Positions 1 through 64,000 of a stretch of 64,000 nt of DNA are shown here, one piece after another. The position numbers and the translations under genes are program-made. The stretch spans positions 1 to 64,000 of the forward strand of contig JAAHFN010000034.1 of the NCBI GenBank assembly GCA_010672965.1, read 5' to 3'. Each line of letters begins with the position of its first letter. Within the stretch, counting starts at the first letter, position 1. The notes beneath the pieces were generated by a model, which made no database searches, was not told the DNA's origin, and saw only the letters and a list, made by a program, of their open reading frames with translations. This DNA is from Oscillatoria sp. SIO1A7 (GTDB lineage Bacteria > Cyanobacteriota > Cyanobacteriia > Cyanobacteriales > Laspinemataceae).

Positions 1-2
1 AT

Positions 3-233
3 TGGGGAATTGAAAATGAATTACATTGGACTCTAGATGTAACTTTCAAAGAAGATGCAAGTCGCATCCGTAAAGATAGATCTCCAGAAAATTTTGCTTT
101 ATTGCGTCGGATAGCATTAAACTTACTTAATAGAGAAAATAGTTATAAAGCTAGCAAAAAAATGAAACGTTATAGAGCAGCAATGGATAACGATTATTTG
201 CTCTCCATTTTAGCTGCTGGTTGTGTTTCCTGA
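3..233 (+). mobile_element. ISAs1-family transposase, C-terminal fragment (5' end cut by window edge)
   Basis: Frame 3 translates to WGIENELHWTLDVTFKEDASRIRKDRSPENFALLRRIALNLLNRE..., matching the conserved C-terminus of ISAs1/H-repeat transposases (HW.IEN.LHW.LDV.F.ED.S.IRK..PEN.A.LR..ALNLL); TGA at 231-233. Confidence 0.6.
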
Positions 234-301
234 CAAAAGCGCTCTTGAAATAAGCTTGCATTAATTGATAAAATTTCATCCTATAATGCTATAATTACGC
301 G

Positions 302-335
302 ATCGTTAGTTTGACTAATTAGTCAAACTAACGAT
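302..335. repeat. Perfect 34-bp palindrome ATCGTTAGTTTGACTAATTAGTCAAACTAACGAT between two IS remnants
   Basis: Read directly from the sequence; lies 70 bp after the ISAs1 stop. Confidence 0.8.
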
Positions 336-436
336 TATTAACAGGTTGAACAAGCCTGTATGCGGTTTTTATTAAGAAACACCCCTAAACACATGATAAT
401 TTTAATTTTAAAACAAGGCACTTTCTTTGTACAAAG

Positions 437-721
437 TCAAACTTATTTAGATGCGTTTGCCCTGAGACAGATGACTGTTATTCAGGAGCATTTAAAATAG
501 CAGATTGGATCGAGAAAGCTCTAGCTCATTATCCAGATTTTATCGGAACATTAAAGCGTTGGTTTGCAGAGATAGTTGGTTACTTTGAAAACAGAACTAC
601 TAATGGAGTGGTGGAAGGAATAAACAACAAGCTAAAAGTAATAAAAAGAGCAGGTTATGGCTTTAGAAATTATGAAAACTTTAAAATACGTTGTTTGCTA
701 AACTGGCACTTTAGCTATTGA
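437..721 (+). mobile_element. ISL3-family transposase, C-terminal fragment
   Basis: Translation ...FKIADWIEKALAHYPDFIGTLKRWFAEIVGYFENRTTNGVVEGINNKLKVIKRAGYGFRNYENFKIRCLLNWHFSY* matches the ISL3 transposase C-terminus (TNG..EG.NNKIK.IKR.AYGFRN..NF); no N-terminal part is present. Confidence 0.65.
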
Positions 722-724
722 TAA

Positions 725-1174
725 GTGCATAGAACGACCGGAAGAGCCACTCAAATGCTGCCAAAGGCTCAGTTTGTCGTTTTGGAAGCTCCTAACCGCG
801 TCCGATTGGAACGCTTTTTAATTCGTAACGATTCGTTCGATCGCATTGGGCAATCTAGCTCGGCAGATAACAAGAATGAAAATAAAATTAGTAGTTTTGC
901 ACAATTAGGTGTGCCAGAAGCTGTCAATTTATTTTCACCAGAAGAAAGAACAGAGATTTTAACTCAACTTAATCAAGGCCACTACTCTCTCAGTGACTTT
1001 CGCGATCGCTTAAAAATTATCTTAGAGGAACAAAAAAACTACGATCCGTTGGCAGCACGATCTGTATTAGAAGCCCTTCCTTCCACCAAAACCCTATTTA
1101 TTGATACAACTCTTGACACTCCTGAATCTATCTCACAGAAAGTTATGTCTTTCTTGTCCCCAATTAGATTATAA
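725..1174 (+). CDS. hypothetical protein (GTG start as drawn; an ATG at 755 is an alternative)
   Basis: 149-aa ORF with no recognisable motif; it begins 4 bp after the IS fragment. Confidence 0.35.
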   Translation: MHRTTGRATQMLPKAQFVVLEAPNRVRLERFLIRNDSFDRIGQSSSADNKNENKISSFAQLGVPEAVNLFSPEERTEILTQLNQGHYSLSDFRDRLKIILEEQKNYDPLAARSVLEALPSTKTLFIDTTLDTPESISQKVMSFLSPIRL

Positions 1175-1213
1175 CTCTATTGAATTAAAAACAAAAATAA
1201 TCAGATTATTATC

Positions 1214-2065
1214 ATGCATAAACTTATTTACTTCTTGTTGTTGTTAACTGTGTTAGTCACACTCCCGACTAGGGCTTTTGCTGACAGCTTAACAGCAATT
1301 ATTGATGAGAGCGCCCAGGTAGAACGGATTGCCACAGGCTTTCAGTTTACAGAGGGGCCTGTTTGGAACGATGCGGGATTCTTACTGTTTAGCGATATTC
1401 CCGCCAACACTATCTATAAATTGTGGACTGCCAAGGGAAAACTAGAGGTAGAGGTATTTCGTAACCCTTCTGACAATGCCAATGGCAATATCCTGAATAT
1501 GAAGGGTAACTTGCTCAGTGCTGAGTATGCTAGCCGCCGTATATCGCTTACTCATAAAGACAATTCTATAGTTACACTTACCGATCGCTATCAGGGAAAA
1601 CATCTCAACAGCCCCAATGACTTGGTAGTTAAGTCAGATGGAAGTATCTATTTTACTGACCCTTGCTACAGTCTTAAATTTCTAGAACACTACAACCTCC
1701 AAAAACATTCTCCAGAACTGGACGTCTATGGTGTTTACCGACTAGCACCGAATGGTCAATTGACTCTGCTAGCTAAGGACTTTGTACATCCGAATGGTAT
1801 TTCCTTGTCACCAGATGAGAAAAAATTGTACATTAGTGATTTCAAAAAACGTCACATTCGCGTTTTTGATGTGAAGCCAGACGGTACTCTAACTAATGGG
1901 CATATTTTTGCCCAACTTAAAACATCCAGTAAAGTAGGTGCTCCAGACGGAATGAAAGTAGATGTGCGAGGCAATGTTTACTGTACAATGCCTGGAGGTA
2001 TATCGATTTTTTCACCGTTAGGCAATTTTTTGGGCACCATTAAAGTACCATTCCTAGCAACTTAG
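1214..2065 (+). CDS. SMP-30/gluconolactonase/LRE-family lactonase, secreted; the conserved C-terminal tail continues in another frame to 2154, so there is a frameshift near 2045-2062
   Basis: Signal peptide MHKLIYFLLLLTVLVTLPTRAFA; SGL-family motifs (FTEGPVWN, NSPNDLVV, IYFTD, HPNGISLSPD, APDGMKVD); frame +2 from 2044 encodes STIPSNLAWGDSDYKTLYITAKSSIYRIHLKIQG*, the canonical family C-terminus. Confidence 0.75.
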   Translation: MHKLIYFLLLLTVLVTLPTRAFADSLTAIIDESAQVERIATGFQFTEGPVWNDAGFLLFSDIPANTIYKLWTAKGKLEVEVFRNPSDNANGNILNMKGNLLSAEYASRRISLTHKDNSIVTLTDRYQGKHLNSPNDLVVKSDGSIYFTDPCYSLKFLEHYNLQKHSPELDVYGVYRLAPNGQLTLLAKDFVHPNGISLSPDEKKLYISDFKKRHIRVFDVKPDGTLTNGHIFAQLKTSSKVGAPDGMKVDVRGNVYCTMPGGISIFSPLGNFLGTIKVPFLAT

Positions 2066-2252
2066 CATGGGGCGATAGTGACTACAAGACTCTTTACATT
2101 ACTGCAAAATCTAGCATTTACCGTATTCATCTCAAAATCCAAGGGCTAGGTTGAAATGTGCAATTGCTAGCAGCTGCCAGCAATATTAAGCCGCCAGCAA
2201 TGCCCATTATCAATTTCTTAATTAACTGCCTCAATTCACTCTTGAAAGACTC

Positions 2253-3686
2253 TTAGTACGCGCCCTTTTTACCTAGAACAGCTCTGATTGTCATAAATAA
2301 AATCTGGAAATCCAGACCCACCGACCAGTTTTGAATATAGGTCATGTCCAGGCGGAAAACATCGTCAAAATCTACCACTTCGGAACGACCGGAAACCTGC
2401 CAGAGACCTGTAATACCGGGCAAAACTTCTTGGCGGATGAAGTGATGCTCGGAAAACCTCTCCACGTCTCGGAGGGGAAAGGGACGCGGACCGACTAAAC
2501 TCATTTCGCCCCGAAAAACGTTAAAAATTTGAGGCAGTTCGTCCAAACTATAACGGCGCATAAACTTGCCTATGCGAGTAATGCGGGGGTCGTCTTTCAT
2601 TTTAAACATCACGCCCCCTTTCATTTCATTGTGGGCTTCTAGTTGTTTTTGTAAGGCTTCGGCATTTTGCACCATTGTGCGGAACTTCCAGACTTTGAAG
2701 CGATCGCCCTTAATACCAACGCGGGTCTGCTTGTAAAATACAGCGCCAGGTGAGTCTATTTTGATTAAAATTCCTAGCAGTATGAAAACCGGGCTTGCTA
2801 ATATCAAAACTATGCTGGCGATCGCCAAATCTATTAACCTCTTGAGCCAATAATCCCCTCCTATTATCGGCGGAGAACGGAAACGCATCGTCGGTATGCC
2901 GTTCACCATTTTAATTTCGGATGCCTGAATGGGTAATTGTATCCCTACAGGTAAAAGTCTCAAATGAATCCCAGCGGTCTTCAATTCCCAGTAAAGGAAA
3001 AGCTGCCCTTCTACTGACAGTTGCGAGCAAAGAAACACTTCATCTACCTGTTTTTCTCGCAATCTAGCGATCGTATCCGACCAATCTTTATCTCTACTGT
3101 CTCTCAAAGATAGATCTTCTTGGTGCCGAATTTCAAATTGTTTAGTCTTAGCTAGGATGCTTTCTGATTTTTTGATATCGTTGGCTTGACCCAGGAGACA
3201 AACTGATTGACGTATTTTTCCCAGATTCCGAAGTTGCAAGATAGCTAGATGCAGGATCGATCGCTCTGCAAAAACAAAACTTAAAGTGAACAACCAGGAT
3301 AACAAGAAGGTTGACCGGGATATTACCGCTTCTGGCTCGTAAAGATAACCGATAACTAATAAAACGCTCTGAGACAGGGTGAGGGATTTGAGCAGGTTAA
3401 AGTACCCCCTCCGCCGATCGTCAGTTCCATAAATTCCTGATGCCGCACCAATACCAATTGTAGTGACCAAAATCGTCAGCAGAAATTCAAACCAATCTTG
3501 ACAACCCAATAGGAGAAAACAAACTTCCGTGTCTTTTCCCAATTTATCGGCCAAACCCCATGCAAGAACCAGAACCAAGCTATCGAGGAGCGCCAAAATA
3601 GCTACCCGCAGCCACCCCACTCCAGTTCCGCGACCAAGAAGCTGACCGAAAATTGGAGCCCTTATATCCAGCTTATCTTTGTCCAT
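2253..3686 (-). CDS. Exopolysaccharide polyprenyl glycosylphosphotransferase (WbaP-type bacterial sugar transferase)
   Basis: N-terminal TM helices and a C-terminal sugar-transferase domain (KRLIDLAIASIVLILASP, GPRP, ELPQIFNVFRGEMSLVGPRP). Confidence 0.85.
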   Translation of the reverse strand: MDKDKLDIRAPIFGQLLGRGTGVGWLRVAILALLDSLVLVLAWGLADKLGKDTEVCFLLLGCQDWFEFLLTILVTTIGIGAASGIYGTDDRRRGYFNLLKSLTLSQSVLLVIGYLYEPEAVISRSTFLLSWLFTLSFVFAERSILHLAILQLRNLGKIRQSVCLLGQANDIKKSESILAKTKQFEIRHQEDLSLRDSRDKDWSDTIARLREKQVDEVFLCSQLSVEGQLFLYWELKTAGIHLRLLPVGIQLPIQASEIKMVNGIPTMRFRSPPIIGGDYWLKRLIDLAIASIVLILASPVFILLGILIKIDSPGAVFYKQTRVGIKGDRFKVWKFRTMVQNAEALQKQLEAHNEMKGGVMFKMKDDPRITRIGKFMRRYSLDELPQIFNVFRGEMSLVGPRPFPLRDVERFSEHHFIRQEVLPGITGLWQVSGRSEVVDFDDVFRLDMTYIQNWSVGLDFQILFMTIRAVLGKKGAY

Positions 3687-4613
3687 TTCTTTTTGGTACG
3701 CACCGAGCGAAGTAGTTCAACTCTTGATGCTGCTATTTTTAATAGATATGCTCTTTAACACATGGGCTCCCTTGGATTTAAGTATAAAAACTTATAGCAA
3801 TAGTCCGACAGTTTTTAGGCTAACGGATGAAACCCGCATTCTACCCTTGGCGACTGGGGGAATATTAGAGTCCGAAACCCTTATTCTACCGTTGCCATTT
3901 AAAAAATGTCCTATTGTTATAGAGGATACCAAATAATTACGGTAGAGCCTCGCAATTCTTTAGTTTTCTCGTTTGTTTGGGCTGCGCCAACAAAGATCCA
4001 AGAGAGCCAACAATGCACCCCTATTAACTATATTGATTTTTAACAGGTAGCTCTGCCTTAATTATTTATTTGAAAATTGAGTTAGGCTAGAACTTGCCCG
4101 CCGCTACAATAGTCGCGGTAACTATAGCACAGCTATAGGACGATAGATTACTTTTAAGAACAAGCGATTGATGCGGTTTATATCCCCCGTTTGGTATGGG
4201 CTCCATTATAGAGTTAATATCTTTCGAGGAGGATACCCACGTTAGTTTATCTCTAGATGGGAAACTCGCATCCCCAAGATGTCATCTATTGCTAACAATA
4301 GCGCTAATTGAATCCACAGGCAGCCAGCAAAACCCTGTTTTCACTTCGCAGTCACCAAACAATGGACTCTCCCAGTTTTTAATGGAAAACCCAATGATAG
4401 TATATCAAGCTTAAACCTTGTTTTGTACTTCGGCTTGTTTTGGTATCTTGATGTACCATCACCCCTGTCATTTCTACTTGTGAAAATTGTACCATCACCC
4501 CTGTCATTTATTCACAAAAATTACTTAACTGTAACAAGCTTGTAACTAAGCTGCAAAAATGAAGGAGATTGACAATGAGTTTTGGTGATGCGATCGCTAC
4601 GTTCAATGGAAAT

Positions 4614-5222
4614 TTAGCAAATTGGTTGGCGTCCGGGCTTAACTGCGTGAATATACTCGCTACCATTGTCCGGCCATCCCTGACGGTAAGAAGCCGAGGC
4701 AGGCTGACCCCAGCCAAGTTGGAGGACAATTTCCAGAAAATCAGTATTTTTTTCCCATTTATATAGATTAGCCCATTCTGTTCCTGTAGCGATCGCCTCT
4801 ACATCCGTTGGGCTAATTTGCCGATACTCTTTACCCGCATTTGTGGCCAGGTACAAGTCCATTTCTGCTGTTGTTGCCTGCCAAAATTCCAGAACTTTTC
4901 CCTTAGCAAGTCCTAGCAATTCTAGATCGCTCGGTAAAGCAGCAAGCTGATAATGCACTGTGGGAAAACGAATAGCTTGACTGCCCACCAAAATGCTACG
5001 CCACACAATACCAGATACTTGATGTTCGTGTTGGTAGCGATGAACGGTCTCTTTAAAATCTTGATACGCCGTGAATTTTTGGATTCCTTCCGGCTTAAAA
5101 AACTTGTCAACGATTGGGTTAACCTCATAAACCCTAGCTTTCAAGTTTAGGCGCTCACCCTTTAGACAGGCTTTGCGCTCCTCCTCTATTATTTTAATTA
5201 GCTCCTCTGTGGTATAGGACAT
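4614..5222 (-). CDS. hypothetical protein
   Basis: 202-aa ORF with coding-like composition and no motif I recognise. Confidence 0.45.
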   Translation of the reverse strand: MSYTTEELIKIIEEERKACLKGERLNLKARVYEVNPIVDKFFKPEGIQKFTAYQDFKETVHRYQHEHQVSGIVWRSILVGSQAIRFPTVHYQLAALPSDLELLGLAKGKVLEFWQATTAEMDLYLATNAGKEYRQISPTDVEAIATGTEWANLYKWEKNTDFLEIVLQLGWGQPASASYRQGWPDNGSEYIHAVKPGRQPIC

Positions 5223-5348
5223 ACAATTAATTGAATCTCTATCGCTTTTTTTATCCCATGATTCCTTGTCTCTATTTTAAATCGTAAAGTTCTTGTTGTT
5301 TTTATTTATATCACATAGTTAAATTAGTGTTAATTAAATTTTTTCTTG

Positions 5349-5502
5349 TATAGCGTTTCTCAAATAAGTGTAATGAACAATCGCCTTGGAGGGCTTAGGG
5401 GCGACAGCATCCCCAAGACAATCTCGGCGACCCGAACGACAACCCCCGTAGTGGGATGCGCGGGCCCCAGATAACCTCACATTAATTTTAGAAATGCTAT
5501 AT
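5349..5502. mobile_element. MITE family A copy, orientation 1 (TATAGCGTTTCTCAAAT inverted repeats around a GGGGCGACAGCATCCCC...GGGATGCG hairpin core)
   Basis: Shares its termini and core with the copies at 14996-15148, 23371-23507 and 42151-42303. Confidence 0.6.
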
Positions 5503-5771
5503 TTCTCCTCCTACATTACAAGTTCTAGATCGGAGGCGCATTTTACACCCTACATTCATCTATATATAACTGTTGTTTTTTTAAAAAATTAAAATGAAAA
5601 ACAGTCATATTATATTTATAGTCCTAATCCTTGCTGCTTTTCATAAAAAAACATGGCAAATATTGCTATAGATACGATTTATGCCATAGCCAGGAGGATA
5701 TTTTTATAGCGTTTCCTTCCTGGCCGATCTCGGGTTTAGCCAAGTCCTAATCCCTAAACATACTCGCCCTT

Positions 5772-6446
5772 TTACGAGTCTGTAACCAACTCGGTATTCA
5801 GTTCGTTAATGGGTTTTCTCTTCAGCTCTAGGGATTGAGATCTTGGTAGCAGGTCGTACACTTCTCGGAAGGCATCATCTACCTCCTCAAACGGAACCTG
5901 TCCTTTGCCATTGAAGGCTACTTTGCCCGACTGGTCTATCAAAACAGTTTGAGGAACTACATTTTGGTAGTAATAACCAGGCTCGGATGGCTCGTATGTA
6001 GTTTTAACTGGAATAGCATCTACGTTAATAGGAATAAAATCCGCTGCGCGGCCGTAGTATGCCTGTAACTGAGATACCACAGTTGCATATTGCTTACAAT
6101 CGCTGCTGTCATCGAGATAAAATACCAACAATGCTGCTTTATCCTCTCTTTTGAGAGCTTTTTCTAGGTTTACTTTGGGAGGCACCAGAGAGCCATTCCC
6201 TCCATAGAGGGCATAAATATTGCCATCAAAACGATCGTCGTTAAGACTGGCTAGGGCTGGTGGCATGGCCAGAAAGCAAAAACAGATTGCTGTCAGAAGC
6301 GCGCTTTTGAAGCAACGGAGCCAAGATTTGGGTAGATTTGACGCTACGAAATTTTTAATCGAGGGACAGCCAGCGATCGCACTACGCGATTCTCCTGCCC
6401 AGACGCTCTTGTAAAGCCAGTTAAAACACCATTTCAAAAAAGCCAT
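5772..6446 (-). CDS. Thioredoxin-fold protein (TlpA/thiol-disulfide oxidoreductase-like), membrane-anchored; start uncertain (ORF extends to 6503)
   Basis: Hydrophobic N-terminal segment and ...ALLVFYLDDSSDCKQY... thioredoxin-like core; a weak call. Confidence 0.45.
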   Translation of the reverse strand: MAFLKWCFNWLYKSVWAGESRSAIAGCPSIKNFVASNLPKSWLRCFKSALLTAICFCFLAMPPALASLNDDRFDGNIYALYGGNGSLVPPKVNLEKALKREDKAALLVFYLDDSSDCKQYATVVSQLQAYYGRAADFIPINVDAIPVKTTYEPSEPGYYYQNVVPQTVLIDQSGKVAFNGKGQVPFEEVDDAFREVYDLLPRSQSLELKRKPINELNTELVTDS

Positions 6447-6468
6447 AGAGCGATCTTTGGGAATTACG

Positions 6469-6954
6469 TTAGTTTTTTTGTAGCTTATCGAACAGTTTTT
6501 CATCTATATCGTAGCCAAGCAGTTGAACCATTGATGTGAGTTGGGATTTACTGGGGAGTCCCCGTTCCTGAAGCCAAAGAGCTATCGCGAATATCTTTCC
6601 CATCACAAAAATTTCCAAAGCCTCTGGGTTATACAGAATACCCTGAGTGCGATTAAACTCGTGGGGCACCAGCATCGCGACATAGCGAGCTAGTTCTCCT
6701 GCTTTCCAATCCAGCAATACCGGCAACCAAGGATAGCGAGCATCCAGACGAATAAACCAGAGACGAATTTCTGGTATTTCCGATAATTCGCGAGGATCTG
6801 ACGGTTCCAGGGGGTAGTTAATGGAAAAGCGCAGTCCCTCAGAGGTCTTAACTGAATTTGGGTCCTCTAAAAACTTTTCAATAGCACTTTCAGCGGGAGA
6901 CAGGTCCAAATTAACTACTATCTCAGAGTTTATGACTATTGTTGCCATTGGCAC
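6469..6954 (-). CDS. conserved hypothetical protein
   Basis: 161-aa ORF (IRLWFIRLDARYPWLPVLLDWKAGELARYVAML) with good coding potential; no known motif. Confidence 0.45.
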   Translation of the reverse strand: MPMATIVINSEIVVNLDLSPAESAIEKFLEDPNSVKTSEGLRFSINYPLEPSDPRELSEIPEIRLWFIRLDARYPWLPVLLDWKAGELARYVAMLVPHEFNRTQGILYNPEALEIFVMGKIFAIALWLQERGLPSKSQLTSMVQLLGYDIDEKLFDKLQKN

Positions 6955-7006
6955 GCTTTAGATATGGGTAATTTCCAGAAATTTTAGTAAGGGAGTATTT
7001 CTGTCA

Positions 7007-7093
7007 GGACTTACGCAGAAGGCAAGTTATAGTAGGGTGCGCCTTTTAGCACTCTTCGCCTAAACTGTCGATCCTATAATTTGCGTAAGTGCT
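7007..7093. mobile_element. MITE family B copy (AGGACTTACGCA ... TGCGTAAGTgCT inverted repeats)
   Basis: Terminal inverted repeats shared with the 13865-14127, 43243-43416, 46398-46514, 47164-47251 and 53884-53970 copies. Confidence 0.5.
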
Positions 7094-7420
7094 GTCTGTA
7101 TTGTACCTGAAGGCGCGATCGCTCTTCGTGCGAGCTTACTTGGGCGCTTTTCCCACAAGGGAGCCAAAAAGCCCAATGGTTGGGGCTTTCGCTTAGGGGG
7201 GAAATCCTCAAAAATCAACATCCTAGCCCGAGAGAGCGCTTCTGTAAGGAAATGATAATGCCAATGTTTGGGCAGAATCTAAACCAAGAAATGCAAGGGA
7301 CCAAAGAATAGGTAACCTAAGATAGAATCTATCGTTACAGTTAAGAGCTAGTAGGTGTCCCATCCAATGGTTTTCATCAACTAACCTATAAAAAACACTT
7401 GCATTCCGGAGGCTGCCGCC

Positions 7421-7867
7421 GTGAAACCAATTAGATCGTTAGAAGATGCTTTGAATCAATGCCGAGTTCTGGGGATGCGCCTCTCGCGTCAGCGCCGTTT
7501 TATTCTGGAGCTGCTCTGGCAAGTACAAGAACATCTATCGGCAAGAGAAATCTACGATCGCTTAAATCAAGCGGGCAAGGCCATTGGTCATACCTCAGTC
7601 TATCAAAACCTAGAGGCCCTATATAGCCAGGGTATCATTGAATGTATAGAACGCTCTGACGGTCGCTTATATGGGAATATTAGCGATTCTCACAGTCATG
7701 TAAATTGTTTGGACACCGGGCAACTATTAGACGTTTATATCCAGTTACCTAGGGACCTTATCGAAGAAGTGGAACGGCAAACCGGAGTGCAAATCGCCGA
7801 CTATAGGATTGAGTTTTATGGAAAGACAAAAAATAATGAGGAATCCGAGCAAAATGTTTCTACTTGA
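7421..7867 (+). CDS. Fur-family transcriptional regulator (Fur/Zur/PerR type)
   Basis: Winged-helix N-terminus with HTSVYQNLEAL; metal-binding HSH..C motif (SDSHSHVNCLDTG); GTG start. Confidence 0.85.
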   Translation: MKPIRSLEDALNQCRVLGMRLSRQRRFILELLWQVQEHLSAREIYDRLNQAGKAIGHTSVYQNLEALYSQGIIECIERSDGRLYGNISDSHSHVNCLDTGQLLDVYIQLPRDLIEEVERQTGVQIADYRIEFYGKTKNNEESEQNVST

Positions 7868-8280
7868 TTCTTAGGTTGCTAGCAAAAAATAAGTGCGAAG
7901 CTGGTAAATCAAATGGAAAGGCTTGGGACTCAAAGCGTAAGACTAAAGATGTGCAGCTTAATTCACAGAGAAACTTGTTTATTAACTTAGAGCTTAATTA
8001 AGAAAATAAATTCATAATAATAAAAACTTAAGAAAGGGATGTTTTGTTAGTCCACAATGGTGAGTTTGGGGGCTACCGCAGAAATTACCAGCCAGTGCAT
8101 TTCCAACTCTCTTTCCAGCGAAATCATCTGGAACTGTCGGGATGCCGTCGGGATGCCTTGGTTATCCCGAGATACGATCGCTACTGTGTTTATTGCACCC
8201 CACCTCTATACTGGGTAAAAGCTTTGAGGTGGTAGGGAATGGCCGCAAAATTGACAAGGGAAGGGGTTGTTGGGTTAAGC

Positions 8281-8341
8281 TCTACGGACAGAGCGTAAAG
8301 AGCGATCGCTTGGTGTGGGGTGTAGGGTGTAGGGTGTAGGG
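8281..8341. repeat. STRR-type heptanucleotide tandem repeat (GGTGTAG/GGGTGTA)
   Basis: gtgtggggtgtagggtgtagggtgtagggtgtaggg. Confidence 0.85.
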
Positions 8342-8645
8342 TGTAGGGAAACGTCTAGCTCTTTTTGTACTTTCCTCTTTACGCCCATGAAAACCAGACG
8401 CTTACCGGGTTGTACGGGTTCGCCGTGACGATTTTCGTTTGTCACCTTTGAGAGTGAAAAAGCCCGATCGCAAACACCTAAGCGCGACCCCCGTGATTTT
8501 TGACAATGAATGGGCACTTGGCCCTAAAGTAAATCGTCCTCAAACCCGACAAGTGGTGAAGTGACTGGCAATTTGATTGGCTCGACGCGAATAAGTATAT
8601 AAGGACAAACCCGGTACTCGGACCTAGAGGCACGGCTCTGTTGGA

Positions 8646-10754
8646 ATGATGAAAGAAAAATTTAACCGAAAGAGCAAAGAAGGAACCTATAGACTTCGGA
8701 GGCGGCGCAAAAGCCCGATCTCTACAGCGAGAAAAGACGATCTCTCTCGCCGATTGCGCTGGGCTTATCTGCGCAGAAGGTCCGGTGGAATAGGCATATC
8801 CCCTGGGGGAGAAGGGTCCGTTACAGGTCTTGGGCTATTGGAGAATCAAGAAGAATCCACAACCGAGGCTAAGGGTCCCAAGAAGCAGCCCAAAAATGTG
8901 GGTCGAGTAGTGGGGCAATGTCTAAGATTTATTTGGAAATGGCCCCTTTGGTGGTTTGCTCTGCTAGCGATTTGCAGTGGGGTTGGCGCGATCGCCTTGC
9001 AAAGATTGCTGACTATGCCGCCACAGACTGACTGCGAAACCCTCTCTGCAAATTCTCTGGATGGGGACCATCTCTATTGCGCCAATGCAGCCGCCAAGTC
9101 AGGGGAATTGGAAAAACTGATAGCGGCTATAGATTTGGTAGAAGGGTGGCCGGAGGACCACCCCCTGCGCGGCCAGGCACAAAGCCTGATGGGAGAATGG
9201 GCGAAAATGATGGTGGATATCGCCGATAAGAAATTTAATGGAGGCGATCGCTCTGAGGCAATGGAGATTGTGGCTAAAATCCCGGAGAAATCCCCCGGTT
9301 ACGAGCGCTTAATGAATAAGGTGGCAACCTGGGAAGGAGATTGGGATCGAGGTAAAGATATCTACAACGACGCCCAATATGCTTTGAAAAATAAGTCTTG
9401 GTCAGAAGCAAACAAGCACGCTAGGGAACTGTTGCTAGTCGATAATGCCTACTGGCGCACGGTGCGCTACGGTAAGCTCAAAGAGCAAATCGATAGGGAA
9501 GAGAAAGCTTGGAAAAAGCTGGAAAGCGCCCGGTATTATGCCAGTTGGGGCAGGGTGGAAGATCTGGTGTACTCCATCGACGAAGCCAGACAAATAGACC
9601 CTAGCACCTATACTAAAGCAGAGGCAGAAAAAGATGTGACAAAATGGAGCCAGCAATTGCTCGATATGGCTCAAAAACAATGGAAAAATGGAGATATGAA
9701 AAAAGCGATCGCCGCTGCAAATTGGATTCCTCCAGACTTGTCCATCCAGAGCGAGGCGGAAAACTTGAAGACTGTAATGCAGGCGGTGGCGCTGGTCGAG
9801 AATGATTCTCCTACGGCAGATCCGACGGAACGCCTATTTTCTTTTTGGCAAGCCCAAGCTTCTCTGGGCAAAATCGACTCGGAAAGCCAGATATACGAGC
9901 AAGCCCAAGAGTTGCAGGCTTCCTGGGAGGAACAAATACAAGACCTAGTACAGCTGCAAATGGCTAATTTAACTGCTAGTTTTGCTCACCCGGTCGCTCT
10001 GAAATTGGCTATAGACCAAGCAGAGATGATAGAGATGGATAGACCCAGACGGATTCAGGCTCAAACTCTTATTGCTGAATGGCGCAAGGAAATTCAAAAA
10101 ATTGAAGACCGCAGCTATTTGGCGCAAGCAAGAAGCTTGGCCTCCTCGGAGACAATTGAAGGGTATAAGGCGGCGATCGCTCTTGCTAGTAAGGTGGAGC
10201 TGGGACGACCTCTGCGCATAGAAGGGCAAACTCTAATAGCCGAATGGAAAAAACGGGTAGAAACAATAGAAGATAAACCTATCTTGGAGAAAGCTCGCTC
10301 CCTGGCAAAAGAAGGCAATCTCAAAGAGGCTGTGGAGACTGCAGAAAAGATTGGCCCCGGTCGGGCGCTGTACGAAGAGGCTGGCAATGAAATCTCTAAG
10401 TGGGTTGCCAAAATCCAAATTGCTGAGGATAGACCAATTCTAGACGAAGCCACATCCCTGGCAGCTCGAGGATTGCTGCAAGATGCTATAGACACTGCTT
10501 ATCAGATTGGCTCCGGTCGCGCTCTGTATAGCGAAGCTCAAGATGCAATCTACCGCTGGGAGGCACAACTTAGTGCAATCCGGGCTCGGGAAGCTGCTGC
10601 CCAACGTGCTGCTTACGAACGGCAAACAACAACTTACTATCAACAGTCGGAACCCTTCTATACCCCACCGGAACCGGTCTATACTCCACCCGCACCAGCT
10701 TATATTCCACCACCCGCTTATATTGCACCACCCGCTTATACTCCCCCAGAATAG
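8646..10754 (+). CDS. Repeat-containing membrane-anchored protein with a proline-rich C-terminal tail
   Basis: Basic N-terminus, one TM helix (WPLWWFALLAICSGVGAIAL), four roughly 35-aa internal repeats (RP.RI.AQTLIAEW....I..IEDR..L..A.SLA; GRALYEEA...), and an (A/P)PAYxPP tail. Confidence 0.55.
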   Translation: MMKEKFNRKSKEGTYRLRRRRKSPISTARKDDLSRRLRWAYLRRRSGGIGISPGGEGSVTGLGLLENQEESTTEAKGPKKQPKNVGRVVGQCLRFIWKWPLWWFALLAICSGVGAIALQRLLTMPPQTDCETLSANSLDGDHLYCANAAAKSGELEKLIAAIDLVEGWPEDHPLRGQAQSLMGEWAKMMVDIADKKFNGGDRSEAMEIVAKIPEKSPGYERLMNKVATWEGDWDRGKDIYNDAQYALKNKSWSEANKHARELLLVDNAYWRTVRYGKLKEQIDREEKAWKKLESARYYASWGRVEDLVYSIDEARQIDPSTYTKAEAEKDVTKWSQQLLDMAQKQWKNGDMKKAIAAANWIPPDLSIQSEAENLKTVMQAVALVENDSPTADPTERLFSFWQAQASLGKIDSESQIYEQAQELQASWEEQIQDLVQLQMANLTASFAHPVALKLAIDQAEMIEMDRPRRIQAQTLIAEWRKEIQKIEDRSYLAQARSLASSETIEGYKAAIALASKVELGRPLRIEGQTLIAEWKKRVETIEDKPILEKARSLAKEGNLKEAVETAEKIGPGRALYEEAGNEISKWVAKIQIAEDRPILDEATSLAARGLLQDAIDTAYQIGSGRALYSEAQDAIYRWEAQLSAIRAREAAAQRAAYERQTTTYYQQSEPFYTPPEPVYTPPAPAYIPPPAYIAPPAYTPPE

Positions 10755-10912
10755 GCTTATACTCCCCCAGAACCCGCTTATACTCCACCGCTAATTGACG
10801 CGCCAATTGACGAAATTGAGTAGTTAATTTTTTATGTCTGTCTTTTATTCGTGGTTTGTTATTCATGGTTGATTAGAGGTGAGTGCGAACTACGAAACAC
10901 GAACCGCGAACT

Positions 10913-12862
10913 ATGACCAATGCCGCCGGCGTCAAAATACTGCTCTTAGATCGCGACCCCATCTTCATGCTGGGTCTAAATGCTTTTCTATCCCGGGAAC
11001 CCGACCTGGAAGTGGTGGCACAGGCCAACGAGATTGCTAATGCGTTAGAGCAGCTTGCCGAAAGGGCAGCCCTAAGCAATCCACCAGCAGACTTAGTAGT
11101 TGTTGATTGGGGCTCTTTAGACGCTAAGGCAGAGGCAATATTGCCAGCAGAATCAGAAAAGATAGAGTTTCTGCAACAGCTACAAACCCAATATCCCAAA
11201 ATGCCTGTCTTGCTTTATAGCTCCTCGGCGAATCCCGCCCTCCTAAGACAAGCAAAAGCAATTGGGATTAGCGGCTATTGCCCCAAGGGTGCGGAACCGA
11301 CAGTTCTGCTTTCGGCAATTCGCGAAATAGCACGGGGTCAAACTTATTGGTCGGTTATTCCCGAGTCGGGAAATTCAGAGACACAAGCAGGACAAACAGA
11401 ACCCTGGCAAACAGAACCCTGGCAAACAGAAAAACCAGGCTCGTTTGCGGAACCGGCTGGCTCATTTTCTCTCTTCAAGCACAATTTGCGACTTAGAGGA
11501 AACCAGCAAATTGACGCCGAGGTGGCGAGACTGGAAACTCTGCTCCGAAATCGATCTGTTTCGGTTTTAGATAGGTTTTTTCTGCTGGGAAGGCGGCGAG
11601 AACTTCTGGTTGCCCGTTGGACGATCGCTCTGCTTTTCGGTTCGCCGCCAAGATACGCCTCTAATTATGATGATTCTGGCGGCTCCGATAGGTATAGAGC
11701 TGGAAAAGCTCCAGGAAAAATTCAGGCAGGAAAAATGCAGGGACAATTGGCCGCCCTTGCTTCAGAGCCAGAGAATCCTACCCCGGCAACCTTGCTGGGA
11801 GATGGAGATATCGGGGATGTTTCTCTTGAAATCGCCCTAGAGGAGGCAACGGGGTCTTTAGAGAAAGAGTCTTTTGGTGGGGTTCTAACTTCTAAGGCTC
11901 TGCAATCTGCTTTGTTTGAGGAGACTTTAGATAAGCTGCGCCAGTCCCGATTGCCCAACCTGACCGATGTTGCTCTAGAAATAGATATCCTCCGTACTGA
12001 GAAAAAAAAGCAGCTTTGTTTTCTGATTTTGCGCGAATTCGAGCATTTATTAGCTGAGTTGCGTTTTTCCCAAGTGATGCCGGAGCAGATTCCACAAAAA
12101 AGCCCTGCAGTCGTTAGGGATTTGTGGGAGGCTACGGTTACTGAGTTTTTCGGAAAATATGCTTCTCTTCAGGTGGGCGATCGCCAATTAGATATAGTGC
12201 CGTTGTTGCTGGAAGATGCGGAAATTGTCCAGCAAAGTATCCTAGATAAGATTCCCAGAGTCGCGGACTTGCTCGCACATATTCTTTTTCAAGTTCCTAT
12301 CGCCATTGAGAATATGTATTGTGCCGCTGGCAGCCCGGAAGCAATGCAACTTTCTCTAGCCCTGCTCGAAAATTTGATGCTGCAAGTGGCTAATGGAACT
12401 ATCGAACCCATGCTAAATCGGTTTGCCGATGTGGAGGCTATTAAACAAGGTTTTTACGATCGCCGCTGGATTTCTACCCGAGAACTAGAAAAATTTAGAA
12501 ACAACTTGTCTTGGAAGTATCGCTGGGAAAAATATTGGCTAGAACCGAAGGCAATTTTTGAAAGCCAGTTTTTGCTCTTGGTTGTGGAAGAAAGCGGCAT
12601 TATCAAAATATCCAGCTATGCTCCTCGCAACCAAGAATTAGCTAACCTAAACAATATCCAGCAAACGACGACCTTAGTTCTGGAAATACGAGATGCTGTC
12701 TCCCCCCGGGTGCGATCGCTCCTAGTGGGTGCCGGCAGTGCTGGGCGCTACCTCTTAGTCCAACTGGGTAGGGGGATTGGTTTCGTCGGTCGCGGTATTT
12801 TACAAGGGATTGGTAGTTCTTGGCCGGGTAAGAGAACTGGGAATAATCAAAATGAAAAATAA
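10913..12862 (+). CDS. Response-regulator receiver (REC) domain protein with a large uncharacterised C-terminal domain (DUF3685-like architecture)
   Basis: KILLLDRDPIFMLGLNAFL...DLVVVDWG...MPVLLYSSS is a CheY-like fold with the phospho-acceptor Asp; the remaining roughly 480 aa have no known motif. Confidence 0.6.
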   Translation: MTNAAGVKILLLDRDPIFMLGLNAFLSREPDLEVVAQANEIANALEQLAERAALSNPPADLVVVDWGSLDAKAEAILPAESEKIEFLQQLQTQYPKMPVLLYSSSANPALLRQAKAIGISGYCPKGAEPTVLLSAIREIARGQTYWSVIPESGNSETQAGQTEPWQTEPWQTEKPGSFAEPAGSFSLFKHNLRLRGNQQIDAEVARLETLLRNRSVSVLDRFFLLGRRRELLVARWTIALLFGSPPRYASNYDDSGGSDRYRAGKAPGKIQAGKMQGQLAALASEPENPTPATLLGDGDIGDVSLEIALEEATGSLEKESFGGVLTSKALQSALFEETLDKLRQSRLPNLTDVALEIDILRTEKKKQLCFLILREFEHLLAELRFSQVMPEQIPQKSPAVVRDLWEATVTEFFGKYASLQVGDRQLDIVPLLLEDAEIVQQSILDKIPRVADLLAHILFQVPIAIENMYCAAGSPEAMQLSLALLENLMLQVANGTIEPMLNRFADVEAIKQGFYDRRWISTRELEKFRNNLSWKYRWEKYWLEPKAIFESQFLLLVVEESGIIKISSYAPRNQELANLNNIQQTTTLVLEIRDAVSPRVRSLLVGAGSAGRYLLVQLGRGIGFVGRGILQGIGSSWPGKRTGNNQNEK

Positions 12863-13085
12863 ACAGCTAACAGCGGTCAGCTCTCAGCAGTCAGCGGTTA
12901 CTGCTTAAGCTCCGATCGCATTTTGATAAAATAAAAGATTGTTAAGCTCGGGTGTGGACCGCGATGCTTTGCCGTTCCCGAATAGTATAGTCATTTCAAT
13001 TAAGTTTGATACAGTTACAAGCGCTCTTATTGTAGGGGCGATTCGCGAATCGCCCCTACATCCTGTCTCATTTTTATTTGAAATG

Positions 13086-13188
13086 ACAATAAGCTATGAA
13101 TGTGCCCAATGCCCAATTCCCAATGCCCAATTCCCAATGCCCAATTCCCAATGCCCAATTCCCAATGCCCAATTCCCAATGCCTCGTT
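13086..13188. repeat. STRR heptamer tandem repeat (CCCAATG/CCCAATT) x14
   Basis: Read directly; it creates spurious N-terminal extensions on the flanking ORFs. Confidence 0.9.
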
Positions 13189-13677
13189 ATGAGTAAAGCA
13201 AATATTCTCGAACTCGCCTCCCAGGGGCATCCAAAAGCAATTGCTATCCTGCTGCACCGGGAACTGAAAACGAGGGGCGTTACCGTGAAAACGGCTCTGA
13301 AAAACGATCGCTTGCATATTGTCCTGGAGGCCGAGATAGTACCGGAACGCTTAGAATTTTTTGAATTAGTTCGCAACAAACTGACGGAGTTGAAGCCAGA
13401 GGGAATTCATCGGGTGAAAGTCTATGGCAGAAAACCAGGTCAAAAACCTCCCGCTTGGAATCAGGAGTTTGGTTTGGATGTCGGCGCTTTTTCCAGGCTA
13501 ATCGTTTCCCAATCTATAGAAGATATCGCACCCTCATCTATAGAAAATTACGAAGCTGGAGCGCCACAGAAGACTTTTATCAAACGCCAATATCTCAAAA
13601 TCGCAGGAATCGCTGGAGCCGTTGTTTTATTAATTGCAGGAATCGCGATCGCCGTTCGCATTCTCAGCAGCCAATAG
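13189..13677 (+). CDS. hypothetical protein with a C-terminal TM anchor
   Basis: ATG at 13189 after the repeat tract; C-terminal hydrophobic [19 protein letters not shown]. Confidence 0.5.
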
Positions 13678-13790
13678 GAAGAGCGGAAGAGCGGAAGAGC
13701 GGAAGAGCGGAAGAGCGGAAGAGCGGAAGAGCGGAAGAGCGGAAGAGCGGAAGAGCGGAAGAGCGGAAGAGCGGAAGAGCGGAAGAGCGG
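13677..13790. repeat. Octanucleotide tandem repeat GGAAGAGC x14
   Basis: Starts inside the stop region of the preceding gene. Confidence 0.9.
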
Positions 13791-13864
13791 ACTAGACAAT
13801 AAGCACGCTTTGGATTAAATTACGATAGGCGATCGCTCTTGGCATACTGGCTGAAAAGCCATAT

Positions 13865-14127
13865 AGGACTTACGCAAAATATCCAAATATGGTGTTTTGT
13901 AGGGGCAATCCCCCTGTGGTTGCCCCGTCCGTAGAGTTATATCAAATCCGGTTAAACATTTACAATATTTGTAGGGGTTCCCCGGGAGCGCCCCGGCCGC
14001 CTCAATCCACCCCAGCCTCTCCGAGGAGGGCTCCCAGGAGCGGAAGCCAACCGGGGCGCTCCCGGGGGCACCGCCCCTACGGAATTTATGGGTCATTAAT
14101 CGGATTTGATATTAATGCGTAAGTCCT
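13865..14127. mobile_element. MITE family B copy (AGGACTTACGCA / TGCGTAAGTCCT inverted repeats, GC-rich hairpin core)
   Basis: Inverted repeats at both ends; internal GTAGGGGCAATCCCCC hairpin as in the other copies. Confidence 0.5.
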
Positions 14128-14178
14128 ACCATAGAAAGTCTCGGCCGCGATCGCTTTGCTCTATTTGGTACAGAACAA

Positions 14179-14994
14179 ATGACATTAATCGTTTCTCCAG
14201 AGTGGCTTAACGAACATCTCGAAGATGAAGATCTAGTTATTGTAGATTGCCGCTTTTCTCTGGCGGACTCTGAAGAAGGTGCAAGGCAATATCAGGCCAG
14301 TCACATTCCGGGAGCCAGCTATCTACATTTAAACCGCGACCTTTCAGCGCCAGTAGCCAAGCATGGGGGACGCCATCCTTTGCCCGACCCTGCGGAGCTG
14401 TCTGAGAAATTGGCCAGTATCGGAATTAATTCGGGGAAAACTTTGGTAGTTGCTTATGATGATACTCGCTTTGCATTTGCCGGTCGTCTCTGGTGGTTGC
14501 TGCAATATATGGGACATTCTCGCGCTGCGGTTTTGGATGGGGGATGGGGAGGCTGGCTTTCTGCTGGCTATGGTACGACCAATGAGTTACCGCAAAAAAT
14601 AGGCGGCAATTTTCTGCCCGAAATTCAAGTAGGAATGGTGGTGGATATTGAAACGGTGAAGGCGCGCAAAGATTTGCCCGGTGTTGCTCTGGTGGATTCT
14701 CGCGATCGCGATCGCTATCTGGGGGAGCGAGAACCTATAGATCCGATTGCCGGTCACATTCCCGGAGCGGTTAACTATCCCTGGAAAGATGCGACCGATG
14801 AGGGGGGCAAAGCGCGACCCGCCGAGGCACAAAGCCAGCGGTGGACTCAGCTAGATTCTGCTGAAGAAATTATCGTTTATTGCGGCTCGGGGGTGACTGC
14901 TTGCACCAATTTATTATCTTTAGAAATAGCAGGGAAAAAGAATAGCAAACTCTATGCCGGTAGCTGGAGCGATTGGTGTTCTTATTTAGTTTAA
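14179..14994 (+). CDS. sseA: 3-mercaptopyruvate sulfurtransferase (tandem rhodanese domains)
   Basis: Two rhodanese domains; active-site loop CGSGVTA is the MST-type signature. Confidence 0.85.
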   Translation: MTLIVSPEWLNEHLEDEDLVIVDCRFSLADSEEGARQYQASHIPGASYLHLNRDLSAPVAKHGGRHPLPDPAELSEKLASIGINSGKTLVVAYDDTRFAFAGRLWWLLQYMGHSRAAVLDGGWGGWLSAGYGTTNELPQKIGGNFLPEIQVGMVVDIETVKARKDLPGVALVDSRDRDRYLGEREPIDPIAGHIPGAVNYPWKDATDEGGKARPAEAQSQRWTQLDSAEEIIVYCGSGVTACTNLLSLEIAGKKNSKLYAGSWSDWCSYLV

Positions 14995-14995
14995 C

Positions 14996-15148
14996 TATAG
15001 CGGGTCTCAAATTGATGTGAGGTGTCTGGGGCGAAGCATCCCAATATGAGAGTTGCCATTAGGAGCCCCGAGATTGTCGCTCGTGATGCTGTCGCCCCTA
15101 CGTTTCTAGGACTCGATACTTTATTACACTTATTTGAGAAACGCTATA
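14996..15148. mobile_element. MITE family A copy, orientation 2, immediately after the sseA stop
   Basis: TATAGCGGGTCTCAAAT...GGGGCGAAGCATCCC...GATGCTGTCGCCCCTAC...ATTTGAGAAACGCTATA. Confidence 0.65.
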
Positions 15149-15163
15149 TTTTTGACTAGATAA

Positions 15164-16255
15164 TTAAACGGTCTCGTAGCGACCCAACAAGAGACACTCT
15201 ACCAATCCGTCGCTTGTTTCTTGCCCTAGAAATCTCTGGGGGAAATCATTGACAATGCGGCGGCAGCGGTTAATGAATGCTCTAGCCCAATGTTCCAACT
15301 GTTCCTGCTCCCAACTGTTCAAGGTTGCATCTCTGGCACCTCTAAAAATCATTTTTCCAGAGGATAGGATTTCAAATTTGTCTAACCATTCTGCCTCCGG
15401 GCGGCTTGTCTTCCAGTAATGCAGTACCACCCGCATTCCCAAGTAGCGGTGCGCCAGCTCGCTGAGTCGGTTTAAGGCTGACAAATATTCGGCCAAAGTC
15501 GCCTCTGCCTCTGAGTCTAGTTCTGAGCGCGAAGCCAAAAGACGCAAATGGGAATTCTTTCCCAGGCTCTTGAACTGCAAGGGCGAAGGATTGAAAGGCG
15601 GCGGGTTGCCGGAGTTTACACTACGAGCTTCCTCAAGAATGCTTGTGTTTGCTTCGGGCCGTTGTTCTCGCTGGGCTTCCGGTTCCCAAACCCAGATAGC
15701 ATAGCCTTTTGCTGTCTGGGTTATTACTACGCGATCGCCCCCCCACTCCAGCTTGGCTTTAGCTGCTAGGGCTTTCTTTATGTTTGGAAAACTTCGAGCA
15801 AAACTGTAATGTTTCTTATCTATCGCAATCGCAGGCAAGCGTTCTGTCAGATTTGGGATGCGTATATAGCAGGTTTCGTATTCGTCGCGATAGAGAAAAA
15901 TACCTTTGGGAGCCGAGACTAAAGACAGCGCCTCTAGATCTATAAGCTCCTCCTCGGACCGGGGAGGTTTTTCCCCAGTAGATTGGTCGCTTGCTCTGGC
16001 TTCTTCTTCCAGAGCATCGGCGATCGCTTCTAGCTTTTTCGCCTGCTTTCTTAGCGATATTGCATATTCAAGCAATTTATCCCTCATTTTTCTAGCATTA
16101 CCTTTAGTAATGCGTCTGGATTGGTTAGTTAGGTTAGAGCCTTGACTGATTCTTAGCTTCAATTTTGCCAAAACAAGATTAAAACCCACATTCCGCAGGT
16201 TGAAAAAAACATCAATTTTTAGCTTAAATTCCCTCCAGGCTTGGGTGGAGAGCAT
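15164..16255 (-). CDS. hypothetical protein
   Basis: 363-aa ORF with coding-like composition; no motif recognised. Confidence 0.5.
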   Translation of the reverse strand: MLSTQAWREFKLKIDVFFNLRNVGFNLVLAKLKLRISQGSNLTNQSRRITKGNARKMRDKLLEYAISLRKQAKKLEAIADALEEEARASDQSTGEKPPRSEEELIDLEALSLVSAPKGIFLYRDEYETCYIRIPNLTERLPAIAIDKKHYSFARSFPNIKKALAAKAKLEWGGDRVVITQTAKGYAIWVWEPEAQREQRPEANTSILEEARSVNSGNPPPFNPSPLQFKSLGKNSHLRLLASRSELDSEAEATLAEYLSALNRLSELAHRYLGMRVVLHYWKTSRPEAEWLDKFEILSSGKMIFRGARDATLNSWEQEQLEHWARAFINRCRRIVNDFPQRFLGQETSDGLVECLLLGRYETV

Positions 16256-16499
16256 TTAGAGATCCTTGCGCTATCCTGGGGACCGCACATTGAAAAAGCG
16301 TTATTAGTAGTCATTATCAATAATTTAGTAGTTATAGCCACAGAATTTGAAACCGAATTGTGGATTATGACCAAACGTCCAAGATAGACTGAAATGCTTA
16401 TGCAGTAAGGATTTCAGGTAACGGGCAATCCTAATTCTTAAGTAAAATTACTTATGCTAGATGTGGTTTAAAGATAACAAGAGCAAAGACAATTTGATT

Positions 16500-16760
16500 T
16501 TAACTGCGGATTTTAACTCCATTTGGGCATGGGGGGCATGGGGGGCATGGGGCATGGGGAGACTTGGAGACATGAGGACCGAGAGACATGGGGACATGGA
16601 GACATGGAGACATGGGGACCATCGAAACCGCCAAGCTCCTCTTCCCGCTCCTCCCACACCTCCCTTTCACCTCCCACCTTTCCCCATTTCTCCAGTCTCC
16701 CCGTCCCCAAGTTTCCTTGTCCCCATGTCCCCATGTCTCCCCATGCCCCCTGCTAGAATT
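16500..16760. repeat. Low-complexity inverted repeat (CATGGGG/ACATGGAG tracts versus their reverse complement) around a CT-rich spacer, directly upstream of the MVP gene
   Basis: catggggacatggagacatggagacatgggga (16590-16625) and tccccatgtccccatgtctccccatg (16715-16745) are reverse complements. Confidence 0.6.
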
Positions 16761-16798
16761 TAGATTCAGTAACTAATCCCGTTAAGGCCAAAAAATAC

Positions 16799-26552: not shown

Positions 26553-26859
26553 AGTGCGTACCTGTGGATGCCTCTGCTCTCTATTCTAATCCAACCTAGC
26601 TAGAAACAGAGGTTTTTGAATTTTAAACCCCGGGTTTTTATAGATCGCAAATGATTGAAGTCCAGAAACCCGGTTTTTCCAAAAAAACCGGGTTTCTCAC
26701 ATATCGCAAATAATTTAGGATACGATTGATATCCAGAAACCCGGTTTTTCCAGAAACCCGGTTTCTCACTGCCAATGCCCAATACCCAATGCCCAATGCC
26801 CAAGGTTTCTCACTGCCAATGCCCAATGCCCAATGCCCAATTTCCCCATGCTCCTACCC

Positions 26860-27480
26860 TTCCTACCTCCCCGATTCCCGAACCAACTGTCCGCTAATCC
26901 GCTACAAATCCGTTCCCAATCCGCTGCCAACCATCCGTTCCCAATCCGCTGCCAACCATCCGCTAATCCGCTACATCCGCTACAAATCCGCTGCCACTCA
27001 TCCGCTAATCCGCTACAAATCCGTTCCCAATCCGCTGCCAACCATCCGCTACATCCGCTACAAATCCGCTGCCAACAATCCGCTAATCCGCTACATCCGC
27101 TACAAATCCGCTGCCACTCATCCGCTAATCCGCTACAAATCCGCTGCCACTCATCCGCTAATCCGCTACAAATCCGCTGCAAACCATCCGCTACATCCGC
27201 TACAAATCCGCTGCAAACCATCCGCTACATCCGCTACAAATCCGCTGCCACTCATCCGCCACATCCGCTACAAATCCGCTGCCAACCATCCGTTACAAAT
27301 CCGCTGCCAACCATCCGCTACATTCGTTACAAATCCGCTGCAAACCATCCGCCACATCCGCTACAAATCCGCTGCCAACCATCCGTTACAAATCCGCTGC
27401 AAACCATCCGCTACATCCGTTACCAATCCGCTGCCACTCATCCGCTACAAATCCGTTCCCAACCATCCGCTGCCAAAAAC
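26860..27480. repeat. Degenerate minisatellite of about 620 bp built from ATCCGCT-based 9-14 bp units
   Basis: Continuous repetition with no unique spacers; it generates the artefactual ORFs 26726-27513 on both strands. Confidence 0.85.
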
Positions 27481-28494
27481 TTAAACCTTTCCCTTTTCCA
27501 GGGGATAGCTTAGGGGCGAACCTGCCGACCATTCCCACATCGAGCCCGGATAATTTTTGGCTTTGTATCCTAAATCCGCCAGCACCGAGGTCAACCAAGC
27601 AGAGCGAACCCCTCCGGTGCAATAAATCGCGATTTCTGTAGTTGGGGTTATTCCTTTTTGCTCTAGCTTGGCGACAATCTCCTCGCGGGAAAGCAGCAAG
27701 CCATTTTTGGCCAATAGCTCTTTATAGTAAAGATGAATAGCTCCAGGAATGCGACCGCCCCGACTTTCTCCGTAGGGGGTTTTGCCAAAATACTCGCGCT
27801 TTTCCCGAGCGTCGATAATAACTAAATTATTTTTTGCCAAACTGGCTCGCAGCTCCTCGCGCCCAATCTGCCAATTTCCCACCCGCTTGACCAGAAAATC
27901 GCCCCTCTTTGGCGGCGAGGTAGCTTTGTTTGTAGCTTGGATGGGGGCGATGGCGGTCAGGCGGGACGCCCGACCTACGCGATCGCCTCCATCTATTATC
28001 ACCGCTTTTTTATGGCCGAGGCTGCGCAACATCCAGACTATTCGCCCCTCTTCTCCCCATCCTTTCGCTGTATCTCCAAAAACCAGTACGGGCACTTCCT
28101 GAAAAACGCCGATCGCCTGAAGTTTTTCAGTTAAAAGGAGATCGTCTTCCAGCAGTTTTCCTCGCCAGGGTTGTTTGGGCTGAGAAAATTCCTTCCAACT
28201 AACCGGAATAGCTCCGGGCACCGGGCGCAACCGCTGCGATCGGCGCGGGCGAGCATCTATAAGAGTCGCTCCTGCGGCGAGCAATTCATCGGCGCGATCG
28301 GCACCAACTACCCATTGGTTTTCTAAGTTTTGTACTCCCGAGCCCTTAAGGCTAAATTCAGAAACAGGAATGGCAACCGGGTGAGCTGAGTTTCTAGAAT
28401 AATGGGCGATTGTAGCGGCAATAGCCAATCCTGCGGCGACTAAACTAAGCGCCACAAAAGGAGCGATCGTTTTTAATTTCCAAAGATTGGACAT
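27481..28494 (-). CDS. Membrane-anchored rhodanese-family sulfurtransferase (two rhodanese domains)
   Basis: N-terminal TM helix; catalytic loop CTGGVRSA; second inactive rhodanese domain. Confidence 0.8.
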   Translation of the reverse strand: MSNLWKLKTIAPFVALSLVAAGLAIAATIAHYSRNSAHPVAIPVSEFSLKGSGVQNLENQWVVGADRADELLAAGATLIDARPRRSQRLRPVPGAIPVSWKEFSQPKQPWRGKLLEDDLLLTEKLQAIGVFQEVPVLVFGDTAKGWGEEGRIVWMLRSLGHKKAVIIDGGDRVGRASRLTAIAPIQATNKATSPPKRGDFLVKRVGNWQIGREELRASLAKNNLVIIDAREKREYFGKTPYGESRGGRIPGAIHLYYKELLAKNGLLLSREEIVAKLEQKGITPTTEIAIYCTGGVRSAWLTSVLADLGYKAKNYPGSMWEWSAGSPLSYPLEKGKV

Positions 28495-28507
28495 TTATTT
28501 TTTTAGC

Positions 28508-29284
28508 CTACAGATCGTCAAGATTAATTCCTTGTCGCCGCAGTATTTCTTCTAGTGCCTGTACCCGAGCGATCGCCTCACTAGCTTGCTCTTGGGCTTG
28601 TTGTTTTTCCTCCTGGGTCTGTTGTAATTGCTCCTGAAGCTGTTCTTTTTCCTCCTGGGCCAGTTGTTTTTCTGCCTGAGCCAGTTGTTTTTCCGCCTGG
28701 GCCTCTCGTACTTGCTGCTTTAACTCCACAGAGGTTAAAAAGCGCTCCCCCTCCGGGTCATATAGCTGCAGAGATTTCTCTGTCATCTCGAACCGTATTC
28801 CCAAAAGCGGAGATATCCAGCCATTCATTTGCTCTATGGCCTTCAACCTTCCTCCCTCTCTTTGATATCCCGTCAACTTTAATCTATCTGGGTCGTAGAT
28901 ATAATATTCTTCTACCCCGTGACTCTGATAGAATCGCAGTTTATCCGACATCTCAGAGGAGGTATTGCTTGGAGACAGGATTTCAAACGCTACCTGGGGA
29001 GCAATGTCCTCTTCTAGCCATTGCTTATACGAGCCTCGCCTTCCCTTCGGCCGCCCAAATGCTACCATCACGTCCGGCGCTTGGCACTTTCTTGAACCTT
29101 CTGTTGGATACCAGAGCAAATCCCCGGCTATAAATACGTTGGCAACCGCAGCAAATATAATTTCTAAGTTTTCCTTGATTATTACGATCCATTTATACTG
29201 TTCTGTATTGTCTGACATTGGCTTGCCGTCGCTGTCTGGATAGACTATCTCTGGTTTTTGGTTTGCTTCTAGTTGTTGTACCAT
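28508..29284 (-). CDS. Uma2-family (DUF820) PD-(D/E)XK endonuclease, copy 1
   Basis: PDVMVAF...APQVAFEILSPSNTSSEMSDKLRFYQSHGVEEYYIYDP Uma2 core; C-terminal Q/E/K coiled-coil tail. Confidence 0.8.
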   Translation of the reverse strand: MVQQLEANQKPEIVYPDSDGKPMSDNTEQYKWIVIIKENLEIIFAAVANVFIAGDLLWYPTEGSRKCQAPDVMVAFGRPKGRRGSYKQWLEEDIAPQVAFEILSPSNTSSEMSDKLRFYQSHGVEEYYIYDPDRLKLTGYQREGGRLKAIEQMNGWISPLLGIRFEMTEKSLQLYDPEGERFLTSVELKQQVREAQAEKQLAQAEKQLAQEEKEQLQEQLQQTQEEKQQAQEQASEAIARVQALEEILRRQGINLDDL

Positions 29285-29487
29285 AGATTTTGATTCCTTT
29301 GCTATTGGTCAACATAAATAGATATTACCATTTTTTTTCGCGTTGCTGCGTTCAATGAATCTGCGATTGTAGCGATCGCGTAAGCATTTCCATAGGAAAA
29401 TCGCTCCTTTTGCGGCTGCTAAACATTCGCACCGCAAAAGGAGCGATATCTTTAAAATTCCAGAGATTGGACATTTATTTTTTTAGC

Positions 29488-30306
29488 CTACAGCTCCTCA
29501 AGATTAATTCCTTGTCGCCGCAGCATTTCTTCTAGTGCTTGTATCCTGGATATGGCCTCAGTGGCTTGCTCCTGGGTCTGTTGTAATTGCTCCTGAAGCT
29601 GTTGGGCCTGCTCCTCTGCTACAGTCGCTCTTTCCTGGGCTTGTTGTTTTTCCTCCTGAGCCTGTTGTTTTTCTGCCTGGGCCTGTTGTTTTTCCGCCCG
29701 AGCCTGTTGGGCTTGCTCCTCCGCTGCGATCGCTCGTTCCTCTAATTCCACAGAGGTTAAAAAGCGTTGCCCGTTTGGGCGATATAGCTCCAGAGATCCC
29801 TTTGTCATCTCGAACCGTATTCCCAAAAGCGGAGATATCCAACCATTCATTTGCTCTATGGCCTTCAACCTTCCTCCCTCTCTTTGATATCCCGTCAACT
29901 TTAATCTATCTGGGTCGTAGATGTAATACTCTTCTACCCCGTGAGCTTGATAGAATCGCAGTTTATCCGACATCTCAGAGGAGGTATTGCTTGGAGACAG
30001 GATTTCAAACGCTACCTGGGGAGCAATGTCCTCTTCCAGCCATTGCTTATACGAGCCTCGCCTTCCCTTTGGCCGCCCAAATGCTACCATCACGTCCGGC
30101 GCTTGGCACTTTCTTGAACCTTCTGTTGGATACCAGAGCAAATCCCCGGCTATAAATACGTTGGCAACCGCAGCAAATATAATTTCTAAGTTTTCCTTGA
30201 TTATTACGATCCATTTATATTGTTCTGTATTGTCTGACATTGGCTTGCCGTCGCTGTCTGGATAGACTATCTCTGGTTTTTGGTTTGCTTCTAGTTGTTG
30301 TACCAT
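29488..30306 (-). CDS. Uma2-family (DUF820) PD-(D/E)XK endonuclease, copy 2 (diverged C-terminal coiled coil)
   Basis: Identical to copy 1 over the N-terminal roughly 170 aa; the tail has a different number and sequence of QAQ/EKQ repeats. Confidence 0.8.
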   Translation of the reverse strand: MVQQLEANQKPEIVYPDSDGKPMSDNTEQYKWIVIIKENLEIIFAAVANVFIAGDLLWYPTEGSRKCQAPDVMVAFGRPKGRRGSYKQWLEEDIAPQVAFEILSPSNTSSEMSDKLRFYQAHGVEEYYIYDPDRLKLTGYQREGGRLKAIEQMNGWISPLLGIRFEMTKGSLELYRPNGQRFLTSVELEERAIAAEEQAQQARAEKQQAQAEKQQAQEEKQQAQERATVAEEQAQQLQEQLQQTQEQATEAISRIQALEEMLRRQGINLEEL

Positions 30307-30310
30307 AGAT

Positions 30311-30921
30311 TTAGATCCCTTTGCTATTGGTCAACATAAATAGATAATACCGTCTTTTTTTCTTCAAAGTTTTGACGCAATAGGAGTAACTGCGATCGTA
30401 TTGAAATGGAGTCGCATATCCTGTTGTATCTGCAATGCTAATAATATCTGCGCCCGCTCGTGCAGCAGCACTTGATACTTCAATAACCCGTTCCATTGAG
30501 GTGCGTGTCGTGTCTTCTGGTGTATAGCGAATCAACAGGTTTGGATTGGTTGCTAAAGCATAGCGGATAACTTCTACAACTTTCTCTATTGCACTTGCAA
30601 AAGTAATTTGGTAGTCTTGCTCTAAACGGTGCTTGGCAACACTAAAGAAAATTCCCAGAAAATCTACTCCACAATCTAATGCTTTTTTAACGTGTTCGAT
30701 GCGACAAAGACAGTGAGCGCCAATCTTAGCATTCAATTGAGCCTTAGCAACTAAGGCGATTGCCTCACAAATCTCAGGGCTAACGACAGGATTTCCTACT
30801 TCAATGATATCGACACCAATTCGATCTAGATACCTAGCAATTGATAACTTAATTTCAGGCTTAAAGTAAACGCCATTTGCTCTCCCTCTCTCAAAGTCGA
30901 ATCAAGAATCTGAACCATTTC
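30311..30921 (-). pseudogene. LeuA/NifV/CimA-family (HMGL-like pyruvate carboxyltransferase) gene remnant: A-run frameshift near 30880 and C-terminal truncation near 30360
   Basis: RBS then MVQILDSTLREGEQ (DxxLRDGEQ motif), a frame change, then NGVYFKPEIKLSIARYLDRIGVDIIEVGNPVVSPEICEAIALVAKAQLNAKIGAHC...ADTTGYATPFQ; it ends in unrelated residues where the Uma2 duplication begins. Confidence 0.6.
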
Positions 30922-31258
30922 GCTACCTAATCTCCTTTAATTGTACTCGCAAATGTGCTAAGCTATTACGCATTTAAATCCGCGACCCATATCGCGACGC
31001 GACGCAACCAACAAGAGCTAGCACGCAAGGGATAGGTCCCTTTTTCCCAATCTAAATGCGCGACAGCTTACCTTATTACCTTAAGTTATTAATTAAGGGG
31101 TCTAACGCAAGGGTTAGGAATGAGGATTAAACAAGATATTCTTACCAGAAGCCATAAAGTCCTGTCAGCGAGGGAGTTTCAGGCAACTTGACAAGTTATT
31201 AAATCCTCATTCTTTACTGGCCTCATTTTTTCCTAGTTTTGCCCCGTATTGACCCAAA

Positions 31259-32242
31259 CTAACCCAAAATTTTCTCCAGTACCAATTGGGGAGAAATATC
31301 TGCCATTTTGCCAGTTGGGGATTTGAGGCCGATAAATTTATCTGCTGACGGCAACAATTTTGTGGGATCGGTCGGGCCAAACAAAGCAACAGTATAAACT
31401 TGTACCGCTACAGCTAGGTGCATGGGAGCGCTATCGGTACAGACCATAAGATTGGCACCAGCGATCGCAGCAGCTAATTTACCCACATCCGGCGGCGATA
31501 TAATTTTTATCTCCGGAGAGGAGGCGACAATCTTGCTCGTCAGTTTCTTATCTTCTGGTCCAGATATCAAGACTATTGGCAGTTGAGGCTGACGCTCTTG
31601 CAACTGTTGAATAATCTTCTGCCATTTTTCCGCCGGATAGATCTTGTCTATTCCTTTGGCTGCGGCCAGCTTGCTAGAACCTCCGTGAATGATAATGTAG
31701 CCGCTATCTTGAATTCCGAGCTTTTGCCGTTCGGTCTCCGCCCACTTGAGATCCTCTTTTAGCAAAGTGACCCCTAATTCCGGGCAGGGGCTAGCAATAC
31801 CAAAGCCCCCGAGTAGGTCGTGGTACATGGCCGCAGCATACTGCTCTGTTTTAAGAGGAATCGGGTTTGTGAGTAATGGGTTTTTGCTATTGGCGGCGAC
31901 ATAACCAATGCGGGTGGGGATGCCAGCAAGCCAGAGAAGGAATCCTATACCCTTATTAGTTCCTAGAGACATGGCCGCATCATATTGACGATCGCGAAGG
32001 TTGCCTAGCAAATTTCCCCAATCCGCCAAACCATTGCGGTCTTTATAATCAAAAACTAGGGTATTGAGAGATTTGTCGTGGAAGTGCTTGCAAGCCCGAT
32101 AGGCTCCTCTCGATCGAGGCTCGACAACTACATCAATCTGGGCTTGGGGATAATACCGCTTGATGTCGTCTAATGTAGGGAAGAATAGGAGTTGATCGCC
32201 AATTCCGCCGGGAACAAGGGCCAATATTTGCATCTCACTCAA
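31259..32242 (-). CDS. Glycosyltransferase family 9 (ADP-heptose:LPS heptosyltransferase-like)
   Basis: GT9 fold motifs (ILALVPGGIGDQLLFFP, LISGPEDKKL, CTDSAPMHLAVAV). Confidence 0.8.
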   Translation of the reverse strand: MSEMQILALVPGGIGDQLLFFPTLDDIKRYYPQAQIDVVVEPRSRGAYRACKHFHDKSLNTLVFDYKDRNGLADWGNLLGNLRDRQYDAAMSLGTNKGIGFLLWLAGIPTRIGYVAANSKNPLLTNPIPLKTEQYAAAMYHDLLGGFGIASPCPELGVTLLKEDLKWAETERQKLGIQDSGYIIIHGGSSKLAAAKGIDKIYPAEKWQKIIQQLQERQPQLPIVLISGPEDKKLTSKIVASSPEIKIISPPDVGKLAAAIAGANLMVCTDSAPMHLAVAVQVYTVALFGPTDPTKLLPSADKFIGLKSPTGKMADISPQLVLEKILG

Positions 32243-32330
32243 TCCAGGAATCTTATCGGTTTCATTTTAGGAGAAGATACCCTTAATCCGATTGCTGATT
32301 TTCAATCTCTTTTTTCTGAGGGTTCTAAGA

Positions 32331-33023
32331 GTGCATTTATTGATTCCGGCCGCTGGGATGGGGCGGCGCATGGGTAGCAACCGTAATAAATTACTCCTGA
32401 CTTTGCTGGGGCAGCCTTTAATTGCCTGGACTTTGCAAGCGGCCGAGGCGTCAGCAGAAATTACCTGGATTGGCATTATCGGGCAAGAGTCCGACGAGCC
32501 AGAGTTCCAGGCGATCGCCGGTAAGCTCTCTATATCTAAGCCAGTCAAGTTGATTCGGGGAGGGGATACTCGCCAGGAGTCCGTCTATAACGGATTGCAG
32601 GCTCTTCCTGACTCTGCAGATCGAGTTTTGATCCACGATGGCGCTCGCTGTTTGGTTACTCCAGACTTGCTGGATAGGTGCGCTACCGCTCTGGGCCAAT
32701 GTGTCGGTCTTATTGCTGGGGTGCCCGTCAAGGATACGATTAAAGTAGTTGACGATAGCGGGATCGTCCAGGATACTCCCGAGCGAAGCCGTTTGTGGGC
32801 AGCCCAAACCCCCCAGGGATTTGAGGTTCCGGTTCTCAAGCAATGTCACGAACGAGGTCGCCAAAACGGCTGGCAAGTTACAGATGATGCTGCTTTGTTG
32901 GAAAAATGTTCTTTGCCAGTGCGGGTTGTACCAGGGGAGGAGACAAATCTCAAGGTCACGACCCCCGGGGATTTGGCGATCGCCGAGCTTATCCTGAGCC
33001 AGCGTTGCGATTTGAAGCAATAA
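32331..33023 (+). CDS. ispD: 2-C-methyl-D-erythritol 4-phosphate cytidylyltransferase
   Basis: LLIPAAGMGRRMG...NKLLLTLLGQPLIAWTL...GGDTRQESVYNGL is the IspD signature; GTG start at 32331 inferred. Confidence 0.85.
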   Translation: MHLLIPAAGMGRRMGSNRNKLLLTLLGQPLIAWTLQAAEASAEITWIGIIGQESDEPEFQAIAGKLSISKPVKLIRGGDTRQESVYNGLQALPDSADRVLIHDGARCLVTPDLLDRCATALGQCVGLIAGVPVKDTIKVVDDSGIVQDTPERSRLWAAQTPQGFEVPVLKQCHERGRQNGWQVTDDAALLEKCSLPVRVVPGEETNLKVTTPGDLAIAELILSQRCDLKQ

Positions 33024-33026
33024 TTC

Positions 33027-33455
33027 TTATTCTTCTGCTTCAAACAGCCATTTTTTGACTTTCTGCAAGCCCGGCCAATCGGGTTTTCTGTTCAGACCGT
33101 CGGCGATATTTTCTTTTACTTCATCTCTTAATTCATCTGCGGCTATTATTAGCTGCAATGCCATATCCACATGGGGGCGAACTCCTTTGCGGCCGCTCTC
33201 TATCATAGTTACCGCTAGGTTGACTCGGGCTTGGGCGTCTTGGGGATTGAGCTTGACAGCTTTATGCGCAAATTTATAAGCCTTGTTTGGTTTGTTTTCT
33301 AGGAGATATAGCCAAGCTAGAGAAGTCAACGCATTGCTATTTTTAGGGGCGCGATCGCACAGTTCCTCGAACAAAGGAATTAGACTACTCGCTTCTTCCC
33401 CCGCACGGTAGCGTTCCAGACCTTTAGTAAAAAGATCGTCAACCGTTTCAGCCAT
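33027..33455 (-). CDS. Tetratricopeptide-repeat protein
   Basis: TPR-like helical repeats (ALTSLAWLYLLENKPNKAYKFAHKAVKLNPQDAQARVNLAV). Confidence 0.6.
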   Translation of the reverse strand: MAETVDDLFTKGLERYRAGEEASSLIPLFEELCDRAPKNSNALTSLAWLYLLENKPNKAYKFAHKAVKLNPQDAQARVNLAVTMIESGRKGVRPHVDMALQLIIAADELRDEVKENIADGLNRKPDWPGLQKVKKWLFEAEE

Positions 33456-33661
33456 AAAAGATAGTATCTGTAATTAGTAATGTAACGGCAGAATTATATC
33501 ATAATAGGGTGTGGGGTGTAGGGTGTGGGGTGTAGGGGCGGGGAGTTCTGGAGAGGGTGGGGAGGTTTGGCAGATGGGGTAGAAGATTTTTTTAGTTCTT
33601 CCCACACTGACTACGCATACCCCTACACCCTACACCCCACACCCTACACCCTAATTTTTAA

Positions 33662-33979
33662 TTAGGCAGAAAACGAACTGCCGCAGCCACAAGTTTGAGT
33701 GGCATTGGGGTTGGTGAATTGGAAGCCGCCGCCAATCATGGCATTGCTGTAATCGAGTACGAGGCCGTAGAGATAGAGAAGGCTCTTGCGATCGCAGACC
33801 ACCTTAAAGCCATCGTAGTCAAACACCTCGTCGCTATCTTCGATCTTGCCAGTTTCTTCAAAATCCATCGTATAGGACATCCCAGAGCAACCCCCCTGGC
33901 GCACGCCTACGCGCAAACAGAGGTCTTTTCCTTGCTGCTCCCGAAGCAACAGGACCTGCTTCATAGCAGATTCTGTCAT
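33662..33979 (-). CDS. HesB/IscA-family iron-sulfur cluster insertion protein
   Basis: GGCSGMSY...C-terminal CGCGSSF motif; start at MTESAMK inferred. Confidence 0.8.
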
Positions 33980-34644
33980 TTGGATCCCTCTTTTTTTAGA
34001 ATCAGTTGCTAGTGCCATCAATATTTCAGCGCAATATAGCTTTTGTTAGATTTAACCTTCCTTAGAACCCACGCAGTAACCCTATTATTAGGAGGTGCGC
34101 CAAGCACCAGACGCTATATATAGCTTTCGAGGCTAAAATTTGCGTAAGTCCTAATTTATTTTAGCCACAGGCAAGACAAGTCTTGCCAATGCAGGTTAGA
34201 AATGCAGGACAGAAAAGAGTGGCAAGGGTGGGTCCTATGCGCTACGCGCAGGCTACACCTACGGCAAGCATCTCCTGAGCCTGTCGTTGGGGTTCTTTGT
34301 CTAGGGTCCCCTTGTCCGTCCTGAGCCTGGACGTAGGCGTAGCCCGCCCTCCGGGGCGTAGGGTCCCCTTGTCACCCCAATGCCCAATGCCCAATGCCCG
34401 ATGCCCCATTCTTTCTTGAACTTATTGTGGCTTTTGGTTGAGGAACTTATACTGGGGATACGATCCTGACATCGCTCGTATCGGAGATAATATTGCCCCA
34501 GCAAGTTTGGCAGAAACAGAGGAAATCTATTTCAAGTGGTCCTCAAGAATGGATTTCCCCAGAATAGGTTTTGGTCGAAAAAAGAATGCTGCCTAACCCT
34601 TGGGCGTTGATAACCTCGGCTTTTTATAATCATTGGCATAGTCT

Positions 34645-36288
34645 ATGGCTGTTTTGAATAGCTCCACCCGTCGTCGATTGCAATCCCTACCAAGAATTAA
34701 GAGCGTATGGGAGGGCGATCGCCGTTCTCTATCCCAACCGTTACCAATGGATTCTTCCGCCATAGCGGCCTCCCCATACCCTATGGAATCCGACTCAGAT
34801 TCGGGGGACTGTATCTTGTGGGTAGATGGGTCCCAAGGGATTGTCCGAGCAATGGACGTGGTTTCCCCAGACAGCGGGCATGCTGCTGTTGTGCGGGCCT
34901 TGCTGCGGGCAATGGAGCATCCCCACAGCCCTGCGGCACCGGGTCGCCCCCAGAAAATCGTAGTTAAAGACCGAGAAATTCAGTTTTTCCTGCGGGGCAT
35001 CCTGCAAGATCTCGATATTGTCATTGATTACGTCCCGGACTTGCCTCTGATTGACGAAATATTTCGAGGTTTTCAGGAAGTAGCCTACAACAAACCGCCC
35101 ATGTTGCCCCCTCAGTATGCTGAGGAGCTGACCCAAAAAGCATTTGACCTCTGGTTAGAGGCCCCTTGGGAAATACTGGCAGACCGTCAAATTATCTCGA
35201 TTGAAATCAATGATTGGGATGTGGGCAATCTATATGCCTGCGTGATGGGTATGTTGGGTCTGGATTATGGAGTTCTTTTTTATCGCTCCTTGGATTCTCT
35301 GAAACATTTTCGACAGCAGGTAGTTGATAACGACTCTCCAGAGCAGTTACAGGAAGCATTTTTGTCCCAGGATTGTTTATTTGTAACATTTGAGAGCGAC
35401 ATGGACGATGAGGATATTGATTTGGCTTCCTTGCCAAGCGATGAAGTTAGCCCATCTTTTGGCAACTTGCATCCTCTAGAGGGTCTGCGCTCTGTTATCT
35501 ATGAAGAAGAAGCCCTGACTATCTATGTAGCCCTAGAAGCCCTGTATCGCTTTTTCAAGAATTCGCGCCGAAAACTCAAGGATTTTCCCCCACTTAGCAG
35601 TCGCTATCGCATTCGCCTTCCCAAAGAAGCTGAATTGGATAAGCAACAAGTCTCCGTCAAGATCGGCACGATGCCCGATGTTGCAGAAGAACTATACGAG
35701 ATGAGTTTGGAGGCTGAAGATGAGGACGACGATTTTGCCGATAGCCTGCCCATGCTGCGAGATGACCTGATTCCCCCAAACTCTTTTGTTAGTCTTGGGG
35801 TTATACCTTGGGAACGGGTGGATGTCTTGCGCTCTTCAGTAGATTACCATGAGTCTGCTGCTCTTACTTCTAATGGTGGCGATGGCTTGCCAATTATTTT
35901 GATTCAAACAACTCGCCCGAAGGCTAAGACTCTGATTCAAGAGCTACAAGATGCTGGGGGTATGAAGGGTATTTGTTTTAATCCCGGAGAAGATCCCCTG
36001 GAAGAGGAAAGCTACGATCTGGGTATTTTACAAACCGAAAATGAGGAAATGCATCTATTTGGGGAGTTTTTCAATGACGACCCAACTCATGTTTCGGCTC
36101 GCAAGAAATGGGACGATCGCTGCAAAAAAACTAAGGGTTACTGCGGCTTGGTGATTGCTATGGGTCTTACTGGAGCTTCCCGTGGCAATCCTCAAATTAA
36201 AGATATGTTGGCTTTGTTTGAAGGGCGATCGCTCACCTCCAAAGATTTAGGACTTGGCACTTTACAGCGGCTACCAATGCCTTTATAA
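34645..36288 (+). CDS. conserved hypothetical protein (547 aa, acidic)
   Basis: Long ORF with coding-like composition; no recognisable motif. Confidence 0.5.
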   Translation: MAVLNSSTRRRLQSLPRIKSVWEGDRRSLSQPLPMDSSAIAASPYPMESDSDSGDCILWVDGSQGIVRAMDVVSPDSGHAAVVRALLRAMEHPHSPAAPGRPQKIVVKDREIQFFLRGILQDLDIVIDYVPDLPLIDEIFRGFQEVAYNKPPMLPPQYAEELTQKAFDLWLEAPWEILADRQIISIEINDWDVGNLYACVMGMLGLDYGVLFYRSLDSLKHFRQQVVDNDSPEQLQEAFLSQDCLFVTFESDMDDEDIDLASLPSDEVSPSFGNLHPLEGLRSVIYEEEALTIYVALEALYRFFKNSRRKLKDFPPLSSRYRIRLPKEAELDKQQVSVKIGTMPDVAEELYEMSLEAEDEDDDFADSLPMLRDDLIPPNSFVSLGVIPWERVDVLRSSVDYHESAALTSNGGDGLPIILIQTTRPKAKTLIQELQDAGGMKGICFNPGEDPLEEESYDLGILQTENEEMHLFGEFFNDDPTHVSARKKWDDRCKKTKGYCGLVIAMGLTGASRGNPQIKDMLALFEGRSLTSKDLGLGTLQRLPMPL

Positions 36289-36697
36289 AATTGGGAAGAG
36301 CGGAATGGGGCATTGGGCATTGGGCATTGGGCATTGGAGTTATGAGTTATGAGTTATGAGTTATGACTTTTGAGTTTCAATTATGCGCGAGCAGTCAGCG
36401 GTCAGCAGTCAGCGGTTAGCAGTCAGCGGTTATATCAAATCCAGTTAATCGCCCCCAAAAAAAGTCAAGTTTTGCGTAGGACGGGCGTCCCGCCCGTCCT
36501 ACGGGAGATTCCCAATTTTTCTGTGGACGTTAAAACCGACATGATGTTAGCTGTTGGGGGTCAGCTCTTGCCGGAGGCGATCGCTGTTGGCGCAGCCTGC
36601 GCGGAGCGGATAAGCTTCTTTTCCCAATGCCCCATGCCCAATTCCCCATGCCCCATGCCCAATTCCGCTCTTCCCAATTCCCCAATTCCCAATTTCC

Positions 36698-38251
36698 CTA
36701 GAAATCAAAATAAATATAGGGGGTGCTGTTTTCTGGGGCGAAGAGCAAGACTGCAAAAAAGCAGAGGGGAACTAGGAGTATTTTTATCGGCCAATTTAGC
36801 TGTAGCTTGAAAACTTTATGGAAGAGATAGGAGCATCCCATCAATGCTGCTATTATTATGAGAAGCAAGCATAGCTCGAATGGCATGAGACCGAGAGTTT
36901 CTATATAGATTTTCTGGGTAAATTGAACGTCAGGCGATCGCCCCCATAAATGCTGTATGACCCAACCGGATTGTTTGAGGTCGGGGAGCCGGAAGACAAT
37001 CCAAGAGAGAAAGACCATATTTTGAGTGAGCAGCCAAGCGACAATTGTGCCGAGGTAACTCTGCCACCAGCGATCGATCTGGCTGAAGCGCCCGGAAATA
37101 GTATCGACAAGTCGGTGAACTACTAAAGCTATTCCATGCAGAGCGCCCCAGACGATAAAGCCCCAAGCCGCTCCGTGCCAGATGCCAGCAACTAACATTA
37201 CTATTGCTAAGTTCAGGCAAGTTATGGCCAATCCTTTGCGAGAGCCACCTAGAGGAAAATAGAGGTAGTTTCGCAACCAATCTCCCAAACTGATATGCCA
37301 CCGACGCCAAAACTCGGCAATGCTGGTGGTAAAGTAAGGAAAGTCAAAGTTTTGCGGTAGTTTGAAACCGAGCAAGAGGGCGCTGCCGAGGGCAATATCT
37401 ACATAGCCGCTGAAATCTAGATAGAGTTGCAATCCGTAAGCAAAGGTCGCTAGCCGCAGGTCGCCGCTACCCGCCCGCTCCAAGTTGTCGAAGCAGAGGT
37501 TGACAAACTGGGCGAGGCGATCGGCTACGATGCCTTTTTTTATAGCTCCACAAGCAATTAACCACAATCCCTCTACCAACTGATGCGAAGCCGGGAAATG
37601 CAGGGTTTTCAGTTGTCGGATAAAGTTATGATAGCGGGCAATAGGACCGGAAAGCAGTTTGGGAAAAAAGAATTTGTAAACCGCAAATTTAAGGAAATTC
37701 TGGCTGGGAGGCGCGCCTCGATAAACGTCAACGAGGTAGGAGATACATTCAAAGCTAAAAAAACTGATTCCCAAAGGAGGTTTAATATTATCCCCATACC
37801 AGCGAGCAAGTTCTAAGGCAGCAGGAGAATCGAGGATGTTGCCGGCGACAGTTAAGAAGAAGGGAACGTATTTAAAACCCAAGAGTAGGAATATATTGAA
37901 GATTATACCCAGACAAAATAAGGCGAGGTAACGAGAATTCCAAGTTTCTTGAGGATTGGTTAGAGATGAGGACGAGTTTGGATCCTCTAAGTCTGACTGC
38001 CTGGGTTGGCGATTTTTGCTAATCCCCAGCCCTAGATAGAAGTTAATCGAGGTGCCGAGTAAAAGCAGGGGGATATATTTAATTTGTAGGGAGGCATAGA
38101 ATATTAAGCTGGCGATGAGTAGTAAGATAAGGCGCGATCGCTGCTTTTGTGCCGACCAGTATGCCAGGAGCAGGCCGGACAGGAAAAGGCCATAAAGAAT
38201 TGAGATAAAGGTCACTTTAGAATTGGGAATTGGGCATGGGGCATTGGGCAT
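36698..38251 (-). CDS. MBOAT-family membrane O-acyltransferase (AlgI/DltB-like); true start probably the GTG near 38215
   Basis: Multi-pass membrane protein; conserved His region WRRWHISLGDWLRNYLYFPLGGSR...GIWHGAAW typical of MBOAT. Confidence 0.8.
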   Translation of the reverse strand: MPNAPCPIPNSKVTFISILYGLFLSGLLLAYWSAQKQRSRLILLLIASLIFYASLQIKYIPLLLLGTSINFYLGLGISKNRQPRQSDLEDPNSSSSLTNPQETWNSRYLALFCLGIIFNIFLLLGFKYVPFFLTVAGNILDSPAALELARWYGDNIKPPLGISFFSFECISYLVDVYRGAPPSQNFLKFAVYKFFFPKLLSGPIARYHNFIRQLKTLHFPASHQLVEGLWLIACGAIKKGIVADRLAQFVNLCFDNLERAGSGDLRLATFAYGLQLYLDFSGYVDIALGSALLLGFKLPQNFDFPYFTTSIAEFWRRWHISLGDWLRNYLYFPLGGSRKGLAITCLNLAIVMLVAGIWHGAAWGFIVWGALHGIALVVHRLVDTISGRFSQIDRWWQSYLGTIVAWLLTQNMVFLSWIVFRLPDLKQSGWVIQHLWGRSPDVQFTQKIYIETLGLMPFELCLLLIIIAALMGCSYLFHKVFKLQLNWPIKILLVPLCFFAVLLFAPENSTPYIYFDF

Positions 38252-38409
38252 TGGGCATTGGGCCCCTACGCCCCGGAGGGCGGGCTACGCCTACGACTTG
38301 CCTCGGGATAAAATTGGGCATTGGGCATTGGGCATTGGGCATTGGGCAGGGGGTCTTACAAGGGTATGTTTTTTAGATTAGGCATTCTTGAGAGGTATCG
38401 ATTGAGGAC

Positions 38410-38646
38410 GTAGGGGCGACAGCATTCCCGAGACAGCTTTTGCAAATAGATCAAAAATATTGTATTGGAATGCTTCGCCCCAGAAACCGTAGGGGCGACA
38501 GCATTCCCGAGACAGCTTTTGCAAATAGATCAAAAATATTGCATTGGAATGCTTCGCCCCAGAAACCGTAGGGGCGACAGCATTCCCGAGACAGCTTTTG
38601 CAAATAGATCAAAAATATTGTATTGGAATGCTTCGCCCCAGAAACC
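38410..38646. repeat. Three tandem 79-bp copies of the MITE family A hairpin core (GTAGGGGCGACAGCATTCCCGAGACAG...TTGGAATGCTTCGCCCCAGAAACC)
   Basis: Three near-identical units with no spacers, so not a CRISPR. Confidence 0.85.
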
Positions 38647-38735
38647 TGTGCAGGAAGGAGGATTATTAATTATAAAATCTGAATTGATACAACTCTCAAT
38701 GCCCAATGCCCAATGCCCAATGCCCCATATTATAT

Positions 38736-38942
38736 TTACGCTTCTACATATTCGCATAGCGCTGTCGGTTCGGGAATGGGCAAGCCTTCTTCTTTTAATC
38801 CGTCTAAGTGAAATGCGATCGCTTCCTTTATCTGCTGTTGTACCTCTTTTATAGTTGCGCCTGTTGCCGCGCATCCGGGCAAGTCTGGAGCGTAAGCCGA
38901 ATAGTTACCTGCTGCTTTTTCAATTACGACTGCGTAGCGCAT
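38736..38942 (-). CDS. hicB: HicB-family antitoxin (UPF0150), no adjacent HicA
   Basis: MRYAVVIEKAAGNYSAYAPDLPGCAATGATIKEVQQQIKEAIAFHLDGLKEEGLPIPEP matches the HicB RNase-H-like fold consensus. Confidence 0.7.
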   Translation of the reverse strand: MRYAVVIEKAAGNYSAYAPDLPGCAATGATIKEVQQQIKEAIAFHLDGLKEEGLPIPEPTALCEYVEA

Positions 38943-38978
38943 TAGCTTTTCCCCTCCTCTTCTTTGCTGGCTAGCCAG

Positions 38979-41900
38979 TTACGGCCGTATCTGAATAGCG
39001 TTTTGAAAAAATTCAAGGTTTTTGTAATTGGACTCCGTCGTAGATTCTTCTGGCGTAACAATCGGTACACCTTGGTGCCAAGCTCGATAAAAGTCTGGAT
39101 AAGGTATATTTTCGGCACAGTACCAAGCAATCTCGTAACAGGCTTCGTTTTTTACCCTGCCTCTCACTAATTTGACGATTTGCACAAAATGGTTGATTGA
39201 CAAAATAATTTCTTTTAGGCTATCAGCCGCTAGCAAACCTACGAATTCATCTTCAGCAAATTTGGCCAACTGCACCAGAATGGATAAGGGCTGGAAATTA
39301 CCAGGGTCAATTTTAGCCAAGAGAGCGGCTCCTTGGCAACGGGTTAATTCATCTTCGGCAGACTCGATCCACTGCACCATAATGGATATAGCCCGGGGAT
39401 CCTCCATGTAAGTTTCCAGTAAGCTATCAGCCGCTTGGCTACGGGTGGGTTTGTTTTTAGCATAATTGCCCGCTCGCACCATAATGGATATGCTTTCGGA
39501 GTTCGCCGGGTCGATTTTCTCTAAGTTATAAGCTGCTATCTTACGGGTGAATTGATGTTTAGCAGATTTGACTAAATATACTAGAGCAGATTTGGCCTGG
39601 AAACTGCCCGCACCAATTTTCCCCAGGCTCTCAGCTGCTTGCAAACGGGTAGATTCATTTTTAGCATACTGGAGCAACTGCACAATAGCAAGTATGGCTT
39701 TGGGGTTTCCCACGCCAATTGCTCCCAAGCTATAAGCCGCTTGTCTACGAGTGTCTTCATCTTCAGCAGAATTGAGCCATTGCACCATAGCAGATATGGC
39801 TTCTGGGTTCCCCTCACCAATTTTACCCAATTCATAAGCCGCTTTCTTACGGATGGATTCATTTTCATCAGAATTTAGTAATTGCACTAGAGCAGATATA
39901 GCTCTTTGAGTATCAGTTTCCTCCAAAGCAATTCTCGCTCCGTTCTCAATATCGTCATATTTCCGGTTACCAGTAAAACCCCACTCAAATAACTGCTTGA
40001 CAATCTCATTCGCTCTTCGGCATTGCTGGAATTCCGCAATACCGGCGGCTGCTAAAAAATAGGCTCTATATTTATAAAAGTCATTGCACTTATCCTCAAA
40101 ACTCACCAATGCCTCGATAAATTGCTCCTTTTCTTCCTGCAGCACGTCGTCGCGTCCGAGCCAGAGCAAAATTACTTGTTTCCACTGGGGCTCGAAAATA
40201 CGATAATTGCCTCGCTCGGGTTCATCGGGAACGTGATTTAGGAAAAAATGCCAATCCTCGATCGCCGTTGCCGCAAAATATTCCTGAAACGTCGGATGAT
40301 AGAAAGCATAGACCTCTTCATCGGGACTTTCTGCGGCCAAGCCCACCTTATTGAGCCAGCCGAGTTGCGTTGCCAACTCGAATAAGCGATCGCTCTCTTG
40401 TCCCAAAACCCGAGATACCAAGCTCTGCTTCAGCCGAAAGCGAGACTCGTCTCTATCTATGGCTACCTTTGCCAATTCTCCTAAAGCCCGATTTAACTCA
40501 TCTCGTTCCGTCGGAGTGCTGGGAAATTCCCGGTCTTTCCAGCTATAAAACTTATCCACAAATCCTTTGTATAGTTTGGCCTTAGTATCCGGCAAGCCTC
40601 CTAGATCTTTCCACAAGCGCCAAGTGCTACAGAGCAGCGCCAAGCGCAGGGGATTTTTGGCCAAATCTTTGATGCGCCTTTTCTCCGATCGCTCCATCTC
40701 CCGTCGCAACTTCTCGCCCAACTCCGGCTCTCGCTGAAACCACTTGCCGATAAACTCGCCCACTTGGTTGCCAGTTTTCCCATCCCCATAGCTAAACTCC
40801 AAAGTGCGATAAATCTCGAATTCGCTCGCTAGAGCATTGCGGTTTGCTTCCCAGAGGTTGAGGCGACAAGTCAGCACTACTCGCCCTTGGCCGACCCAAC
40901 CGCTTAACTGCTTTTGAATTGCCCGAAGCGCTTCCAGGCGGCGAGCAGGCATTTCATCTATCCCATCCAAGAGCAGCCAGGCTTTCCCGTCACGAAACTT
41001 ATCTTTAAACTTGACTTTGACCCTTTCTGTTAAATCCGTAACTCGTTCCACCGCATTTTTCAACCATTTCTCCAGCAAATATTCTTCCAGAAAATCCCGG
41101 TTGGCCTCGGGTTCTGGCAAATCTGCCGCCGCAATTAAAATTGGCAAATATGTAGTATTGTCCAGAAGCCAAAAAGCAACTTTGCGGGCTAGGGTGGTTT
41201 TGCCCGCGCCCGGTTCGCCAATTATAGCAATCCGCTTGCCCTGACTTTTGCCCTTGCCCCCGCCAAGAATATCCGTTAAAAATTGCTGGTGTTGAAAGCG
41301 CTGTTTCTCTTCATACTCGGGCTCGTAGAGGCGCGACCCTTGCTCTGGAGAATACTCTTCCTCAAGCGAAGCTGTTTTTTTGCGCTCGACCAGAGCCAAG
41401 GGAACGTGTATTTCATCCAGCTCGAAGCAGTTTTCTTCGTACTGCATCAGCTCGTTAGTGGTCAAATGTTTTTGTTCTGCTAAAATTTGGCGGCAGATAT
41501 CGCGCCATTGGATTGCTGGTTCCGGCTCGCCGCTAACTTCTGGCTGCGGCTCGGAACCTATATAAACGTTGTTAGCTTTTTTAAAGACGATGTTGTTATC
41601 GCCTTGTACATTTGCATTTTGGCTATCTTCGTTGTAATTACCGACGGGACCAATGGTGCGATCGATTGTATTAGCTGCCTCGGCCTTAATCTCCTTAATA
41701 CTTAACTTGCCCTCTTGGCCGAGAGTCTGGTTCTGACCTGGTAGCTGAGGTTGCTCGGCTATGCCAGTAGGAGCGATCGCCGTCATCATCTCGTATTCTT
41801 TTAGCAACAAGTTCAGAAAATCTCGCTGCTCTATCCCAACTAAATCTTTAATAGCGCTTAAAAACAATCCCAAAGCTTCTTGTTGGGAAGCCAAGCGCCC

Positions 41901-42089
41901 CCAAGCCTCCAAGTAGCTTACGATTCTGCTCGTCGCTTCAAATTGGGAACCAGACAGATCTATTTTGGGGGCTATTTCTCCGAGATCCGCCAAAGTCAAG
42001 ATATTCCGACGACCTTTCTCCGTCGCTAGCTCTGGCAATCTTTCGAGTAGGGCGATTAGTTGCTTGCGATGCTTATCAGACAGTTTCAT
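38979..42089 (-). CDS. STAND NTPase: N-terminal EAD1-type effector-associated domain, NACHT domain, C-terminal PBS-lyase-type HEAT repeats
   Basis: N-terminal roughly 100-aa helical domain (LSDKHRKQLIALLERL...IVSYLEAWGRL); Walker A IAIIGEPGAGKTTLARK; Walker B LLLDGIDEM; NACHT helical modules; about ten repeats of the pattern SIR..AAYELGKIG.GNPEAI.ALVQLL. Confidence 0.85.
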   Translation of the reverse strand: MKLSDKHRKQLIALLERLPELATEKGRRNILTLADLGEIAPKIDLSGSQFEATSRIVSYLEAWGRLASQQEALGLFLSAIKDLVGIEQRDFLNLLLKEYEMMTAIAPTGIAEQPQLPGQNQTLGQEGKLSIKEIKAEAANTIDRTIGPVGNYNEDSQNANVQGDNNIVFKKANNVYIGSEPQPEVSGEPEPAIQWRDICRQILAEQKHLTTNELMQYEENCFELDEIHVPLALVERKKTASLEEEYSPEQGSRLYEPEYEEKQRFQHQQFLTDILGGGKGKSQGKRIAIIGEPGAGKTTLARKVAFWLLDNTTYLPILIAAADLPEPEANRDFLEEYLLEKWLKNAVERVTDLTERVKVKFKDKFRDGKAWLLLDGIDEMPARRLEALRAIQKQLSGWVGQGRVVLTCRLNLWEANRNALASEFEIYRTLEFSYGDGKTGNQVGEFIGKWFQREPELGEKLRREMERSEKRRIKDLAKNPLRLALLCSTWRLWKDLGGLPDTKAKLYKGFVDKFYSWKDREFPSTPTERDELNRALGELAKVAIDRDESRFRLKQSLVSRVLGQESDRLFELATQLGWLNKVGLAAESPDEEVYAFYHPTFQEYFAATAIEDWHFFLNHVPDEPERGNYRIFEPQWKQVILLWLGRDDVLQEEKEQFIEALVSFEDKCNDFYKYRAYFLAAAGIAEFQQCRRANEIVKQLFEWGFTGNRKYDDIENGARIALEETDTQRAISALVQLLNSDENESIRKKAAYELGKIGEGNPEAISAMVQWLNSAEDEDTRRQAAYSLGAIGVGNPKAILAIVQLLQYAKNESTRLQAAESLGKIGAGSFQAKSALVYLVKSAKHQFTRKIAAYNLEKIDPANSESISIMVRAGNYAKNKPTRSQAADSLLETYMEDPRAISIMVQWIESAEDELTRCQGAALLAKIDPGNFQPLSILVQLAKFAEDEFVGLLAADSLKEIILSINHFVQIVKLVRGRVKNEACYEIAWYCAENIPYPDFYRAWHQGVPIVTPEESTTESNYKNLEFFQNAIQIRP

Positions 42090-42150
42090 CGTTAACCTCG
42101 ATCGCTATTCTTAATATAAGCGCTCCTTTTCCAGAAAGCACTGCGATCGC

Positions 42151-42303
42151 TATAGCATTTCTCAAATTGATGTGAGGTTATCTGGGGCGAAGCATCCCTA
42201 TAGGGAAATTCCCGTTTGGAGTGCCGAGATAGTCTTGGGGATGCTGTCGCCCCTACGCCCCTCAACCCGATCCGTTCATTACACTTATTTGAGAAACGCT
42301 ATA
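42151..42303. mobile_element. MITE family A copy, orientation 2, in the promoter region of the NACHT gene
   Basis: TATAGCATTTCTCAAATTGATGTGAGG...GGGGCGAAGCATCCC...GGGGATGCTGTCGCCCCTAC...ATTTGAGAAACGCTATA. Confidence 0.65.
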
Positions 42304-42519
42304 TTCAAAAATCAAATAGCCCTCGATTACTAGCTAGTTCTTCGGCAAAACTCAGAAAAACTTGACGGCGAGTCGCATTGAGGAATACGCTCGCCGTTGA
42401 TTGATATGGGTTAGGAGTGGCGTTCGGGGAGTTGAGGAACGGAAGGGTTGGGGAAGAGGGAGATGCCTTCCATCTCCTCATACTTCCGTCACCCTGATTT
42501 CCTTGCTCTATTTCAACTA

Positions 42520-42864
42520 TTATCTTTGAGGAGACAAAAGGCCCTGAGAACAAAGATTAGGTCGAGGATCGTTTATACCATGAAGTTTTCCACTGCATCC
42601 AGGCCCGTACTCTAACACAGTGTACTGAAATCCATATGGTGGATTATAAGACGAATTGAGGACGAACTGTCCAGCTAAAATCGGCCACTTTCCTCCACAA
42701 CTATTACATAAAACAGCTAATGCATTGGCAGGATAACCGAAATTGTTAGCTTGGCTAACATCAGTGGTTTTCATTTCGGTTTGTGGATCGTCAGCAAATG
42801 CATATGGTGTAAATCCGAATATTGCTATTGCCAATACGGCCATAACGACGATCAATTTCTTCAT
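42520..42864 (-). CDS. small secreted Cys-containing protein
   Basis: Signal peptide MKKLIVVMAVLAIAIFGFTPYAFA; mature part has Cys in CNSCGG, GCSGK and LCSQG. Confidence 0.45.
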   Translation of the reverse strand: MKKLIVVMAVLAIAIFGFTPYAFADDPQTEMKTTDVSQANNFGYPANALAVLCNSCGGKWPILAGQFVLNSSYNPPYGFQYTVLEYGPGCSGKLHGINDPRPNLCSQGLLSPQR

Positions 42865-43242
42865 TACTGTTTCTCCTACTTTGTTGTGTCTTTTCATTGC
42901 TTGTACCCCGTGGGTCTCTCTTATATATATTACTCTTTTTCGATCGCACTGCTTCATTTCTATAAACCCAGGGAAAACGCATCTAAATTAATTATGATTT
43001 TTCCATATATAGTGGTTCAAGCTATAATAATAAACTATATATAGAGCTTTATTCTCAATAAGGCGCTAACTATTGACAATATTCGCAATAAAAGGCATTT
43101 TTAAGCCGCTTATTGACAAGATGCGTTTTCCCTGTCTATAGACCTTATTAGGTTTGTCAACGCTAATCTCCTATAGGTCCCGGCAACGTCGAACTATTTA
43201 TATTGAAGGTTAACACCCAACCCTTCTGACCCAGGACTTACG

Positions 43243-43416
43243 CATTTTCTCGGCTTGGACTCTATATCTAGTAGGACTTACGCAAAGACACTTTAGATCG
43301 GGGCAACCACGGGGGATTGCCCCTACAAGCACTAGATATAGACATTTTGCGTAAGTCCTGTCTAGGTTCTGGTGCTAGGCAGCGCACCCTAAATCAAGAG
43401 TCTATGCGTAAGTCCT
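43243..43416. mobile_element. MITE family B, two nested or tandem copies (AGGACTTACGCA ends at 43243, 43273, 43348, 43405)
   Basis: Two left and two right terminal inverted repeats. Confidence 0.5.
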
Positions 43417-43687
43417 GTCACCCATACTCTAAACATCCCTTCGCATCCAAGTCACCTCTTATGTAAAAATAAAATAGCCGGGTCACAAGCGATCGCTATT
43501 CAATCATAAAATAGTCGTTGATTACCGAGCCAGGAGAGCGATCGCCTCTTATCCAAAAATCAAATAGCCGTTGATTACCGAGCCGGGAGAGCGATCGCCT
43601 CTTATCCAAAAATACAAAGTCTAGTTTGGCTTTGGGTGCGAAGACCCAATAACCTTAGTTAACACAACAGGGAGTTTTAATTATTAT

Positions 43688-43972
43688 ATGGAAATTACGA
43701 TTTCATTGCCAGATACAATAGCGCGTTGCCTAGAAGCGAAGTGGGGCGACTTAGAGCGTCGCTCCTTAGAAGCGCTCGTCTTGGAAGCTTATAGAGAAGG
43801 TTCGATTAGCGCGGGTAAAGTGCGAGAATTGCTGGGTATGAATACTCGGCTAGAAACCGATGCTTTTCTAAAAGCAAAAGGAATTCATTTAGCATACGAC
43901 GAGGCCGACTTTGAGGCAGATCGGCAAACTCACGAACAATTGCAACGAGAAGGAAAACTGAAAGTAAGATGA
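43688..43972 (+). CDS. UPF0175-family antitoxin-like protein
   Basis: 94 aa; its stop overlaps the start of the DUF3368-type PIN remnant by 4 bp (ATGA). Confidence 0.6.
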   Translation: MEITISLPDTIARCLEAKWGDLERRSLEALVLEAYREGSISAGKVRELLGMNTRLETDAFLKAKGIHLAYDEADFEADRQTHEQLQREGKLKVR

Positions 43973-44150
43973 TTATTATTTCAGATACTTATCCTATTTG
44001 TTATTTGCTATTAATTGGAGAAATAGAATTATTGTCTCAACTCTACGGTCAAGTGCTGATTCCTACAAAAGTCCAAGAGGAGTTGTCCGACAAGCGATCG
44101 CCTGCTATTGTTAAAAGTGCAATACAATACAATTCCCAATTCCCAATTCC
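43969..44150 (+). pseudogene. DUF3368-type PIN toxin, N-terminal fragment truncated by an STRR tract
   Basis: [39 protein letters not shown] is the N-terminus of a roughly 150-aa DUF3368 protein; the frame then runs into AATTCCC repeats. Confidence 0.5.
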
Positions 44151-44302
44151 CAATTCCCAATTCCCAATTCCCGATTCCCGATTCCCGATTCCCAATTCCC
44201 AATTCCTAATTCCCAAAAAGCCCGGTTTCTTCAAGAAACCGGGCTTTTATATTGCGCCCAAAAAAACGGTTTATCGAAAAAAACCGGTTTTTTATATTAG
44301 CT

Positions 44303-46210
44303 TTACTCAACCGTAACGGACTTAGCCAAATTACGGGGTTGATCCACATCCAAACCGCGACGGGCGGCGATATGATAAGCCAACAGTTGCAAGGGAATTA
44401 CCGATACTATCGGCGAGATTAACTCGTCAACATCTGGCACTGGCAAAATAGTATCGAAAACCTCCGCAGCTTCGGAAATATTTTTGGGAGTTACTCCGAT
44501 TAAGCGAGCATCTCGGGCTTTGGCTTCTTGGGCATTGCTGATGACTTTTTCATAGACGCTACCAGGCATAGCGATCGCCACCACCGGCACCTTATCATCC
44601 AACAACGCAATTGGTCCGTGCTTCATCTCCCCGGCGGGATACCCTTGGGCGTGAATATAGCTAATTTCCTTCAGCTTCAGGGCTCCTTCCAGAGCTATAG
44701 GAAAATTAATTCCCCGTCCCACAAAGACAAAATCCCGAGTATCCGCGAACCCGTGAGCAAACTCCTCAATTTGGCGCTCTTGACTGCTGAGAAACAGTTC
44801 TATTTGCCCGGGTAAATGGCGCAGTCCCGCGATAAGTTGCTCTATTTCCGACTCCGGCAAAGTCTGGCGTCGAGCGGCTAAATCAATTGCTAAGAAATAA
44901 AACGCCATCAATTGGGCGATAAAAGTCTTAGTCGCTGCTACTCCAATCTCAATTCCAGCCATAGTATCGATAATATGAGGAACCAGATGTCCCAGAGATG
45001 ACTCGGGTCGATTGGTAATACCCAGCATTCGGGGCCGGGAGGGTTCTGGCTGACCGGCACGCCGCTGTTGCTCCATTGCCAAAGCAGCTAGAGTATCTGC
45101 AGTTTCCCCAGACTGGCTAATGCCGATAGTCATAGTATTGGGGGTCAGAGGTGCTGGGGCGTAGCGAAATTCAGAAGCATATTCTATTTGAACGGGAATT
45201 CTGGCAAGTTTTTCTAGAATATATTTCCCTACCAAACCGGCGTGCCAGCTCGTACCGCAAGCCAGAATTTGGATTCGTTCCAAATTGGCATATAATTCTG
45301 GGGGCAAGCCGAGATTAACTGGCGTTTGTTCTTCTGCGGAGTCCGGTTTCCAGTCATCGTTTAAATAAGCATCCAAGCAAGCTCGCAATACTCCCGGTTG
45401 CTCGTATATTTCTTTGAGCATGAAGTGCTTGAAGCCTTGTTTCTCAACGACAACGGGATTCCAGTTGAGCAGGTGGGGCGTTTTTTTGAGGCGATCGCCT
45501 GCAAAGTTATAAACCTCTACGCCCAGGGGACTTAGTTTGGCCACTTCTCCATTTTCCAGAGGCAGTACCGCTCGGGTATGGGAGACTATAGCTGGCGTAT
45601 CGGAAGCGCAGAAAAATTCTCCTTGACCAAAACCAATAACCAGGGGAGCTTGTTGCCTAGCGACAATCAGCTCGTCGGGATAGTCCGCAGAGACTACCGC
45701 GATCGCAAACGACCCTTGAAGCATTAGTAGCGATCGTCGCACGGCATCCAAGAATTTAGAAGCATAAGCGCAGGCAGTATCTTGTGGCGTCTCTTGTTCT
45801 AAAAACTCGGCAATTAAATGGGGGATTACCTCCGTATCTGTTTCGGAGCTAAACTCGCGTCCTCGTTTTTTTAGCCCCTCTCGCAAATCGCGATAGTTTT
45901 CAATAATGCCGTTTTGCACCACTGCCACCCGTCCCGCCGTATCTCTATGGGGGTGGGCGTTGTGTTCCTCTGGTTTGCCGTGAGTGGCCCAGCGGGTATG
46001 TCCAATGCCAACCCCAGCCAGATTTTCCAACCCAACGAGCTTTTCTCGCAATCGGTAGAGTTTGCCCTTAGCTCGAATGCAAGTAATTTCTCCTTCCGAG
46101 ACTGTGGCTAAGCCCGCTGAATCGTAGCCCCGGTATTCCAGTTTTTCCAAACCTGCCAGCAAAAGTTCGCTCGCTGGTTGAGTGCCGATATAGCCAACAA
46201 TGCCGCACAT
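44303..46210 (-). CDS. glmS: Glutamine--fructose-6-phosphate aminotransferase (isomerizing)
   Basis: MCGIVGYIG N-terminal nucleophile; glutaminase domain plus two SIS domains; C-terminal KSVTVE. Confidence 0.92.
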   Translation of the reverse strand: MCGIVGYIGTQPASELLLAGLEKLEYRGYDSAGLATVSEGEITCIRAKGKLYRLREKLVGLENLAGVGIGHTRWATHGKPEEHNAHPHRDTAGRVAVVQNGIIENYRDLREGLKKRGREFSSETDTEVIPHLIAEFLEQETPQDTACAYASKFLDAVRRSLLMLQGSFAIAVVSADYPDELIVARQQAPLVIGFGQGEFFCASDTPAIVSHTRAVLPLENGEVAKLSPLGVEVYNFAGDRLKKTPHLLNWNPVVVEKQGFKHFMLKEIYEQPGVLRACLDAYLNDDWKPDSAEEQTPVNLGLPPELYANLERIQILACGTSWHAGLVGKYILEKLARIPVQIEYASEFRYAPAPLTPNTMTIGISQSGETADTLAALAMEQQRRAGQPEPSRPRMLGITNRPESSLGHLVPHIIDTMAGIEIGVAATKTFIAQLMAFYFLAIDLAARRQTLPESEIEQLIAGLRHLPGQIELFLSSQERQIEEFAHGFADTRDFVFVGRGINFPIALEGALKLKEISYIHAQGYPAGEMKHGPIALLDDKVPVVAIAMPGSVYEKVISNAQEAKARDARLIGVTPKNISEAAEVFDTILPVPDVDELISPIVSVIPLQLLAYHIAARRGLDVDQPRNLAKSVTVE

Positions 46211-46397
46211 TTACCGTTTCCTCTTCGATCGCATACATATATATTCATTTTTAGTTGCGCCAATTATAAAAACGGTTCCGGATGCTAGCGATTTTAGTAG
46301 TCGGTCAGCTATCAGCAGTCAGCTATCAGCGGTCAGCTATCAGCAGCCATTTATCAGCAGTCAGCTATCAGCAGTCAGCGGTCAGCAGCCATTTATC

Positions 46398-46514
46398 AGT
46401 ACTTACGCTTGCCTGTCCATATCTAGTCTTTGTAGGGGCAATCCCCCCGCGATTCTCAGGGGCCCAGACGCGGGGCGCGTTCGCCCCTATGACTAGAGTC
46501 TATGCGTAAGTCCT
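46398..46514. mobile_element. MITE family B copy (degenerate left end)
   Basis: AGTACTTACGC...GTAGGGGCAATCCCCCC...TGCGTAAGTCCT. Confidence 0.45.
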
Positions 46515-46735
46515 ATGTATGTAAGGTGGGCACCCTAAGCTAGCAGATCCTTATGACTGCTGACTGCTGAGTGGCGATCGCTATGACTGCTGAGTGGCGA
46601 TCGCTATGACCGCTGACCGGCAATCGCTATGACCGCTGACCGGCGATCGCTAAAAAAATAAAAAAGGGAGCCTATCGCCCCCTGATTTTCCAATATGGCT
46701 GTTTAGAGCCAGCTATATATATGATGTTTTCCTGC

Positions 46736-47083
<348 letters not shown>

Positions 47084-47163
47084 TTATCGCAGTCCTTCCC
47101 CCTGACTCGAAAAAGTCCCCATAACTTAAAAGTTCGTAATACTTGCTCTAATTTTTTTCGATC

Positions 47164-47251
47164 GGGACTTATGCAAATAGTAGGGTCGAAATCTACATCT
47201 AGAGTCTGGTGCTAGACTAGCACCCTACAAATAGATGCCTTGCGTAAGTCC
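47164..47251. mobile_element. MITE family B copy
   Basis: GGGACTTATGCA...TGCGTAAGTCCT. Confidence 0.45.
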
Positions 47252-47858
47252 TGTCTTAGTAATGCAATATCAATCCAGTAATTGCTGCTATTTCCTGACG
47301 TACCCAGGGATTTAAAGAGGGCCATTATAACCAGCTAGTGGGAGCCGCCTACGGAGTGTGGGAAGGGTGGGAAGGGTGGGAAGAGTAGCGACTGCTGCGA
47401 TCGCTACAGTCGCGTTCTTCCTGTATTTTAGAAAAATCGGCAAATTCTAAAAGCAGATTAGGAGAGCGATTGTATGCTATCTATCAGATAAGATGAAGAA
47501 ATACTAAAAATATGACGGTGCGGTCCAGGCATTAACAGCCAAAGCAATTACCTTGGCATAAGGCATAGGTATGAGGCATGAAAATGCTTCAGGATAAGCA
47601 ATGGTCCCTTAGCAAAGCGTTTCCATAGGAGAATCGCTCCCCAATCCTCTATTAACCCAGAGGTATTGAACCGGCATAGGGAAAAATGTGGCCCATAGCC
47701 AGAGCGATTTTTTTGGCAGCAAAGAAAAACTAGCCCCGATATCCACTTCTCGATCCAGATATCGATATGCGAGGTGGGCAACTGCAAAGTACGACAAAAT
47801 TCAAAGCAAAACCAGCCAAGTAAAACTTAACTTTAGTAGGCAAAAAGGAGAAAGTTTG

Positions 47859-48245
47859 ATGAGCGAGATAGTTGAAGAAACGGTAAAAGAAAATACCACA
47901 GTAGAAACCGGAGCAAGTGAAGAGGTAAAAGAAGATAGCGCAGCAGAAACCGGAGCAAGTGAAGAAAAGGTTGATAGCGCAGCAGAAACCGGAGCAAGTG
48001 AAGAAAAGGTTGATAGCGCAGTTGAAGAAAGGGTCAAAAAAATTACCGCAGAGCAACTGGGGGTTAAAGAAGAAGAGGTAACGATGGAAGCCAGTTTCGT
48101 TGACGATCTAGGCGCAGATTCCCTGGATACTGTGGAATTAGTAATGGCCTTTGAAGAAGAGTTTGGCACAGAAATTCCCGACGAGGAAGCAGAAAAAATT
48201 ACGACAGTAAAAGCTGTCGTGGACTACATTAAGTCGCATTCATAA
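47859..48245 (+). CDS. acpP: Acyl carrier protein with an unusual roughly 45-aa N-terminal repeat-containing extension
   Basis: C-terminal 80 aa ([66 protein letters not shown]) is canonical ACP with the DSL phosphopantetheine site; RBS AAAAAGGAG; the N-terminus has a 2 x 13-aa repeat [13 protein letters not shown]. Confidence 0.8.
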
Positions 48246-48312
48246 AAAAAGAACCTGCCTCCACTTGTGTTCTGCGTTTTTGGTAGGGGGAAGACAAAGC
48301 TTCTGGAAAATT

Positions 48313-49602
48313 ATGACCAACTTTGAAAGGAAACGAGTAGTTGTAACGGGTCTCGGTGCGATTACGCCGATTGGCAATACTGTAGAGGAGTATTGGCAAG
48401 GGTTGGCGAGCGGGCGCAATGGTATTGGCAAAATTACCTTATTCGATGCGGCTAGTCACAAATGCCAGATTGCCGGTGAGGTAAAGGAATACGACCCGAG
48501 CGTATATATGACTGCCAAGCAAGCCAGACAAATGGATCGATTTGCCCAGTTTGCAGTATCTGCAAGCAAGCAGGCGATCGCCGATGCGGGGATTGTCGAT
48601 CCAGAATTAGCGATGGCCGATGCAGAATACAAAATAAGGCACCTGAACGCAGAACAGGTGGGAACGATAATTGGCACCGGCGTTGGCGGCCTGAAGGTGA
48701 TGGAGGAGCAGCAGAACGTGTATCTGGAAAAAGGGCCGGGTCGCTGCAGTCCTTTTATGGTGCCAATGATGATCGCTAACATGGCAGCAGGATTAACGGC
48801 GATTCACACGGGTGCAAAAGGTCCTAATTCATGTCCGGTTACGGCCTGTGCGGCGGGCTCCAATGCAGTAGGAGATGCCTTTCGACTCGTCCAGTTGGGT
48901 CACGCTAAAGCAATGATTTGTGGCGGGACGGAGGCCGCTGTGACGCCCCTGAGTCTGGCAGGGTTCGCCTCGGCACGGGCATTATCGACTAGCCATAATG
49001 ACGATCCACTCCATGCTAGCCGACCCTTCGATGTCGCTCGCGATGGGTTTGTCATGGGCGAAGGATCGGGGATTTTATTCCTAGAAGAACTAGAACATGC
49101 CCTGGAGAGAGGGGCAAAAATCTATGCGGAAATAGTTGGCTACGGGATGACCTGCGATGCCTATCACATGACCTCGCCGTCAATAGGAGGGACCGGAGCA
49201 GCAAAGGCAATGGAGCTAGCAATGAAAGATGCTGGGATTACTCCAGATCTTGTTAGCTATATCAATGCCCACGGCACCAGTACGGAAGCCAACGATAAAA
49301 ACGAAACTGCTGCGATAAAAACAGCTTTAGGCGATCGCGCCCTAAGCGTAGCGATTAGTTCCACAAAATCGATGACGGGTCATCTTCTAGGGGGATCCGG
49401 TGGCATAGAAGCAGTAGCAAGCGTAATGTCGATAGTGAATAACAGAGTACCGCCAACAATTAACTTAGACAAACCAGATACTCTATGTGACCTAGACTAC
49501 GTTCCCCATCAAAGCCGAGAGATGGAAGTATCGGTTGTCCTATCCAATTCCTTTGGATTTGGCGGCCACAATGTTACTCTCGTATTTAAAAAGTACAGCT
49601 AA
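48313..49602 (+). CDS. fabF: 3-oxoacyl-ACP synthase II
   Basis: RVVVTGLGAITPIGN; active-site Cys region; C-terminal NSFGFGGHN. Confidence 0.9.
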   Translation: MTNFERKRVVVTGLGAITPIGNTVEEYWQGLASGRNGIGKITLFDAASHKCQIAGEVKEYDPSVYMTAKQARQMDRFAQFAVSASKQAIADAGIVDPELAMADAEYKIRHLNAEQVGTIIGTGVGGLKVMEEQQNVYLEKGPGRCSPFMVPMMIANMAAGLTAIHTGAKGPNSCPVTACAAGSNAVGDAFRLVQLGHAKAMICGGTEAAVTPLSLAGFASARALSTSHNDDPLHASRPFDVARDGFVMGEGSGILFLEELEHALERGAKIYAEIVGYGMTCDAYHMTSPSIGGTGAAKAMELAMKDAGITPDLVSYINAHGTSTEANDKNETAAIKTALGDRALSVAISSTKSMTGHLLGGSGGIEAVASVMSIVNNRVPPTINLDKPDTLCDLDYVPHQSREMEVSVVLSNSFGFGGHNVTLVFKKYS

Positions 49603-49786
49603 GGTCTGAAACAAGGAGCGCAGTCAACTTGAAATTTCAGGCTTGACAATATTGATAGTTGAAAATCCCCAAAATCCCATTGCTCCCGATAGCGGGAACG
49701 TGGGATTATAATCTTGGGGCGATTTCTAATACCTGCATTCGCCCTGCCTCGTACCAGTAAATTACCGTCGTTAACAACAAGAGACT

Positions 49787-51790
49787 ATGGCCGTTGCAAC
49801 CAAACAATCGTTAGACGAATTGTGCATCAATTCCATCCGCTTTCTGGCTATTGACGCCGTAGAAAAGGCCAAGTCAGGGCATCCAGGACTGCCAATGGGT
49901 GCGGCCCCGATGGCATATGTGCTTTGGAATCGCTTAATGCGGTTCAACCCCAAAAATCCACAGTGGTTTAACCGCGATCGCTTCGTACTATCGGCAGGCC
50001 ACGGCTGCATGTTGCAGTACGCCCTGCTCCACCTGACTGGCTACGATAGCGTAACCCTCGACGACATCAAGCAATTCCGCCAGTGGGAGTCGAAAACTCC
50101 AGGGCACCCAGAAAACTTTATGACCCCTGGGGTGGAAGTAACTACCGGACCTCTGGGACAAGGGATTGCTAACGGAGTAGGTTTGGCGATCGCCGAAGCT
50201 CACCTAGCCGCCAAATTCAACAAAAAAGATTGCCAGCTCGTAGATCACTACACCTACGTCATTCTCGGCGATGGTTGCAACATGGAAGGGGTCTCCGGAG
50301 AAGCCTGCTCCTTGGCCGGTCACCTCGGCCTCGGCAAACTAATCGCCCTCTACGACGACAACCATATCTCCATCGACGGTGGAACCGAAATTTCCTTCAC
50401 CGAAGACGTAAACAAGCGCTTTGAAGCCTATGGCTGGCACGTCCAACATGTCGAAGGAGGCAACGATGACCTCGACGGCATCCAAAAAGCCATAGAAGCT
50501 GCCAAAGCAGTCACCGACAAGCCTTCCTTTATTAAAATCACCACAACCATTGGCTACGGTTCTCCCAAAAAGGCAGGAACTGCTGGGGTTCACGGAGCTG
50601 CGTTGGGTGGCGATGAAGTAGAGGCAACTCGCAAAAATCTAGGTTGGGAATACGAGCCCTTCGTAGTACCAGAAGAAGCCCTCAAGCACTTCCGGGAAGC
50701 TGTGGAGCGGGGCGCTTCCCTTGAGGCAGAATGGAATCAAACTTTGGCCACCTACAAAACCAAGTATTCCGCAGACGCTGCCGAGTTCGAGCGCTACACC
50801 AGCGGCACCCTACCGGAAGGCTGGGAGAAAGCTCTGCCTACCTACAGTCCCTCAGACAAAGCCCTGGCAACTCGCAAAAATTCTGAACTCACTCTAAATG
50901 CTCTGGCTCCGGTCATTCCCGAACTGATTGGCGGTTCTGCTGACCTGACCCACTCGAACCTGACCTTTTTAAAAGTATCCGAGAGTTTCCTGAAAGGGAA
51001 GTATGAAAACCGGAACCTGCGCTTTGGGGTTCGCGAGCATGGAATGGGCGCAATTTGTAACGGTATCGCCCTGCACAACTCCGGATTGATTCCTTACGGC
51101 GCAACCTTCTTGGTCTTTACCGACTATATGCGTGCGGCGATTCGCCTCTCGGCCTTGTCGGAAGCGGGCTCCATCTGGGTGATGACTCACGATTCAATCG
51201 CTCTGGGCGAAGATGGTCCCACTCACCAGCCCGTTGAAACTGTTGCCTCTCTGCGGGCTATTCCCGATCTGTTGGTAATGCGTCCTGCGGATGGTAATGA
51301 AGTTTCTGGTGCCTATAAGGTTGCTATTGAGAACCGCAAGCGGCCGACTCTGATCGCTCTAACCCGCCAAGGTCTGCCCAATCTGGCTGGCAGCTCTATT
51401 GAAAATGCGGCAAAGGGTGCTTATGTTGCCTCCGATAGCGAGGGCACTCCCGATATTATCCTGATCGGTACTGGCAGCGAAGTCAGCCTCTGCGAGGAAG
51501 CTGCCAAAGAGTTGCGGGGTGAAGGCAAGAAAGTCCGCGTCGTCTCTATGCCCTGCTGGAAACTCTTCGACGAGCAGGATGAAGCTTATCGCGAATCCGT
51601 ATTGCCCAAGTCTGTCACCAAGCGTCTGGCAGTAGAAGCCGGCACTAGCTTTGGCTGGGGCCGTTATGTCGGCAATGAAAGCAATACTGTTTGCATCAAT
51701 TCCTTTGGTGCTTCTGCTCCCGGTGGCGTTGCCATGAAGAAATTTGGCTTCACCGTCGAGAATGTGGTAGCTAAGGCTAAGGCTCTTTAG
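49787..51790 (+). CDS. tkt: Transketolase
   Basis: [15 protein letters not shown]-binding motif; 667 aa. Confidence 0.92.
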
Positions 51791-51947
51791 GGCATTAGGG
51801 AGTAGGGAGTAGGGAGTAGGGTGTAGGGTGTACAGAAAAGTCAATAGTTAATAGTGAATAGTAAAAATCCCGATTCTTTCACTTTTCACTTTTCACTTTT
51901 CACTTCCTCCAATTCCCAATTCCCAATTCCCAATTCCCAATACAATA

Positions 51948-51983
51948 GAAACCCGGTTTGTTCAATTGAACAAACCGGGTTTC
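51948..51983. terminator. Perfect 36-bp palindrome GAAACCCGGTTTGTTCAATTGAACAAACCGGGTTTC after tkt, a member of the dispersed GAAACCCGGTTT...AAACCGGGTTTC palindrome family
   Basis: Read directly; related copies at 20655-20690, 26625-26775 (x3) and 44218-44290. Confidence 0.5.
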
Positions 51984-52526
51984 TGAGGATAGTGGGTTTA
52001 TTGCAAAAATCGCTGCCCAGAAATTATATAGCAGTAAGCGGTCAGCTTTCAGCGGTCAGCTTTCAGTACAAGTATTACCGTTCCTAGCTTTGGCCAAATT
52101 TGAACTATCCTAACCTTAATGCGTAGTGCTATAAAAAATGAGGAAAGCTTTAAGGCGCAGTCAGGGGTTACAGTTGTTTCTCCGTTGATGATTTCTCTGC
52201 CTAGGGTTTCGCTGCCGTTTCTACGCAGCCATTTTAGCGCAGGTTGAATACATATAGCAGTAAGCAGTCAGCTATCAGCAGTCAGCAAGGTGCGTCAAAG
52301 TCTTGCCATCTAAGCAATAGAGAGATTTGTAACCGTCCTAACCTTAGTGTGTAGTGCTATATATAATAATAGCATAGCTTGAAAAGCGCGATCGCTTTTA
52401 CGAAAATTGCTAGAGAAGGCAGACGGGCCACCTTACTTCTAAACGGGTTGCGGAGCGATCGCTCTTTGCTAAGTGAATCCCTCAAAACCATAATATTGCA
52501 CTACCAAGACATAAATAGATAAAAAT

Positions 52527-52772
52527 ATGACCGGCATTGTTATCCAAAACCTTGATGATGACTTCAAAGCGCGCCTGCAAAAGCGAGCAGAGGAGCGCGG
52601 GCGTTCCCTGGAAGAAGAAGCAAAAGAAATTCTCCGAATCGCACTGACCGAGAAGGCCGAGCAACCCGTCAATCTTGCCTTGGCTATTGAGAGACGCTTT
52701 GCCAATTTTGGCGATATTGAAATACCGACTATTCCCCGAGAACCGATGCGCGAACCACCCAAATTTGAGTAA
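52527..52772 (+). CDS. Ribbon-helix-helix antitoxin (VapB/FitA-like)
   Basis: MTGIVIQNLDDDFKARLQKRAEERGRSLEEEAKEIL is an RHH fold; 5 bp upstream of the vapC start. Confidence 0.6.
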   Translation: MTGIVIQNLDDDFKARLQKRAEERGRSLEEEAKEILRIALTEKAEQPVNLALAIERRFANFGDIEIPTIPREPMREPPKFE

Positions 52773-52777
52773 AATAC

Positions 52778-53214
52778 ATGATTATTCTCGATACCAATGT
52801 GTTATCCGAACTGATTAAAACCCAAGGCTCGATAGTTGTTCGTAGATGGGTTGCAGCACAACCTAATCTGAATTTGTTTAAACTACCATAACTCAAGCTG
52901 AAATTCTCTATGGAATTGCTTTATTGCCTTCTGGGAAACGTCAAAATCAATTGAATGAACAAGCTAAAATGATGTTTGCTGAAGATTTTGCAGGGCGCAT
53001 TTTACCTTTTGACGAAGCAGCAGCGAACGCTTTTGCAAAAATTGCCAGCGAAAGAAGACGGAGAGGCCGACCAATTTCCCAAGCTGATGCTCAAATTGCC
53101 AGTATTTGTTACGCTCGGAAAGCCGCGATCGCTACTCGCAATGTTTCTGACTTTGAAGAGTGTGGTATTTCTATAGTCAATTCTTGGAATAACGAATTCG
53201 ATCTTAATCATTAG
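52778..53214 (+). CDS. vapC: VapC/FitB-type PIN toxin, reading frame interrupted near 52887 (one-A deficit in an AAA run)
   Basis: MIILDTNVLSELIKT...(frame change)...TTITQAEILYGIALLPSGKRQNQL...GRILPFDEAAANAFAKIASERRRRGRPISQADAQIASICYARKAAIATRNVSDFEECGI, all VapC hallmarks. Confidence 0.6.
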
Positions 53215-53545
53215 ACCGTTCTTTTAAATATTGTTGATAGACGGGGTTGAACTGAAAATATTTATCTTGCCCTTGTCTTATACTATCGAGTAATAATCGT
53301 CTGCTCAGAGATTGAATGCCCGTCAAGACATCTGAAGTTGCTAAATTGACTGTCTTAAGGATTTGTTGTAAAGTTACGGGCATATTATCATCATTTATCT
53401 GAATCATTATTGCCCGTTCTGTCGGGGTTAGTCTTTGCCATTGTCGCTCTAGTTGCGATCGCAAAGTATTGGATAAAATCAAGCTTTGACATTGCATAAA
53501 TTCAGAAACTTTACCGCTAAATAAGTCTTGAATCGCGATCCTCAC
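53204..53545 (-). CDS. hypothetical protein
   Basis: 113-aa ORF; upstream of it on the minus strand (53546-53700) are two short ORFs (MTPEDKERLEACIAEAANILYRNKVK*) with no recognisable family. Confidence 0.3.
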   Translation of the reverse strand: MRIAIQDLFSGKVSEFMQCQSLILSNTLRSQLERQWQRLTPTERAIMIQINDDNMPVTLQQILKTVNLATSDVLTGIQSLSRRLLLDSIRQGQDKYFQFNPVYQQYLKERSND

Positions 53546-53883
53546 ATTTTGTTTGGATATTTTTTTGACTTATATGCAATATTTTCTCTAATTGTCCCTT
53601 CTAACATTTCAAAATACTGGGCCAAATTCATTTTACTTTATTTCTATACAAAATATTCGCAGCCTCAGCAATACAAGCCTCTAAGCGTTCCTTGTCTTCG
53701 GGAGTCATGGTTGCAAAAAATTAACTAATTTAGGTTATTCTATTGAGTCAAGGAGCTTGCTGTTTGATTGTTTAATCAAACACAAAACACAAAAAAATAT
53801 TTCGTATATTTCCGATCGGGATAATCAATTAACTATAAAGGTCTTTTGGCAAGGTCCGCTTTTTGGGTCTATTTGCAAATTTC

Positions 53884-53970
53884 AGGACTTACGCATAGAC
53901 TCTACCATAGGGGCGATCGCGGGGGGATTGCCCCTACCAATATCAGATCTCGATATTTTGTGTAAGTCCT
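53884..53970. mobile_element. MITE family B copy
   Basis: AGGACTTACGCA...GGGGGGATTGCCCCTAC...TGTGTAAGTCCT. Confidence 0.45.
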
Positions 53971-54939
53971 GAATTTGAAATGCTCCCATTACGGTCAAAT
54001 TAGGGTCAAATTAGGGAAATCTCTAGAGGGGAAAGTTAAGTCAAGAGGCGATCGCTTACTGCCCTCTTTCGAGCCAGCTCTCGTTCCTCCCCAGCAGCAT
54101 AGGAAGCGCTCCTAGCAGTCCCTCCTTGCAGTCCTGGATGTGGGAAGCACTGCCGCTTTCTGCGAGAGCATAGAGCATCCTTTTTAAGATACCCCTGCGG
54201 ATTTTTATATATTCTTAATCATTTTTCACCATGAACTCGACGAAAATAGCTCTACTTGAAAAACAAAATAAAAGCAGTAGCATAAGATACAAATCAATAG
54301 AATCGGCCGCTCTATGGCTCTATCTATTGTCGCGGTAAGGATAGCTCCCGAGAGATTCTCCTGCAAAGACGTTTCGCGATCGCCCTAATTGCTGGAGCGG
54401 TATAGCTGCATTGCAACGAAAGTAAGATTCTCGCGAGCGGGCAGTGAGGGTGCCTGAATGAACAAACAACAGCTCGTAAGAGTCGAGCTTTTGCCTGACG
54501 GCTCAAAAAACTTAACACACAACCAGGGGCAATCGCTGTAGAATATCTGCAAATAGCCGGGTCGCGATTATAAAAACCATGACCTTTAAAATAGGAAACG
54601 CTCGTCGTGTTGTATGGGGCTGTAACCCCCCAAGGTGGAGGTTCGGCTAAAGACGAGGTAGATGGAAAATGCTTCGGGGTACGCGAAGAGCGGAATGCCC
54701 CCGTGCCTGCATATCCTCGGACGAGCTTTGCTGCGATCGCTCTTCGCGTACCCGCAGGGCAATCGTGTAGTTTGACAAGAGCGTTATTATAAAGTCCTCT
54801 ATATAACGGCGGACTTCCAGGAATCAACCATGAGCGCATATAGATCGTCATATAGATCCTTATATATGCGCTCCTTTTGACGGCAGGTTCCAGCAATATC
54901 GATAAAATTCTTAGGGTTCATTAATCTAGAGCGTTATCT

Positions 54940-57900
54940 ATGGAAGTAAAAACATACAGACAAGAAGAAAGCGCTAGATCCTTAGCGCCGTCGGAAGTAC
55001 CGTCCGACCTAATGTTGCAGCATCGCCTGAAAATAGTAGAGAATATCTGGGAGGATGCCCTCAGGCAGGAGTGCGGTCAGGAACTGCTGGAGCTGCTACA
55101 GCAATTGCGCTCTATGCGAAGTCCTGAAGGACAAGCCCCGAACTTGTCTGTAAAGTCAGAATTAGTTAACTTGGTCGAAGGGTTGGAATTAAACGATGCT
55201 ATCCGAGCCGTCCGTGCCTTCGCCCTTTACTTTCAGCTCATCAACATTGTCGAGCAGCACTACGAGCAGCGGGCTCAATTGACGTACCGCCGCGACGATC
55301 GCACAAAAACTGCTAGCTCGGAATCGGTTTTTGTATCTAACGGGTTTAAAGGAAATAGCGATAGCCAAGAACTAGGGAGTTTCCAAAACCTATTTCCTAA
55401 GCTGCGATCGCTCAACGTACCGCCAGCTCAAATCCAAAATCTACTCGATAGTCTGGAAATACGGCTGGTTTTGACAGCGCACCCAACGGAAATAGTCCGC
55501 CAAACCCTGCGCAGCAAGCAGCGACGCATAGCCAAAATATTGCAAAAATTTGACGACAATGCCGAAGCGCTCGTTAGCTCGGGAGAGATTGAAACGAATA
55601 ACTCCAACTTAATAGAGGAGCTGACGGAAGAGATACGGCTTTGGTGGCGTACCGACGAACTGCATCAATTCAAACCCAGCGTACTAGATGAAGTCGATTA
55701 CGCCCTGCACTACTTCAAAGAGGTGCTGTTCGACACGGTGCCCCAACTGCACCAGCGTCTCAAACAGGACTTGCAAAACACATTCCCCTACTTGCAGCCA
55801 CCTCGTTACGACTTCTGTAGGTTTGGCTCTTGGGTGGGAGCAGACCGAGATGGCAATCCTTCTTGCACCCCCTTAACCACCTGGAAAACCGCCTGCTATC
55901 AGCGGCAACTGGTACTAGAAAAATACATTCAGTCGGTAAAACAGGTTCAGGAGCGCCTGAGTCTTTCCCTGCATTGGAGCGACGTATTGCCGGAATTGCT
56001 CGAATCCCTCGAACAAGACCGTTTGGCCATGCCAGAAATATACGACGCCCTGGCCATTCGTTACCGGCAAGAACCCTATAGGTTAAAGCTGGCCTACGTC
56101 GTCAAGCGACTGGAAAATACTCTCGATCGCAACTTCCGCCTGTACCGAGAAGAAGAAAGCCTCGTGGTACTGGAAAAAACAAAGACCGAATCTATTTACA
56201 GCTCCGGTCGGGAATTTATGGCCGAGTTGCTCCTGATTCAACGCAACCTCGCTGAAACAGGTCTAAACTGCGGCAGCCTGGAAACTCTAATTGCTCAAGT
56301 AGAAATTTATGGTTTCTATTTAACAGAGTTAGACGTTCGCCAGGAGTCGTCGCGCCACTCGGATGCTATAGATGAAATCGCCTCCTACTTGCAAGTCTTG
56401 CCAAAGTCTTACAAAGATATGGCGATCGCAGAACGAACTGCGTGGCTGACCGGAGAATTGCAAACCCGGCGGCCGCTCGTACCAGGGGAGTTGCCTTTTT
56501 CCGAGAAGACCTGCGAAACGATTGAAACATTCAAAACTTTGCGGCGAGTGCAGCGGGAGTTTGGCCAAGAAATCTGCCGCACTTACATTATCAGCATGAG
56601 CCATGAGGTCAGCGACTTATTGGAAGTTCTGCTCCTGGCTAAAGAAGCGGGACTCTACGACCCGGCTACCGGCTCTGGGACCATCGCAGTTGTGCCTCTA
56701 TTTGAAACAGTAGAGGATTTGAAGCGAGCCCCATCAGTAATGCAGCACTTATTCGAGCTGCCCCTATATCGCGCCCTCCTCGCAGGGGGTTACGCGGCAC
56801 TAGACCAAGAGAATTCTAGCGGCGCTGACAATACCTCCCCCCGGACATCGGCACCATCTCTCCAGGAAGTCATGCTTGGTTATTCCGATAGCAACAAAGA
56901 TTCGGGATTCCTCAGCAGCAATTGGGAAATTCATAAAGCTCAGAAAGCCCTGCAAAAAGTAGCCGAACCGTTTGGTGTTGCTTTGCGCATTTTCCACGGA
57001 CGCGGCGGTTCCGTAGGTCGCGGCGGCGGCCCCGCTCACGAAGCTATTATGGCGCAACCCAATCGCACCATCAAGGGGCGGATTAAGATAACCGAACAAG
57101 GGGAAGTCTTGGCCAGTAAATATACTCTGCCAGAGTTGGCGCTCTACAACTTAGAGAACGTGGCCACTGCTACCATTAAGGCCAGCTTATTGGGGACTGG
57201 GTTTGACGACATCGAGGCGTGGAATGAAATTATGGAGGAGCTGGCCACGCGATCGCGCCAACATTACCGCGCCCTAATTTACGAACAGCCAGACCTAATC
57301 GACTTTTTCCACGAAGTCACCCCCATCCAAGAAATCAGCCAACTGCAAATATCTTCCCGTCCGGCTCGTCGTTCCAGCGGCAAAAAAGACATCGGCGGCT
57401 TGCGGGCTATTCCTTGGGTCTTTAGTTGGACTCAAACCCGCTTCCTATTACCCGCCTGGTATGGGGTGGGTACTGCCCTGCAAGACTTCTTGAGCCAGGA
57501 ACCGGAGCAACATCTCAAGCTGCTGCGCTACTTCTATCTGAAATGGCCGTTCTTCAAGATGGTTATTTCTAAAGTAGAGATGACTCTATCTAAAGTGGAT
57601 ATGGAGGTTGCCCACCACTACGTCCGCGAACTAGGCAGCGCCGAACGACTTGAAAAGTTTGAGGCTTTGTTCGAGACAATATTTAGCGAATACGAGCTGA
57701 CCCGCAACTTAATTTTGGAGATTTCCGAACAGTCGCGGCTTTTGGATGGCAACCCAACTTTGCAGCGCTCGGTGCAGTTGCGCAACGGTTCTATCGTGCC
57801 CCTTAGTTTGTTGCAAGTTTCTCTGCTCAAACGGCTGCGCCAGCACCAAAATCAAGCCTCCTCCGGGGTGATTCACTCTCGTTATAGTAAGGGCGAATTG

Positions 57901-57960
57901 CTGCGCGGTGCCTTATTGACCCTCAATGGTATTGCTGCTGGTATGCGTAATACTGGATAA
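54940..57960 (+). CDS. ppc: Phosphoenolpyruvate carboxylase
   Basis: [13 protein letters not shown] signature; [14 protein letters not shown]; C-terminal ...MRNTG; 1006 aa. Confidence 0.9.
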
Positions 57961-58078
57961 GTGAAAAGTGAATAGTGAATAGTGAATAGTGAATAGTGAA
58001 TAGTTAAGAGTTAAGAGTTAAGAGTTGAAAAAACTAATTATCCAACTTTTCACTTTTCACTTTTCACTTTTCACTTCT
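57961..58078. terminator. STRR-based long inverted repeat (GTGAAAAGTGAATAGTGAAT... / ...TTTCACTTTTCAC) immediately after the ppc stop
   Basis: AGTGAAT and AGTTAAG heptamer tracts followed by their reverse complement TTTCACT tracts. Confidence 0.45.
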
Positions 58079-58102
58079 CCTAACCCACACCCTAACTAAT
58101 CT

Positions 58103-58585
58103 ATGAAACGATTTACTACTTGTACGATCGCAGCTTTTGTATCTGGATTGCTTGGGGGCTATCTGGGGGCTCAAATTAGCGTTTTGGCTCATGTTGCTAA
58201 TTGCCAAAATAAACCCTCCGCAACCGCTGCTCTATGCCAAGTTGGGGGTTTCGGTGCTTCTCTATGGCAAGGAACTGTTGCGGGTCTATGGACGGGCAAT
58301 ATTTTAGGAGCCTTTTTTGCCGGTACGTTTCTTTCCAGACAACAATCCAGACAAAAATATAGATTGCAACCAGGATTTGGCTCTGAGGTTTCCGAAGAGC
58401 AAGAGCCAAGAATATCCTTTACCCAGTTGCAATCTATCGTCGAAGATGCGGGACTGTCTTTTGGCGAACTAACTATAACCCACTCCGATGCTGTTGCCTT
58501 GTTGCGTTCCCTCGGATTAAATCAAGAAGCAATAGACGCTGTTTTGCATAAATTTGAATTACCGCAGCAGTTAGAGGAGTCATAA
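58103..58585 (+). CDS. hypothetical membrane protein
   Basis: Hydrophobic N-terminal two-thirds; no motif. Confidence 0.45.
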   Translation: MKRFTTCTIAAFVSGLLGGYLGAQISVLAHVANCQNKPSATAALCQVGGFGASLWQGTVAGLWTGNILGAFFAGTFLSRQQSRQKYRLQPGFGSEVSEEQEPRISFTQLQSIVEDAGLSFGELTITHSDAVALLRSLGLNQEAIDAVLHKFELPQQLEES

Positions 58586-58633
58586 AAAAAGATTATTTTC
58601 CAACTGCGCGGCGCTCGATTGGGCACAGATAAA

Positions 58634-59941
58634 TTAATCGTCAATGTTTCTTTTAGTTCTGACTTGCACTGAGAAGGCGTGGGAATGCAATCCTTCAGAA
58701 TTGGCAAGAACCTCAATAGAGCTAGAGACCTTATGGAGGGCAAGAGAAGAATATTGAATTAGGCTGGAACTTTTGAGAAAAGTTTCCACCCCCAAGGCCG
58801 AAGCATAACGGGCAGCACCAGAGGTAGGCAGGGTATGGTTAGGGCCGGCTAAATAGTCTCCTACTGCTTCGGGAGTGGAATTGCCGAGGAATATAGCTCC
58901 GGCGTGGCGAATCTTCTCTAGCAAATCCCAGGGTTCTGCAACCTGTAGCTCTAGGTGTTCTGGGGCAAATTGATTGGACAGTTCGGCGGCATCTTCTAGG
59001 GAATCGACTACGATCGCTATTCCATAGTGAGCGATCGCCTTTTCTACCAGAGTGCGCCGAGGGTGGTTTTCCAACTGCTTTTCTACCTCGGCGACCACAT
59101 TATGAGCCAGAGTGGCATCGGTGGTAATAAGGATAGCCGAAGCCATTGAATCATGTTCTGCCTGAGCCAACATATCTGCAGCTAGGTGGGTTGGGTTAGC
59201 CCCGCCGTCCGCAATAATCAACACTTCCGATGGGCCAGCTAGAGAATCTATTCCCACCGTACCTACCACTAACTTTTTCGCTAGGGTCACATAGATATTC
59301 CCCGGGCCGGTAATTACATGGGTTGGTGCCACCGTTTCCGTGCCATAAGCAAGAGCGGCGATCGCTTGTGCCCCACCCACTCTATATATTTCCTCGATTC
59401 CCGATTCCTGCGCTGCCACCAACACCGCTGGGGATATTGCCCCTCCTGGACCCGGCGGGGTCATCATGGCAATTCTCGGCACCCCAGCCACCTTAGCCGG
59501 GATTGCATTCATCAAAACGGTACTCGGATAGGCAGCTAGCCCCCCTGGTACATAAATACCTGCACTATCTACAGGGGTATAGCGCTTGCCTAAAACCACC
59601 TCATCGTCCCCAAATTGAACCCATGATTTGGGAATGCGCTGCCGGTGAAAAGCTTCAATATTGTTGCGCGCTAGGCGTATGGCATCCAGTAATTCTCTAT
59701 CAACCTGCTGATAAGCAGCATCCATTTGGGACCCTGTAACTCGGAGTTCTTCCGCCTTGAGGGTAAGCCCGTCAAATTCAGCCGTATAGTTTAGGAGAGC
59801 CCGGTCTCCTTGGCGCTTCACTGCCTGGAGAACTTGCCGCACCGTTGCCTCCTTATGGAGCGCTTGGTCGTCGTTAGTGCGCTCGCAGATACGGTCCAGT
59901 TCGGAACGTGCCTCAGTCGGATCGGTAATGATTCGCAGCAT
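58634..59941 (-). CDS. hisD: Histidinol dehydrogenase
   Basis: 435 aa; HisD NAD-binding and zinc-binding region motifs. Confidence 0.9.
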   Translation of the reverse strand: MLRIITDPTEARSELDRICERTNDDQALHKEATVRQVLQAVKRQGDRALLNYTAEFDGLTLKAEELRVTGSQMDAAYQQVDRELLDAIRLARNNIEAFHRQRIPKSWVQFGDDEVVLGKRYTPVDSAGIYVPGGLAAYPSTVLMNAIPAKVAGVPRIAMMTPPGPGGAISPAVLVAAQESGIEEIYRVGGAQAIAALAYGTETVAPTHVITGPGNIYVTLAKKLVVGTVGIDSLAGPSEVLIIADGGANPTHLAADMLAQAEHDSMASAILITTDATLAHNVVAEVEKQLENHPRRTLVEKAIAHYGIAIVVDSLEDAAELSNQFAPEHLELQVAEPWDLLEKIRHAGAIFLGNSTPEAVGDYLAGPNHTLPTSGAARYASALGVETFLKSSSLIQYSSLALHKVSSSIEVLANSEGLHSHAFSVQVRTKRNIDD

Positions 59942-60249
59942 GGAGTTCGGAGTTGCTAAAAGGAGTTGCCCGTGGAAGAACGAGGAAAGCTGTTGGGACG
60001 TGCTTACAGCTCCTTTGACCTCGCGTCCGCTTCTTCTAGCTTAACGTGGATTTTTCTTCTCGGGGGGGTGCATTTCAATTTTGTAATGGGATAGGAAAGC
60101 GATGTGGCTAGAGGTCCTTATAAGGGGACAAGGGGACAAGGGGCAGGGGGCAGGGGGCAGGGGGCTTGCAGAGGGCTTGGGGACAAGGGGACAAGGGGAC
60201 AAGGGGACAATGTTAGGGGCCATTAAATGGTCCGCTTTTTAGATTTGGC

Positions 60250-60560
60250 GTAGGGGCGACAGCATTCCCGAAACAGTCTTTGCTCATAGAGAAAACTTTG
60301 TACTGGAATGCTTCGCCCTAGAAACCCATGCAGCCGACTGATTGCCCTCTGGGGGATAGGACTCAGGAGGAGCAGCGGGGAGCAGTAGATCTCCCAAGCC
60401 CCCTGCCCCCAAGCCCCCCTGCTTTCCTCGGGGTATGTTTTTTATAATTTCCCTTTTTGGAGTTGCCGGCAAGCGGCATAAATGTCTGGGGCGAAGCATT
60501 CCAATACAATAATTTCCTTTAAGAAAAAAGTCTGTCTCGGGAATGCTATCGCCCCTACGC
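60250..60560. repeat. Inverted pair of MITE family A 79-bp core units (60250-60326 forward, 60485-60560 reverse) around a G/C-rich spacer
   Basis: GTAGGGGCGACAGCATTCCCGAAACAG...GGAATGCTTCGCCCTAGAAACC and its reverse complement. Confidence 0.7.
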
Positions 60561-60741
60561 CCTCAAGGGTACCCCTCAAAAATGCCAAATCTAAAAAACA
60601 TACCCTTGCTCCCAAGCCCCCTGCCCAATGCCCGATGCCCAATGCCCGATGCCCAATGACCAATGTCGGGCTCTTGTGCTATATTGAAAGATATGCTATT
60701 ATTAACGGTTGCCGTTCAAAAACCGCAAATATTCCCAATAT

Positions 60742-61047
60742 ATGGCCAACATTAAGTCTGCCCTCAAGCGGATCCAAATCACAGAGCGCAATCGCCTGCG
60801 CAATAGCTCCTATAAGTCCGCTGTCAAGACCCTGATGAAAAAATGTTTCAGCGCGATCGCTACTTATGGCAGCAACCCCACTCCCGAGCTGCTTGAAGAG
60901 GTAAATAAGTCGATGAGTGCAGCTTACAGCAAAATCGATAAAGCAGTTAAGCGCAAGGTTTTACACAAAAACAATGGGTCTCGCAAGAAATCTCGACTGG
61001 CCAGAGCCCTCAAAAAAGTCCAACAGCCTTCTGAGGCAGCTTCATAA
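60742..61047 (+). CDS. rpsT: 30S ribosomal protein S20
   Basis: [21 protein letters not shown]... is the typical S20 N-terminus; 101 aa. Confidence 0.9.
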
Positions 61048-61057
61048 CGCGGGGCAG

Positions 61058-61166
61058 AGTGAAAAGTGAAAAACGAACAGTGAAAAGTAAAAAGCCGATA
61101 GTCAATATTAGATAGTCAATAGTAAGAAAAGCAACTTTTCACTGTTCGTTTTTCACTTTTCACTAT
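61058..61166. terminator. Perfect 30-bp inverted repeat (AGTGAAAAGTGAAAAACGAACAGTGAAAAG / CTTTTCACTGTTCGTTTTTCACTTTTCACT) after rpsT
   Basis: Read directly; arms at 61058-61088 and 61136-61166. Confidence 0.5.
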
Positions 61167-61216
61167 TTGTGGGTCCTATAGAGAACTGCCAACCAAATAA
61201 GGATCTAAGGGGAAAA

Positions 61217-62023
61217 ATGCAAGGAGAAGGAATCCAGCTAATAGATACCCACGTTCATATTAATTTTGATGCATTCGCCCCGGAAATAGAAGAAGTAGCA
61301 AACCGCTGGCGATCGGCGGGGGTAGTGCGATTGGTGCATTCCTGCGTGACTCCAGACGAATTTGACTCGACTCGGGCATTAGCCGATCGCTTCCTTGAAC
61401 TGTCGTTTGCCGTGGGGTTGCATCCCCTAGACGCCGGGGAGTGGAAGCCCGATACTGCAAGCAAAATCGAGAAACTAGCAAGCTCGGATCCGCGAGTGGT
61501 GGCAATCGGAGAAACAGGACTAGACTTTTACAAAGCGGACAATAAAGAGCATCAAAAAATGGTCTTCCTCTCTCAAATCGCGATCGCCAGGAAGCAGGGA
61601 AAACCAGTGATTATTCATTGTAGGGATGCGGCGGATGAAATGGTCGAATTACTGCGATCGTCCTGGGAGGAATTTGGGCCGGTAGGAGGAGTAATGCACT
61701 GCTGGAGCGGAACTCCCGAACAAACAAGGTGGTTTTTGGATCTGGGATTCTATATTAGCTTTAGCGGTATCGTAACCTTTAAAAATGCCCATTCCGTTAG
61801 AGAATCCGCTAAAATAGTGCCGGAGGACCGCATATTAATAGAAACCGATTGTCCCTTTCTTGCCCCCGTTCCCAAACGCGGCAAACGCAACGAACCCGCT
61901 TATGTCCGATATGTTGCCGAACAAGTAGCTCTATTGCGAGAGATTCCCTTAGAAACCCTAGCCGCCCAAACAACCCAAAATGCTTGTAAACTTTTTGGAC
62001 TTTTAGGGGGTCGGGCAGAGTAG
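61217..62023 (+). CDS. tatD: TatD-family metal-dependent hydrolase or DNase
   Basis: [13 protein letters not shown]; GETGLDFY; VIIHCRDA; full TatD fold. Confidence 0.85.
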
Positions 62024-63009
62024 AGAGTGGGCAGAGGGGGGAGTGTAGGGAGTGTGGGAGAGTTTTTTCCGGTTCCTCCCACCCCTCCCACCTCCCGAAG
62101 GCTGTTCCTCTCCCCCCTCTCTTCCCCGGGGCTCCAAAATTTATAAATAATCTCGCTATCTGTAGAGTAAACGTTTTAATTTGAATAATTTAGGAAAGTT
62201 TAAGACCTCAGAGGACAGGACTTACCCATAAACACCTTATATATAGTGGCAAGGCGACGGTTAAAATTGTGTGTAAATGTAGGGAAGGGTTGAACGGAGT
62301 GTTGGCTCCGCCAACTCGTGCGAGTAACCCAACTATACCAATCATTGCGCCCTTGTTTCACTCCGTTCAACCCAACCTACTTACCCATAAACACCTTATA
62401 TATATAGTGCTTTTAACGTACCCTACTTAGGGGTTGCTGAATAAATCTAAAAAGCCGGAGCGTGGGGGGTGTGGGAGGTGTGGGATGGGGATGGTGTGGT
62501 GTCTGCCGCGCCGCGAACCCAAGCTTTATATGTAGGGTGCCGCACCGCGTACCAAGCGTAAATAAACTGTTATATCTGGATCGATGCGCCTAAGTAATTA
62601 TTTTTAGAGCTTGTGAATTCACGATCGCGCCCATCGTTGCCAACCCATTCGATCTGTAAAACAGAGATCCAGCCAAGAGCGGTGGATTTCATCTCTTTTA
62701 AATTCGCAGATAGTTGAGGATTCCTATATAGAGCTTGCTGAATAAATCTAAAAAGCTCGGAGGGTGGGAGGTGTGGGAGGTGTGGGGGGATGGGGGCATG
62801 GGGAGTGGGAGAGCGAACCCTTGAAAATGGAGTAAATGGTTCGACCTGTTCCGTTACTCCCCACCCTCCCCACCCTCCCCCCTCTCCCCCGGGGGGTTGG
62901 GGTCAGCCCGGATCTCCGGAAAGGAAACAGAGCCAAAAGAAGAAAAGATCTTGTACCCTTTTTAGTGACAATAAGCACATTATTCGGGAGCGAAGAGCGA
63001 ATAAAGCCA

Positions 63010-64000
63010 ATGAATCAAAGCCACAATACAGCATTTACTTTACCCGATTTAGTCGAAATCCAGCGCTCCAGCTTTCGTTGGTTCCTAGAGCAGGGGCTAA
63101 TTGAAGAGTTAGAAAGCTTCTCGCCCATTAGCGACTACACCGGCAAGCTGGAGCTGCACTTCTTAGGGAAAAACTTTAGCCTGAAGCGGCCAAAGTACGA
63201 TGTAGATGAAGCCAAAAGGCGCGACGCAACCTATGCGGTACAAATGTATGTGCCCACTCGCCTAATCAACAAAGAAAAAGGCGAAATAAAAGAGATGGCA
63301 GTATTCATCGGGGACTTACCCCTGATGACAGACCGGGGCACCTTCATCATTAATGGTGCCGAGCGGGTGATAGTCAATCAAATCGTGCGATCGCCCGGGG
63401 TTTATTACAAATCGGAAATAGACAAGAACGGACGCCGCTGCTACAACGCCAGCCTCATACCGAACCGAGGGGCGTGGCTGAAGTTCGAGACGGACAAAAA
63501 CGATATGGTCTGGGTGCGCATAGACAAAACCCGCAAGCTCAGCGCCCATATACTGCTGAAGGCTCTCGGGTTGAGCGACAACGAAATATTCGATGCCCTG
63601 CGACACCCGGAGTATTACCAAAAGACCATCGAAAAGGAGGGACAGTACAGCGAAGAAGAAGCCCTGATGGAGCTATACAAAAAACTGCGTCCCGGGGAGC
63701 CGCCGACAGTATCCGGGGGGCAGCAGCTATTGGAATCGCGCTTCTTCGACAACAAGCGCTACGACCTGGGCAAGGTGGGCCGCTACAAGCTGAACAAAAA
63801 GCTGCGCCTAAACGTACCTCATACAACGCGGGTGCTGACTCCGGGGGATATATTGGCGGCGATCGACTACCTGATTAATCTGGAGTTCGATATGGGTCTC
63901 ACCGACGACATCGACCATTTGGGGAATCGTCGGGTGCGCAGTGTAGGGGAGCTGCTGCAAAACCAAGTACGGGTGGGGCTAAACCGTTTGGAGCGGATAA
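63010..64000 (+). CDS. rpoB: DNA-directed RNA polymerase subunit beta, N-terminal 330 aa (continues beyond the window)
   Basis: [51 protein letters not shown]...[28 protein letters not shown] is canonical RpoB. Confidence 0.92.

Follow-up and report, generated by a model that had tools for sequence, protein, structure and literature searches.

The window analysed here is a stretch of 64,000 nucleotides from Oscillatoria sp. SIO1A7 with about 45 open reading frames, among which no transposase and no HUH gene was found. It holds four full copies of a short inverted-repeat element (MITE-A) and nine copies of a hairpin core, which is far above chance expectation, and all copies described in an earlier note on this DNA were recovered exactly or to within 1 nt of the positions given there. 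The 17-nt terminal repeat (allowing up to 3 mismatches) gave 9 matches in the window against 0.29 expected; eight of these are the ends of the four MITE-A pairs, and one, at 25785, stands by itself. For the 16-mer GTAGGGGCGACAGCAT of the core there were 9 matches against 0.42 expected, and searching the window with a covariance model of the cores returned exactly these nine and none further. The features are as follows.

5349..5501, forward strand: MITE-A copy 1, element 5351-5499, TA on both flanks, core 5395-5474.
14996..15148, reverse strand: MITE-A copy 3, element 14998-15146 (149 bp), TA on both flanks, core 15022-15101.
23370..23507, forward strand: MITE-A copy 2, element 23372-23505 (134 bp), TA on both flanks, core 23405-23482.
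25785..25801, forward strand: solitary shell-A-like terminal repeat, TATAGTTTTTCTCAAAT, 2 mismatches.
38359..38692, forward strand: shell-B element with triplicated core, cores 38410-38487, 38489-38566 and 38568-38645.
42151..42303, reverse strand: MITE-A copy 4, element 42153-42301, TA on both flanks, core 42178-42256.
60234..60340, forward strand: truncated shell-B element, core 60250-60325.
60431..60605, reverse strand: complete shell-B element (175 bp), core 60482-60558.

The four MITE-A elements measure 134-149 bp and have no open reading frame of their own, only read-through frames. Their 17-bp terminal inverted repeats (TAGCGTTTCTCAAAT), as previously described, are present but imperfect and reach to about 26 nt, and the outermost TA belongs to the target-site duplication, outside the element proper. 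In copy 1 the core is degenerate, with TTAG instead of GTAG and a mutated right arm. The solitary repeat at 25785..25801, for which no convincing partner end was found, is possibly a decayed MITE-A copy. The placement at gene ends was largely borne out. Copy 3 indeed begins 1 nt past the stop codon of the rhodanese (sseA-like) gene, between this gene and a convergent gene of 363 aa. Copy 2 sits at the 3' end of a frameshifted open reading frame, and the ATG of a 59-aa frame follows 16 bp downstream of it; the reading of the frameshifted frame as PIN comes from a sub-threshold match to PIN_3 (E = 0.073). Copy 4 lies 62 bp upstream of a NACHT/EAD8/HEAT open reading frame (start 42089); promoter or terminator signals around it did not exceed chance.

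Insertion was assessed by comparison of filled and empty sites in related sequences. The ENA metagenome contigs L031 and L032, which encode a rhodanese with 97% protein identity and are 94-95% identical to the window in DNA on both sides of copy 3, read ...GTCTAAC-TA-TCTTTGACTAG with a single TA, where the window reads ...GTTTAAC-TA[149 bp]TA-TTTTTGACTAG. Copy 3 is the sole clean empty site: at the site of copy 1, a different element occupies the same TA in the closer relative (L037), and divergence was too great for alignment in the farther one (L038). Outside the window, TA precedes 26 of 28 terminal repeats among the matches listed, counting those ends at which the search pattern did not force TA; in one exception (L016) two elements abut and share one mutated TA. 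MITE-A therefore inserts with duplication of TA and has sharp ends, as the target-site duplication at copy 3 and the TA-flanked termini show, and the units of about 150 bp are true MITEs, an ordinary kind of bacterial mini-transposon and not a new system. The insertion of copy 3 is absent from a relative (about 95% DNA identity), a polymorphism that hints, weakly, at the recent activity proposed before. The four full copies share only 72-84% pairwise identity (16-28% different), however, so there has been no recent burst.

The same terminal repeats are spread across several Oscillatoriales genomes. Among the matches listed, TAGCGTTTCTCAAAT ends bound elements of 100-300 bp in Hormoscilla spp., Oscillatoria princeps, Okeania sp. 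KiyG1 and Oscillatoria sp. PCC 10802; the interiors of these elements are unrelated to MITE-A, and among the same matches the core recurred only in one Okeania locus (L005). No BLAST match to MITE-A was obtained in 72,556 plasmids (PLSDB), a set taken to include Nostocales plasmids.

MITE-A is very probably a non-autonomous cut-and-paste DNA transposon, for which a transposase encoded elsewhere in the genome would bind the imperfect terminal inverted repeats of ~17-26 bp and insert the element at a TA dinucleotide, leaving TA duplicated on either side. Among bacterial families, IS630/Tc1-mariner is the one noted for strict duplication of TA; some IS5 subgroups also produce duplications of 2-3 bp, and ISL3 duplicates 8 bp of target. 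MITE-A shows the strict TA target with duplication on insertion that characterizes IS630/Tc1-mariner, and a trans-acting, TA-duplicating transposase of this type is, we infer, the likeliest driver. ISL3, which the earlier note had named as a candidate, was rejected because the duplication here is the 2-bp TA. In the window and in 30 loci of 8 kb, neither an autonomous element bounded by these repeats nor a pair of the repeats at long range was found, and no transposase was found in the loci; the TA duplication is thus the one feature from which the IS630 assignment is drawn.

MITE-A resembles IS630/Tc1-mariner-derived MITEs (e.g. RUP of Streptococcus pneumoniae), which are likewise non-coding (100-160 bp), have terminal inverted repeats with strict TA duplication, lie between genes near gene ends, fold back and have termini of the form TA|TAG... 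The Correia/NEMIS element of Neisseria also duplicates TA and begins TATAG... In contrast to the RUP/Correia type, MITE-A has another terminal-repeat sequence, Oscillatoriales hosts and a modular interior with a GTAG hairpin. Nezha, a MITE of 130-170 bp from Anabaena/Nostoc (Zhou et al. 2008), occurs in Nostocales and is tied to ISNpu3 (summarised in PMC3184786). Going by that summary, Nezha and MITE-A are both cyanobacterial MITEs with terminal repeats, direct repeats, a stable fold, and filled and empty sites between relatives.

The core is a GC-rich, GTAG-tagged, bulged hairpin with a unit length of 75-80 nt. Its stem consists of a 7-bp basal part (GGGGCGA/TCGCCCC), one bulged C and an 8-bp upper part (AGCATYCC/GGRATGCT), closed by a loop of 36-40 nt that is free to vary in sequence and length; conservation is much higher in the arms than in the loops. 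GTAG stands directly at the stem in 8 of 9 cores (the exception being the TTAG of copy 1), the right arm ends in AGA and not CTAC, and the self-complementarity of each arm is no more than 3-4 bp. Folding of the core, as DNA and as RNA, gave a stable hairpin with z = -4 to -5 on both strands. In an alignment of the cores, 92% of the cells are paired, compared to 36-51% in slid controls (10 sequences, a small sample); two pairs show compensatory changes, and there are three G-T wobbles on the GTAG strand. Two core subtypes are set apart by a compensatory C:G>T:A change in the stem.

The earlier note had treated the triplet and the inverted pair as copies of the core alone within one family. All five of these cores sit inside a second shell with terminal repeats of its own (shell B, ends GGGTATGTTTTTTAGATTT; 2 matches in the window against 0 expected). 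In the element at 38359..38692, the left terminal repeat is CAAGGGTATGTTTTTTAGATTAGGCA, ending at 38384, and the right one, at about 38664-38692, is degenerate; inverted ATTGGGC/GCCCAAT heptamer arrays lie on both flanks. Its tandem array does consist of three units (79 bp x 3.0), though not perfect ones, the identity being 98% with one T>C in unit 2. The element at 60234..60340 retains just the inner portion of a left terminal repeat (TTTTTAGATTTGGC), followed by a core and a conserved tail (AGAAACCCATGCAG), and that at 60431..60605 has the terminal repeats GGGTATGTTTTTTA(G/T)A(T/A)TT at either end. A complete shell-B element with core was found in L039 (BLAST span about 7949-8136, the terminal repeats extending to about 8140), a contig of the same metagenome as the relative with the 97% identical rhodanese. 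Oscillatoria sp. SIO1A7 has predicted proteins that contain the core, and in one of them (P0241) the frame also runs through the terminal repeat of shell B. Both the triplet and the inverted pair thus belong to a composite shell B, and only the hairpin module is common to it and MITE-A. The hairpin is probably a separate module, carried as cargo in MITE-A and present also in the unrelated shell B. The triplet may most simply be a local duplication of the hairpin unit in one shell-B copy, for which slippage at the strong hairpin, with a junction homology of only 1 nt, would be a route; single-stranded DNA insertion (HUH/RAYT-type) and recombination are candidates for the entry of the hairpin into the two shells. 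Small dispersed repeats of 21-27 nt, nested in other repeats, reportedly occur in Nostoc, as Elhai and colleagues are said to have described in 2008 (cited in PMC3733652). Likened by description only, they too lie within larger repeats, beside heptamer arrays and in filamentous cyanobacteria, but are shorter than the 75-80 nt of the core hairpin.

Overall, we consider it very probable that the units of about 150 bp are TA-inserting MITEs and that the hairpin is a module shared with shell B. A single MITE family with a 79-bp core that can also spread and multiply by itself would account for a core common to all nine sites; the shell-B alignment contradicts it, since the five supposedly core-only sites lie in another conserved shell that has terminal repeats of its own, shell B is intact in L039, a predicted SIO1A7 protein reads through its terminal repeat and the cores fall into two distinct subtypes, which makes this explanation improbable. 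More doubtful still is a functional structured RNA (a small RNA, mRNA stabilizer or processing site) conserved for its role. The stable fold, the compensatory changes with G-T wobbles on the GTAG strand and the intergenic sites adjoining gene ends would fit such a role, but both strands fold equally well, the loop varies in length and sequence, the orientation relative to flanking genes is mixed (2 sense, 2 antisense, the others flanked by genes that diverge or converge) and a U-tract terminator was not found. Rfam gave no match at gathering score in the whole window, and the weak matches, only to microRNA and CRISPR-repeat models, were at chance level (E up to 10). We attach hardly any credence to a dispersed recombination or gene-conversion repeat that never transposed, or to the triplet as a degenerate CRISPR array, despite arms that are much better conserved than loops and the regularity of the tandem units. 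The empty site refutes the never-transposed view for shell A: insertion was precise with TA duplication, and the copy ends are sharp and do not vary gradually. The tandem units abut head to tail without spacers and no cas domains were found in the window, in keeping with the earlier judgement that the triplet is not a CRISPR array; the sole CRISPR-repeat match (21 bits, the gathering score being 41) lies within the shell-B terminal repeat.

A further alternative is that the core itself is mobile: a RAYT (HUH tyrosine transposase) would move it, as a REP/REPIN-like unit, in the form of single-stranded DNA, it would have entered the middle of several palindromic shells in separate events, and its tandem copies would come from the same mechanism. 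We regard this as possible, though on balance unlikely. In its favour, GTAG immediately precedes the bulged GC-rich stem, as it does in REPs recognised by RAYTs, the same core is found in two unrelated shells, and the window has two more shells (12986-13091 and 13939-14112), each with a GTAG hairpin other than the core at its centre. A 28-bp GTAG palindrome at window positions 13032-13059 recurs unchanged in Okeania, where it stands alone, and the core arms are conserved in two GC-rich, HIP1-free metagenome contigs (L035 and L036), which may be non-cyanobacterial. Against it, neither the window nor any locus looked at yielded a RAYT gene (no Pfam match to RAYT (Y1/HUH) among the window frames, and no open reading frame with an HUH...Y motif in the window or 39 loci), every copy found sits in a shell, no empty site was seen for the core by itself, the loop exceeds that of defined REPs and the lack of a terminal CTAC precludes a REPIN doublet.

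REPs, by definition, carry GTAG or GTGG 0-2 nt away from the stem on its 5' side; the basal stem is paired throughout over 7-20 nt and is followed by a bulge (1-3 nt), a second stem (1-10 nt) and a terminal loop (2-5 nt), giving about 20-40 bp in all (PMC6006769). The core agrees in the position of GTAG and in the succession of stem, bulge and second stem; its loop (36-40 nt) and length (75-80 nt) fall outside the definition. With a loop so much longer than in defined REPs, membership of the REPs proper is not established. The core was also rejected as a REPIN, taken as two inverted REPs, each palindromic, with doublet ends GTAG...CTAC: its arms are not palindromic and its right end is AGA; the metagenome variant in L035 does have GTAG...CTAC. 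In general, the core and REP/REPINs (PMC3116915, PMC6006769) share GTAG at the 5' side of a GC-rich stem with bulge and second stem, multiple intergenic copies, and a conserved stem with a variable loop, whereas the core has a loop about ten times longer, a right arm without CTAC and arms that are not palindromes. It belongs to a broad cyanobacterial family of REP-like palindromes (GTAGGGGCG...CGCCCC(TAC)); GTAGGGG[CT]G sites number 39 in 304 kb (window and loci).

GTAG-tagged REPs are known from filamentous cyanobacteria (Di Nocera et al. 2013, PMC3733652), and in Anabaena variabilis GTAG-15 dimers lie within long TATAGGA...TCCTATA palindromes (PMC3733652). As in MITE-A, a GC-rich GTAG palindrome is centred in an AT-rich shell with ends TATAG.../...CTATA, in a filamentous cyanobacterial host. 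The sequences of shell and hairpin differ, MITE-A has a single long, bulged hairpin (loop of 36-40 nt) where Anabaena variabilis has a dimer of short REPs, and neither a target duplication nor an empty site is shown for the Anabaena variabilis shell in PMC3733652. Rather speculatively, GTAG hairpins of these cyanobacteria might move on their own as single-stranded modules, homing in on the apex of AT-rich palindromic MITEs and so giving nested elements. If true, such homing would explain a centred GTAG hairpin in four different shells of the 64-kb window, the same core in two unrelated shells, an identical 28-bp GTAG palindrome in two genera, and near-identical arms in GC-rich contigs without HIP1 that are perhaps non-cyanobacterial.

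The window holds four copies of a mini-element of about 150 bp (MITE-A, or shell A), each with a GTAG-tagged, GC-rich hairpin (the core) in its interior. The 17-nt terminal repeat TATAGCGTTTCTCAAAT was found nine times in the window with up to 3 mismatches (0.29 expected), as four inverted pairs and one lone end at 25785; the end motif of MITE-A is TAGCGTTTCTCAAAT. The core 16-mer GTAGGGGCGACAGCAT also gave nine matches (0.42 expected). When the window was searched with a profile built on the full copies and with a covariance model built on the core, exactly the same sites came back and none besides. Reading all six regions bore out the description of the copies in the earlier note. Pairwise identity between the full copies is 72–84%, with the terminal repeats and stem arms kept and the loop varying freely. 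The window itself has 47% G+C and 83 HIP1 sites (GCGATCGC, 1.3 per kb), and it contains heptamer tandem arrays by the dozen; these features identify the host as a filamentous cyanobacterium.

Elements and example arrays in the window (forward-strand positions).
5349-5501, forward: MITE-A copy 1
23370-23507, forward: MITE-A copy 2
14996-15148, reverse: MITE-A copy 3
42151-42303, reverse: MITE-A copy 4
38359-38692: shell B, a second composite element, with the core triplet
60234-60340: shell B, truncated
60431-60605: shell B, complete
13103-13183, 23700-23774, 38313-38348, 44130-44216 and 60611-60665: heptamer tandem arrays

The mode of insertion could be read at copy 3. The rhodanese encoded beside it shares 97% identity with a protein found on two ENA metagenome contigs (L031 and L032), and at most about 70% with named proteins of Leptolyngbyaceae, Phormidium and Microcoleus. 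Both contigs carry the same convergent pair of the rhodanese gene and a 332/363-aa gene, with a gap of only 18 bp. In BLAST alignments, L031 294-1163 corresponds to window 14129-14998 (95.4% identity) and L031 1161-2197 to window 15147-16184 (94.0% identity). The empty site in L031, read by eye, is ...TTTAGTCTAAC-TA-TCTTTGACTAGATAATT, and the filled site in the window is ...TTTAGTTTAAC-TA-(TAGCGGGTCTC...149 bp...GAGAAACGCTA)-TA-TTTTTGACTAGATAATT. The insertion of copy 3 is therefore exact, and it duplicated the 2-bp target TA. TA stands on both sides of all four window copies and precedes 26 of 28 terminal repeats in the window and the fetched loci, counting only ends not forced by the search pattern. 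One of the two exceptions is in Hormoscilla sp. GUM202 (L016 3094-3390), where two adjoining shell-A MITEs have a single, mutated TA between them (..GTGCTA-GA-TAGCGTTTC..), as would be expected if one element had entered the TA beside an older one. In a relative with 89% identity (L037), the TA of the copy-1 site holds a different element, related to the third type of mini-element in the window (shell C, 12986-13091); intergenic TA sites of this kind are hit repeatedly. A second empty site was sought there, and the contig without an element (L038) was too diverged to align.

The earlier note had placed insertions at the ends of genes and in the NACHT promoter. Copy 3 indeed starts 1 nt past the stop codon of the sseA-like rhodanese gene (3 nt when TA is taken as the target). 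Between copy 4 and the start of the NACHT/EAD8/HEAT ORF downstream of it there are 62 bp, and no promoter signal above chance was seen around this copy. A 202-aa ORF follows copy 1 at a distance of 127 bp. Copy 2 does abut a frameshifted ORF, but the reading of this ORF as a PIN pseudogene rests on a sub-threshold PIN_3 match (E = 0.073). Removal of copy 2 and one TA from window 23192-23702 brings the PIN-like ORF in frame with a downstream 59-aa ORF (MWQDEILEEIH...); with copy 2 present, it reads 70 codons into and past the MITE.

Several other genes in the window were recorded. An 894-aa ORF at 16799-19483 (forward strand) combines Major Vault Protein repeat domains of four kinds with the MVP shoulder domain (Pfam E-values from 1e-16 to 6e-64); the predicted product is a vault-protein homologue of full length, here in cyanobacterial DNA. 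The ORF at 21159-22709 encodes a caspase (Peptidase_C14)-GUN4 fusion protein, and that at 38979-42089 an EAD8-NACHT-HEAT-NCC-H STAND protein. Two tandem Uma2-family paralogues lie at 28508-30306 in repeats of 187–300 bp that are 82–84% identical.

The five remaining cores, which the earlier note had assigned to the MITE-A family as cores standing alone, actually lie in shell B, a second element that had been merged in. The sequence ...CAAGGGTATGTTTTTTAGATTTGGCATTTTTGAGGGGTA... stands before the triplet and before each core of the inverted pair (2 matches, 0 expected), the copy at 60431-60605 closes with its inverse, ...AAATTATAAAAAACATACCC, and alignment of the composite copies showed common sequence reaching well past the 79-bp core on either side. 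Because of these terminal repeats and the shared sequence beyond the core, the elements are two families and not one: MITE-A with TAGCG... ends and shell B with GGGTATG... ends, having the hairpin module alone in common. Shell B is positioned between inverted heptamer arrays. The translated elements were used as protein queries in a search for spurious ORFs. One result was a complete composite (terminal repeat, core, terminal repeat) in L039 at about 7949-8136 (BLAST span), a contig of the metagenome that also yielded L031 and L032. In addition, two 'hypothetical proteins' of Oscillatoria sp. SIO1A7 proved to be core translations, one of which (P0241) also spans the shell-B terminal repeat.

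The triplet is a core triplication within one shell-B copy. Tandem Repeats Finder reported 3.0 copies of 79 bp at 38409-38646 with 98% identity; there are thus three tandem units as described before, only near-perfect, since unit 2 has one substitution. The triplication may have arisen by slippage at the strong hairpin, the simplest cause we infer because the junctions have only 1 nt in common. An exhaustive protein-representative search with the spurious ORF of the triplet gave only 6 matches among 1.84 billion proteins; ORFs called across the core are therefore rare, and this suggests a narrow distribution of the core.

Other repeats surround these elements. Heptamer tandem arrays (CCCAATG/ATTGGGC, GGGTGTG, CAATTCC and others; 85 Tandem Repeats Finder rows) are dense throughout the window. 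A 66-nt repeat, CGCYTACGACTTGCCTCGGGATAAA, occurs at 22686-22751 and 38288-38353 (94% identical) and runs into ATTGGGC arrays, one copy lying directly upstream of the shell-B triplet. The palindrome family AGAAACCCGGTTTTTCCAAAAAACCGGGTT has five copies, at 20653, 26660, 26731, 44212 and 44256, some of which adjoin heptamer arrays.

Folding of the core, which had been proposed as a check, yielded one long hairpin from either strand, with z-scores of −4.3 to −5.1 for DNA parameters and similar results for RNA parameters. It consists of GTAG, a 7-bp stem (GGGGCGA/TCGCCCC), one bulged C, an 8-bp stem (AGCATYCC/GGRATGCT) and a variable loop of 36–40 nt. In ten sequences, 92% of the cells paired, compared with 36–51% when the partner column was slid, and two pairs showed compensatory changes: C:G to T:A, dividing the MITE-A and shell-B subtypes, and T:A to A:T in Okeania. 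The core agrees in all respects with the 'long, bulged' REP except for the loop, which is 2–5 nt in the published definition (PMC6006769). GTAG-tagged REPs have been documented in filamentous cyanobacteria, and the closest published architecture to a core within a shell is that of Anabaena variabilis, where long palindromes starting with TATAG and ending with CTATA enclose GTAG dimers (PMC3733652). An integron attC site was rejected, as GTTRRRY/RYYYAAC core sites are absent, and so was an intrinsic terminator, as there is no T-run.

In principle, the hairpin could act as a functional RNA and the triplet could be a CRISPR array. An RNA role is not supported: a search of the whole window against Rfam at the gathering score, and of the triplet region at E-values up to 10, gave nothing real, the fold is equal on either strand, the hairpins have no consistent orientation towards the genes beside them, and terminator or promoter signals do not exceed chance. 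As noticed earlier, the units lack spacers, and cas genes are absent, so that the CRISPR reading fails. The MITE-A copies could also be a repeat dispersed by recombination only, which the earlier note had linked to gradual boundaries and missing target-site duplications. Since the insertion at copy 3 is precise and TA-duplicating and the ends are flanked by TA, the result is the opposite of what such a repeat would give, and the empty site refutes spread by recombination only. MITE-A is very probably a transposed, TA-duplicating MITE.

A scan with TATAGCRKKTCTCAAATWRRTGT over one genome per species gave at least 30 loci, and the 30 listed all belong to Oscillatoriales (several Hormoscilla MAGs, Oscillatoria princeps, Okeania sp. 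KiyG1 and Oscillatoria sp. PCC 10802). Among the matches listed, most are elements of 100–300 bp with both terminal repeats. The interior is a G7/C7 hairpin in Hormoscilla and a compact GTAGGGGCGGTG...CACCGCCCCTAC palindrome in O. princeps; the window's core was found, among the matches listed, only in Okeania (L005), with further compensatory stem changes. Searching the Hormoscilla loci with the covariance model brought up no additional diverged cores, and the interior of the elements there is therefore not this hairpin. MITE-A and shell B had no BLAST match in 72,556 plasmids, and the terminal-repeat pattern had 0 matches in viral contigs.

The cognate transposase with matching repeats that had been anticipated was found neither in the window nor in the 30 listed loci. 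There was none among about 45 window ORFs, no terminal-repeat pairs 1–2 kb apart occurred in the 30 loci, and Pfam assigned no transposase among 20 candidate ORFs beside unpaired terminal repeats (ParB, NACHT-type ATPases, KaiB, Fic, glycosyltransferase and similar proteins); clustering of repeated ORFs across loci brought none to light either. An enzyme acting in trans is thus required. Strict TA duplication is a property of the IS630/Tc1-mariner family, and for this reason we lean towards an IS630-like partner. ISL3, the earlier candidate, duplicates 8 bp and does not fit the TA found here. A recurring protein of about 335 aa without a Pfam match is encoded in Hormoscilla L006, L011 (as a tandem pair) and L029, away from MITE ends.

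Throughout the fetched Oscillatoriales DNA, GTAGGGG[CT]G hairpins are frequent (39 sites in 304 kb), and two more window shells each surround a different GTAG...CTAC palindrome.

Further shells and core-like arms.
12986-13091, window: third mini-element (shell C), MITE-A-like terminal repeats TATAGTCATTTCAA.../...TTGAAATGACAATA
13939-14112, window: fourth shell, long GC-rich GTAG...CTAC hairpin enclosed by imperfect terminal repeats of 39 nt (ATATCAAATCCG...)
L035 195-301 and L036 772-879, JGI metagenome Ga0136634: core-like arms GTAGGGGCGACAGCATCCCC ... GGGATGCTTCGCCC, loops of 60–75 nt

The perfect 28-bp palindrome GTAGGGGCGATTCGCGAATCGCCCCTAC in the third mini-element (13032-13059) is identical to a lone one in Okeania (L005 3504-3531), and the 17-bp inner arms of the hairpin in the fourth shell are perfect. 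The contigs L035 and L036, retrieved when metagenomes were searched for the left arm (20 nt), carry the same arms with longer loops; they have 53–59% G+C and no HIP1 sites, and one of the two shows GTAG...CTAC symmetry. L036 has additional related arms. A six-frame search for HUH/Y motifs, covering the window and all loci, turned up no RAYT gene, and independent mobility of the hairpin is for that reason a hypothesis, one we regard as rather doubtful.

Overall, we consider it likely that the data are explained by a TA-duplicating MITE-A whose hairpin module also resides in shell B. What was found is a MITE superfamily that duplicates TA and has a REP-like hairpin nested in it; both are of known kinds and do not make a new kind of system. 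Automated censuses have shown Oscillatoriales, especially Okeania sp. KiyG1, to be extremely rich in diverse MITEs (PMC11602168). Literature searches with the terminal-repeat and core strings gave only chance matches in unrelated papers, and no paper with these sequences was found.

The elements break short-read assemblies, and contigs of relatives end in them. They create spurious ORFs and C-terminal read-throughs: a frameshifted ORF is lengthened by copy 2, and copies of shell B have entered the annotation of Oscillatoria sp. SIO1A7 as 'hypothetical proteins'. Because elements lie within 1–62 bp of gene ends and starts, annotation may be confused and expression might change. The analysis adds a TA-duplicating MITE superfamily with an exchangeable interior in several Oscillatoriales genera, and a clear case of one REP-like hairpin common to two unrelated shells; with these two properties, the lineage can serve as a test bed for how REP-like hairpins spread and whether they target palindrome centres.

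Follow-up and report, generated by a model that had tools for sequence, protein, structure and literature searches.

Eight short elements in a 64-kb window of Oscillatoria sp. SIO1A7 (the window being the whole stretch of 64,000 nucleotides analyzed here) form a family of MITEs. Their ends are those of the published ISPlag1, and the family is hence not new in kind. We regard it as very probable that they are MITEs with ISPlag1-type (IS701) ends, belonging to two lineages that spread through intergenic DNA and were moved in trans by a DDE transposase. The MITE family had been proposed in an original prediction, and it is upheld by short, non-coding units with terminal inverted repeats, target duplications and homologous cores, by a nested insertion, by empty sites in relatives and by ends common to IS701-family elements.

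Terminal repeats, target duplications and genomic setting

The 12-mer AGGACTTACGCA, allowing at most one mismatch, has 14 matches on both strands of the 64-kb window against 0.26 expected, and none of 100 shuffled sequences gave 14 matches. The matches are arranged as inward-facing pairs around non-coding segments of 87-263 bp (7006-7093, 13865-14127, 43233-43416 as the outer and 43273-43359 as the inner pair of a nested copy, 46398-46514, 47164-47252 and 53884-53970), and two further, degenerate left ends are found at 46399 (GTACTTACGC) and 47165 (GGACTTATGC). The 12-mer is exact at 11 of the 16 ends and carries one mismatch at two more. An over-represented word lacking paired ends is excluded by the frequency of inward-facing pairs, which is far above chance, together with the target duplications and the empty sites.

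The true element ends lie one base outside the 12-mer on either side, giving a 13-bp terminal inverted repeat, YAGGACTTACGCA...TGCGTAAGTCCTR. The paired inverted repeats originally predicted are thus present, but at a length of 13 nt instead of 12, and the predicted loci stand with three boundaries shifted (7007 to 7006, 43243 to 43233 and 47251 to 47252). At least seven copies and a solo end at 34141-34153 had been expected. Multiple paired copies do occur, but the count is eight elements, one nested in another (Table 1), and what had looked like a solo end belongs, as the right end, to a decayed element of about 91 bp (34063-34153), the core of which aligns with that of the copy at 7006. The nested double at 43 kb was confirmed, its inner element having a target duplication of its own. 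At 87-265 bp, all elements are below the MITE limit of about 600 bp.

Table 1. MITEs in the 64-kb window (TSD, target duplication; fold z, z-score of folding)
Element	Position	Strand	Size	Ends and parts	TSD	Fold z	Setting
B2-type MITE	7005..7094	.	90 bp	left end CAGGACTTACGCA; right end AGCACTTACGCA (minus strand), one mismatch	TCTGT/TCTGT	-3.6	between crr6 (6469-6954, minus) and fur (7421-7867, plus)
Composite MITE	13864..14128	+	265 bp	B1-type left half (GTAGGGGCAATCCCCC hairpin), 174-bp palindromic module 13939-14112, right terminal repeat	CCATA/CCATA		end 51 nt upstream of sulfurtransferase (rhodanese) gene
Old B2-type copy	34063..34153	.	~91 bp	right end intact (34141-34152); left end decayed to AGAACCCACGCA, 9/12	not recognizable		
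Outer B2-type MITE	43232..43417	+	~92 bp without guest	core is GGTGCTAGG..GCACCCTA hairpin	TGACC/TCACC		271 nt upstream of UPF0175 antitoxin gene
Inner B1-type MITE	43272..43360	-	89 bp		TCTAG/TCTAG	-7.3	inserted in CTATATCTAG box of outer element 43232..43417
B1-type MITE	46397..46515	+	119 bp	degenerate left end AGTACTTACGCT	TTTAT/TGTAT		edge of heptamer repeat tract, between psaC terminator and glmS start
B2-type MITE	47163..47253	+	91 bp	degenerate left end GGGACTTATGCA	no clean TSD (TCGAT/TCTTA)		182 nt upstream of psaC
B1-type MITE	53883..53971	-	89 bp	right end TGTGTAAGTCCT, one mismatch	AATTT/AATTT	-5.5	

The target duplications are 5 bp long. Among the seven copies with recognizable ends, they are perfect in four (7006, 13865, 43273 and 53884), contain one mismatch in two (43233 and 46398) and are absent in one. 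Weak points of the set are the copy at 47164, which lacks a clean duplication and whose empty site is untidy, and the copy at 34063, with its decayed end.

No transposase homologue was detected in the 64-kb window by tblastn with an ISPlag1-type transposase as query (E > 5), and the sole ORF overlapping any copy is a 93-aa frame within the palindromic copy at 13865. As the window holds no transposase, the elements are MITEs. Neither Rfam (at gathering thresholds) nor ARAGORN gave a match in the window, so the repeats are not explained by a known RNA family or a tRNA-derived element.

In agreement with the prediction, all copies are intergenic, as judged from the ORF list and from Pfam matches of the flanking ORFs (Crr6 and Fur, rhodanese, IscA-like and DUF6930, UPF0175); psaC and glmS are also among the neighbors. 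For several copies, a gene follows 50-330 nt downstream, examples being fur, psaC, glmS and the sulfurtransferase gene. A scan of positions 43000-47800 for consensus promoters and terminators found no site inside the four copies located there (43233, 43273, 46398 and 47164); those at 7006, 13865, 34063 and 53884 fall outside the scanned region. The link between the copies and promoters is only a matter of position.

Two subfamilies and empty sites in close relatives

The elements fall into two subfamilies, B1 and B2, which differ in their hairpin cores. The four B1 copies can be aligned end to end and GTAGGGGCAATCCCCC is invariant in all of them; B2 copies at separate loci likewise have homologous cores, as seen from alignment and cross-matches. 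Most copies have a subterminal CTATAT(C/A)TAG-like box followed by a short GC-rich hairpin core. The B1 ends read CAGGACTTACGCAAAATGTCYATATCTAG and the B2 ends AGGACTTACGCATAGACTCTA, and B1 cores start with GTAGGGGC and fold as GC-rich hairpins. The internal motifs noted earlier were recovered: GGGGCAATCCCC or its complement at 13902, 43312, 46435 and 53923, and GCACCCTA at 43384 and 47220. Identity within a subfamily is only about 65-70%, a level more in keeping with a spread that is old or had multiple sources than with one recent burst. GTAG-tagged palindromes are also free-standing elsewhere in the window, e.g. at 13032-13059.

Contigs of relatives with 88-95% identity were reached via the psaC product and via members of the GlmS and sulfurtransferase clusters. 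The relatives were sampled in ENA ERZ23499258, ERZ27264165 and ERZ23491627. In the comparison of orthologous intergenic regions that the prediction had suggested, elements proved to be absent from these relatives, at four insertion sites representing five elements; two of the four are exact empty sites with a single target copy. For 13864-14128, L331 and L332 both read GAAAAGCCATAGAAAATC, where the window has GAAAAGCCATA, 265 bp and CCATAGAAAGTC. For 43232-43417, L202 has a clean empty site (CTTCTGACCCATAATC, versus CTTCTGACC, 186 bp and TCACCCATACTC in the window); scored by local alignment of reconstructed empty sites, the reconstructed site aligned to L202 without gaps. The copy at 46398 is absent in L202 and L330, and the copy at 47164 is absent in L202, L203 and L330, where the flanks differ by about nine more nucleotides. 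Allowing at most one mismatch, the 12-mer was not found in about 28 kb of relatives' sequence. The best GlmS loci among the matches listed are from Nostocales, at about 75% identity, and have neither the 12-mer nor orthologous sites. The split from the 88-95% identical relatives thus preceded the insertions at no fewer than four sites (five elements).

These comparisons bear on two other readings of the repeats. The inverted 12-mers might bind a host regulator or serve as some other palindromic signal with a function, kept in promoters by selection and not spread by transposition, which would suit their intergenic location and their distances to fur, psaC, glmS and the sulfurtransferase gene. 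We find this barely credible, as relatives carry the same genes and flanks while the whole element is missing and the duplicated 5-mer is single. Moreover, the genes beside the copies have unrelated functions, one element is nested in another, and the same ends flank transposase genes.

Alternatively, the copies could be REP- or REPIN-like palindromes moved by a tyrosine transposase (RAYT, IS200/IS605-type), with the GTAG hairpin as the functional part and the 12-mer incidental. The B1 cores, headed by GTAGGGGC, do resemble REPs, free-standing GTAG-tagged palindromes are present in the window, and GTAG-tagged REPs are known in cyanobacteria (PMC3733652). It is nevertheless extremely unlikely that such palindromes are the mobile unit: the empty sites delimit an insertion running from terminal repeat to terminal repeat with a 5-bp duplication, and elements with a DDE transposase have identical ends. 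Elements of the REP/RAYT and IS200/IS605 type are known to lack terminal inverted repeats and to leave their target unduplicated. The hairpin may have been captured as cargo, but the mobile unit is not defined by it.

Relation to ISPlag1 and the IS701 family

The terminal repeat of ISPlag1 from Planktothrix agardhii has been published as CAGGACTTACGCAAGCACGCTATATATAG (PMC2464740). ISPlag1 is a member of the IS701 family, 1306 bp long, which encodes a 337-aa DDE transposase and has the same 13 nt at its ends as the window elements. On the P. agardhii plasmid NZ_LR882940 it is a 1306-bp unit flanked by the duplication TTCAA, and PGAP annotates the Planktothrix copy as 'IS701-like element ISPlag1 family transposase'. 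Every related full-length element that we delimited, from Gloeocapsopsis, Nostoc, Nodularia, metagenomes, Acinetobacter and Moraxella, has these 13-nt ends as well. These elements measure 1.25-1.6 kb, mostly with 5-bp duplications; the two copies of the duplication agree fully for 6 of 12 elements from metagenomes and for 4 of 6 from plasmids. Against NCBIfam NF049921 (transpos_IS701_2, cut-off 250), the intact 337-aa ORF of L250 reaches 376 bits, and it also matches Pfam DDE_5 and DDE_Tnp_1. The transposase gene sought between the same inverted repeats thus exists in ISPlag1 and its relatives, but not in the 64-kb window.

IS701 proper makes a 4-bp target duplication (PMC2266710), whereas the full-length elements of the ISPlag1/ISAba11 branch measured here have 5 bp, as do the window MITEs. 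The published IS701 end consensus, ---YACT-Y--YR, is stated not to represent the whole family (De Palmenaer et al. 2008, PMC2266710); relative to this consensus, CAGGACTTACGCA matches at ACT (positions 5-7) and YR (12-13) and not at the Y of positions 4 and 9. In viral contigs, a 14-mer formed paired ends only in L001, L002, L015 and L058 among the matches listed, the rest being chance, and 20-mers specific to the subfamilies or to ISPlag1 had no match in these contigs.

The metagenome loci also contain many MITEs of 86-134 bp and like design, with a perfect 5-bp duplication in 21 of 33 end pairs. Many of the full-length metagenome copies are frameshifted and decaying. Such decay would suit a reading of the window copies as independent remnants, that is, full-length ISPlag1-like insertions that later lost their interiors in place, nothing having moved as a MITE. 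Deletion in place likewise leaves terminal repeats and target duplications, and 197-bp ISPlag1 remnants are documented in Planktothrix (PMC2464740). Still, we consider this origin very unlikely. The four B1 copies, at four loci and with four different duplications, share one non-IS core and one length class, and the B2 copies behave likewise; repeated identical junctions and an identical core are not expected from independent deletions. No copy retains transposase-derived sequence. Finally, elements of about 88-90 bp with perfect duplications recur across many other cyanobacterial contigs. The homologous cores at different loci argue that the elements spread as MITEs and not through separate deletions in place.

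Proposed mobilization and comparison with known systems

For the spread as MITEs, we propose the following model. Each element would retain only the features recognized by the transposase, i.e. the 13-bp YAGGACTTACGCA and usually the subterminal box, around a GC-rich hairpin core. A DDE transposase supplied, now or formerly, by a full-length element elsewhere in the SIO1A7 genome would bind both ends, excise or copy the element and insert it at a cut staggered by 5 bp, so that the 5-bp target duplication would arise on repair. In this way, the B1 and B2 lineages would each have spread as MITEs into intergenic DNA. The most likely mobilizer in trans is an ISPlag1-type transposase whose gene lies elsewhere in Oscillatoria sp. 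SIO1A7. In a profile search with six transposases, which matched more than 7000 family members, none of the best 120 came from SIO1A7, so that an active partner in this genome is putative. A further point against the model is that the GC-rich GTAG-type hairpin cores have no counterpart in the ends of the full-length elements inspected.

A wider proposal starts from the exact 13-nt end being kept from cyanobacteria to Moraxellaceae, with transposases only 46-57% identical. It holds that the ends act as a cross-phylum code by which any ISPlag1/ISAba11-type transposase could move any such MITE. The window MITEs would then be chimeras with repeatedly captured GTAG-type REP-like hairpins of the host. 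As structural modules of RNA or DNA that vary from strain to strain, they could change how fur, psaC, glmS and the sulfurtransferase gene are expressed. We consider this proposal unlikely.

The 13-bp ends together with the 5-bp duplication provide a simple rule for genome-wide annotation of a repeat that is otherwise clutter in the intergenic regions of a marine Oscillatoria MAG. ISPlag1 is known for remodelling toxin gene clusters in Planktothrix, and short derivatives of its branch occur widely in cyanobacterial metagenomes. As the insertions vary among 88-95% identical relatives, they are usable as strain markers, and they may underlie differences between strains in how fur, psaC, glmS and neighboring genes are expressed. 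They reveal no new mechanism and are real but ordinary miniature transposons.

ISPlag1 and its 197-bp remnants (Christiansen et al. 2008, PMC2464740; Entfellner et al. 2022, PMC9366434) are found in the same host phylum. The terminal 13 nt, CAGGACTTACGCA, are identical, most window copies have the CTATATATAG-type subterminal box, the 5-bp target duplication measured on the Planktothrix plasmid copy is shared, and short non-coding derivatives with the same repeats have already been described in Planktothrix. Unlike ISPlag1, the window elements contain no transposase sequence and have unrelated GC-rich hairpins as cores, and past the first 13 nt its 29-bp repeat is only loosely matched. They are also shorter, at 87-119 bp or, for the composite, 265 bp, and have been amplified as two subfamilies in a different genus, with 47% G+C.

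ISAba11 of Acinetobacter baumannii belongs to an IS701-related branch and, like the window MITEs, has 13-bp inverted repeats, according to the account in PMC7519801 citing Rieck et al. (2012). Plasmid elements of Acinetobacter and Moraxella end in TAGGACTTACGCA...TGCGTAAGTCCTA and their transposases share 46-57% identity with those of cyanobacteria; a 1158-bp Acinetobacter element that we delimited may be ISAba11 itself. In contrast to the window elements, ISAba11 is autonomous and resides in another phylum, and we know of no report of a MITE of the window type for it.

Another cyanobacterial MITE, Nezha of Anabaena/Nostoc (Zhou et al. 2008), is about as long as the window elements, has terminal repeats in common with an IS, folds stably, and has filled and empty sites between relatives (PMC3184786). 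Its partner, however, is ISNpu3, and its template copy has a 10-bp direct repeat, CATTATCTAC (PMC6042816). Identity with Nezha was rejected on the length of this direct repeat (10 bp versus a duplication of 5 bp here).

The B1 core, GTAGGGGCAA..TTGCCCC, is a GTAG-headed GC-rich stem-loop, as are the GTAG-tagged REPs (Di Nocera et al. 2013, PMC3733652). REPs are not known to have terminal inverted repeats or to make a target duplication, whereas the window hairpin is cargo inside a repeat-bounded unit. The elements were not assigned to the REPs or REPINs: as the empty sites delimit it, the mobile unit extends across both terminal repeats and carries a 5-bp duplication.

Paired ends and target-site duplications

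The window has a G+C content of 47.3%, and the cyanobacterial HIP1 octamer GCGATCGC occurs in it 83 times; four of its proteins exactly match GenBank entries of the MAG Oscillatoria sp. SIO1A7 (NER37390, NER37393, NER37421 and NER37422). When both strands were searched for the 12-mer AGGACTTACGCA with at most one mismatch, 14 matches were found against 0.26 expected, a count of 14 being reached in none of 100 shuffled windows. A 10-mer search also detected degenerate left ends at 46399 and 47165. The matches form inward-facing pairs, one of them nested within another, and are thus the paired ends proposed in the original prediction rather than a lone overrepresented word. The coordinates put forward there were correct apart from three small slips (7007 for 7006, 43243 for 43233 and 47251 for 47252). 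The supposed solo end at 34141-34152 proved to belong, as its right end, to an element of 91 bp whose left repeat has decayed to AGAACCCACGCA and whose core aligns with the 7006 copy, bringing the total to eight elements. BLAST of each copy against the window revealed no further copies. A near-match to the 12-mer at 62217 was rejected as a family B element, as it derives from a direct repeat, ACTTACCCATAAACACCTTATA, whose two copies surround about 140 bp containing the inverted repeat GGGTTGAACGGAGTG...CACTCCGTTCAACCC.

The inverted repeat, predicted to be 12 bp long, extends one base further outward, resulting in 13-bp ends YAGGACTTACGCA and TGCGTAAGTCCTR; past these 13 bp the arms are not complementary. 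Immediately outside lie 5-bp direct repeats, for which a perfect match is expected by chance in about 1 in 1000 cases per element. The inner element of the nested pair interrupts the outer element's CTATATCTAG box; when it and one TCTAG are taken out, an element of about 92 bp is restored. As predicted, every copy lies between ORFs of the window. Flanking genes include crr6 and fur, a sulfurtransferase gene, an iscA-like gene and DUF6930, the UPF0175 antitoxin gene, glmS, psaC and acpP, several of them having an insertion 50-330 nt upstream. A consensus scan of 43000-47800 detected no promoter or terminator sites inside the four copies of that stretch.

Positions and flanking repeats of family B copies, related elements and other repeats
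Feature	Position	5-bp repeat, left/right	Remark
Family B	7006-7093	TCTGT/TCTGT	B2
Family B	13865-14127	CCATA/CCATA	B1 (left half)
Family B	34063-34153		B2
Family B, outer	43233-43416	TGACC/TCACC	B2
Family B, inner	43273-43359	TCTAG/TCTAG	B1
Family B	46398-46514	TTTAT/TGTAT	B1
Family B	47164-47252	TCGAT/TCTTA	B2
Family B	53884-53970	AATTT/AATTT	B1
~150-bp family	5349-5501, 14995-15151, 23367-23511, 42150-42305, 60249-60326, 60485-60559		L202: 3193-3340
Heptamer array pairs	46304-46399 + 46554-46570; 36300-36430 + 36620-36690
Tandem array of 79-bp units	38409-38646		three units
Heptamer arrays bordering it	38222-38348; 38697-38725		ATTGGGC; CAATGCC
GTAG-headed palindromes	13032-13059, 20014-20066, others		free-standing
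ACTTACCCATAAACACCTTATA direct repeat	62217-62240 + 62380-62400
Planktothrix agardhii element	plasmid	TTCAA	1306 bp (published length)
Gloeocapsopsis dulcis element	plasmid	GGATA	1257 bp
Nostoc sp. ATCC 53789 element	plasmid	ATAGT	1248 bp
Moraxella osloensis element	plasmid	GAATA	1210 bp
Nodularia spumigena element	plasmid	no perfect repeat	1427 bp
Acinetobacter baumannii element	plasmid	no perfect repeat	1158 bp
IMG/VR elements	L001 1972-2072, L002 2098-2201, L015 350-464, L058 14512-14626		filed as viral

Empty sites in relatives

Orthologous contigs of uncultured relatives were found via their PsaC, GlmS and sulfurtransferase proteins, which match those of the window exactly or almost exactly. 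At the 13865 site, L331 and L332 (94-95% identical) read ...GGCTGAAAAGCCATAGAAAATCTCG..., where the window reads ...GGCTGAAAAGCCATA(TAGGACTT...AAGTCCTA)CCATAGAAAGTCTCG..., with the element in parentheses. This is an exact empty site, by which the element is delimited to 13864-14128 and CCATA identified as its duplicated target. At the 43233 site, L202 (91-93% identical) has CTTCTGACCCATAATC, and the window without the element and one 5-mer aligns to it gap-free over the junction. The 46398 and 47164 copies are also absent from L202, L203 and L330, with less tidy junctions: the former lies within a tract of heptamer repeats, itself variable by one unit, and the latter shows about 9 additional differing bases. 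In about 28 kb of the relatives' sequence the 12-mer does not occur, even with one mismatch. A conserved regulatory palindrome is excluded, since the sites are empty in relatives that retain the same genes. The insertion unit runs from terminal repeat to terminal repeat, generates a 5-bp duplication, is gene-free and has spread as two lineages. The predicted repeats are real, and their interpretation as a MITE family is supported by the 13-bp ends, the duplications, the lack of genes and the empty sites.

The relatives differ in other respects. L202 lacks 43448-44085, a stretch with the UPF0175 gene (43688-43972) as well as the 5' portion of a PIN-like gene (43969-44316), so that the antitoxin gene is missing there and the adjacent gene is reduced to its 3' end; the toxin-antitoxin pair beside the nested MITEs is a strain-specific gain or loss. 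Downstream of glmS, L330 has a gene for an ammonium transporter instead. Also insertion-polymorphic is a second family of repeats, roughly 150 bp long and with a GGGGCGAAGCATCCCC-type hairpin, probably the 'family A' of the original prediction: the copy at 14999-15146 is missing in L331 and L332, and L202 has a copy where the window (~43200) is empty.

Subfamilies, cores and neighbouring repeats

The eight copies split into two subfamilies, B1, which aligns over its full length with GTAGGGGCAATCCCCC invariant, and B2, with a common GGTGC..GCACCCTA-type hairpin. In most copies a CTATAT(C/A)TAG-like box is found at a distance of 7-30 nt from an end. Folding is more stable than in shuffled controls for every copy (z = -2.3 to -7.3), to which the terminal repeats and the central hairpin contribute most. 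The 265-bp copy is composite, made up of a B1 left half followed by a 174-bp palindromic module (13939-14112) and the right terminal repeat. This module has inverted ends of its own (TATATCAAATCCGGTTAA / TTAATCGGATTTGATATT), with possible flanking TTA; their motif recurs a third time at 36431-36448, beside another GC-rich hairpin. The module may represent a third type of small mobile element.

An origin of the copies from REP/RAYT systems could draw on their GTAG-headed cores, which are similar to the GTAG-tagged REPs of cyanobacteria (PMC3733652), and on the free-standing palindromes of this type in the window, but the terminal repeats, the duplications and the empty sites are at odds with it. 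Considering the same likeness and palindromes, the cores of the MITEs may be captured host hairpins. The free-standing palindromes (for example GTAGGGGCGATTCGCGAATCGCCCCTAC) are GC-rich and likewise resemble these REPs; the plus strand has 40 occurrences of GTAGGG, against about 16 expected for a random hexamer by our own estimate.

Tandem arrays of heptamers (GTCAGCA/GTCAGCT types, GGGCATT, TGAGTTA) are arranged as inverted pairs on both sides of short intergenic segments and resemble cyanobacterial STRR repeats. The 46398 MITE lies at the edge of one such array, the length of which is unlike that in L202. Inverted heptamer arrays also border the tandem array of 79-bp units, each of which (98% matches) starts with CGTAGGGGCGACAGC.

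Relationship to ISPlag1 and the IS701 family

A full-text search with the end sequence led to ISPlag1 of Planktothrix agardhii, a 1306-bp element of the IS701 group with a single 337-aa ORF and a 29-bp terminal repeat, CAGGACTTACGCAAGCACGCTATATATAG, of which 197-bp repeat-bounded remnants lie at a deleted microcystin locus (Christiansen et al. 2008, PMC2464740). That the window copies are independent remnants of deletions in place is unlikely, because the same non-IS core is common to copies at different loci.

Scanning metagenomes with the pattern CAGGACTTACGCA-N(4-14)-CTATATATAG yielded at least 120 loci. Among the matches listed are full-length elements of 1.25-1.6 kb with the same ends, 6 of 12 with perfect 5-bp duplications (e.g., ATTAA, TAATT, CCAAT, TGTAA, AAAAT), and many MITEs of 86-134 bp (perfect duplications in 21 of 33 end pairs), several of which, such as those on contigs L218, L221 and L267, have window-like GTAGGG..CCCTAC hairpin cores. 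Most full-length elements listed are frameshifted; that on L250 has an intact 337-aa ORF with TRWKIEEFHREIK, the published 15-residue ISPlag1 C1 motif CAIRWKIEEFHREIK minus its first three residues. Its product reaches 376 bits against NCBIfam NF049921 'IS701 family transposase', for which the cut-off is 250, and also matches Pfam DDE_5 and DDE_Tnp_1.

Using tblastn against plasmids, homologues were found in Gloeocapsopsis dulcis, Nostoc sp. ATCC 53789, Nodularia spumigena, Moraxella osloensis and Acinetobacter baumannii, besides a Planktothrix match annotated by PGAP as 'IS701-like element ISPlag1 family transposase'. In all six delimited plasmid elements the transposase gene lies between YAGGACTTACGCA and TGCGTAAGTCCTR; the original prediction had called for a search for such a gene flanked by the 12-bp repeats. 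A profile of six such transposases matched over 7000 proteins (E ≤ 1e-40); among the best 120, every named one is cyanobacterial. The ends of the window elements are those of a DDE-transposase IS branch with the same 5-bp duplication. No transposase homologue is found within the 64-kb window; an ISPlag1-type transposase would be encoded elsewhere in the genome, or have been present formerly, and would bind the 13-bp ends, perhaps also the CTATATATAG box, and then mobilise the elements in trans.

The gammaproteobacterial elements on plasmids L328 (A. baumannii NZ_OR436922) and L329 (M. osloensis NZ_CP014237) end exactly in AGGACTTACGCA, and their transposases share only 46-57% identity with those of cyanobacteria; for an IS end, conservation of this degree across phyla is unusually strong. 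On four IMG/VR contigs there are elements of roughly 100-115 bp that share the terminal repeats of the window copies, have unrelated cores and show 5-bp duplications (ACCTA, AGAAA); element and flanks are identical in L015 and L058.

ISAba11 of Acinetobacter is described as having 13-bp inverted repeats and as belonging to a branch related to IS701 (PMC7519801). The window elements are MITEs of this ISPlag1/ISAba11 branch of the IS701 family, a kind already known; the searchable literature, itself incomplete, holds no published name for B1 or B2. Nezha is a separate family, with a direct repeat of 10 bp as opposed to the 5 bp of the window MITEs.

Follow-up and report, generated by a model that had tools for sequence, protein, structure and literature searches.

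Origin of a tandem pair of Uma2-family endonuclease genes flanking a dead rhodanese fragment in Oscillatoria sp. SIO1A7

In the MAG of Oscillatoria sp. SIO1A7, a short-read metagenome assembly, two genes for Uma2-family endonucleases lie side by side on one strand, separated by a dead piece of the rhodanese gene that adjoins them. The window, by which we mean the whole 64,000 nt stretch of contig JAAHFN010000034.1 that was analysed, thus raises the question of whether such a pair records the movement of a Uma2 unit or the duplication of a resident gene. We consider it likely that this is a resident Uma2 tandem pair produced by one microhomology-mediated segmental duplication of ~1 kb, the copies having since been reshaped by mutual recombination.

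The repeat and its two Uma2 genes

The features of the locus are the following.

27481-28494, minus strand: rhodanese/sulfurtransferase gene, intact, 337 aa (NER37407.1; Pfam Rhodanese, 75 bits)
28508-29284, minus strand: Uma2-A, the downstream copy, intact ORF, 258 aa (NER37408.1)
28589-28704, no strand assigned: 5.5 copies of a 21-nt (heptad) tandem repeat within the Uma2-A coiled coil
29285-29339, minus strand: leader of copy A, starting with the A-run GAAAAAAAATGG
29340-29362, minus strand: putative diverged remnant of the ancestral Uma2-upstream flank (about -53 to -83), between the dead rhodanese stub and leader A
29363-29474, minus strand: dead rhodanese 5' end, with its ATG at 29474; rhodanese nt 1-89 plus an inserted stretch
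29400-29447, minus strand: perfect 16-nt inverted repeat, ATCGCTCCTTTTGCGG / CCGCAAAAGGAGCGAT, then TTTT; an inverted self-match inside the dead stub
29488-30306, minus strand: Uma2-B, the upstream copy, intact ORF, 272 aa (NER37409.1)
29634-29709, no strand assigned: 3.6 copies of a 21-nt (heptad) tandem repeat within the Uma2-B coiled coil
30307-30363, minus strand: leader of copy B; homology to copy A, L081 and L082 begins at the A-run 30363-30355
30356-30916, minus strand: LeuA/HMGL-like pseudogene; GC 41.5% against 47.3% for the whole window
31259-32242, minus strand: heptosyltransferase gene of the GT9 family; a syntenic block with L087 and L088 has its edge at the stop codon, 31259

Comparison of the region with itself by blastn reveals a tandem direct repeat, 28432-29339 against 29411-30362, at 88.5% identity over 954 columns (E=0), with a start-to-start spacing of 980-1022 bp. 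Together with the two intact ORFs, this bears out the initial annotation of two direct repeats with one Uma2 gene in each. The same annotation described the copies as identical over about 170 codons with diverged C-termini. The latter part stands, as the C-terminal parts are unlike in both length and sequence, but strict identity does not, since 8 of the first 168 codons differ, seven of them synonymously and one non-synonymously (S121A). Uma2-A has the type I C-terminal haplotype (YDPEGERF...KQQVREAQAEK), which it shares with the single-copy orthologue of L081, and Uma2-B has type II (YRPNGQRF...EERAIAAEEQAQQ), as do the paralogues P0004, P0292 and L086d. Both genes are probably functional, given that both ORFs are intact and that the differences run seven synonymous to one non-synonymous. 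The leader of copy A, with TTGACC...TAAATC upstream of the ATG, is common to copy B, L081, L082 and L086. A consensus scan for promoters and terminators found fewer promoter-like sites than in shuffled sequence, and an Rfam scan of 25000-33500 gave a single sub-threshold match, to a plant miRNA, which lies inside a repeat and is taken as chance.

Both proteins match the Uma2 profile (PF05685 / DUF820 / COG4636) over residues 49-157 with 66.8 and 68.1 bits, above the curated Pfam cut-off of 27 bits, and both are named Uma2 family endonuclease by NCBI. The AlphaFold2 model of Uma2-B (mean pLDDT 76.5, the N-terminal part being of low confidence) consists of a nuclease-like domain and one long helix at 185-264. 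The seven best Foldseek matches in the PDB are all to Uma2/DUF820 structures (9y1l, 6okh, 1wdj and 3ot2; probability 1.00), with TM-scores, normalised by target, of only 0.45-0.52. The copies are predicted to adopt a restriction-endonuclease-like (PD-(D/E)XK) fold resembling TT1808 (1wdj) and Ava_3926 (3ot2). As putative nucleases, both retain all 54 alignment columns that are invariant across 49 homologues.

Adjacent Uma2 paralogues are typical of the family, with 114 COG4636-COG4636 neighbour pairs listed by Makarova, Wolf and Koonin (2009, PMC2701414), who call Uma2 a likely solo toxin. The present locus, in which two same-strand Uma2 genes have a rhodanese gene and an HMGL-like pseudogene as neighbours, resembles those cassettes in being an adjacent same-strand pair in a cyanobacterium with no recognisable antitoxin partner; no small ORF with a Pfam antitoxin domain, as expected of a type II toxin-antitoxin module, adjoins either copy. 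PemK modules do occur near Uma2 paralogues in L081 and L082, as separate genes. The locus differs from the listed cassettes in that the proteins carry, outside the Pfam domain, a C-terminal coiled-coil helix of ~80 residues, and in that the birth of the pair can be reconstructed base by base, from the microhomology at the joint, the piece of the neighbouring gene that was duplicated along with Uma2, and an outgroup with one copy. The same MAG appears to hold a second adjacent Uma2 pair, NER35421/NER35422, adjacency in this case being judged from the consecutive accession numbers, and a related pair is found in L090. Exact look-ups of the rhodanese protein, P0001 and P0003 returned no record.

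The joint, the ancestral arrangement and exchange between the copies

In L081, a more distant relative, there is a single Uma2 gene, whose stop lies next to the rhodanese ATG. Synteny with the window extends from 52 bp upstream of Uma2 via the rhodanese gene (84% aa identity between the two orthologues) and HTH_17 to a vault-protein gene. A genome contig scan with the rhodanese protein returned at least 80 loci, the best only 59% identical and none sharing synteny. In the window, the dead stub between the two Uma2 genes terminates with CGCTACAATCGC at 29374-29363, a 12-mer that equals 28417-28406 of the real rhodanese gene. A dead rhodanese copy of ~50 bp had been reported here; the copy is present, but it is longer than that, comprising nt 1-89 plus an insertion and running from 29474 to 29363. 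At its end, rhodanese nt 78-89 meet the flank ~83 bp upstream of Uma2, the joint falling in a microhomology of 5 nt, TCGCC (rhodanese ...CTACAATCGCC joined to flank TCGCCGATT...). Such a joint fits illegitimate recombination and bears no sign of transposition.

The assignment of the flank draws on L086, an independent 1.3-kb contig from a related strain, assembled from a different sample with a different program; the 3' end of this contig is aberrant and lies inside the coiled-coil repeat. L086 has the order Uma2 3' end, dead rhodanese, hairpin, leader and Uma2, with derived indels common to the window, and its stub contains the inserted stretch as well. Its equivalent of the remnant, TCGCCGATTGGGGGCAGCTT, matches the upstream flank of L081 over 20 matched nt, a score reached by 0 of 1000 shuffles. 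The remnant of the window itself (29340-29362) matches this flank weakly, with 29 of 500 shuffles doing as well, and is too diverged for confident assignment, so that the -83 boundary rests on L086. We also considered that rhodanese sequence might go on through the 23 nt that separate the 12-mer from the A-run, and rejected this since L086 shows their origin in the ancestral upstream flank.

These observations suggest that the ancestral arrangement was flank, Uma2 and rhodanese, as in L081, and that in the common ancestor of the window and L086 organisms the segment from about -83 upstream of Uma2 to rhodanese nt ~89 would have been duplicated head to tail. The new joint at TCGCC is seen directly, and replication slippage or illegitimate recombination may have formed it. 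A tandem duplication that carries a piece of the neighbouring rhodanese gene, as initially proposed, is upheld. Microhomology-mediated tandem duplication followed by concerted evolution, through gene conversion or unequal crossing-over, is a general process of bacterial genomes. The locus shares with it the head-to-tail copies, the 5-nt microhomology joint and the single truncated fragment of a bystander gene, as well as one part that is near-identical although the duplication is older, and segments that are hybrid or swapped. Nothing essential differs, though the donors of exchange appear to include unlinked paralogues (type II in L089 and P0004).

The evidence for exchange comes from comparing the copies segment by segment. 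Their 5' 560 bp are ~99% identical and contain runs as long as ~150 bp that lack any difference. Over codons 1-100, the segment-wise identity matrix gives 99.0% between A and B and ~97% to L086d. Over codons 169-190, there are two haplotypes with 75-79% mutual identity, whose positions are swapped between the window and L086, and both of which also occur in unlinked paralogues. The earlier suggestion that Uma2 copies are recombinogenic is correct to the extent that these copies do recombine, as the mosaicism and concerted evolution in the segment-wise identities attest. Ongoing exchange has homogenised the 5' 560 bp, although the duplication predates the ~3-7% divergence from L086. By slippage, the 21-nt units that code for the heptads expand and contract.

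The hairpin and the LeuA-like fragment

The inverted repeat within the dead stub folds as RNA with -40.2 kcal/mol (z = -6.3), and its L086 equivalent, in which the stem is slightly less perfect, with z = -4.9, compared with z = -1.8 and -2.1 for the 5' ends of the functional rhodanese genes. An imperfect palindrome at the start of the real rhodanese gene is the source of this strong hairpin. About six substitutions are clustered in a 12-16-nt tract of the stub, and every one of them raises complementarity to the opposite arm. As a possible terminator, the structure has a 16-19-bp stem followed by UUUUCC; the consensus scan made no call, the loop being longer than 8 nt and the tail short. Scans of metagenome contigs with the junction hairpin and with the Uma2 leader gave no matches. 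An argument from compensatory changes was dropped, as the window and L086 differ by one wobble and one mismatch and by no double change.

Quasi-palindrome (template-switch) mutation is a known mechanism that perfects imperfect inverted repeats. The stub resembles its products in that clustered substitutions yield a perfect 16-bp stem that is imperfect in the functional gene. The difference is that we infer the process here, and selection for a terminator could yield the same outcome. The dead stub gained clustered changes and an insertion that turned an imperfect palindrome into a 16-bp perfect hairpin with a short T-run; templated correction of the quasi-palindrome, selection for a terminator or insulator that separates the Uma2 genes, or both may account for this.

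On the other side of copy B, the LeuA-like gene matches positions 2-185 of the 260-position HMGL-like profile (PF00682). Its homology ends in VKTLKKK at the A-run, the end of the gene falling at 30365-30355, where homologues go on with EVHCHNDRGLA (the HCHND motif), which is absent from the window gene. The complete TIM barrel, HxH metal-binding motif and C-terminal domain of a LeuA/NifV/CimA protein are not found in it. The gene had been described as cut off after its TIM barrel near 30360; the position of the end is right, but the cut does not lie after the barrel, as the profile match stops at 185 of 260. Because of a frameshift near 30882-30866, the ORF is a decayed pseudogene, which corrects its annotation. 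No close intact relative was found, the best being 67% identical, and searches elsewhere in the window, including downstream of the array, recovered neither its 3' half nor, for the window as a whole, the upstream genes of L081. The fragment is an orphan block between two synteny breakpoints, the far one being the GT9 stop, up to which the window has 95.6% DNA identity to L087 and L088 and at which synteny is lost.

The duplication had been held responsible for truncating the LeuA-like gene, and here the data point elsewhere. Copy A and L086 keep a remnant of the -53 to -83 flank; since copy B lacks it, a deletion or rearrangement distinct from the duplication is the most likely way in which the LeuA fragment came to abut copy B at the A-run. 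Such an event, ending in the A-run at -52 of copy B, would have fused copy B to the middle of the LeuA-like gene and left a frameshifted fragment that has no counterpart at the same position in relatives. The duplication would have come first and the fusion second. For copy B, L081 and L082 alike, homology breaks off near the same A-run, which could be a preferred recombination site. A discrete cassette end at the A-run, at which all left boundaries would coincide, was considered and dropped, given that paralogues share leaders of differing length and given the flank origin seen in L086.

Other readings and the meaning of the locus

The pair might instead be kept by selection as a two-gene module of proteins alike in their nuclease domain but unlike in their coiled-coil tails, either heteromeric partners or specificity variants of a solo toxin or defence nuclease, with the hairpin separating their expression and the origin of the pair incidental. 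The intact ORFs with their seven synonymous differences to one non-synonymous, the persistence of two discrete C-terminal haplotypes across genomes and loci, the retention of the pair in two lineages and the conserved hairpin would all be in keeping with this, as would the second pair in the same genome, also with tails of unequal length (258 and 244 aa), and the tendency of the family to form cassettes of paralogues (Makarova 2009). However, single-copy L081 and singletons at other loci show that the gene need not be paired, a nonsense codon interrupts one copy of the related L090 pair, and the swapped haplotype positions speak against a fixed arrangement. We consider this account unlikely.

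The initial annotation took the locus for a footprint of Uma2 mobility. Uma2 would then be a selfish cassette, a homing-type endonuclease or non-canonical transposable unit, that copied itself beside its parent together with the rhodanese start and inserted into the LeuA-like gene, disrupting it. Indeed, Uma2 units of 80-87% DNA identity are found at unrelated loci (L082, L083, L084, L089 and L090), with homology that goes beyond the gene only by a short leader and by ~15 nt past the stop (an A-run and TAAAT). Copy B, L081 and L082 cease to be homologous near the A-run, exactly at the LeuA cut point, and synteny with relatives is lost immediately upstream of Uma2. The family has the PD-(D/E)XK nuclease fold and is found in mobile-element contexts in gamma-proteobacteria; in cyanobacteria, however, its context is well conserved (Steczkiewicz 2012). 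Like homing endonuclease genes, IS and MITE, this is a small nuclease-encoding unit with many copies per genome and short conserved flanks, but unlike them it has no fixed termini, no terminal inverted repeats, no target-site duplications and no transposase, Uma2 being its sole ORF. The boundaries vary from -17 to -66 among paralogues and reach about -100 for L082 against L090, and the A/B joint, which the microhomology explains, combines rhodanese coding sequence with ancestral flank at about -83 rather than a fixed element end. The 3' half of the LeuA-like gene, as noted, does not follow the array. In both comparisons that could be made (window/L081 and L083/L085), Uma2 sits at the same place in genomes of ~86% DNA identity, with no empty site among these few genomes. 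A mobile cassette therefore seems quite improbable as the source of the pair.

An assembly artefact, in which a repeat was mis-joined or two strain variants of one locus were placed end to end, is barely credible, as the initial annotation had also judged: the source is a MAG, the ~99% identical 5' 560 bp are hard for short-read assemblers to resolve and the L086 contig ends aberrantly, but L086 has the same Uma2 / dead-rhodanese / Uma2 junction in an independent assembly with shared derived changes and 5-15% divergence, the joint holds sequence found nowhere else in the window (the diverged stub, its own insertion and the hairpin), and the differing C-terminal haplotypes recur in other genomes.

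A further idea, which we regard as a long shot, is that the Uma2 nuclease itself promotes recombination around its gene, for instance by causing a double-strand break there from time to time. This would account for the duplication and for repeated gene conversion with linked and unlinked paralogues, as well as for the A-run, with its three independent homology boundaries and the LeuA fusion, and for the synteny breaks upstream of Uma2. If true, the Uma2 family would have driven its own expansion in cyanobacteria, by a form of selfishness that is new and needs no transposition.

The resident pair, duplicated once and then reshaped by exchange, is a clear yet unremarkable outcome of ordinary tandem duplication over 1 kb, and pairs of this sort were known in the family before. 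The locus reveals no new mechanism, and mobility of Uma2 is not supported here. Its importance is modest: it shows in good resolution how the large Uma2 family of cyanobacteria grows, for which it offers a single-copy outgroup, a two-copy ingroup in two lineages, a microhomology joint, concerted evolution and segment swapping. The locus could be used as a case study of gene-family dynamics, or of how a dead gene stub can become a hairpin.

The duplicated segment and its joint

The genes described here for the region, all on the minus strand, are listed in transcription order.

32242 to 31259, minus strand: GT9 glycosyltransferase gene, first in transcription order and followed by a 340-bp spacer
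30916 to ~30356, minus strand: LeuA/HMGL-like fragment (LeuA')
30306 to 29488, minus strand: Uma2-B, the upstream copy, identical to NER37409.1
29474 to 29363, minus strand: dead copy of the rhodanese start, between Uma2-B and Uma2-A
29284 to 28508, minus strand: Uma2-A, the downstream copy, identical to NER37408.1
28494 to 27481, minus strand: intact rhodanese gene, identical to NER37407.1

In the MAG Oscillatoria sp. SIO1A7, NER37407.1, NER37408.1 and NER37409.1 share one contig of 80,659 bp. The window contains 83 copies of GCGATCGC (HIP1), a motif typical of cyanobacteria. A blastn comparison of the region with itself returns a single strong direct repeat, 28432–29339 versus 29411–30362, with 88.5% identity over 954 columns. 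Both Uma2 ORFs match Pfam PF05685 at 67–68 bits (cut-off, 27 bits). The AlphaFold2 model of Uma2-B (mean pLDDT 76.5) consists of an alpha/beta domain followed by a single long helix at residues 185–264, and its best seven PDB matches in Foldseek are Uma2/DUF820 structures (9y1l, 6okh, 1wdj, 3ot2), with modest TM-scores. The repeat, the Pfam matches and the structure matches therefore confirm the two Uma2 copies in direct repeat that the initial annotation had described.

The MAG was assembled from short reads, and an assembly artefact therefore needed to be checked. The orthologous locus L081 (ENA sample ERZ23491627, HARO18-1; ~86% DNA identity to the window) has a single Uma2 gene directly abutted by rhodanese. 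Rhodanese is followed by an HTH_17 gene and, after additional genes, by a vault-protein gene of 894 aa, both shared with the window. L081 shows the single-copy state of ancestral type. The 1,341-bp contig L086, from a separate sample (ERZ27264165), belongs to an organism with ~95.6% identity to the window in housekeeping genes (via L088, another of the relatives' contigs). It carries, in order, the 3' end of a Uma2 gene, a dead rhodanese start, a leader and a second Uma2 gene, and it has the hairpin and inserted stretch of the dead stub in common with the window. Since the joint was assembled independently in this second lineage, with derived changes common to both, the tandem structure is real, as had been asserted. 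The duplication dates to after the split of the L081 lineage and before that of the window and L086.

The joint in L086 reads ...GCGATCGCTACAATCGCCGATTGGGGGCAGCTTAGCCAAAAAAATGG. Its left part, CGCTACAATCGC, is rhodanese nt 78–89 (window 28417–28406), and its right part, TCGCCGATT..GG..GCAGCTT, matches L081 flanking sequence ~83 bp before the Uma2 start codon (20 nt matched, a score reached by 0 of 1000 shuffles). The ancestral flank upstream of Uma2 reads ...TCGCCGATTCGG..., and the two parents of the joint, rhodanese and Uma2 flank, overlap in TCGCC. The duplicated segment thus extended from about −83 of Uma2 as far as about +89 of rhodanese, and the new joint lies at a 5-nt microhomology, the hallmark of replication slippage or illegitimate recombination. 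The window's own flank remnant (29340–29362) is by itself too diverged for assignment. We consider it likely that a microhomology-mediated tandem duplication made the Uma2 pair; gene conversion, heptad-repeat slippage and formation of the stub hairpin would then have reshaped the copies, and an independent deletion would have created the LeuA' fusion.

Changes in the copies after duplication

Over codons 1–100, Uma2-A and Uma2-B are 99.0% identical to each other and ~97% identical to the L086 copy, and over codons 101–168 the values are 97% and 93–94%. Because the duplication predates the window/L086 split, the 5' 560 bp have been homogenised within the window lineage, a pattern of concerted evolution. 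The first 168 codons differ at 8 positions between the two copies (7 synonymous, 1 non-synonymous), and both genes are intact. Codons 169–190 fall into two haplotypes that are just 75–79% identical mutually. Type I occurs in Uma2-A, the upstream L086 copy, L081, L082, L083, L084 and L085; type II occurs in Uma2-B, in L089 and in the downstream copy of L086, and at the protein level P0003 and P0004 have it as well. The positions of the haplotypes are reversed between the window and L086, and L082 and L089 are mutually closest in codons 1–100 (94.7%), yet differ in haplotype. Segments have thus been exchanged between the tandem copies and also with unlinked paralogues. The identity pattern and the haplotype mosaicism thus support the proposal that Uma2 copies recombine. 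Tandem repeats of 21 nt (one heptad) make up the coiled-coil part; Uma2-A has 5.5 copies and Uma2-B 3.6, and the two genes differ in length because the repeat number slipped.

The dead rhodanese stub contains a perfect 16-bp stem (29447–29432/29415–29400) followed by TTTT; the functional gene has an imperfect palindrome here, which a cluster of changes in the stub has perfected. The fold energy is −40.2 kcal/mol (z = −6.3); the L086 equivalent has z = −4.9, and the two functional rhodanese starts have z = −1.8 and −2.1. The hairpin may have arisen by templated quasi-palindrome correction and could have been retained in a terminator or insulator role; a simple terminator scan gave it no terminator call. 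A 40-codon ORF (MSNLWNFKDIAPFAV...) still opens in the stub (29352–29474, minus strand), its start codon and the context before it being the original ones. It is probably not functional because its ATG is lost in L086.

The LeuA-like fragment

The LeuA-like gene starts at 30916 and carries a frameshift near 30882–30866, where 1 or 4 nt have been lost in the window; homologues have EQTPGVYF at this place. In BLASTP, the match to its best homologue (66% identity) stops at VKTLKKK versus VKTLKEE, in the A-run at 30365–30355, and the homologue goes on to an HCHND motif that is missing from LeuA'. The initial annotation had the gene cut off here, after its TIM barrel. The site of the cut stands; since LeuA' covers only positions 2–185 of 260 in the HMGL-like profile and HCHND is missing, the cut falls inside the barrel. 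As a correction to the earlier description, the gene is a pseudogene.

Nor is it borne out that the duplication truncated this gene. Copy B is without the flank from −53 to −83 that copy A keeps weakly and L086 clearly, and its homology to copy A, L081 and L082 starts at the same A-run where LeuA' ends. This is most simply explained by a separate event, a deletion or rearrangement between A-rich microhomologies, which would have taken away both the ancestral flank at copy B and the LeuA-like gene's 3' half. Consistent with such an event, synteny with relatives whose TPR-IspD-GT9 stretch is 95.6% identical ends precisely at the GT9 stop codon, with no LeuA' in the 844 bp past it; the genes upstream of the L081 Uma2 are unrelated to the window's; no close intact homologue of the LeuA-like gene was found, the best being 67% identical; and the G+C content of the fragment is 41.5% versus 47.3% for the window. 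LeuA' is an orphan block with a synteny breakpoint on either side. The order of events, duplication versus LeuA' fusion, we infer rather than observe.

The GT9-LeuA' spacer, part of the orphan block absent from relatives, contains a 22-nt inverted repeat (31113–31134/31196–31217; 82% complementary, 61-nt spacer). Just downstream of GT9 in L087 (4508–4601) and L088 (2714–2807), where window synteny stops, lies an ~80-bp repeat whose family forms short tandem clusters at window 38348–38652 and 60236–60562. The closest relatives of LeuA' (50–67% identity) are P0124 (240 aa, 23-kb Cuspidothrix contig), P0126 (175 aa, 22.8-kb contig), P0144, P0146, P0151 and P0153, mostly short ORFs on long contigs with varied end points; the LeuA-like subfamily may often exist as pseudogene fragments in cyanobacteria.

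Uma2 loci and the question of mobility

Directly downstream of rhodanese lies a ~580-bp short-tandem-repeat array (26890–27473, also 26772–26841) with nested periods of 8, 11, 25, 34 and 59 nt and the unit ATCCGCTACAAATCCGCTGCCAAC. It has expanded in the window, since the matching gap between aligned blocks is ~760 bp there (27479 to 26721) versus ~230 bp in L081 (11805–12037). A dispersed repeat of ~150 bp that may be a MITE occupies at least 4 window sites (5349–5502, 14996–15150, 23370–23510, 42151–42305) and intergenic sites in relatives (L082 1308–1447 and 11944–12088; L083 6779–6896; L085 4417–4559; L088 2935–3080); it adjoins Uma2 on one side in L083 and on the other in L085. Short hairpin-type repeats, GAAACCCGGTTTTTT...AAAACCGGGTTTC, recur between genes (window 26661–26698 and 20653–20692; L090 199–311; L083/L085 upstream of Uma2). 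The 894-aa ORF at window 16799–19483 (plus strand), whose L081 orthologue (88% DNA identity) has Pfam Vault repeats and MVP_shoulder, is a major-vault-protein homologue in a cyanobacterium.

The HARO18-1 organism has Uma2 paralogues (80–87% DNA identity) as single genes at unrelated loci (L082, L083, L084, L089). Their homology is confined to the gene and a leader of varying length (−17 to −66; ~−100 for L082/L090), and some also share ~15 nt past the stop codon. Homology of this extent among unrelated loci shows that small segments were copied or converted between Uma2 loci, with no element ends defined. The reading of the tandem pair as a footprint of Uma2 mobility is not supported, as no terminal inverted repeats, target-site duplication or fixed end was found at the Uma2 units, and Uma2 occupies the same position at comparable orthologous loci (window versus L081; L083 versus L085). 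These conserved positions agree with Steczkiewicz et al. (2012), where the cyanobacterial gene context is described as well conserved. That the Uma2 nuclease itself renders its own locus recombinogenic we regard as improbable.

In three Nostocales genomes (Scytonema/Tolypothrix; L045, L046, L054), a distant Uma2 gene (26–28% identity; about 9080–9795, minus strand) divergently adjoins the rhodanese orthologue (at 10001), and in Kastovskya (L070) a Uma2 gene 52–54% identical lies ~4 kb upstream. Given the family's abundance, this proximity is probably chance.

The same MAG holds a second adjacent Uma2 pair on another contig, NER35421.1/NER35422.1 (P0003/P0004, 81% and 80% identical to Uma2-B), its adjacency taken from consecutive accession numbers. 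Of the loci noted alongside it, L090 (1–1349, sample WANG22-1) and L091, the former has a related pair with a spacer of ~430 bp, unlike the window's; in L090, a ~165-bp palindromic insertion splits a Uma2 leader and the downstream copy has a TAG nonsense codon at position 125. From the conserved positions and these other adjacent pairs, the tandem pair of the window thus offers no evidence of a new form of mobility and is a fresh, well-resolved case of the known pattern of adjacent Uma2 paralogues (Makarova 2009, PMC2701414).

Follow-up and report, generated by a model that had tools for sequence, protein, structure and literature searches.

Organization of the locus

The 64-kb stretch of DNA from the filamentous cyanobacterium Oscillatoria sp. 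SIO1A7 analysed here, termed the window, encodes on its minus strand a 1036-residue STAND NTPase with the domain order EAD8-linker-NACHT-HEAT(x7)-NCC-H. The product is 100% identical to NER37419.1 (database protein P0001), annotated as “AAA family ATPase” in the Oscillatoria sp. SIO1A7 MAG. An earlier note on this DNA, made from the sequence, had described the frame as a bacterial NLR-like STAND NTPase in which an N-terminal effector-associated domain precedes a NACHT NTPase and a sensor made of HEAT repeats. The frame is real and uninterrupted (ORF list), and this core reading, with the NACHT switch intact, is borne out by Pfam, alignment and AlphaFold/Foldseek. Among the profiles that the note had put forward, NACHT and HEAT_2/HEAT_PBS score above their Pfam cut-offs, whereas EAD1 gives way to EAD8. 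The features of the locus, in window coordinates, are as follows.

38736..38942, minus strand: hicB remnant, 68 aa, HicB N-terminal fold only (Pfam HicB_lk_antitox)
38979..42089, minus strand: whole gene, EAD8-linker-NACHT-HEAT(x7)-NCC-H STAND NTPase, 1036 aa (ORF list, Pfam)
38979..39053, minus strand: C-terminal tail, unstructured (pLDDT <50)
39075..39146, minus strand: NCC-H (NACHT C-terminal Cys/His) domain, aa 982-1005 (Pfam PF22730)
39192..39905, minus strand: seven tandem 34-aa PBS-lyase-type HEAT repeats, presumed ligand sensor, aa 729-966 (Pfam and repeat register)
39990..40787, minus strand: STAND helical and winged-helix region, aa 435-700, the best conserved segment of the protein
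40788..41234, minus strand: NACHT nucleotide-binding domain, aa 286-434 (Pfam PF05729)
40953-40976, minus strand: Walker B LLLDGIDE, aa 372-379
41193-41219, minus strand: Walker A GEPGAGKTT, aa 291-299
41520..41789, minus strand: low-complexity linker, aa 101-190, predicted disordered (pLDDT <50 over aa 101-189)
41793..42074, minus strand: EAD8 adaptor, predicted death-fold (CARD-like) helical bundle, aa 6-99 (Pfam PF19961)
42151..42303, unstranded: MITE insertion with inverted repeat, 61 nt upstream of the start codon
42365..42397, minus strand: GC-rich hairpin followed by a U-rich tract, 3' of the small-protein gene (fold -26.1 kcal/mol, z -4.7)
42520..42864, minus strand: small secreted-type protein, 114 aa from an MKKLIVV start (longest ORF runs to 42957)

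NER37419.1 belongs to a large NACHT-HEAT-NCC-H family whose best 80 genome loci are all from cyanobacteria, and orthologous loci are found on three metagenome contigs, L001, L086 and L087. Foldseek ranks human NLRP7 first among the PDB matches to the full-length AlphaFold model (E 1.4e-8), ahead of a bacterial STAND-TPR protein. The linker is missing from the L086 orthologue, whose translation carries a deletion at this point. DNA alignment with L001 revealed that the C-terminal tail is out of frame owing to an 8-bp indel near 39035; its alternative frame corresponds to the ORF 38942..39130, the stop of which overlaps the hicB ATG.

Neighbouring genes and the upstream MITE

The gene lies in a housekeeping context (glmS, acpP, fabF, tkt, ppc and MBOAT) that also holds toxin-antitoxin remnants. 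PADLOC returned no NACHT or defence-system match, and the neighbourhood is not a defence island. The window further encodes a caspase-GUN4 protein.

The hicB gene described 36 nt downstream of the NACHT gene has the HicB fold (HicB_lk_antitox 47.7 bits over profile positions 1-65 of 123; PDB HicB3 match, E 1e-8), is without a DNA-binding domain and is indeed an orphan, as no hicA adjoins it (ORF list, Pfam) or occurs elsewhere in the 64-kb window. It shares 66-67 of its 68 residues with L001 and L087, and pN of 0.006 against pS of 0.085 reveals strong purifying selection. In L087 a hicA pseudogene is kept in front of hicB, between the latter and the NACHT gene, and in comparison with L087 the window has lost ~260 bp carrying hicA; hicB is therefore the relic of a decayed hicAB module. 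It is highly improbable that the NACHT protein and HicB constitute a functional pair, be it a toxin-antitoxin-like or a regulator-sensor module. Although L001 and L087 share with the window a hicB located behind the NACHT gene, the hicA pseudogene separates both genes in L087, which largely refutes the pairing. The overlap of the L001 NACHT stop with the hicB ATG (TAATG) is the old hicA-hicB junction exposed by the ~260-bp deletion, while the NACHT ORF of the window ends 36 nt earlier. Finally, despite the selection acting on hicB, a HicB-like gene lies within 8 kb of the NACHT gene in 0 of 80 other family loci.

The small protein upstream on the same strand possesses, as described previously, a signal-peptide-like N-terminus and four Cys. 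It is ~91% conserved in L001 and is present in L086, the four Cys being conserved, and it has no match in Pfam, NCBIfam or PADLOC. This protein is merely syntenic with the NACHT gene. The neighbourhood that had seemed unusual is thus mostly incidental, considering that the hicB remnant is unlinked in the 80 other loci.

The MITE had been placed right to the base. Its body of 149 bp (42153-42301) displays 15-nt terminal inverted repeats, TAGCGTTTCTCAAAT, which extend to 15-17 nt, and is flanked by a duplicated TA. A precise MITE-free site, TTTTTGAATA joined to GCGATCGC, occurs in L086 and an empty site is also found in L001; these two empty sites in orthologous loci identify the element as a TA-duplicating, multi-copy MITE. 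Three further full copies (77-83% identity) in the window bring the number to four, and the element forms a single long hairpin when folded (-61.7 kcal/mol, z -7). The only -10-like hexamer seen by eye, TATATT, lies downstream of the MITE, and a consensus scan called no promoter in the region from the MITE to the gene. The hairpin at 42365..42397, which is conserved in sequence in L001 and L086, is likely the terminator of the small-protein gene, a function suggested by its fold and U-rich tract, in which case the NACHT gene would be transcribed from a promoter of its own located between that point and 42090.

The NACHT module

The nucleotide-binding domain matches PF05729 with 32.4 bits, a narrow margin over the cut-off of 26.7, while relatives in the family score 40-58 bits. 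AlphaFold2 confidence is high (pLDDT 80-95) over aa 260-700, where the nucleotide-binding domain is followed by helical and winged-helix domains; within this segment, aa 435-700 combine high pLDDT with 92% identity to orthologue P0002. The Walker A and Walker B motifs read GEPGAGKTT and LLLDGIDE, as first reported, and are not degenerate. In Walker A, which conforms to the P-loop GxxxxGK[ST], residues G291, E292, P293, G294, G296, K297 and T299 are invariant in 46 of 46 aligned family members. In Walker B, D375, D378 and E379 are invariant in the same 46-sequence alignment and position 376 is G, A or S, in agreement with the D[GAS]hDE signature described for NACHT (Kibby et al.; Koonin & Aravind). 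All residues of Walker A, Walker B and sensor 1 that are invariant in the family are kept in NER37419.1. Identity of the module to its L001 counterpart is 91-92%, and a dN/dS of 0.33 points to purifying selection.

The HEAT array and the NCC-H domain

The C-terminal repeats are of the PBS-lyase type, as the earlier note had proposed (HEAT_2, 89.4 bits, cut-off 27.7; HEAT_PBS, 30.1 bits, cut-off 20.9; Pfam), but they number seven rather than about ten, according to the 102-nt tandem period of the coding DNA and the repeat register. The unit consensus is xAISALVQLLNSAxxExTRxxAAxSLxKIxxGNS. The AlphaFold model presents the array as paired helices, and the top PDB sequence matches are AlphaRep designs. 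The array is followed by a predicted NCC-H domain that had gone unmentioned (PF22730, 49.8 bits versus a cut-off of 27). It retains C984, C991 and H1005, whereas position 990, a His in 23 of 46 relatives, is Tyr; all four Cys/His positions vary within the 46-sequence family.

Identity across the HEAT array drops to 36% in comparison with L001, which carries 10 repeats and differs by whole-repeat indels, and to 67% in comparison with L087, which carries 8. By contrast, aa 590-700 of the NACHT protein are 86% identical to L087 and MBOAT, DUF6930 and HicB are 96-98% identical, with flanking genes at 91-98% among the orthologous loci as a whole. The array thus evolves much more rapidly, in sequence as in repeat number, than either the remainder of the gene or the genes around it. 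Its dN/dS is 0.6, not above 1, and dS is also raised (0.56 versus 0.14), so that the divergence reflects turnover or conversion of the repeats, positive selection not being demonstrable. The four near-isogenic loci, with 7, 8 and 10 repeats, could be used to map both the ligand-binding surface and the turnover.

The repeat type raises the alternative that the protein monitors an endogenous state, with the HEAT repeats binding a protein of the host itself, for instance a phycobiliprotein or the substrate of a lyase, and the receptor controlling developmental or stress-induced cell death or signalling in the filament. The match to HEAT_PBS, the housekeeping gene context and the caspase-GUN4 protein of the window are consistent with such a role, as cyanobacterial conflict proteins with GUN4 have been proposed to monitor photosynthesis status (Kaur et al.; Kibby et al.). 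The weak matches to the CpcE and NblB models (16-27 bits against cut-offs of 300-330) nevertheless amount to repeat-level similarity only, and a sensor of a conserved host protein should not vary between 7, 8 and 10 repeats at 36-67% identity where the flanks are so well conserved. This alternative is considered unlikely.

The N-terminal EAD8 adaptor

The N-terminal domain is, as anticipated, an effector-associated domain, although its class differs from the EAD1 proposed earlier. Pfam assigns aa 6-99 to EAD8 (PF19961) with 69.2 bits against a cut-off of 27, covering profile positions 2-96 of 96, and EAD1 has no match at E<=1 among the 25 best families. The assignment to EAD8 means that different partners have to be looked for. 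Longer relatives found with this domain all match EAD8 (97/97), and the domain, which occupies the N-terminus of the NACHT protein, is likewise N-terminal in most of them. The closest EAD8 sequences (50-59% identical) belong to STAND NTPases that have EAD8 at the N-terminus and a variable sensor. Elsewhere, EAD8 is associated mainly with trypsin-like peptidases, FGE and TIR; among the 97 representatives it is fused to Trypsin_2 (16), nSTAND1 (7), FGE (5) and TIR (5), and it also occurs in clustered operons, for example EAD8-trypsin / EAD8-only / EAD8-nSTAND1-FGE / EAD8-nSTAND1-WD40.

The model of the domain (pLDDT 88.6) is predicted to adopt a six-helix bundle with death-fold topology. It matches CARD, DD, DED and PYD structures, among them the bacterial CARD-like domains that have been crystallised, as well as the CARDs of caspase-9 and Apaf-1. 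A 30-sequence EAD8 profile found no homology to death folds at E<=10 among all PDB sequences, and Pfam CARD, Death and DED have no match in NER37419.1. In the orthologue comparison EAD8 evolves under a dN/dS of 0.68, in contrast with 0.33 for NACHT.

Across the cyanobacterial NACHT-HEAT-NCC-H family the N-terminal slot contains EAD4 in 43 of 77 sampled loci and EAD8 in 0 of 77. Other loci have HTH, EAD10, CHAT or TRADD-N at this place, and a caspase or a cyclase occupies it in some database members. Judged by these sequence comparisons, the slot is a swap site within the family.

Effector search and proposed mechanism

No cognate EAD-tagged effector is present in the window, as had been noted: its six-frame translation contains neither a second EAD-tagged protein nor a second NACHT. 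The orthologous contigs L001, L086 and L087, which are short and cover the immediate flanks only, hold no further EAD8. Beyond the window, where SIO1A7 was covered by protein searches alone, no second EAD8 protein of SIO1A7 was returned.

The missing partner is one of several observations consistent with an orphaned or decaying sensor, that is, a once functional protein that was cut off from its effector, has no current role and drifts towards a pseudogene. The L086 orthologue is frameshifted after EAD8 and has lost the linker, which together with the frameshifted tail in the window hints at relaxed constraint in the lineage; the elevated dN/dS of EAD8, the landing of the MITE 61 nt from the start codon and the demonstrable decay of the adjoining hicAB module fit the same picture. 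Even so, the tail is an unstructured segment beyond the last domain, and L086 is a 1-kb Logan contig in which the frameshift may be an assembly error. More importantly, the window ORF remains open over 1036 codons, the invariant residues of Walker A, Walker B and sensor 1 are all kept, and the NACHT module is under purifying selection. Decay is accordingly regarded as a rather improbable explanation.

The preferred reading, which we hold to be somewhat better than even, is that the gene is the sensor-and-adaptor component of a cyanobacterial NLR-like conflict system serving immunity or programmed cell death. The absence of an EAD8 partner from the window, the housekeeping context and the lack of a PADLOC system count against it. 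Judging from the families involved, the HEAT array would bind a trigger, which may be a protein of an invader or a host protein that has been perturbed. Binding would free the sensor from autoinhibition and allow NTP-dependent NACHT oligomerisation to cluster the EAD8 domains. The clustered domains could then recruit a separately encoded EAD8-tagged effector through homotypic EAD8-EAD8 contacts. This effector would most likely be a trypsin-like peptidase, the commonest identifiable EAD8 partner, and once recruited it would kill or arrest the cell. NER37419.1 might serve in antiphage defence. Neither the MITE nor the hicB remnant nor the small secreted protein forms part of this mechanism; all three simply lie next to the gene.

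As the window extends 39 kb to one side of the gene and 22 kb to the other and encodes no EAD8 effector, the sensor would act in trans. A second EAD copy may sit elsewhere in the genome (Kaur et al.), and the sensor might feed an effector hub at such a site, comparable to operons such as L083 in which several sensors accompany one EAD8-trypsin. We tentatively suggest, as a possibility that falls short of probable, that the solitary CARD-like(EAD8)-NACHT-HEAT sensor signals to a shared EAD8-protease hub, forming a genome-dispersed inflammasome-like network of many sensors and one effector, and that the change from EAD4 to EAD8 constitutes a natural rewiring between effector networks. If trans-recruitment holds true, the protein would provide a compact natural example of a bacterial NLR-like sensor wired through an adaptor to an effector at an unlinked locus, a bacterial counterpart of CARD-CARD signalling in inflammasomes, and would indicate that exchange of an adaptor of ~100 residues can connect a family of sensors to another effector.

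Comparison with known systems

NACHT proteins are found in 58% of cyanobacterial genomes. NER37419.1 is a combination of catalogued domains expected in its phylum and represents a kind of sensor that is already known; the practical gain is a corrected annotation in place of “AAA family ATPase”. With the cyanobacterial NACHT-HEAT-NCC-H proteins it shares a NACHT module that is 40-55% identical over ~800 residues, with all invariant residues in common, as well as the HEAT array, the predicted NCC-H cap and the cyanobacterial range. It differs in having EAD8 where EAD4 is the family norm, and lacks the NCAB1 extension of some members. To our knowledge no member of this family has been experimentally tested, and none was found in the literature searched.

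The EAD8-tagged conflict operons (Kaur, Burroughs, Iyer & Aravind 2020, 2021), which combine EAD8-tagged STAND/FGE proteins with EAD8-trypsin, similarly place a Pfam EAD8 N-terminal to a STAND NTPase with a variable sensor, as in the DGR6 locus of Thiohalocapsa, where an EAD8-STAND protein has EAD8-trypsin neighbours (2023 bioRxiv paper on DGR targets). The homotypic-adaptor logic, described for EADs by Kaur et al., who class EAD8 as an effector recruiter, is also common to both. These operons, however, pair an nSTAND1 or NB-ARC NTPase with an FGE, WD40 or TPR sensor, instead of NACHT with HEAT, and their EAD8-trypsin effector is adjacent, in contrast with the window of NER37419.1, which encodes none.

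Bacterial CARD-trypsin and NLR-like systems have been tested experimentally in the Lysobacter gasdermin system (Wein et al.) and in Caulobacter LypABC (Banks et al. 2026). Their CARDs are without sequence similarity to EAD8, and in NER37419.1 the adaptor is N-terminal on the sensor, whose gene stands alone. Phage defence by bacterial NACHT proteins is documented, and EADs figure among the adaptors listed for them (Kibby et al.). NER37419.1 resembles bNACHT01, the other bNACHTs and the Avs families in linking a STAND/NACHT switch to a diversifying C-terminal sensor; it differs from them in that they mostly possess fused enzymatic effectors or short C-termini, are proteobacterial and were tested in E. 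coli. The NCBIfam model of the antiphage NACHT EruA scores 36.6 bits against a cut-off of 1000, and DS8 is likewise far below its cut-off.

The order of death-fold adaptor, STAND NTPase and repeat sensor is that of NOD1, NLRC4 and Apaf-1, although HEAT repeats replace LRR or WD40 and the adaptors resemble each other solely in predicted structure. The resemblance to animal CARD-NOD-repeat receptors probably reflects an architecture assembled independently by domain shuffling.

Domain organization and predicted fold of the NACHT protein

The minus-strand ORF 38979..42089 encodes 1036 residues that are identical to NER37419.1, annotated as "AAA family ATPase [Oscillatoria sp. SIO1A7]" and located on an 80,659-bp MAG contig, 16.6 kb of which lies outside the window. 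Five Pfam elements were identified in the protein, each exceeding its curated cut-off.

Pfam elements of the NACHT protein
aa 6-99: EAD8 (PF19961), 69 bits
aa 286-434: NACHT, 32.4 bits (cut-off 26.7)
aa ~720-920: HEAT_2 and HEAT_PBS repeats
aa 982-1005: NCC-H (PF22730), 50 bits

The NACHT and HEAT parts had been recognised in the earlier note, which overlooked the C-terminal NCC-H cap and assigned the N-terminal domain to EAD1; the latter is EAD8, at 69 bits and above the Pfam cut-off. PADLOC returned no defence-system match for the protein, and the NCBIfam antiphage NACHT model EruA reached 36.6 bits where its cut-off is 1000, giving no defence classification. Residue counts per column of a 46-member family alignment revealed that Walker A (GEPGAGKTT), Walker B (LLLDGIDE) and the TCR-N sensor-1 region are unvarying, and Walker B conforms to the D[GAS]hDE signature that separates NACHT from other STAND clades (Kibby et al.). 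The Walker motifs, whose degeneracy would have counted against the earlier reading, are not degenerate, and judged by these residues the NTPase of the window protein is intact and of the NACHT type.

An AlphaFold2 model built on the 46-member alignment displays a mean pLDDT of 73, with values of 80-95 across the NTPase, winged-helix and HEAT parts; disorder is predicted for the linker (aa 101-190) and for the final ~25 residues. A Foldseek search of the PDB with this model returned human NLRP7 as the top match (E 1.4e-8) and a bacterial STAND-TPR protein as the second, with HEAT/ARM proteins making up the rest.

The EAD8 adaptor and its usual partners

The model of the EAD8 domain resembles the CARDs of Dronc, caspase-1, NLRC4 and NOD1, as well as pyrin and DED domains, and a CARD-like death fold is thus predicted for it; homology to solved CARDs at the sequence level was sought and none was found. 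Searched exhaustively with HMMER against 1.84 billion representative proteins, EAD8 aa 1-105 gave 170 matches at E<=1e-3, and all 97 matches of at least 190 aa carry Pfam EAD8. Other domains among those 97 include Trypsin_2 (16), nSTAND1 (7), FGE-sulfatase (5) and TIR_2 (5), then TPR and WD40, with many of the longer proteins containing no second Pfam domain. The nearest EAD8 sequences, 51-59% identical to that of the window, are located in operons. In one such locus, L083, consecutive genes encode an EAD8-Trypsin_2 protein, an EAD8-only protein and an EAD8-nSTAND1-FGE protein, with EAD8-nSTAND1-WD40 three genes further on; loci L082 and L085 present a similar arrangement. EAD8 has been published as an effector-recruiting adaptor, and EAD8-trypsin has been described next to EAD8-STAND-FGE. 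Operons such as L083 match the published "EAD principle", by which the core or sensor protein carries one copy of the domain and effectors carry the others, whether these are encoded in that operon or at another place in the genome.

Adaptor replacement within the NACHT-HEAT-NCC-H family

Searches with the full-length NACHT protein revealed 1755 relatives, mostly from filamentous cyanobacteria; with each species represented by a single genome, 267 were found, of which the best 80 are all cyanobacterial. The segment N-terminal to Walker A was taken from 77 of these best 80 loci and scanned with Pfam. EAD4 occupies this position in 43 of the 77, followed by HTH (about 5), EAD10 (2), CHAT (1) and TRADD-N (1), with EAD8 in none. 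In some database members the same slot holds a caspase or a nucleotide cyclase, and the C-terminus comprises NCC-H with or without NCAB1. EAD8 is joined to this NACHT family only in the window protein's own 50%-identity cluster, and neither EAD8 nor a HicB like that of the window was found within 8 kb of any of the best 80 family loci. Because EAD4 is the family majority (43/77) and EAD8 is absent from all 77, the domain comparison identifies the window protein as a rare recombinant that joins the EAD8 adaptor to the EAD4-dominated NACHT-HEAT-NCC-H family, both of them catalogued modules.

Orthologous loci and divergence of the HEAT repeats

Three metagenome contigs carry the orthologous locus.

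Gene content of the orthologous contigs
L001: small Cys protein, NACHT, hicB, MBOAT
L086: small Cys protein, intergenic region, NACHT 5' end
L087: NACHT 3' half, hicA pseudogene, hicB, MBOAT, DUF6930

Identity of window proteins and protein regions to the orthologous loci
EAD8: L001, 81%
Linker: L001, 77%
NBD: L001, 91%
Helical/winged-helix: L001, 92%
NACHT aa 590-700: L087, 95/110
HEAT: L001, 36%, with whole 34-aa repeats inserted or deleted; L087, 190/283
NCC-H: L001, 69%
HicB: L001, 67/68 residues; L087, 66/68
MBOAT: L001, 91%; L087, 494/505
DUF6930: L087, 489/508
Small protein: L001, 91%

The window protein has 7 HEAT repeats, whereas L087 has 8 and L001 has 10. Nei-Gojobori estimates against L001 gave dN/dS values of 0.33 for NACHT, 0.68 for EAD8 and 0.60 for HEAT, where dS is raised as well (0.56 vs 0.14). 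Positive selection on the repeats is not demonstrable with a dN/dS of 0.6 and an inflated dS; therefore, the description that best fits the divergence of the aligned HEAT region is turnover or conversion of the repeats. A stable switch with a fast-changing C-terminal sensor is also the pattern reported for tested bacterial NACHT proteins (Kibby et al.).

On the 1-kb Logan contig L086 (560-1058), a frameshift interrupts the NACHT orthologue beyond EAD8 residue ~92, and the ~85-residue linker is missing; the gene may be a true pseudogene or variant, or the contig may be misassembled.

The NACHT 3' end and the hicB relic

In L087, a hicA pseudogene with an in-frame TAA lies between NACHT and hicB (L087:1508-1733, against window 38943-38978). 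With the TAA masked, it scores 49 bits against Pfam HicA_toxin, and GSHR is changed to GSDR in the catalytic region. The ~260 bp containing hicA are gone from the window and from L001, a deletion that left the final ~25 nt of hicA fused to the 3' end of NACHT, so that in L001 the NACHT stop overlaps the hicB ATG. The window contains an additional 8-bp deletion near 39035 on the minus strand (ATCGCCAA in L001), beside a HIP1-like site, which changes the reading frame of the unstructured C-terminal tail, so that the NACHT ORF stops 36 nt earlier; the alternative frame (ORF 38942..39130) would run on to the former hicA stop, which overlaps the hicB ATG. The earlier description of hicB as an orphan holds. 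Since L087 keeps the hicA pseudogene and the window and L001 have lost ~260 bp, comparison of the loci identifies hicB as the relic of a decaying toxin-antitoxin module rather than a partner of the NACHT protein. A functional NACHT-HicB pair is rejected in view of that pseudogene and of the lack of HicB within 8 kb at the 80 family loci.

The MITE and the upstream region

The MITE is 149 bp long (42153-42301), with 15-nt terminal inverted repeats and a duplicated TA on both sides. Its earlier span, 42151-42303, proved exact. L086 has a precise empty site (TTTTTGAATA|GCGATCGC), and the site is empty in L001 too. The element folds as RNA into a hairpin of -62 kcal/mol and ends 61 nt upstream of the NACHT ATG.

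Further MITE copies in the window
5349-5501, 14996-15148 and 23370-23507: full copies, 77-83% identity
60247-60269 and 60485-60566: partial copies

At 42365-42397 on the minus strand, 3' of the small secreted-protein gene, a 14-bp GC-rich hairpin is followed by a U-rich tract (-26 kcal/mol, z -4.7); it is identical in L001 and L086, leaving no covariation to examine, and is probably the terminator of that gene. This conserved terminator-like hairpin suggests that a separate promoter serves the NACHT gene, within the interval now holding the MITE. A promoter scan upstream of the NACHT gene gave no usable call, and the sole -10-like hexamer, TATATT, sits downstream of the insertion; on sequence alone, the MITE may or may not separate the gene from its promoter. 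The small secreted protein reported upstream is present and has no family match in Pfam, NCBIfam or PADLOC, its link to the NACHT gene being one of synteny only.

At 38409-38646, a 79-nt unit is repeated three times in tandem with 98% matches, its ends resembling the MITE core (GGGGCGACAGCATYCCC ... GGAATGCTTCGCCCCAGA). The units are bracketed by inverted-orientation arrays of the heptamer ATTGGGC/CAATGCC (38222-38263, 38313-38348 and 38697-38725), and L001 carries two copies of the unit at the corresponding place.

Wider neighbourhood

The gene context is one of housekeeping functions (glmS, acpP, fabF, tkt, ppc, hisD, MBOAT), the cyanobacterial HIP1 octamer GCGATCGC occurs 83 times in the window, and Rfam and tRNA scans of the window gave no match.

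Other features of the window
8646-10754, plus: 702-aa ORF, no Pfam match at E<=1e-5
15164-16255, minus: 363-aa ORF, no Pfam match at E<=1e-5
16799-19483, plus: 894-aa full-length Major Vault Protein (MVP) homologue
21159-22709, plus: 516-aa caspase (Peptidase_C14)-GUN4 fusion, ~17 kb from the NACHT gene
28508-29284 and 29488-30306, minus: adjoining paralogous Uma2-family (putative restriction endonuclease-like) genes
43688-43972, plus: UPF0175 antitoxin-like gene
43969-44316, plus: PIN-like ORF overlapping the former, weak PIN-TPR-GreABC match

In the MVP homologue, the Vault repeats, Vault_2/3/4 and the MVP shoulder domain far exceed the Pfam cut-offs; such homologues, still poorly understood, have been reported in bacteria, including cyanobacteria (bioRxiv 10.1101/872010). 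The caspase-GUN4 fusion likewise belongs to the conflict or programmed-cell-death-type proteins of multicellular cyanobacteria. Uma2 genes also border the EAD8 locus in L082. The region 43688-44316 resembles a VapBC-type module whose toxin is disrupted, because the C-terminal half of the PIN-like ORF consists of translated heptamer repeats; the MBOAT ORF takes its first residues from these repeats as well.

Proposed mechanism and comparison with known systems

The domain order, the intact catalytic motifs, the position of the adaptor swap and the hypervariability of the sensor were observed in this analysis, and the modelling predicted an NLR-like overall fold and a death fold for EAD8. From the published behaviour of STAND/NLR and EAD proteins, the HEAT array would bind a trigger, the NACHT module would oligomerise with NTP, and the clustered EAD8 domains would recruit in trans an effector tagged with EAD8, of which a trypsin-like peptidase is the most probable kind. 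Such recruitment would be similar to L083, where several EAD8 sensors share one EAD8-trypsin. No EAD8 partner was found in the window, which extends 39 kb to one side of the NACHT gene and 22 kb to the other; protein searches with the single EAD8 domain and with an EAD8 profile gave one and nine matches, respectively, none from SIO1A7, and a scan of metagenome contigs gave no match. The caspase-GUN4 protein was considered as a possible effector and rejected, as it contains no EAD8 and so nothing ties it to the NACHT gene. As a tentative proposal, with the odds against it, the NACHT protein would act in trans as one of the sensors that supply a shared EAD8-protease hub, and the swap of adaptors would amount to a rewiring of the network.

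The EAD-NACHT-repeat architecture class, NCC-H, EAD8 and the homotypic-adaptor model are already published, each with a Pfam model. To these known systems the present locus adds a corrected annotation, the exchange of EAD8 for EAD4, the predicted CARD-like fold of the window EAD8, a solitary genomic arrangement and a small natural series of loci that differ in repeat number (7, 8 and 10).
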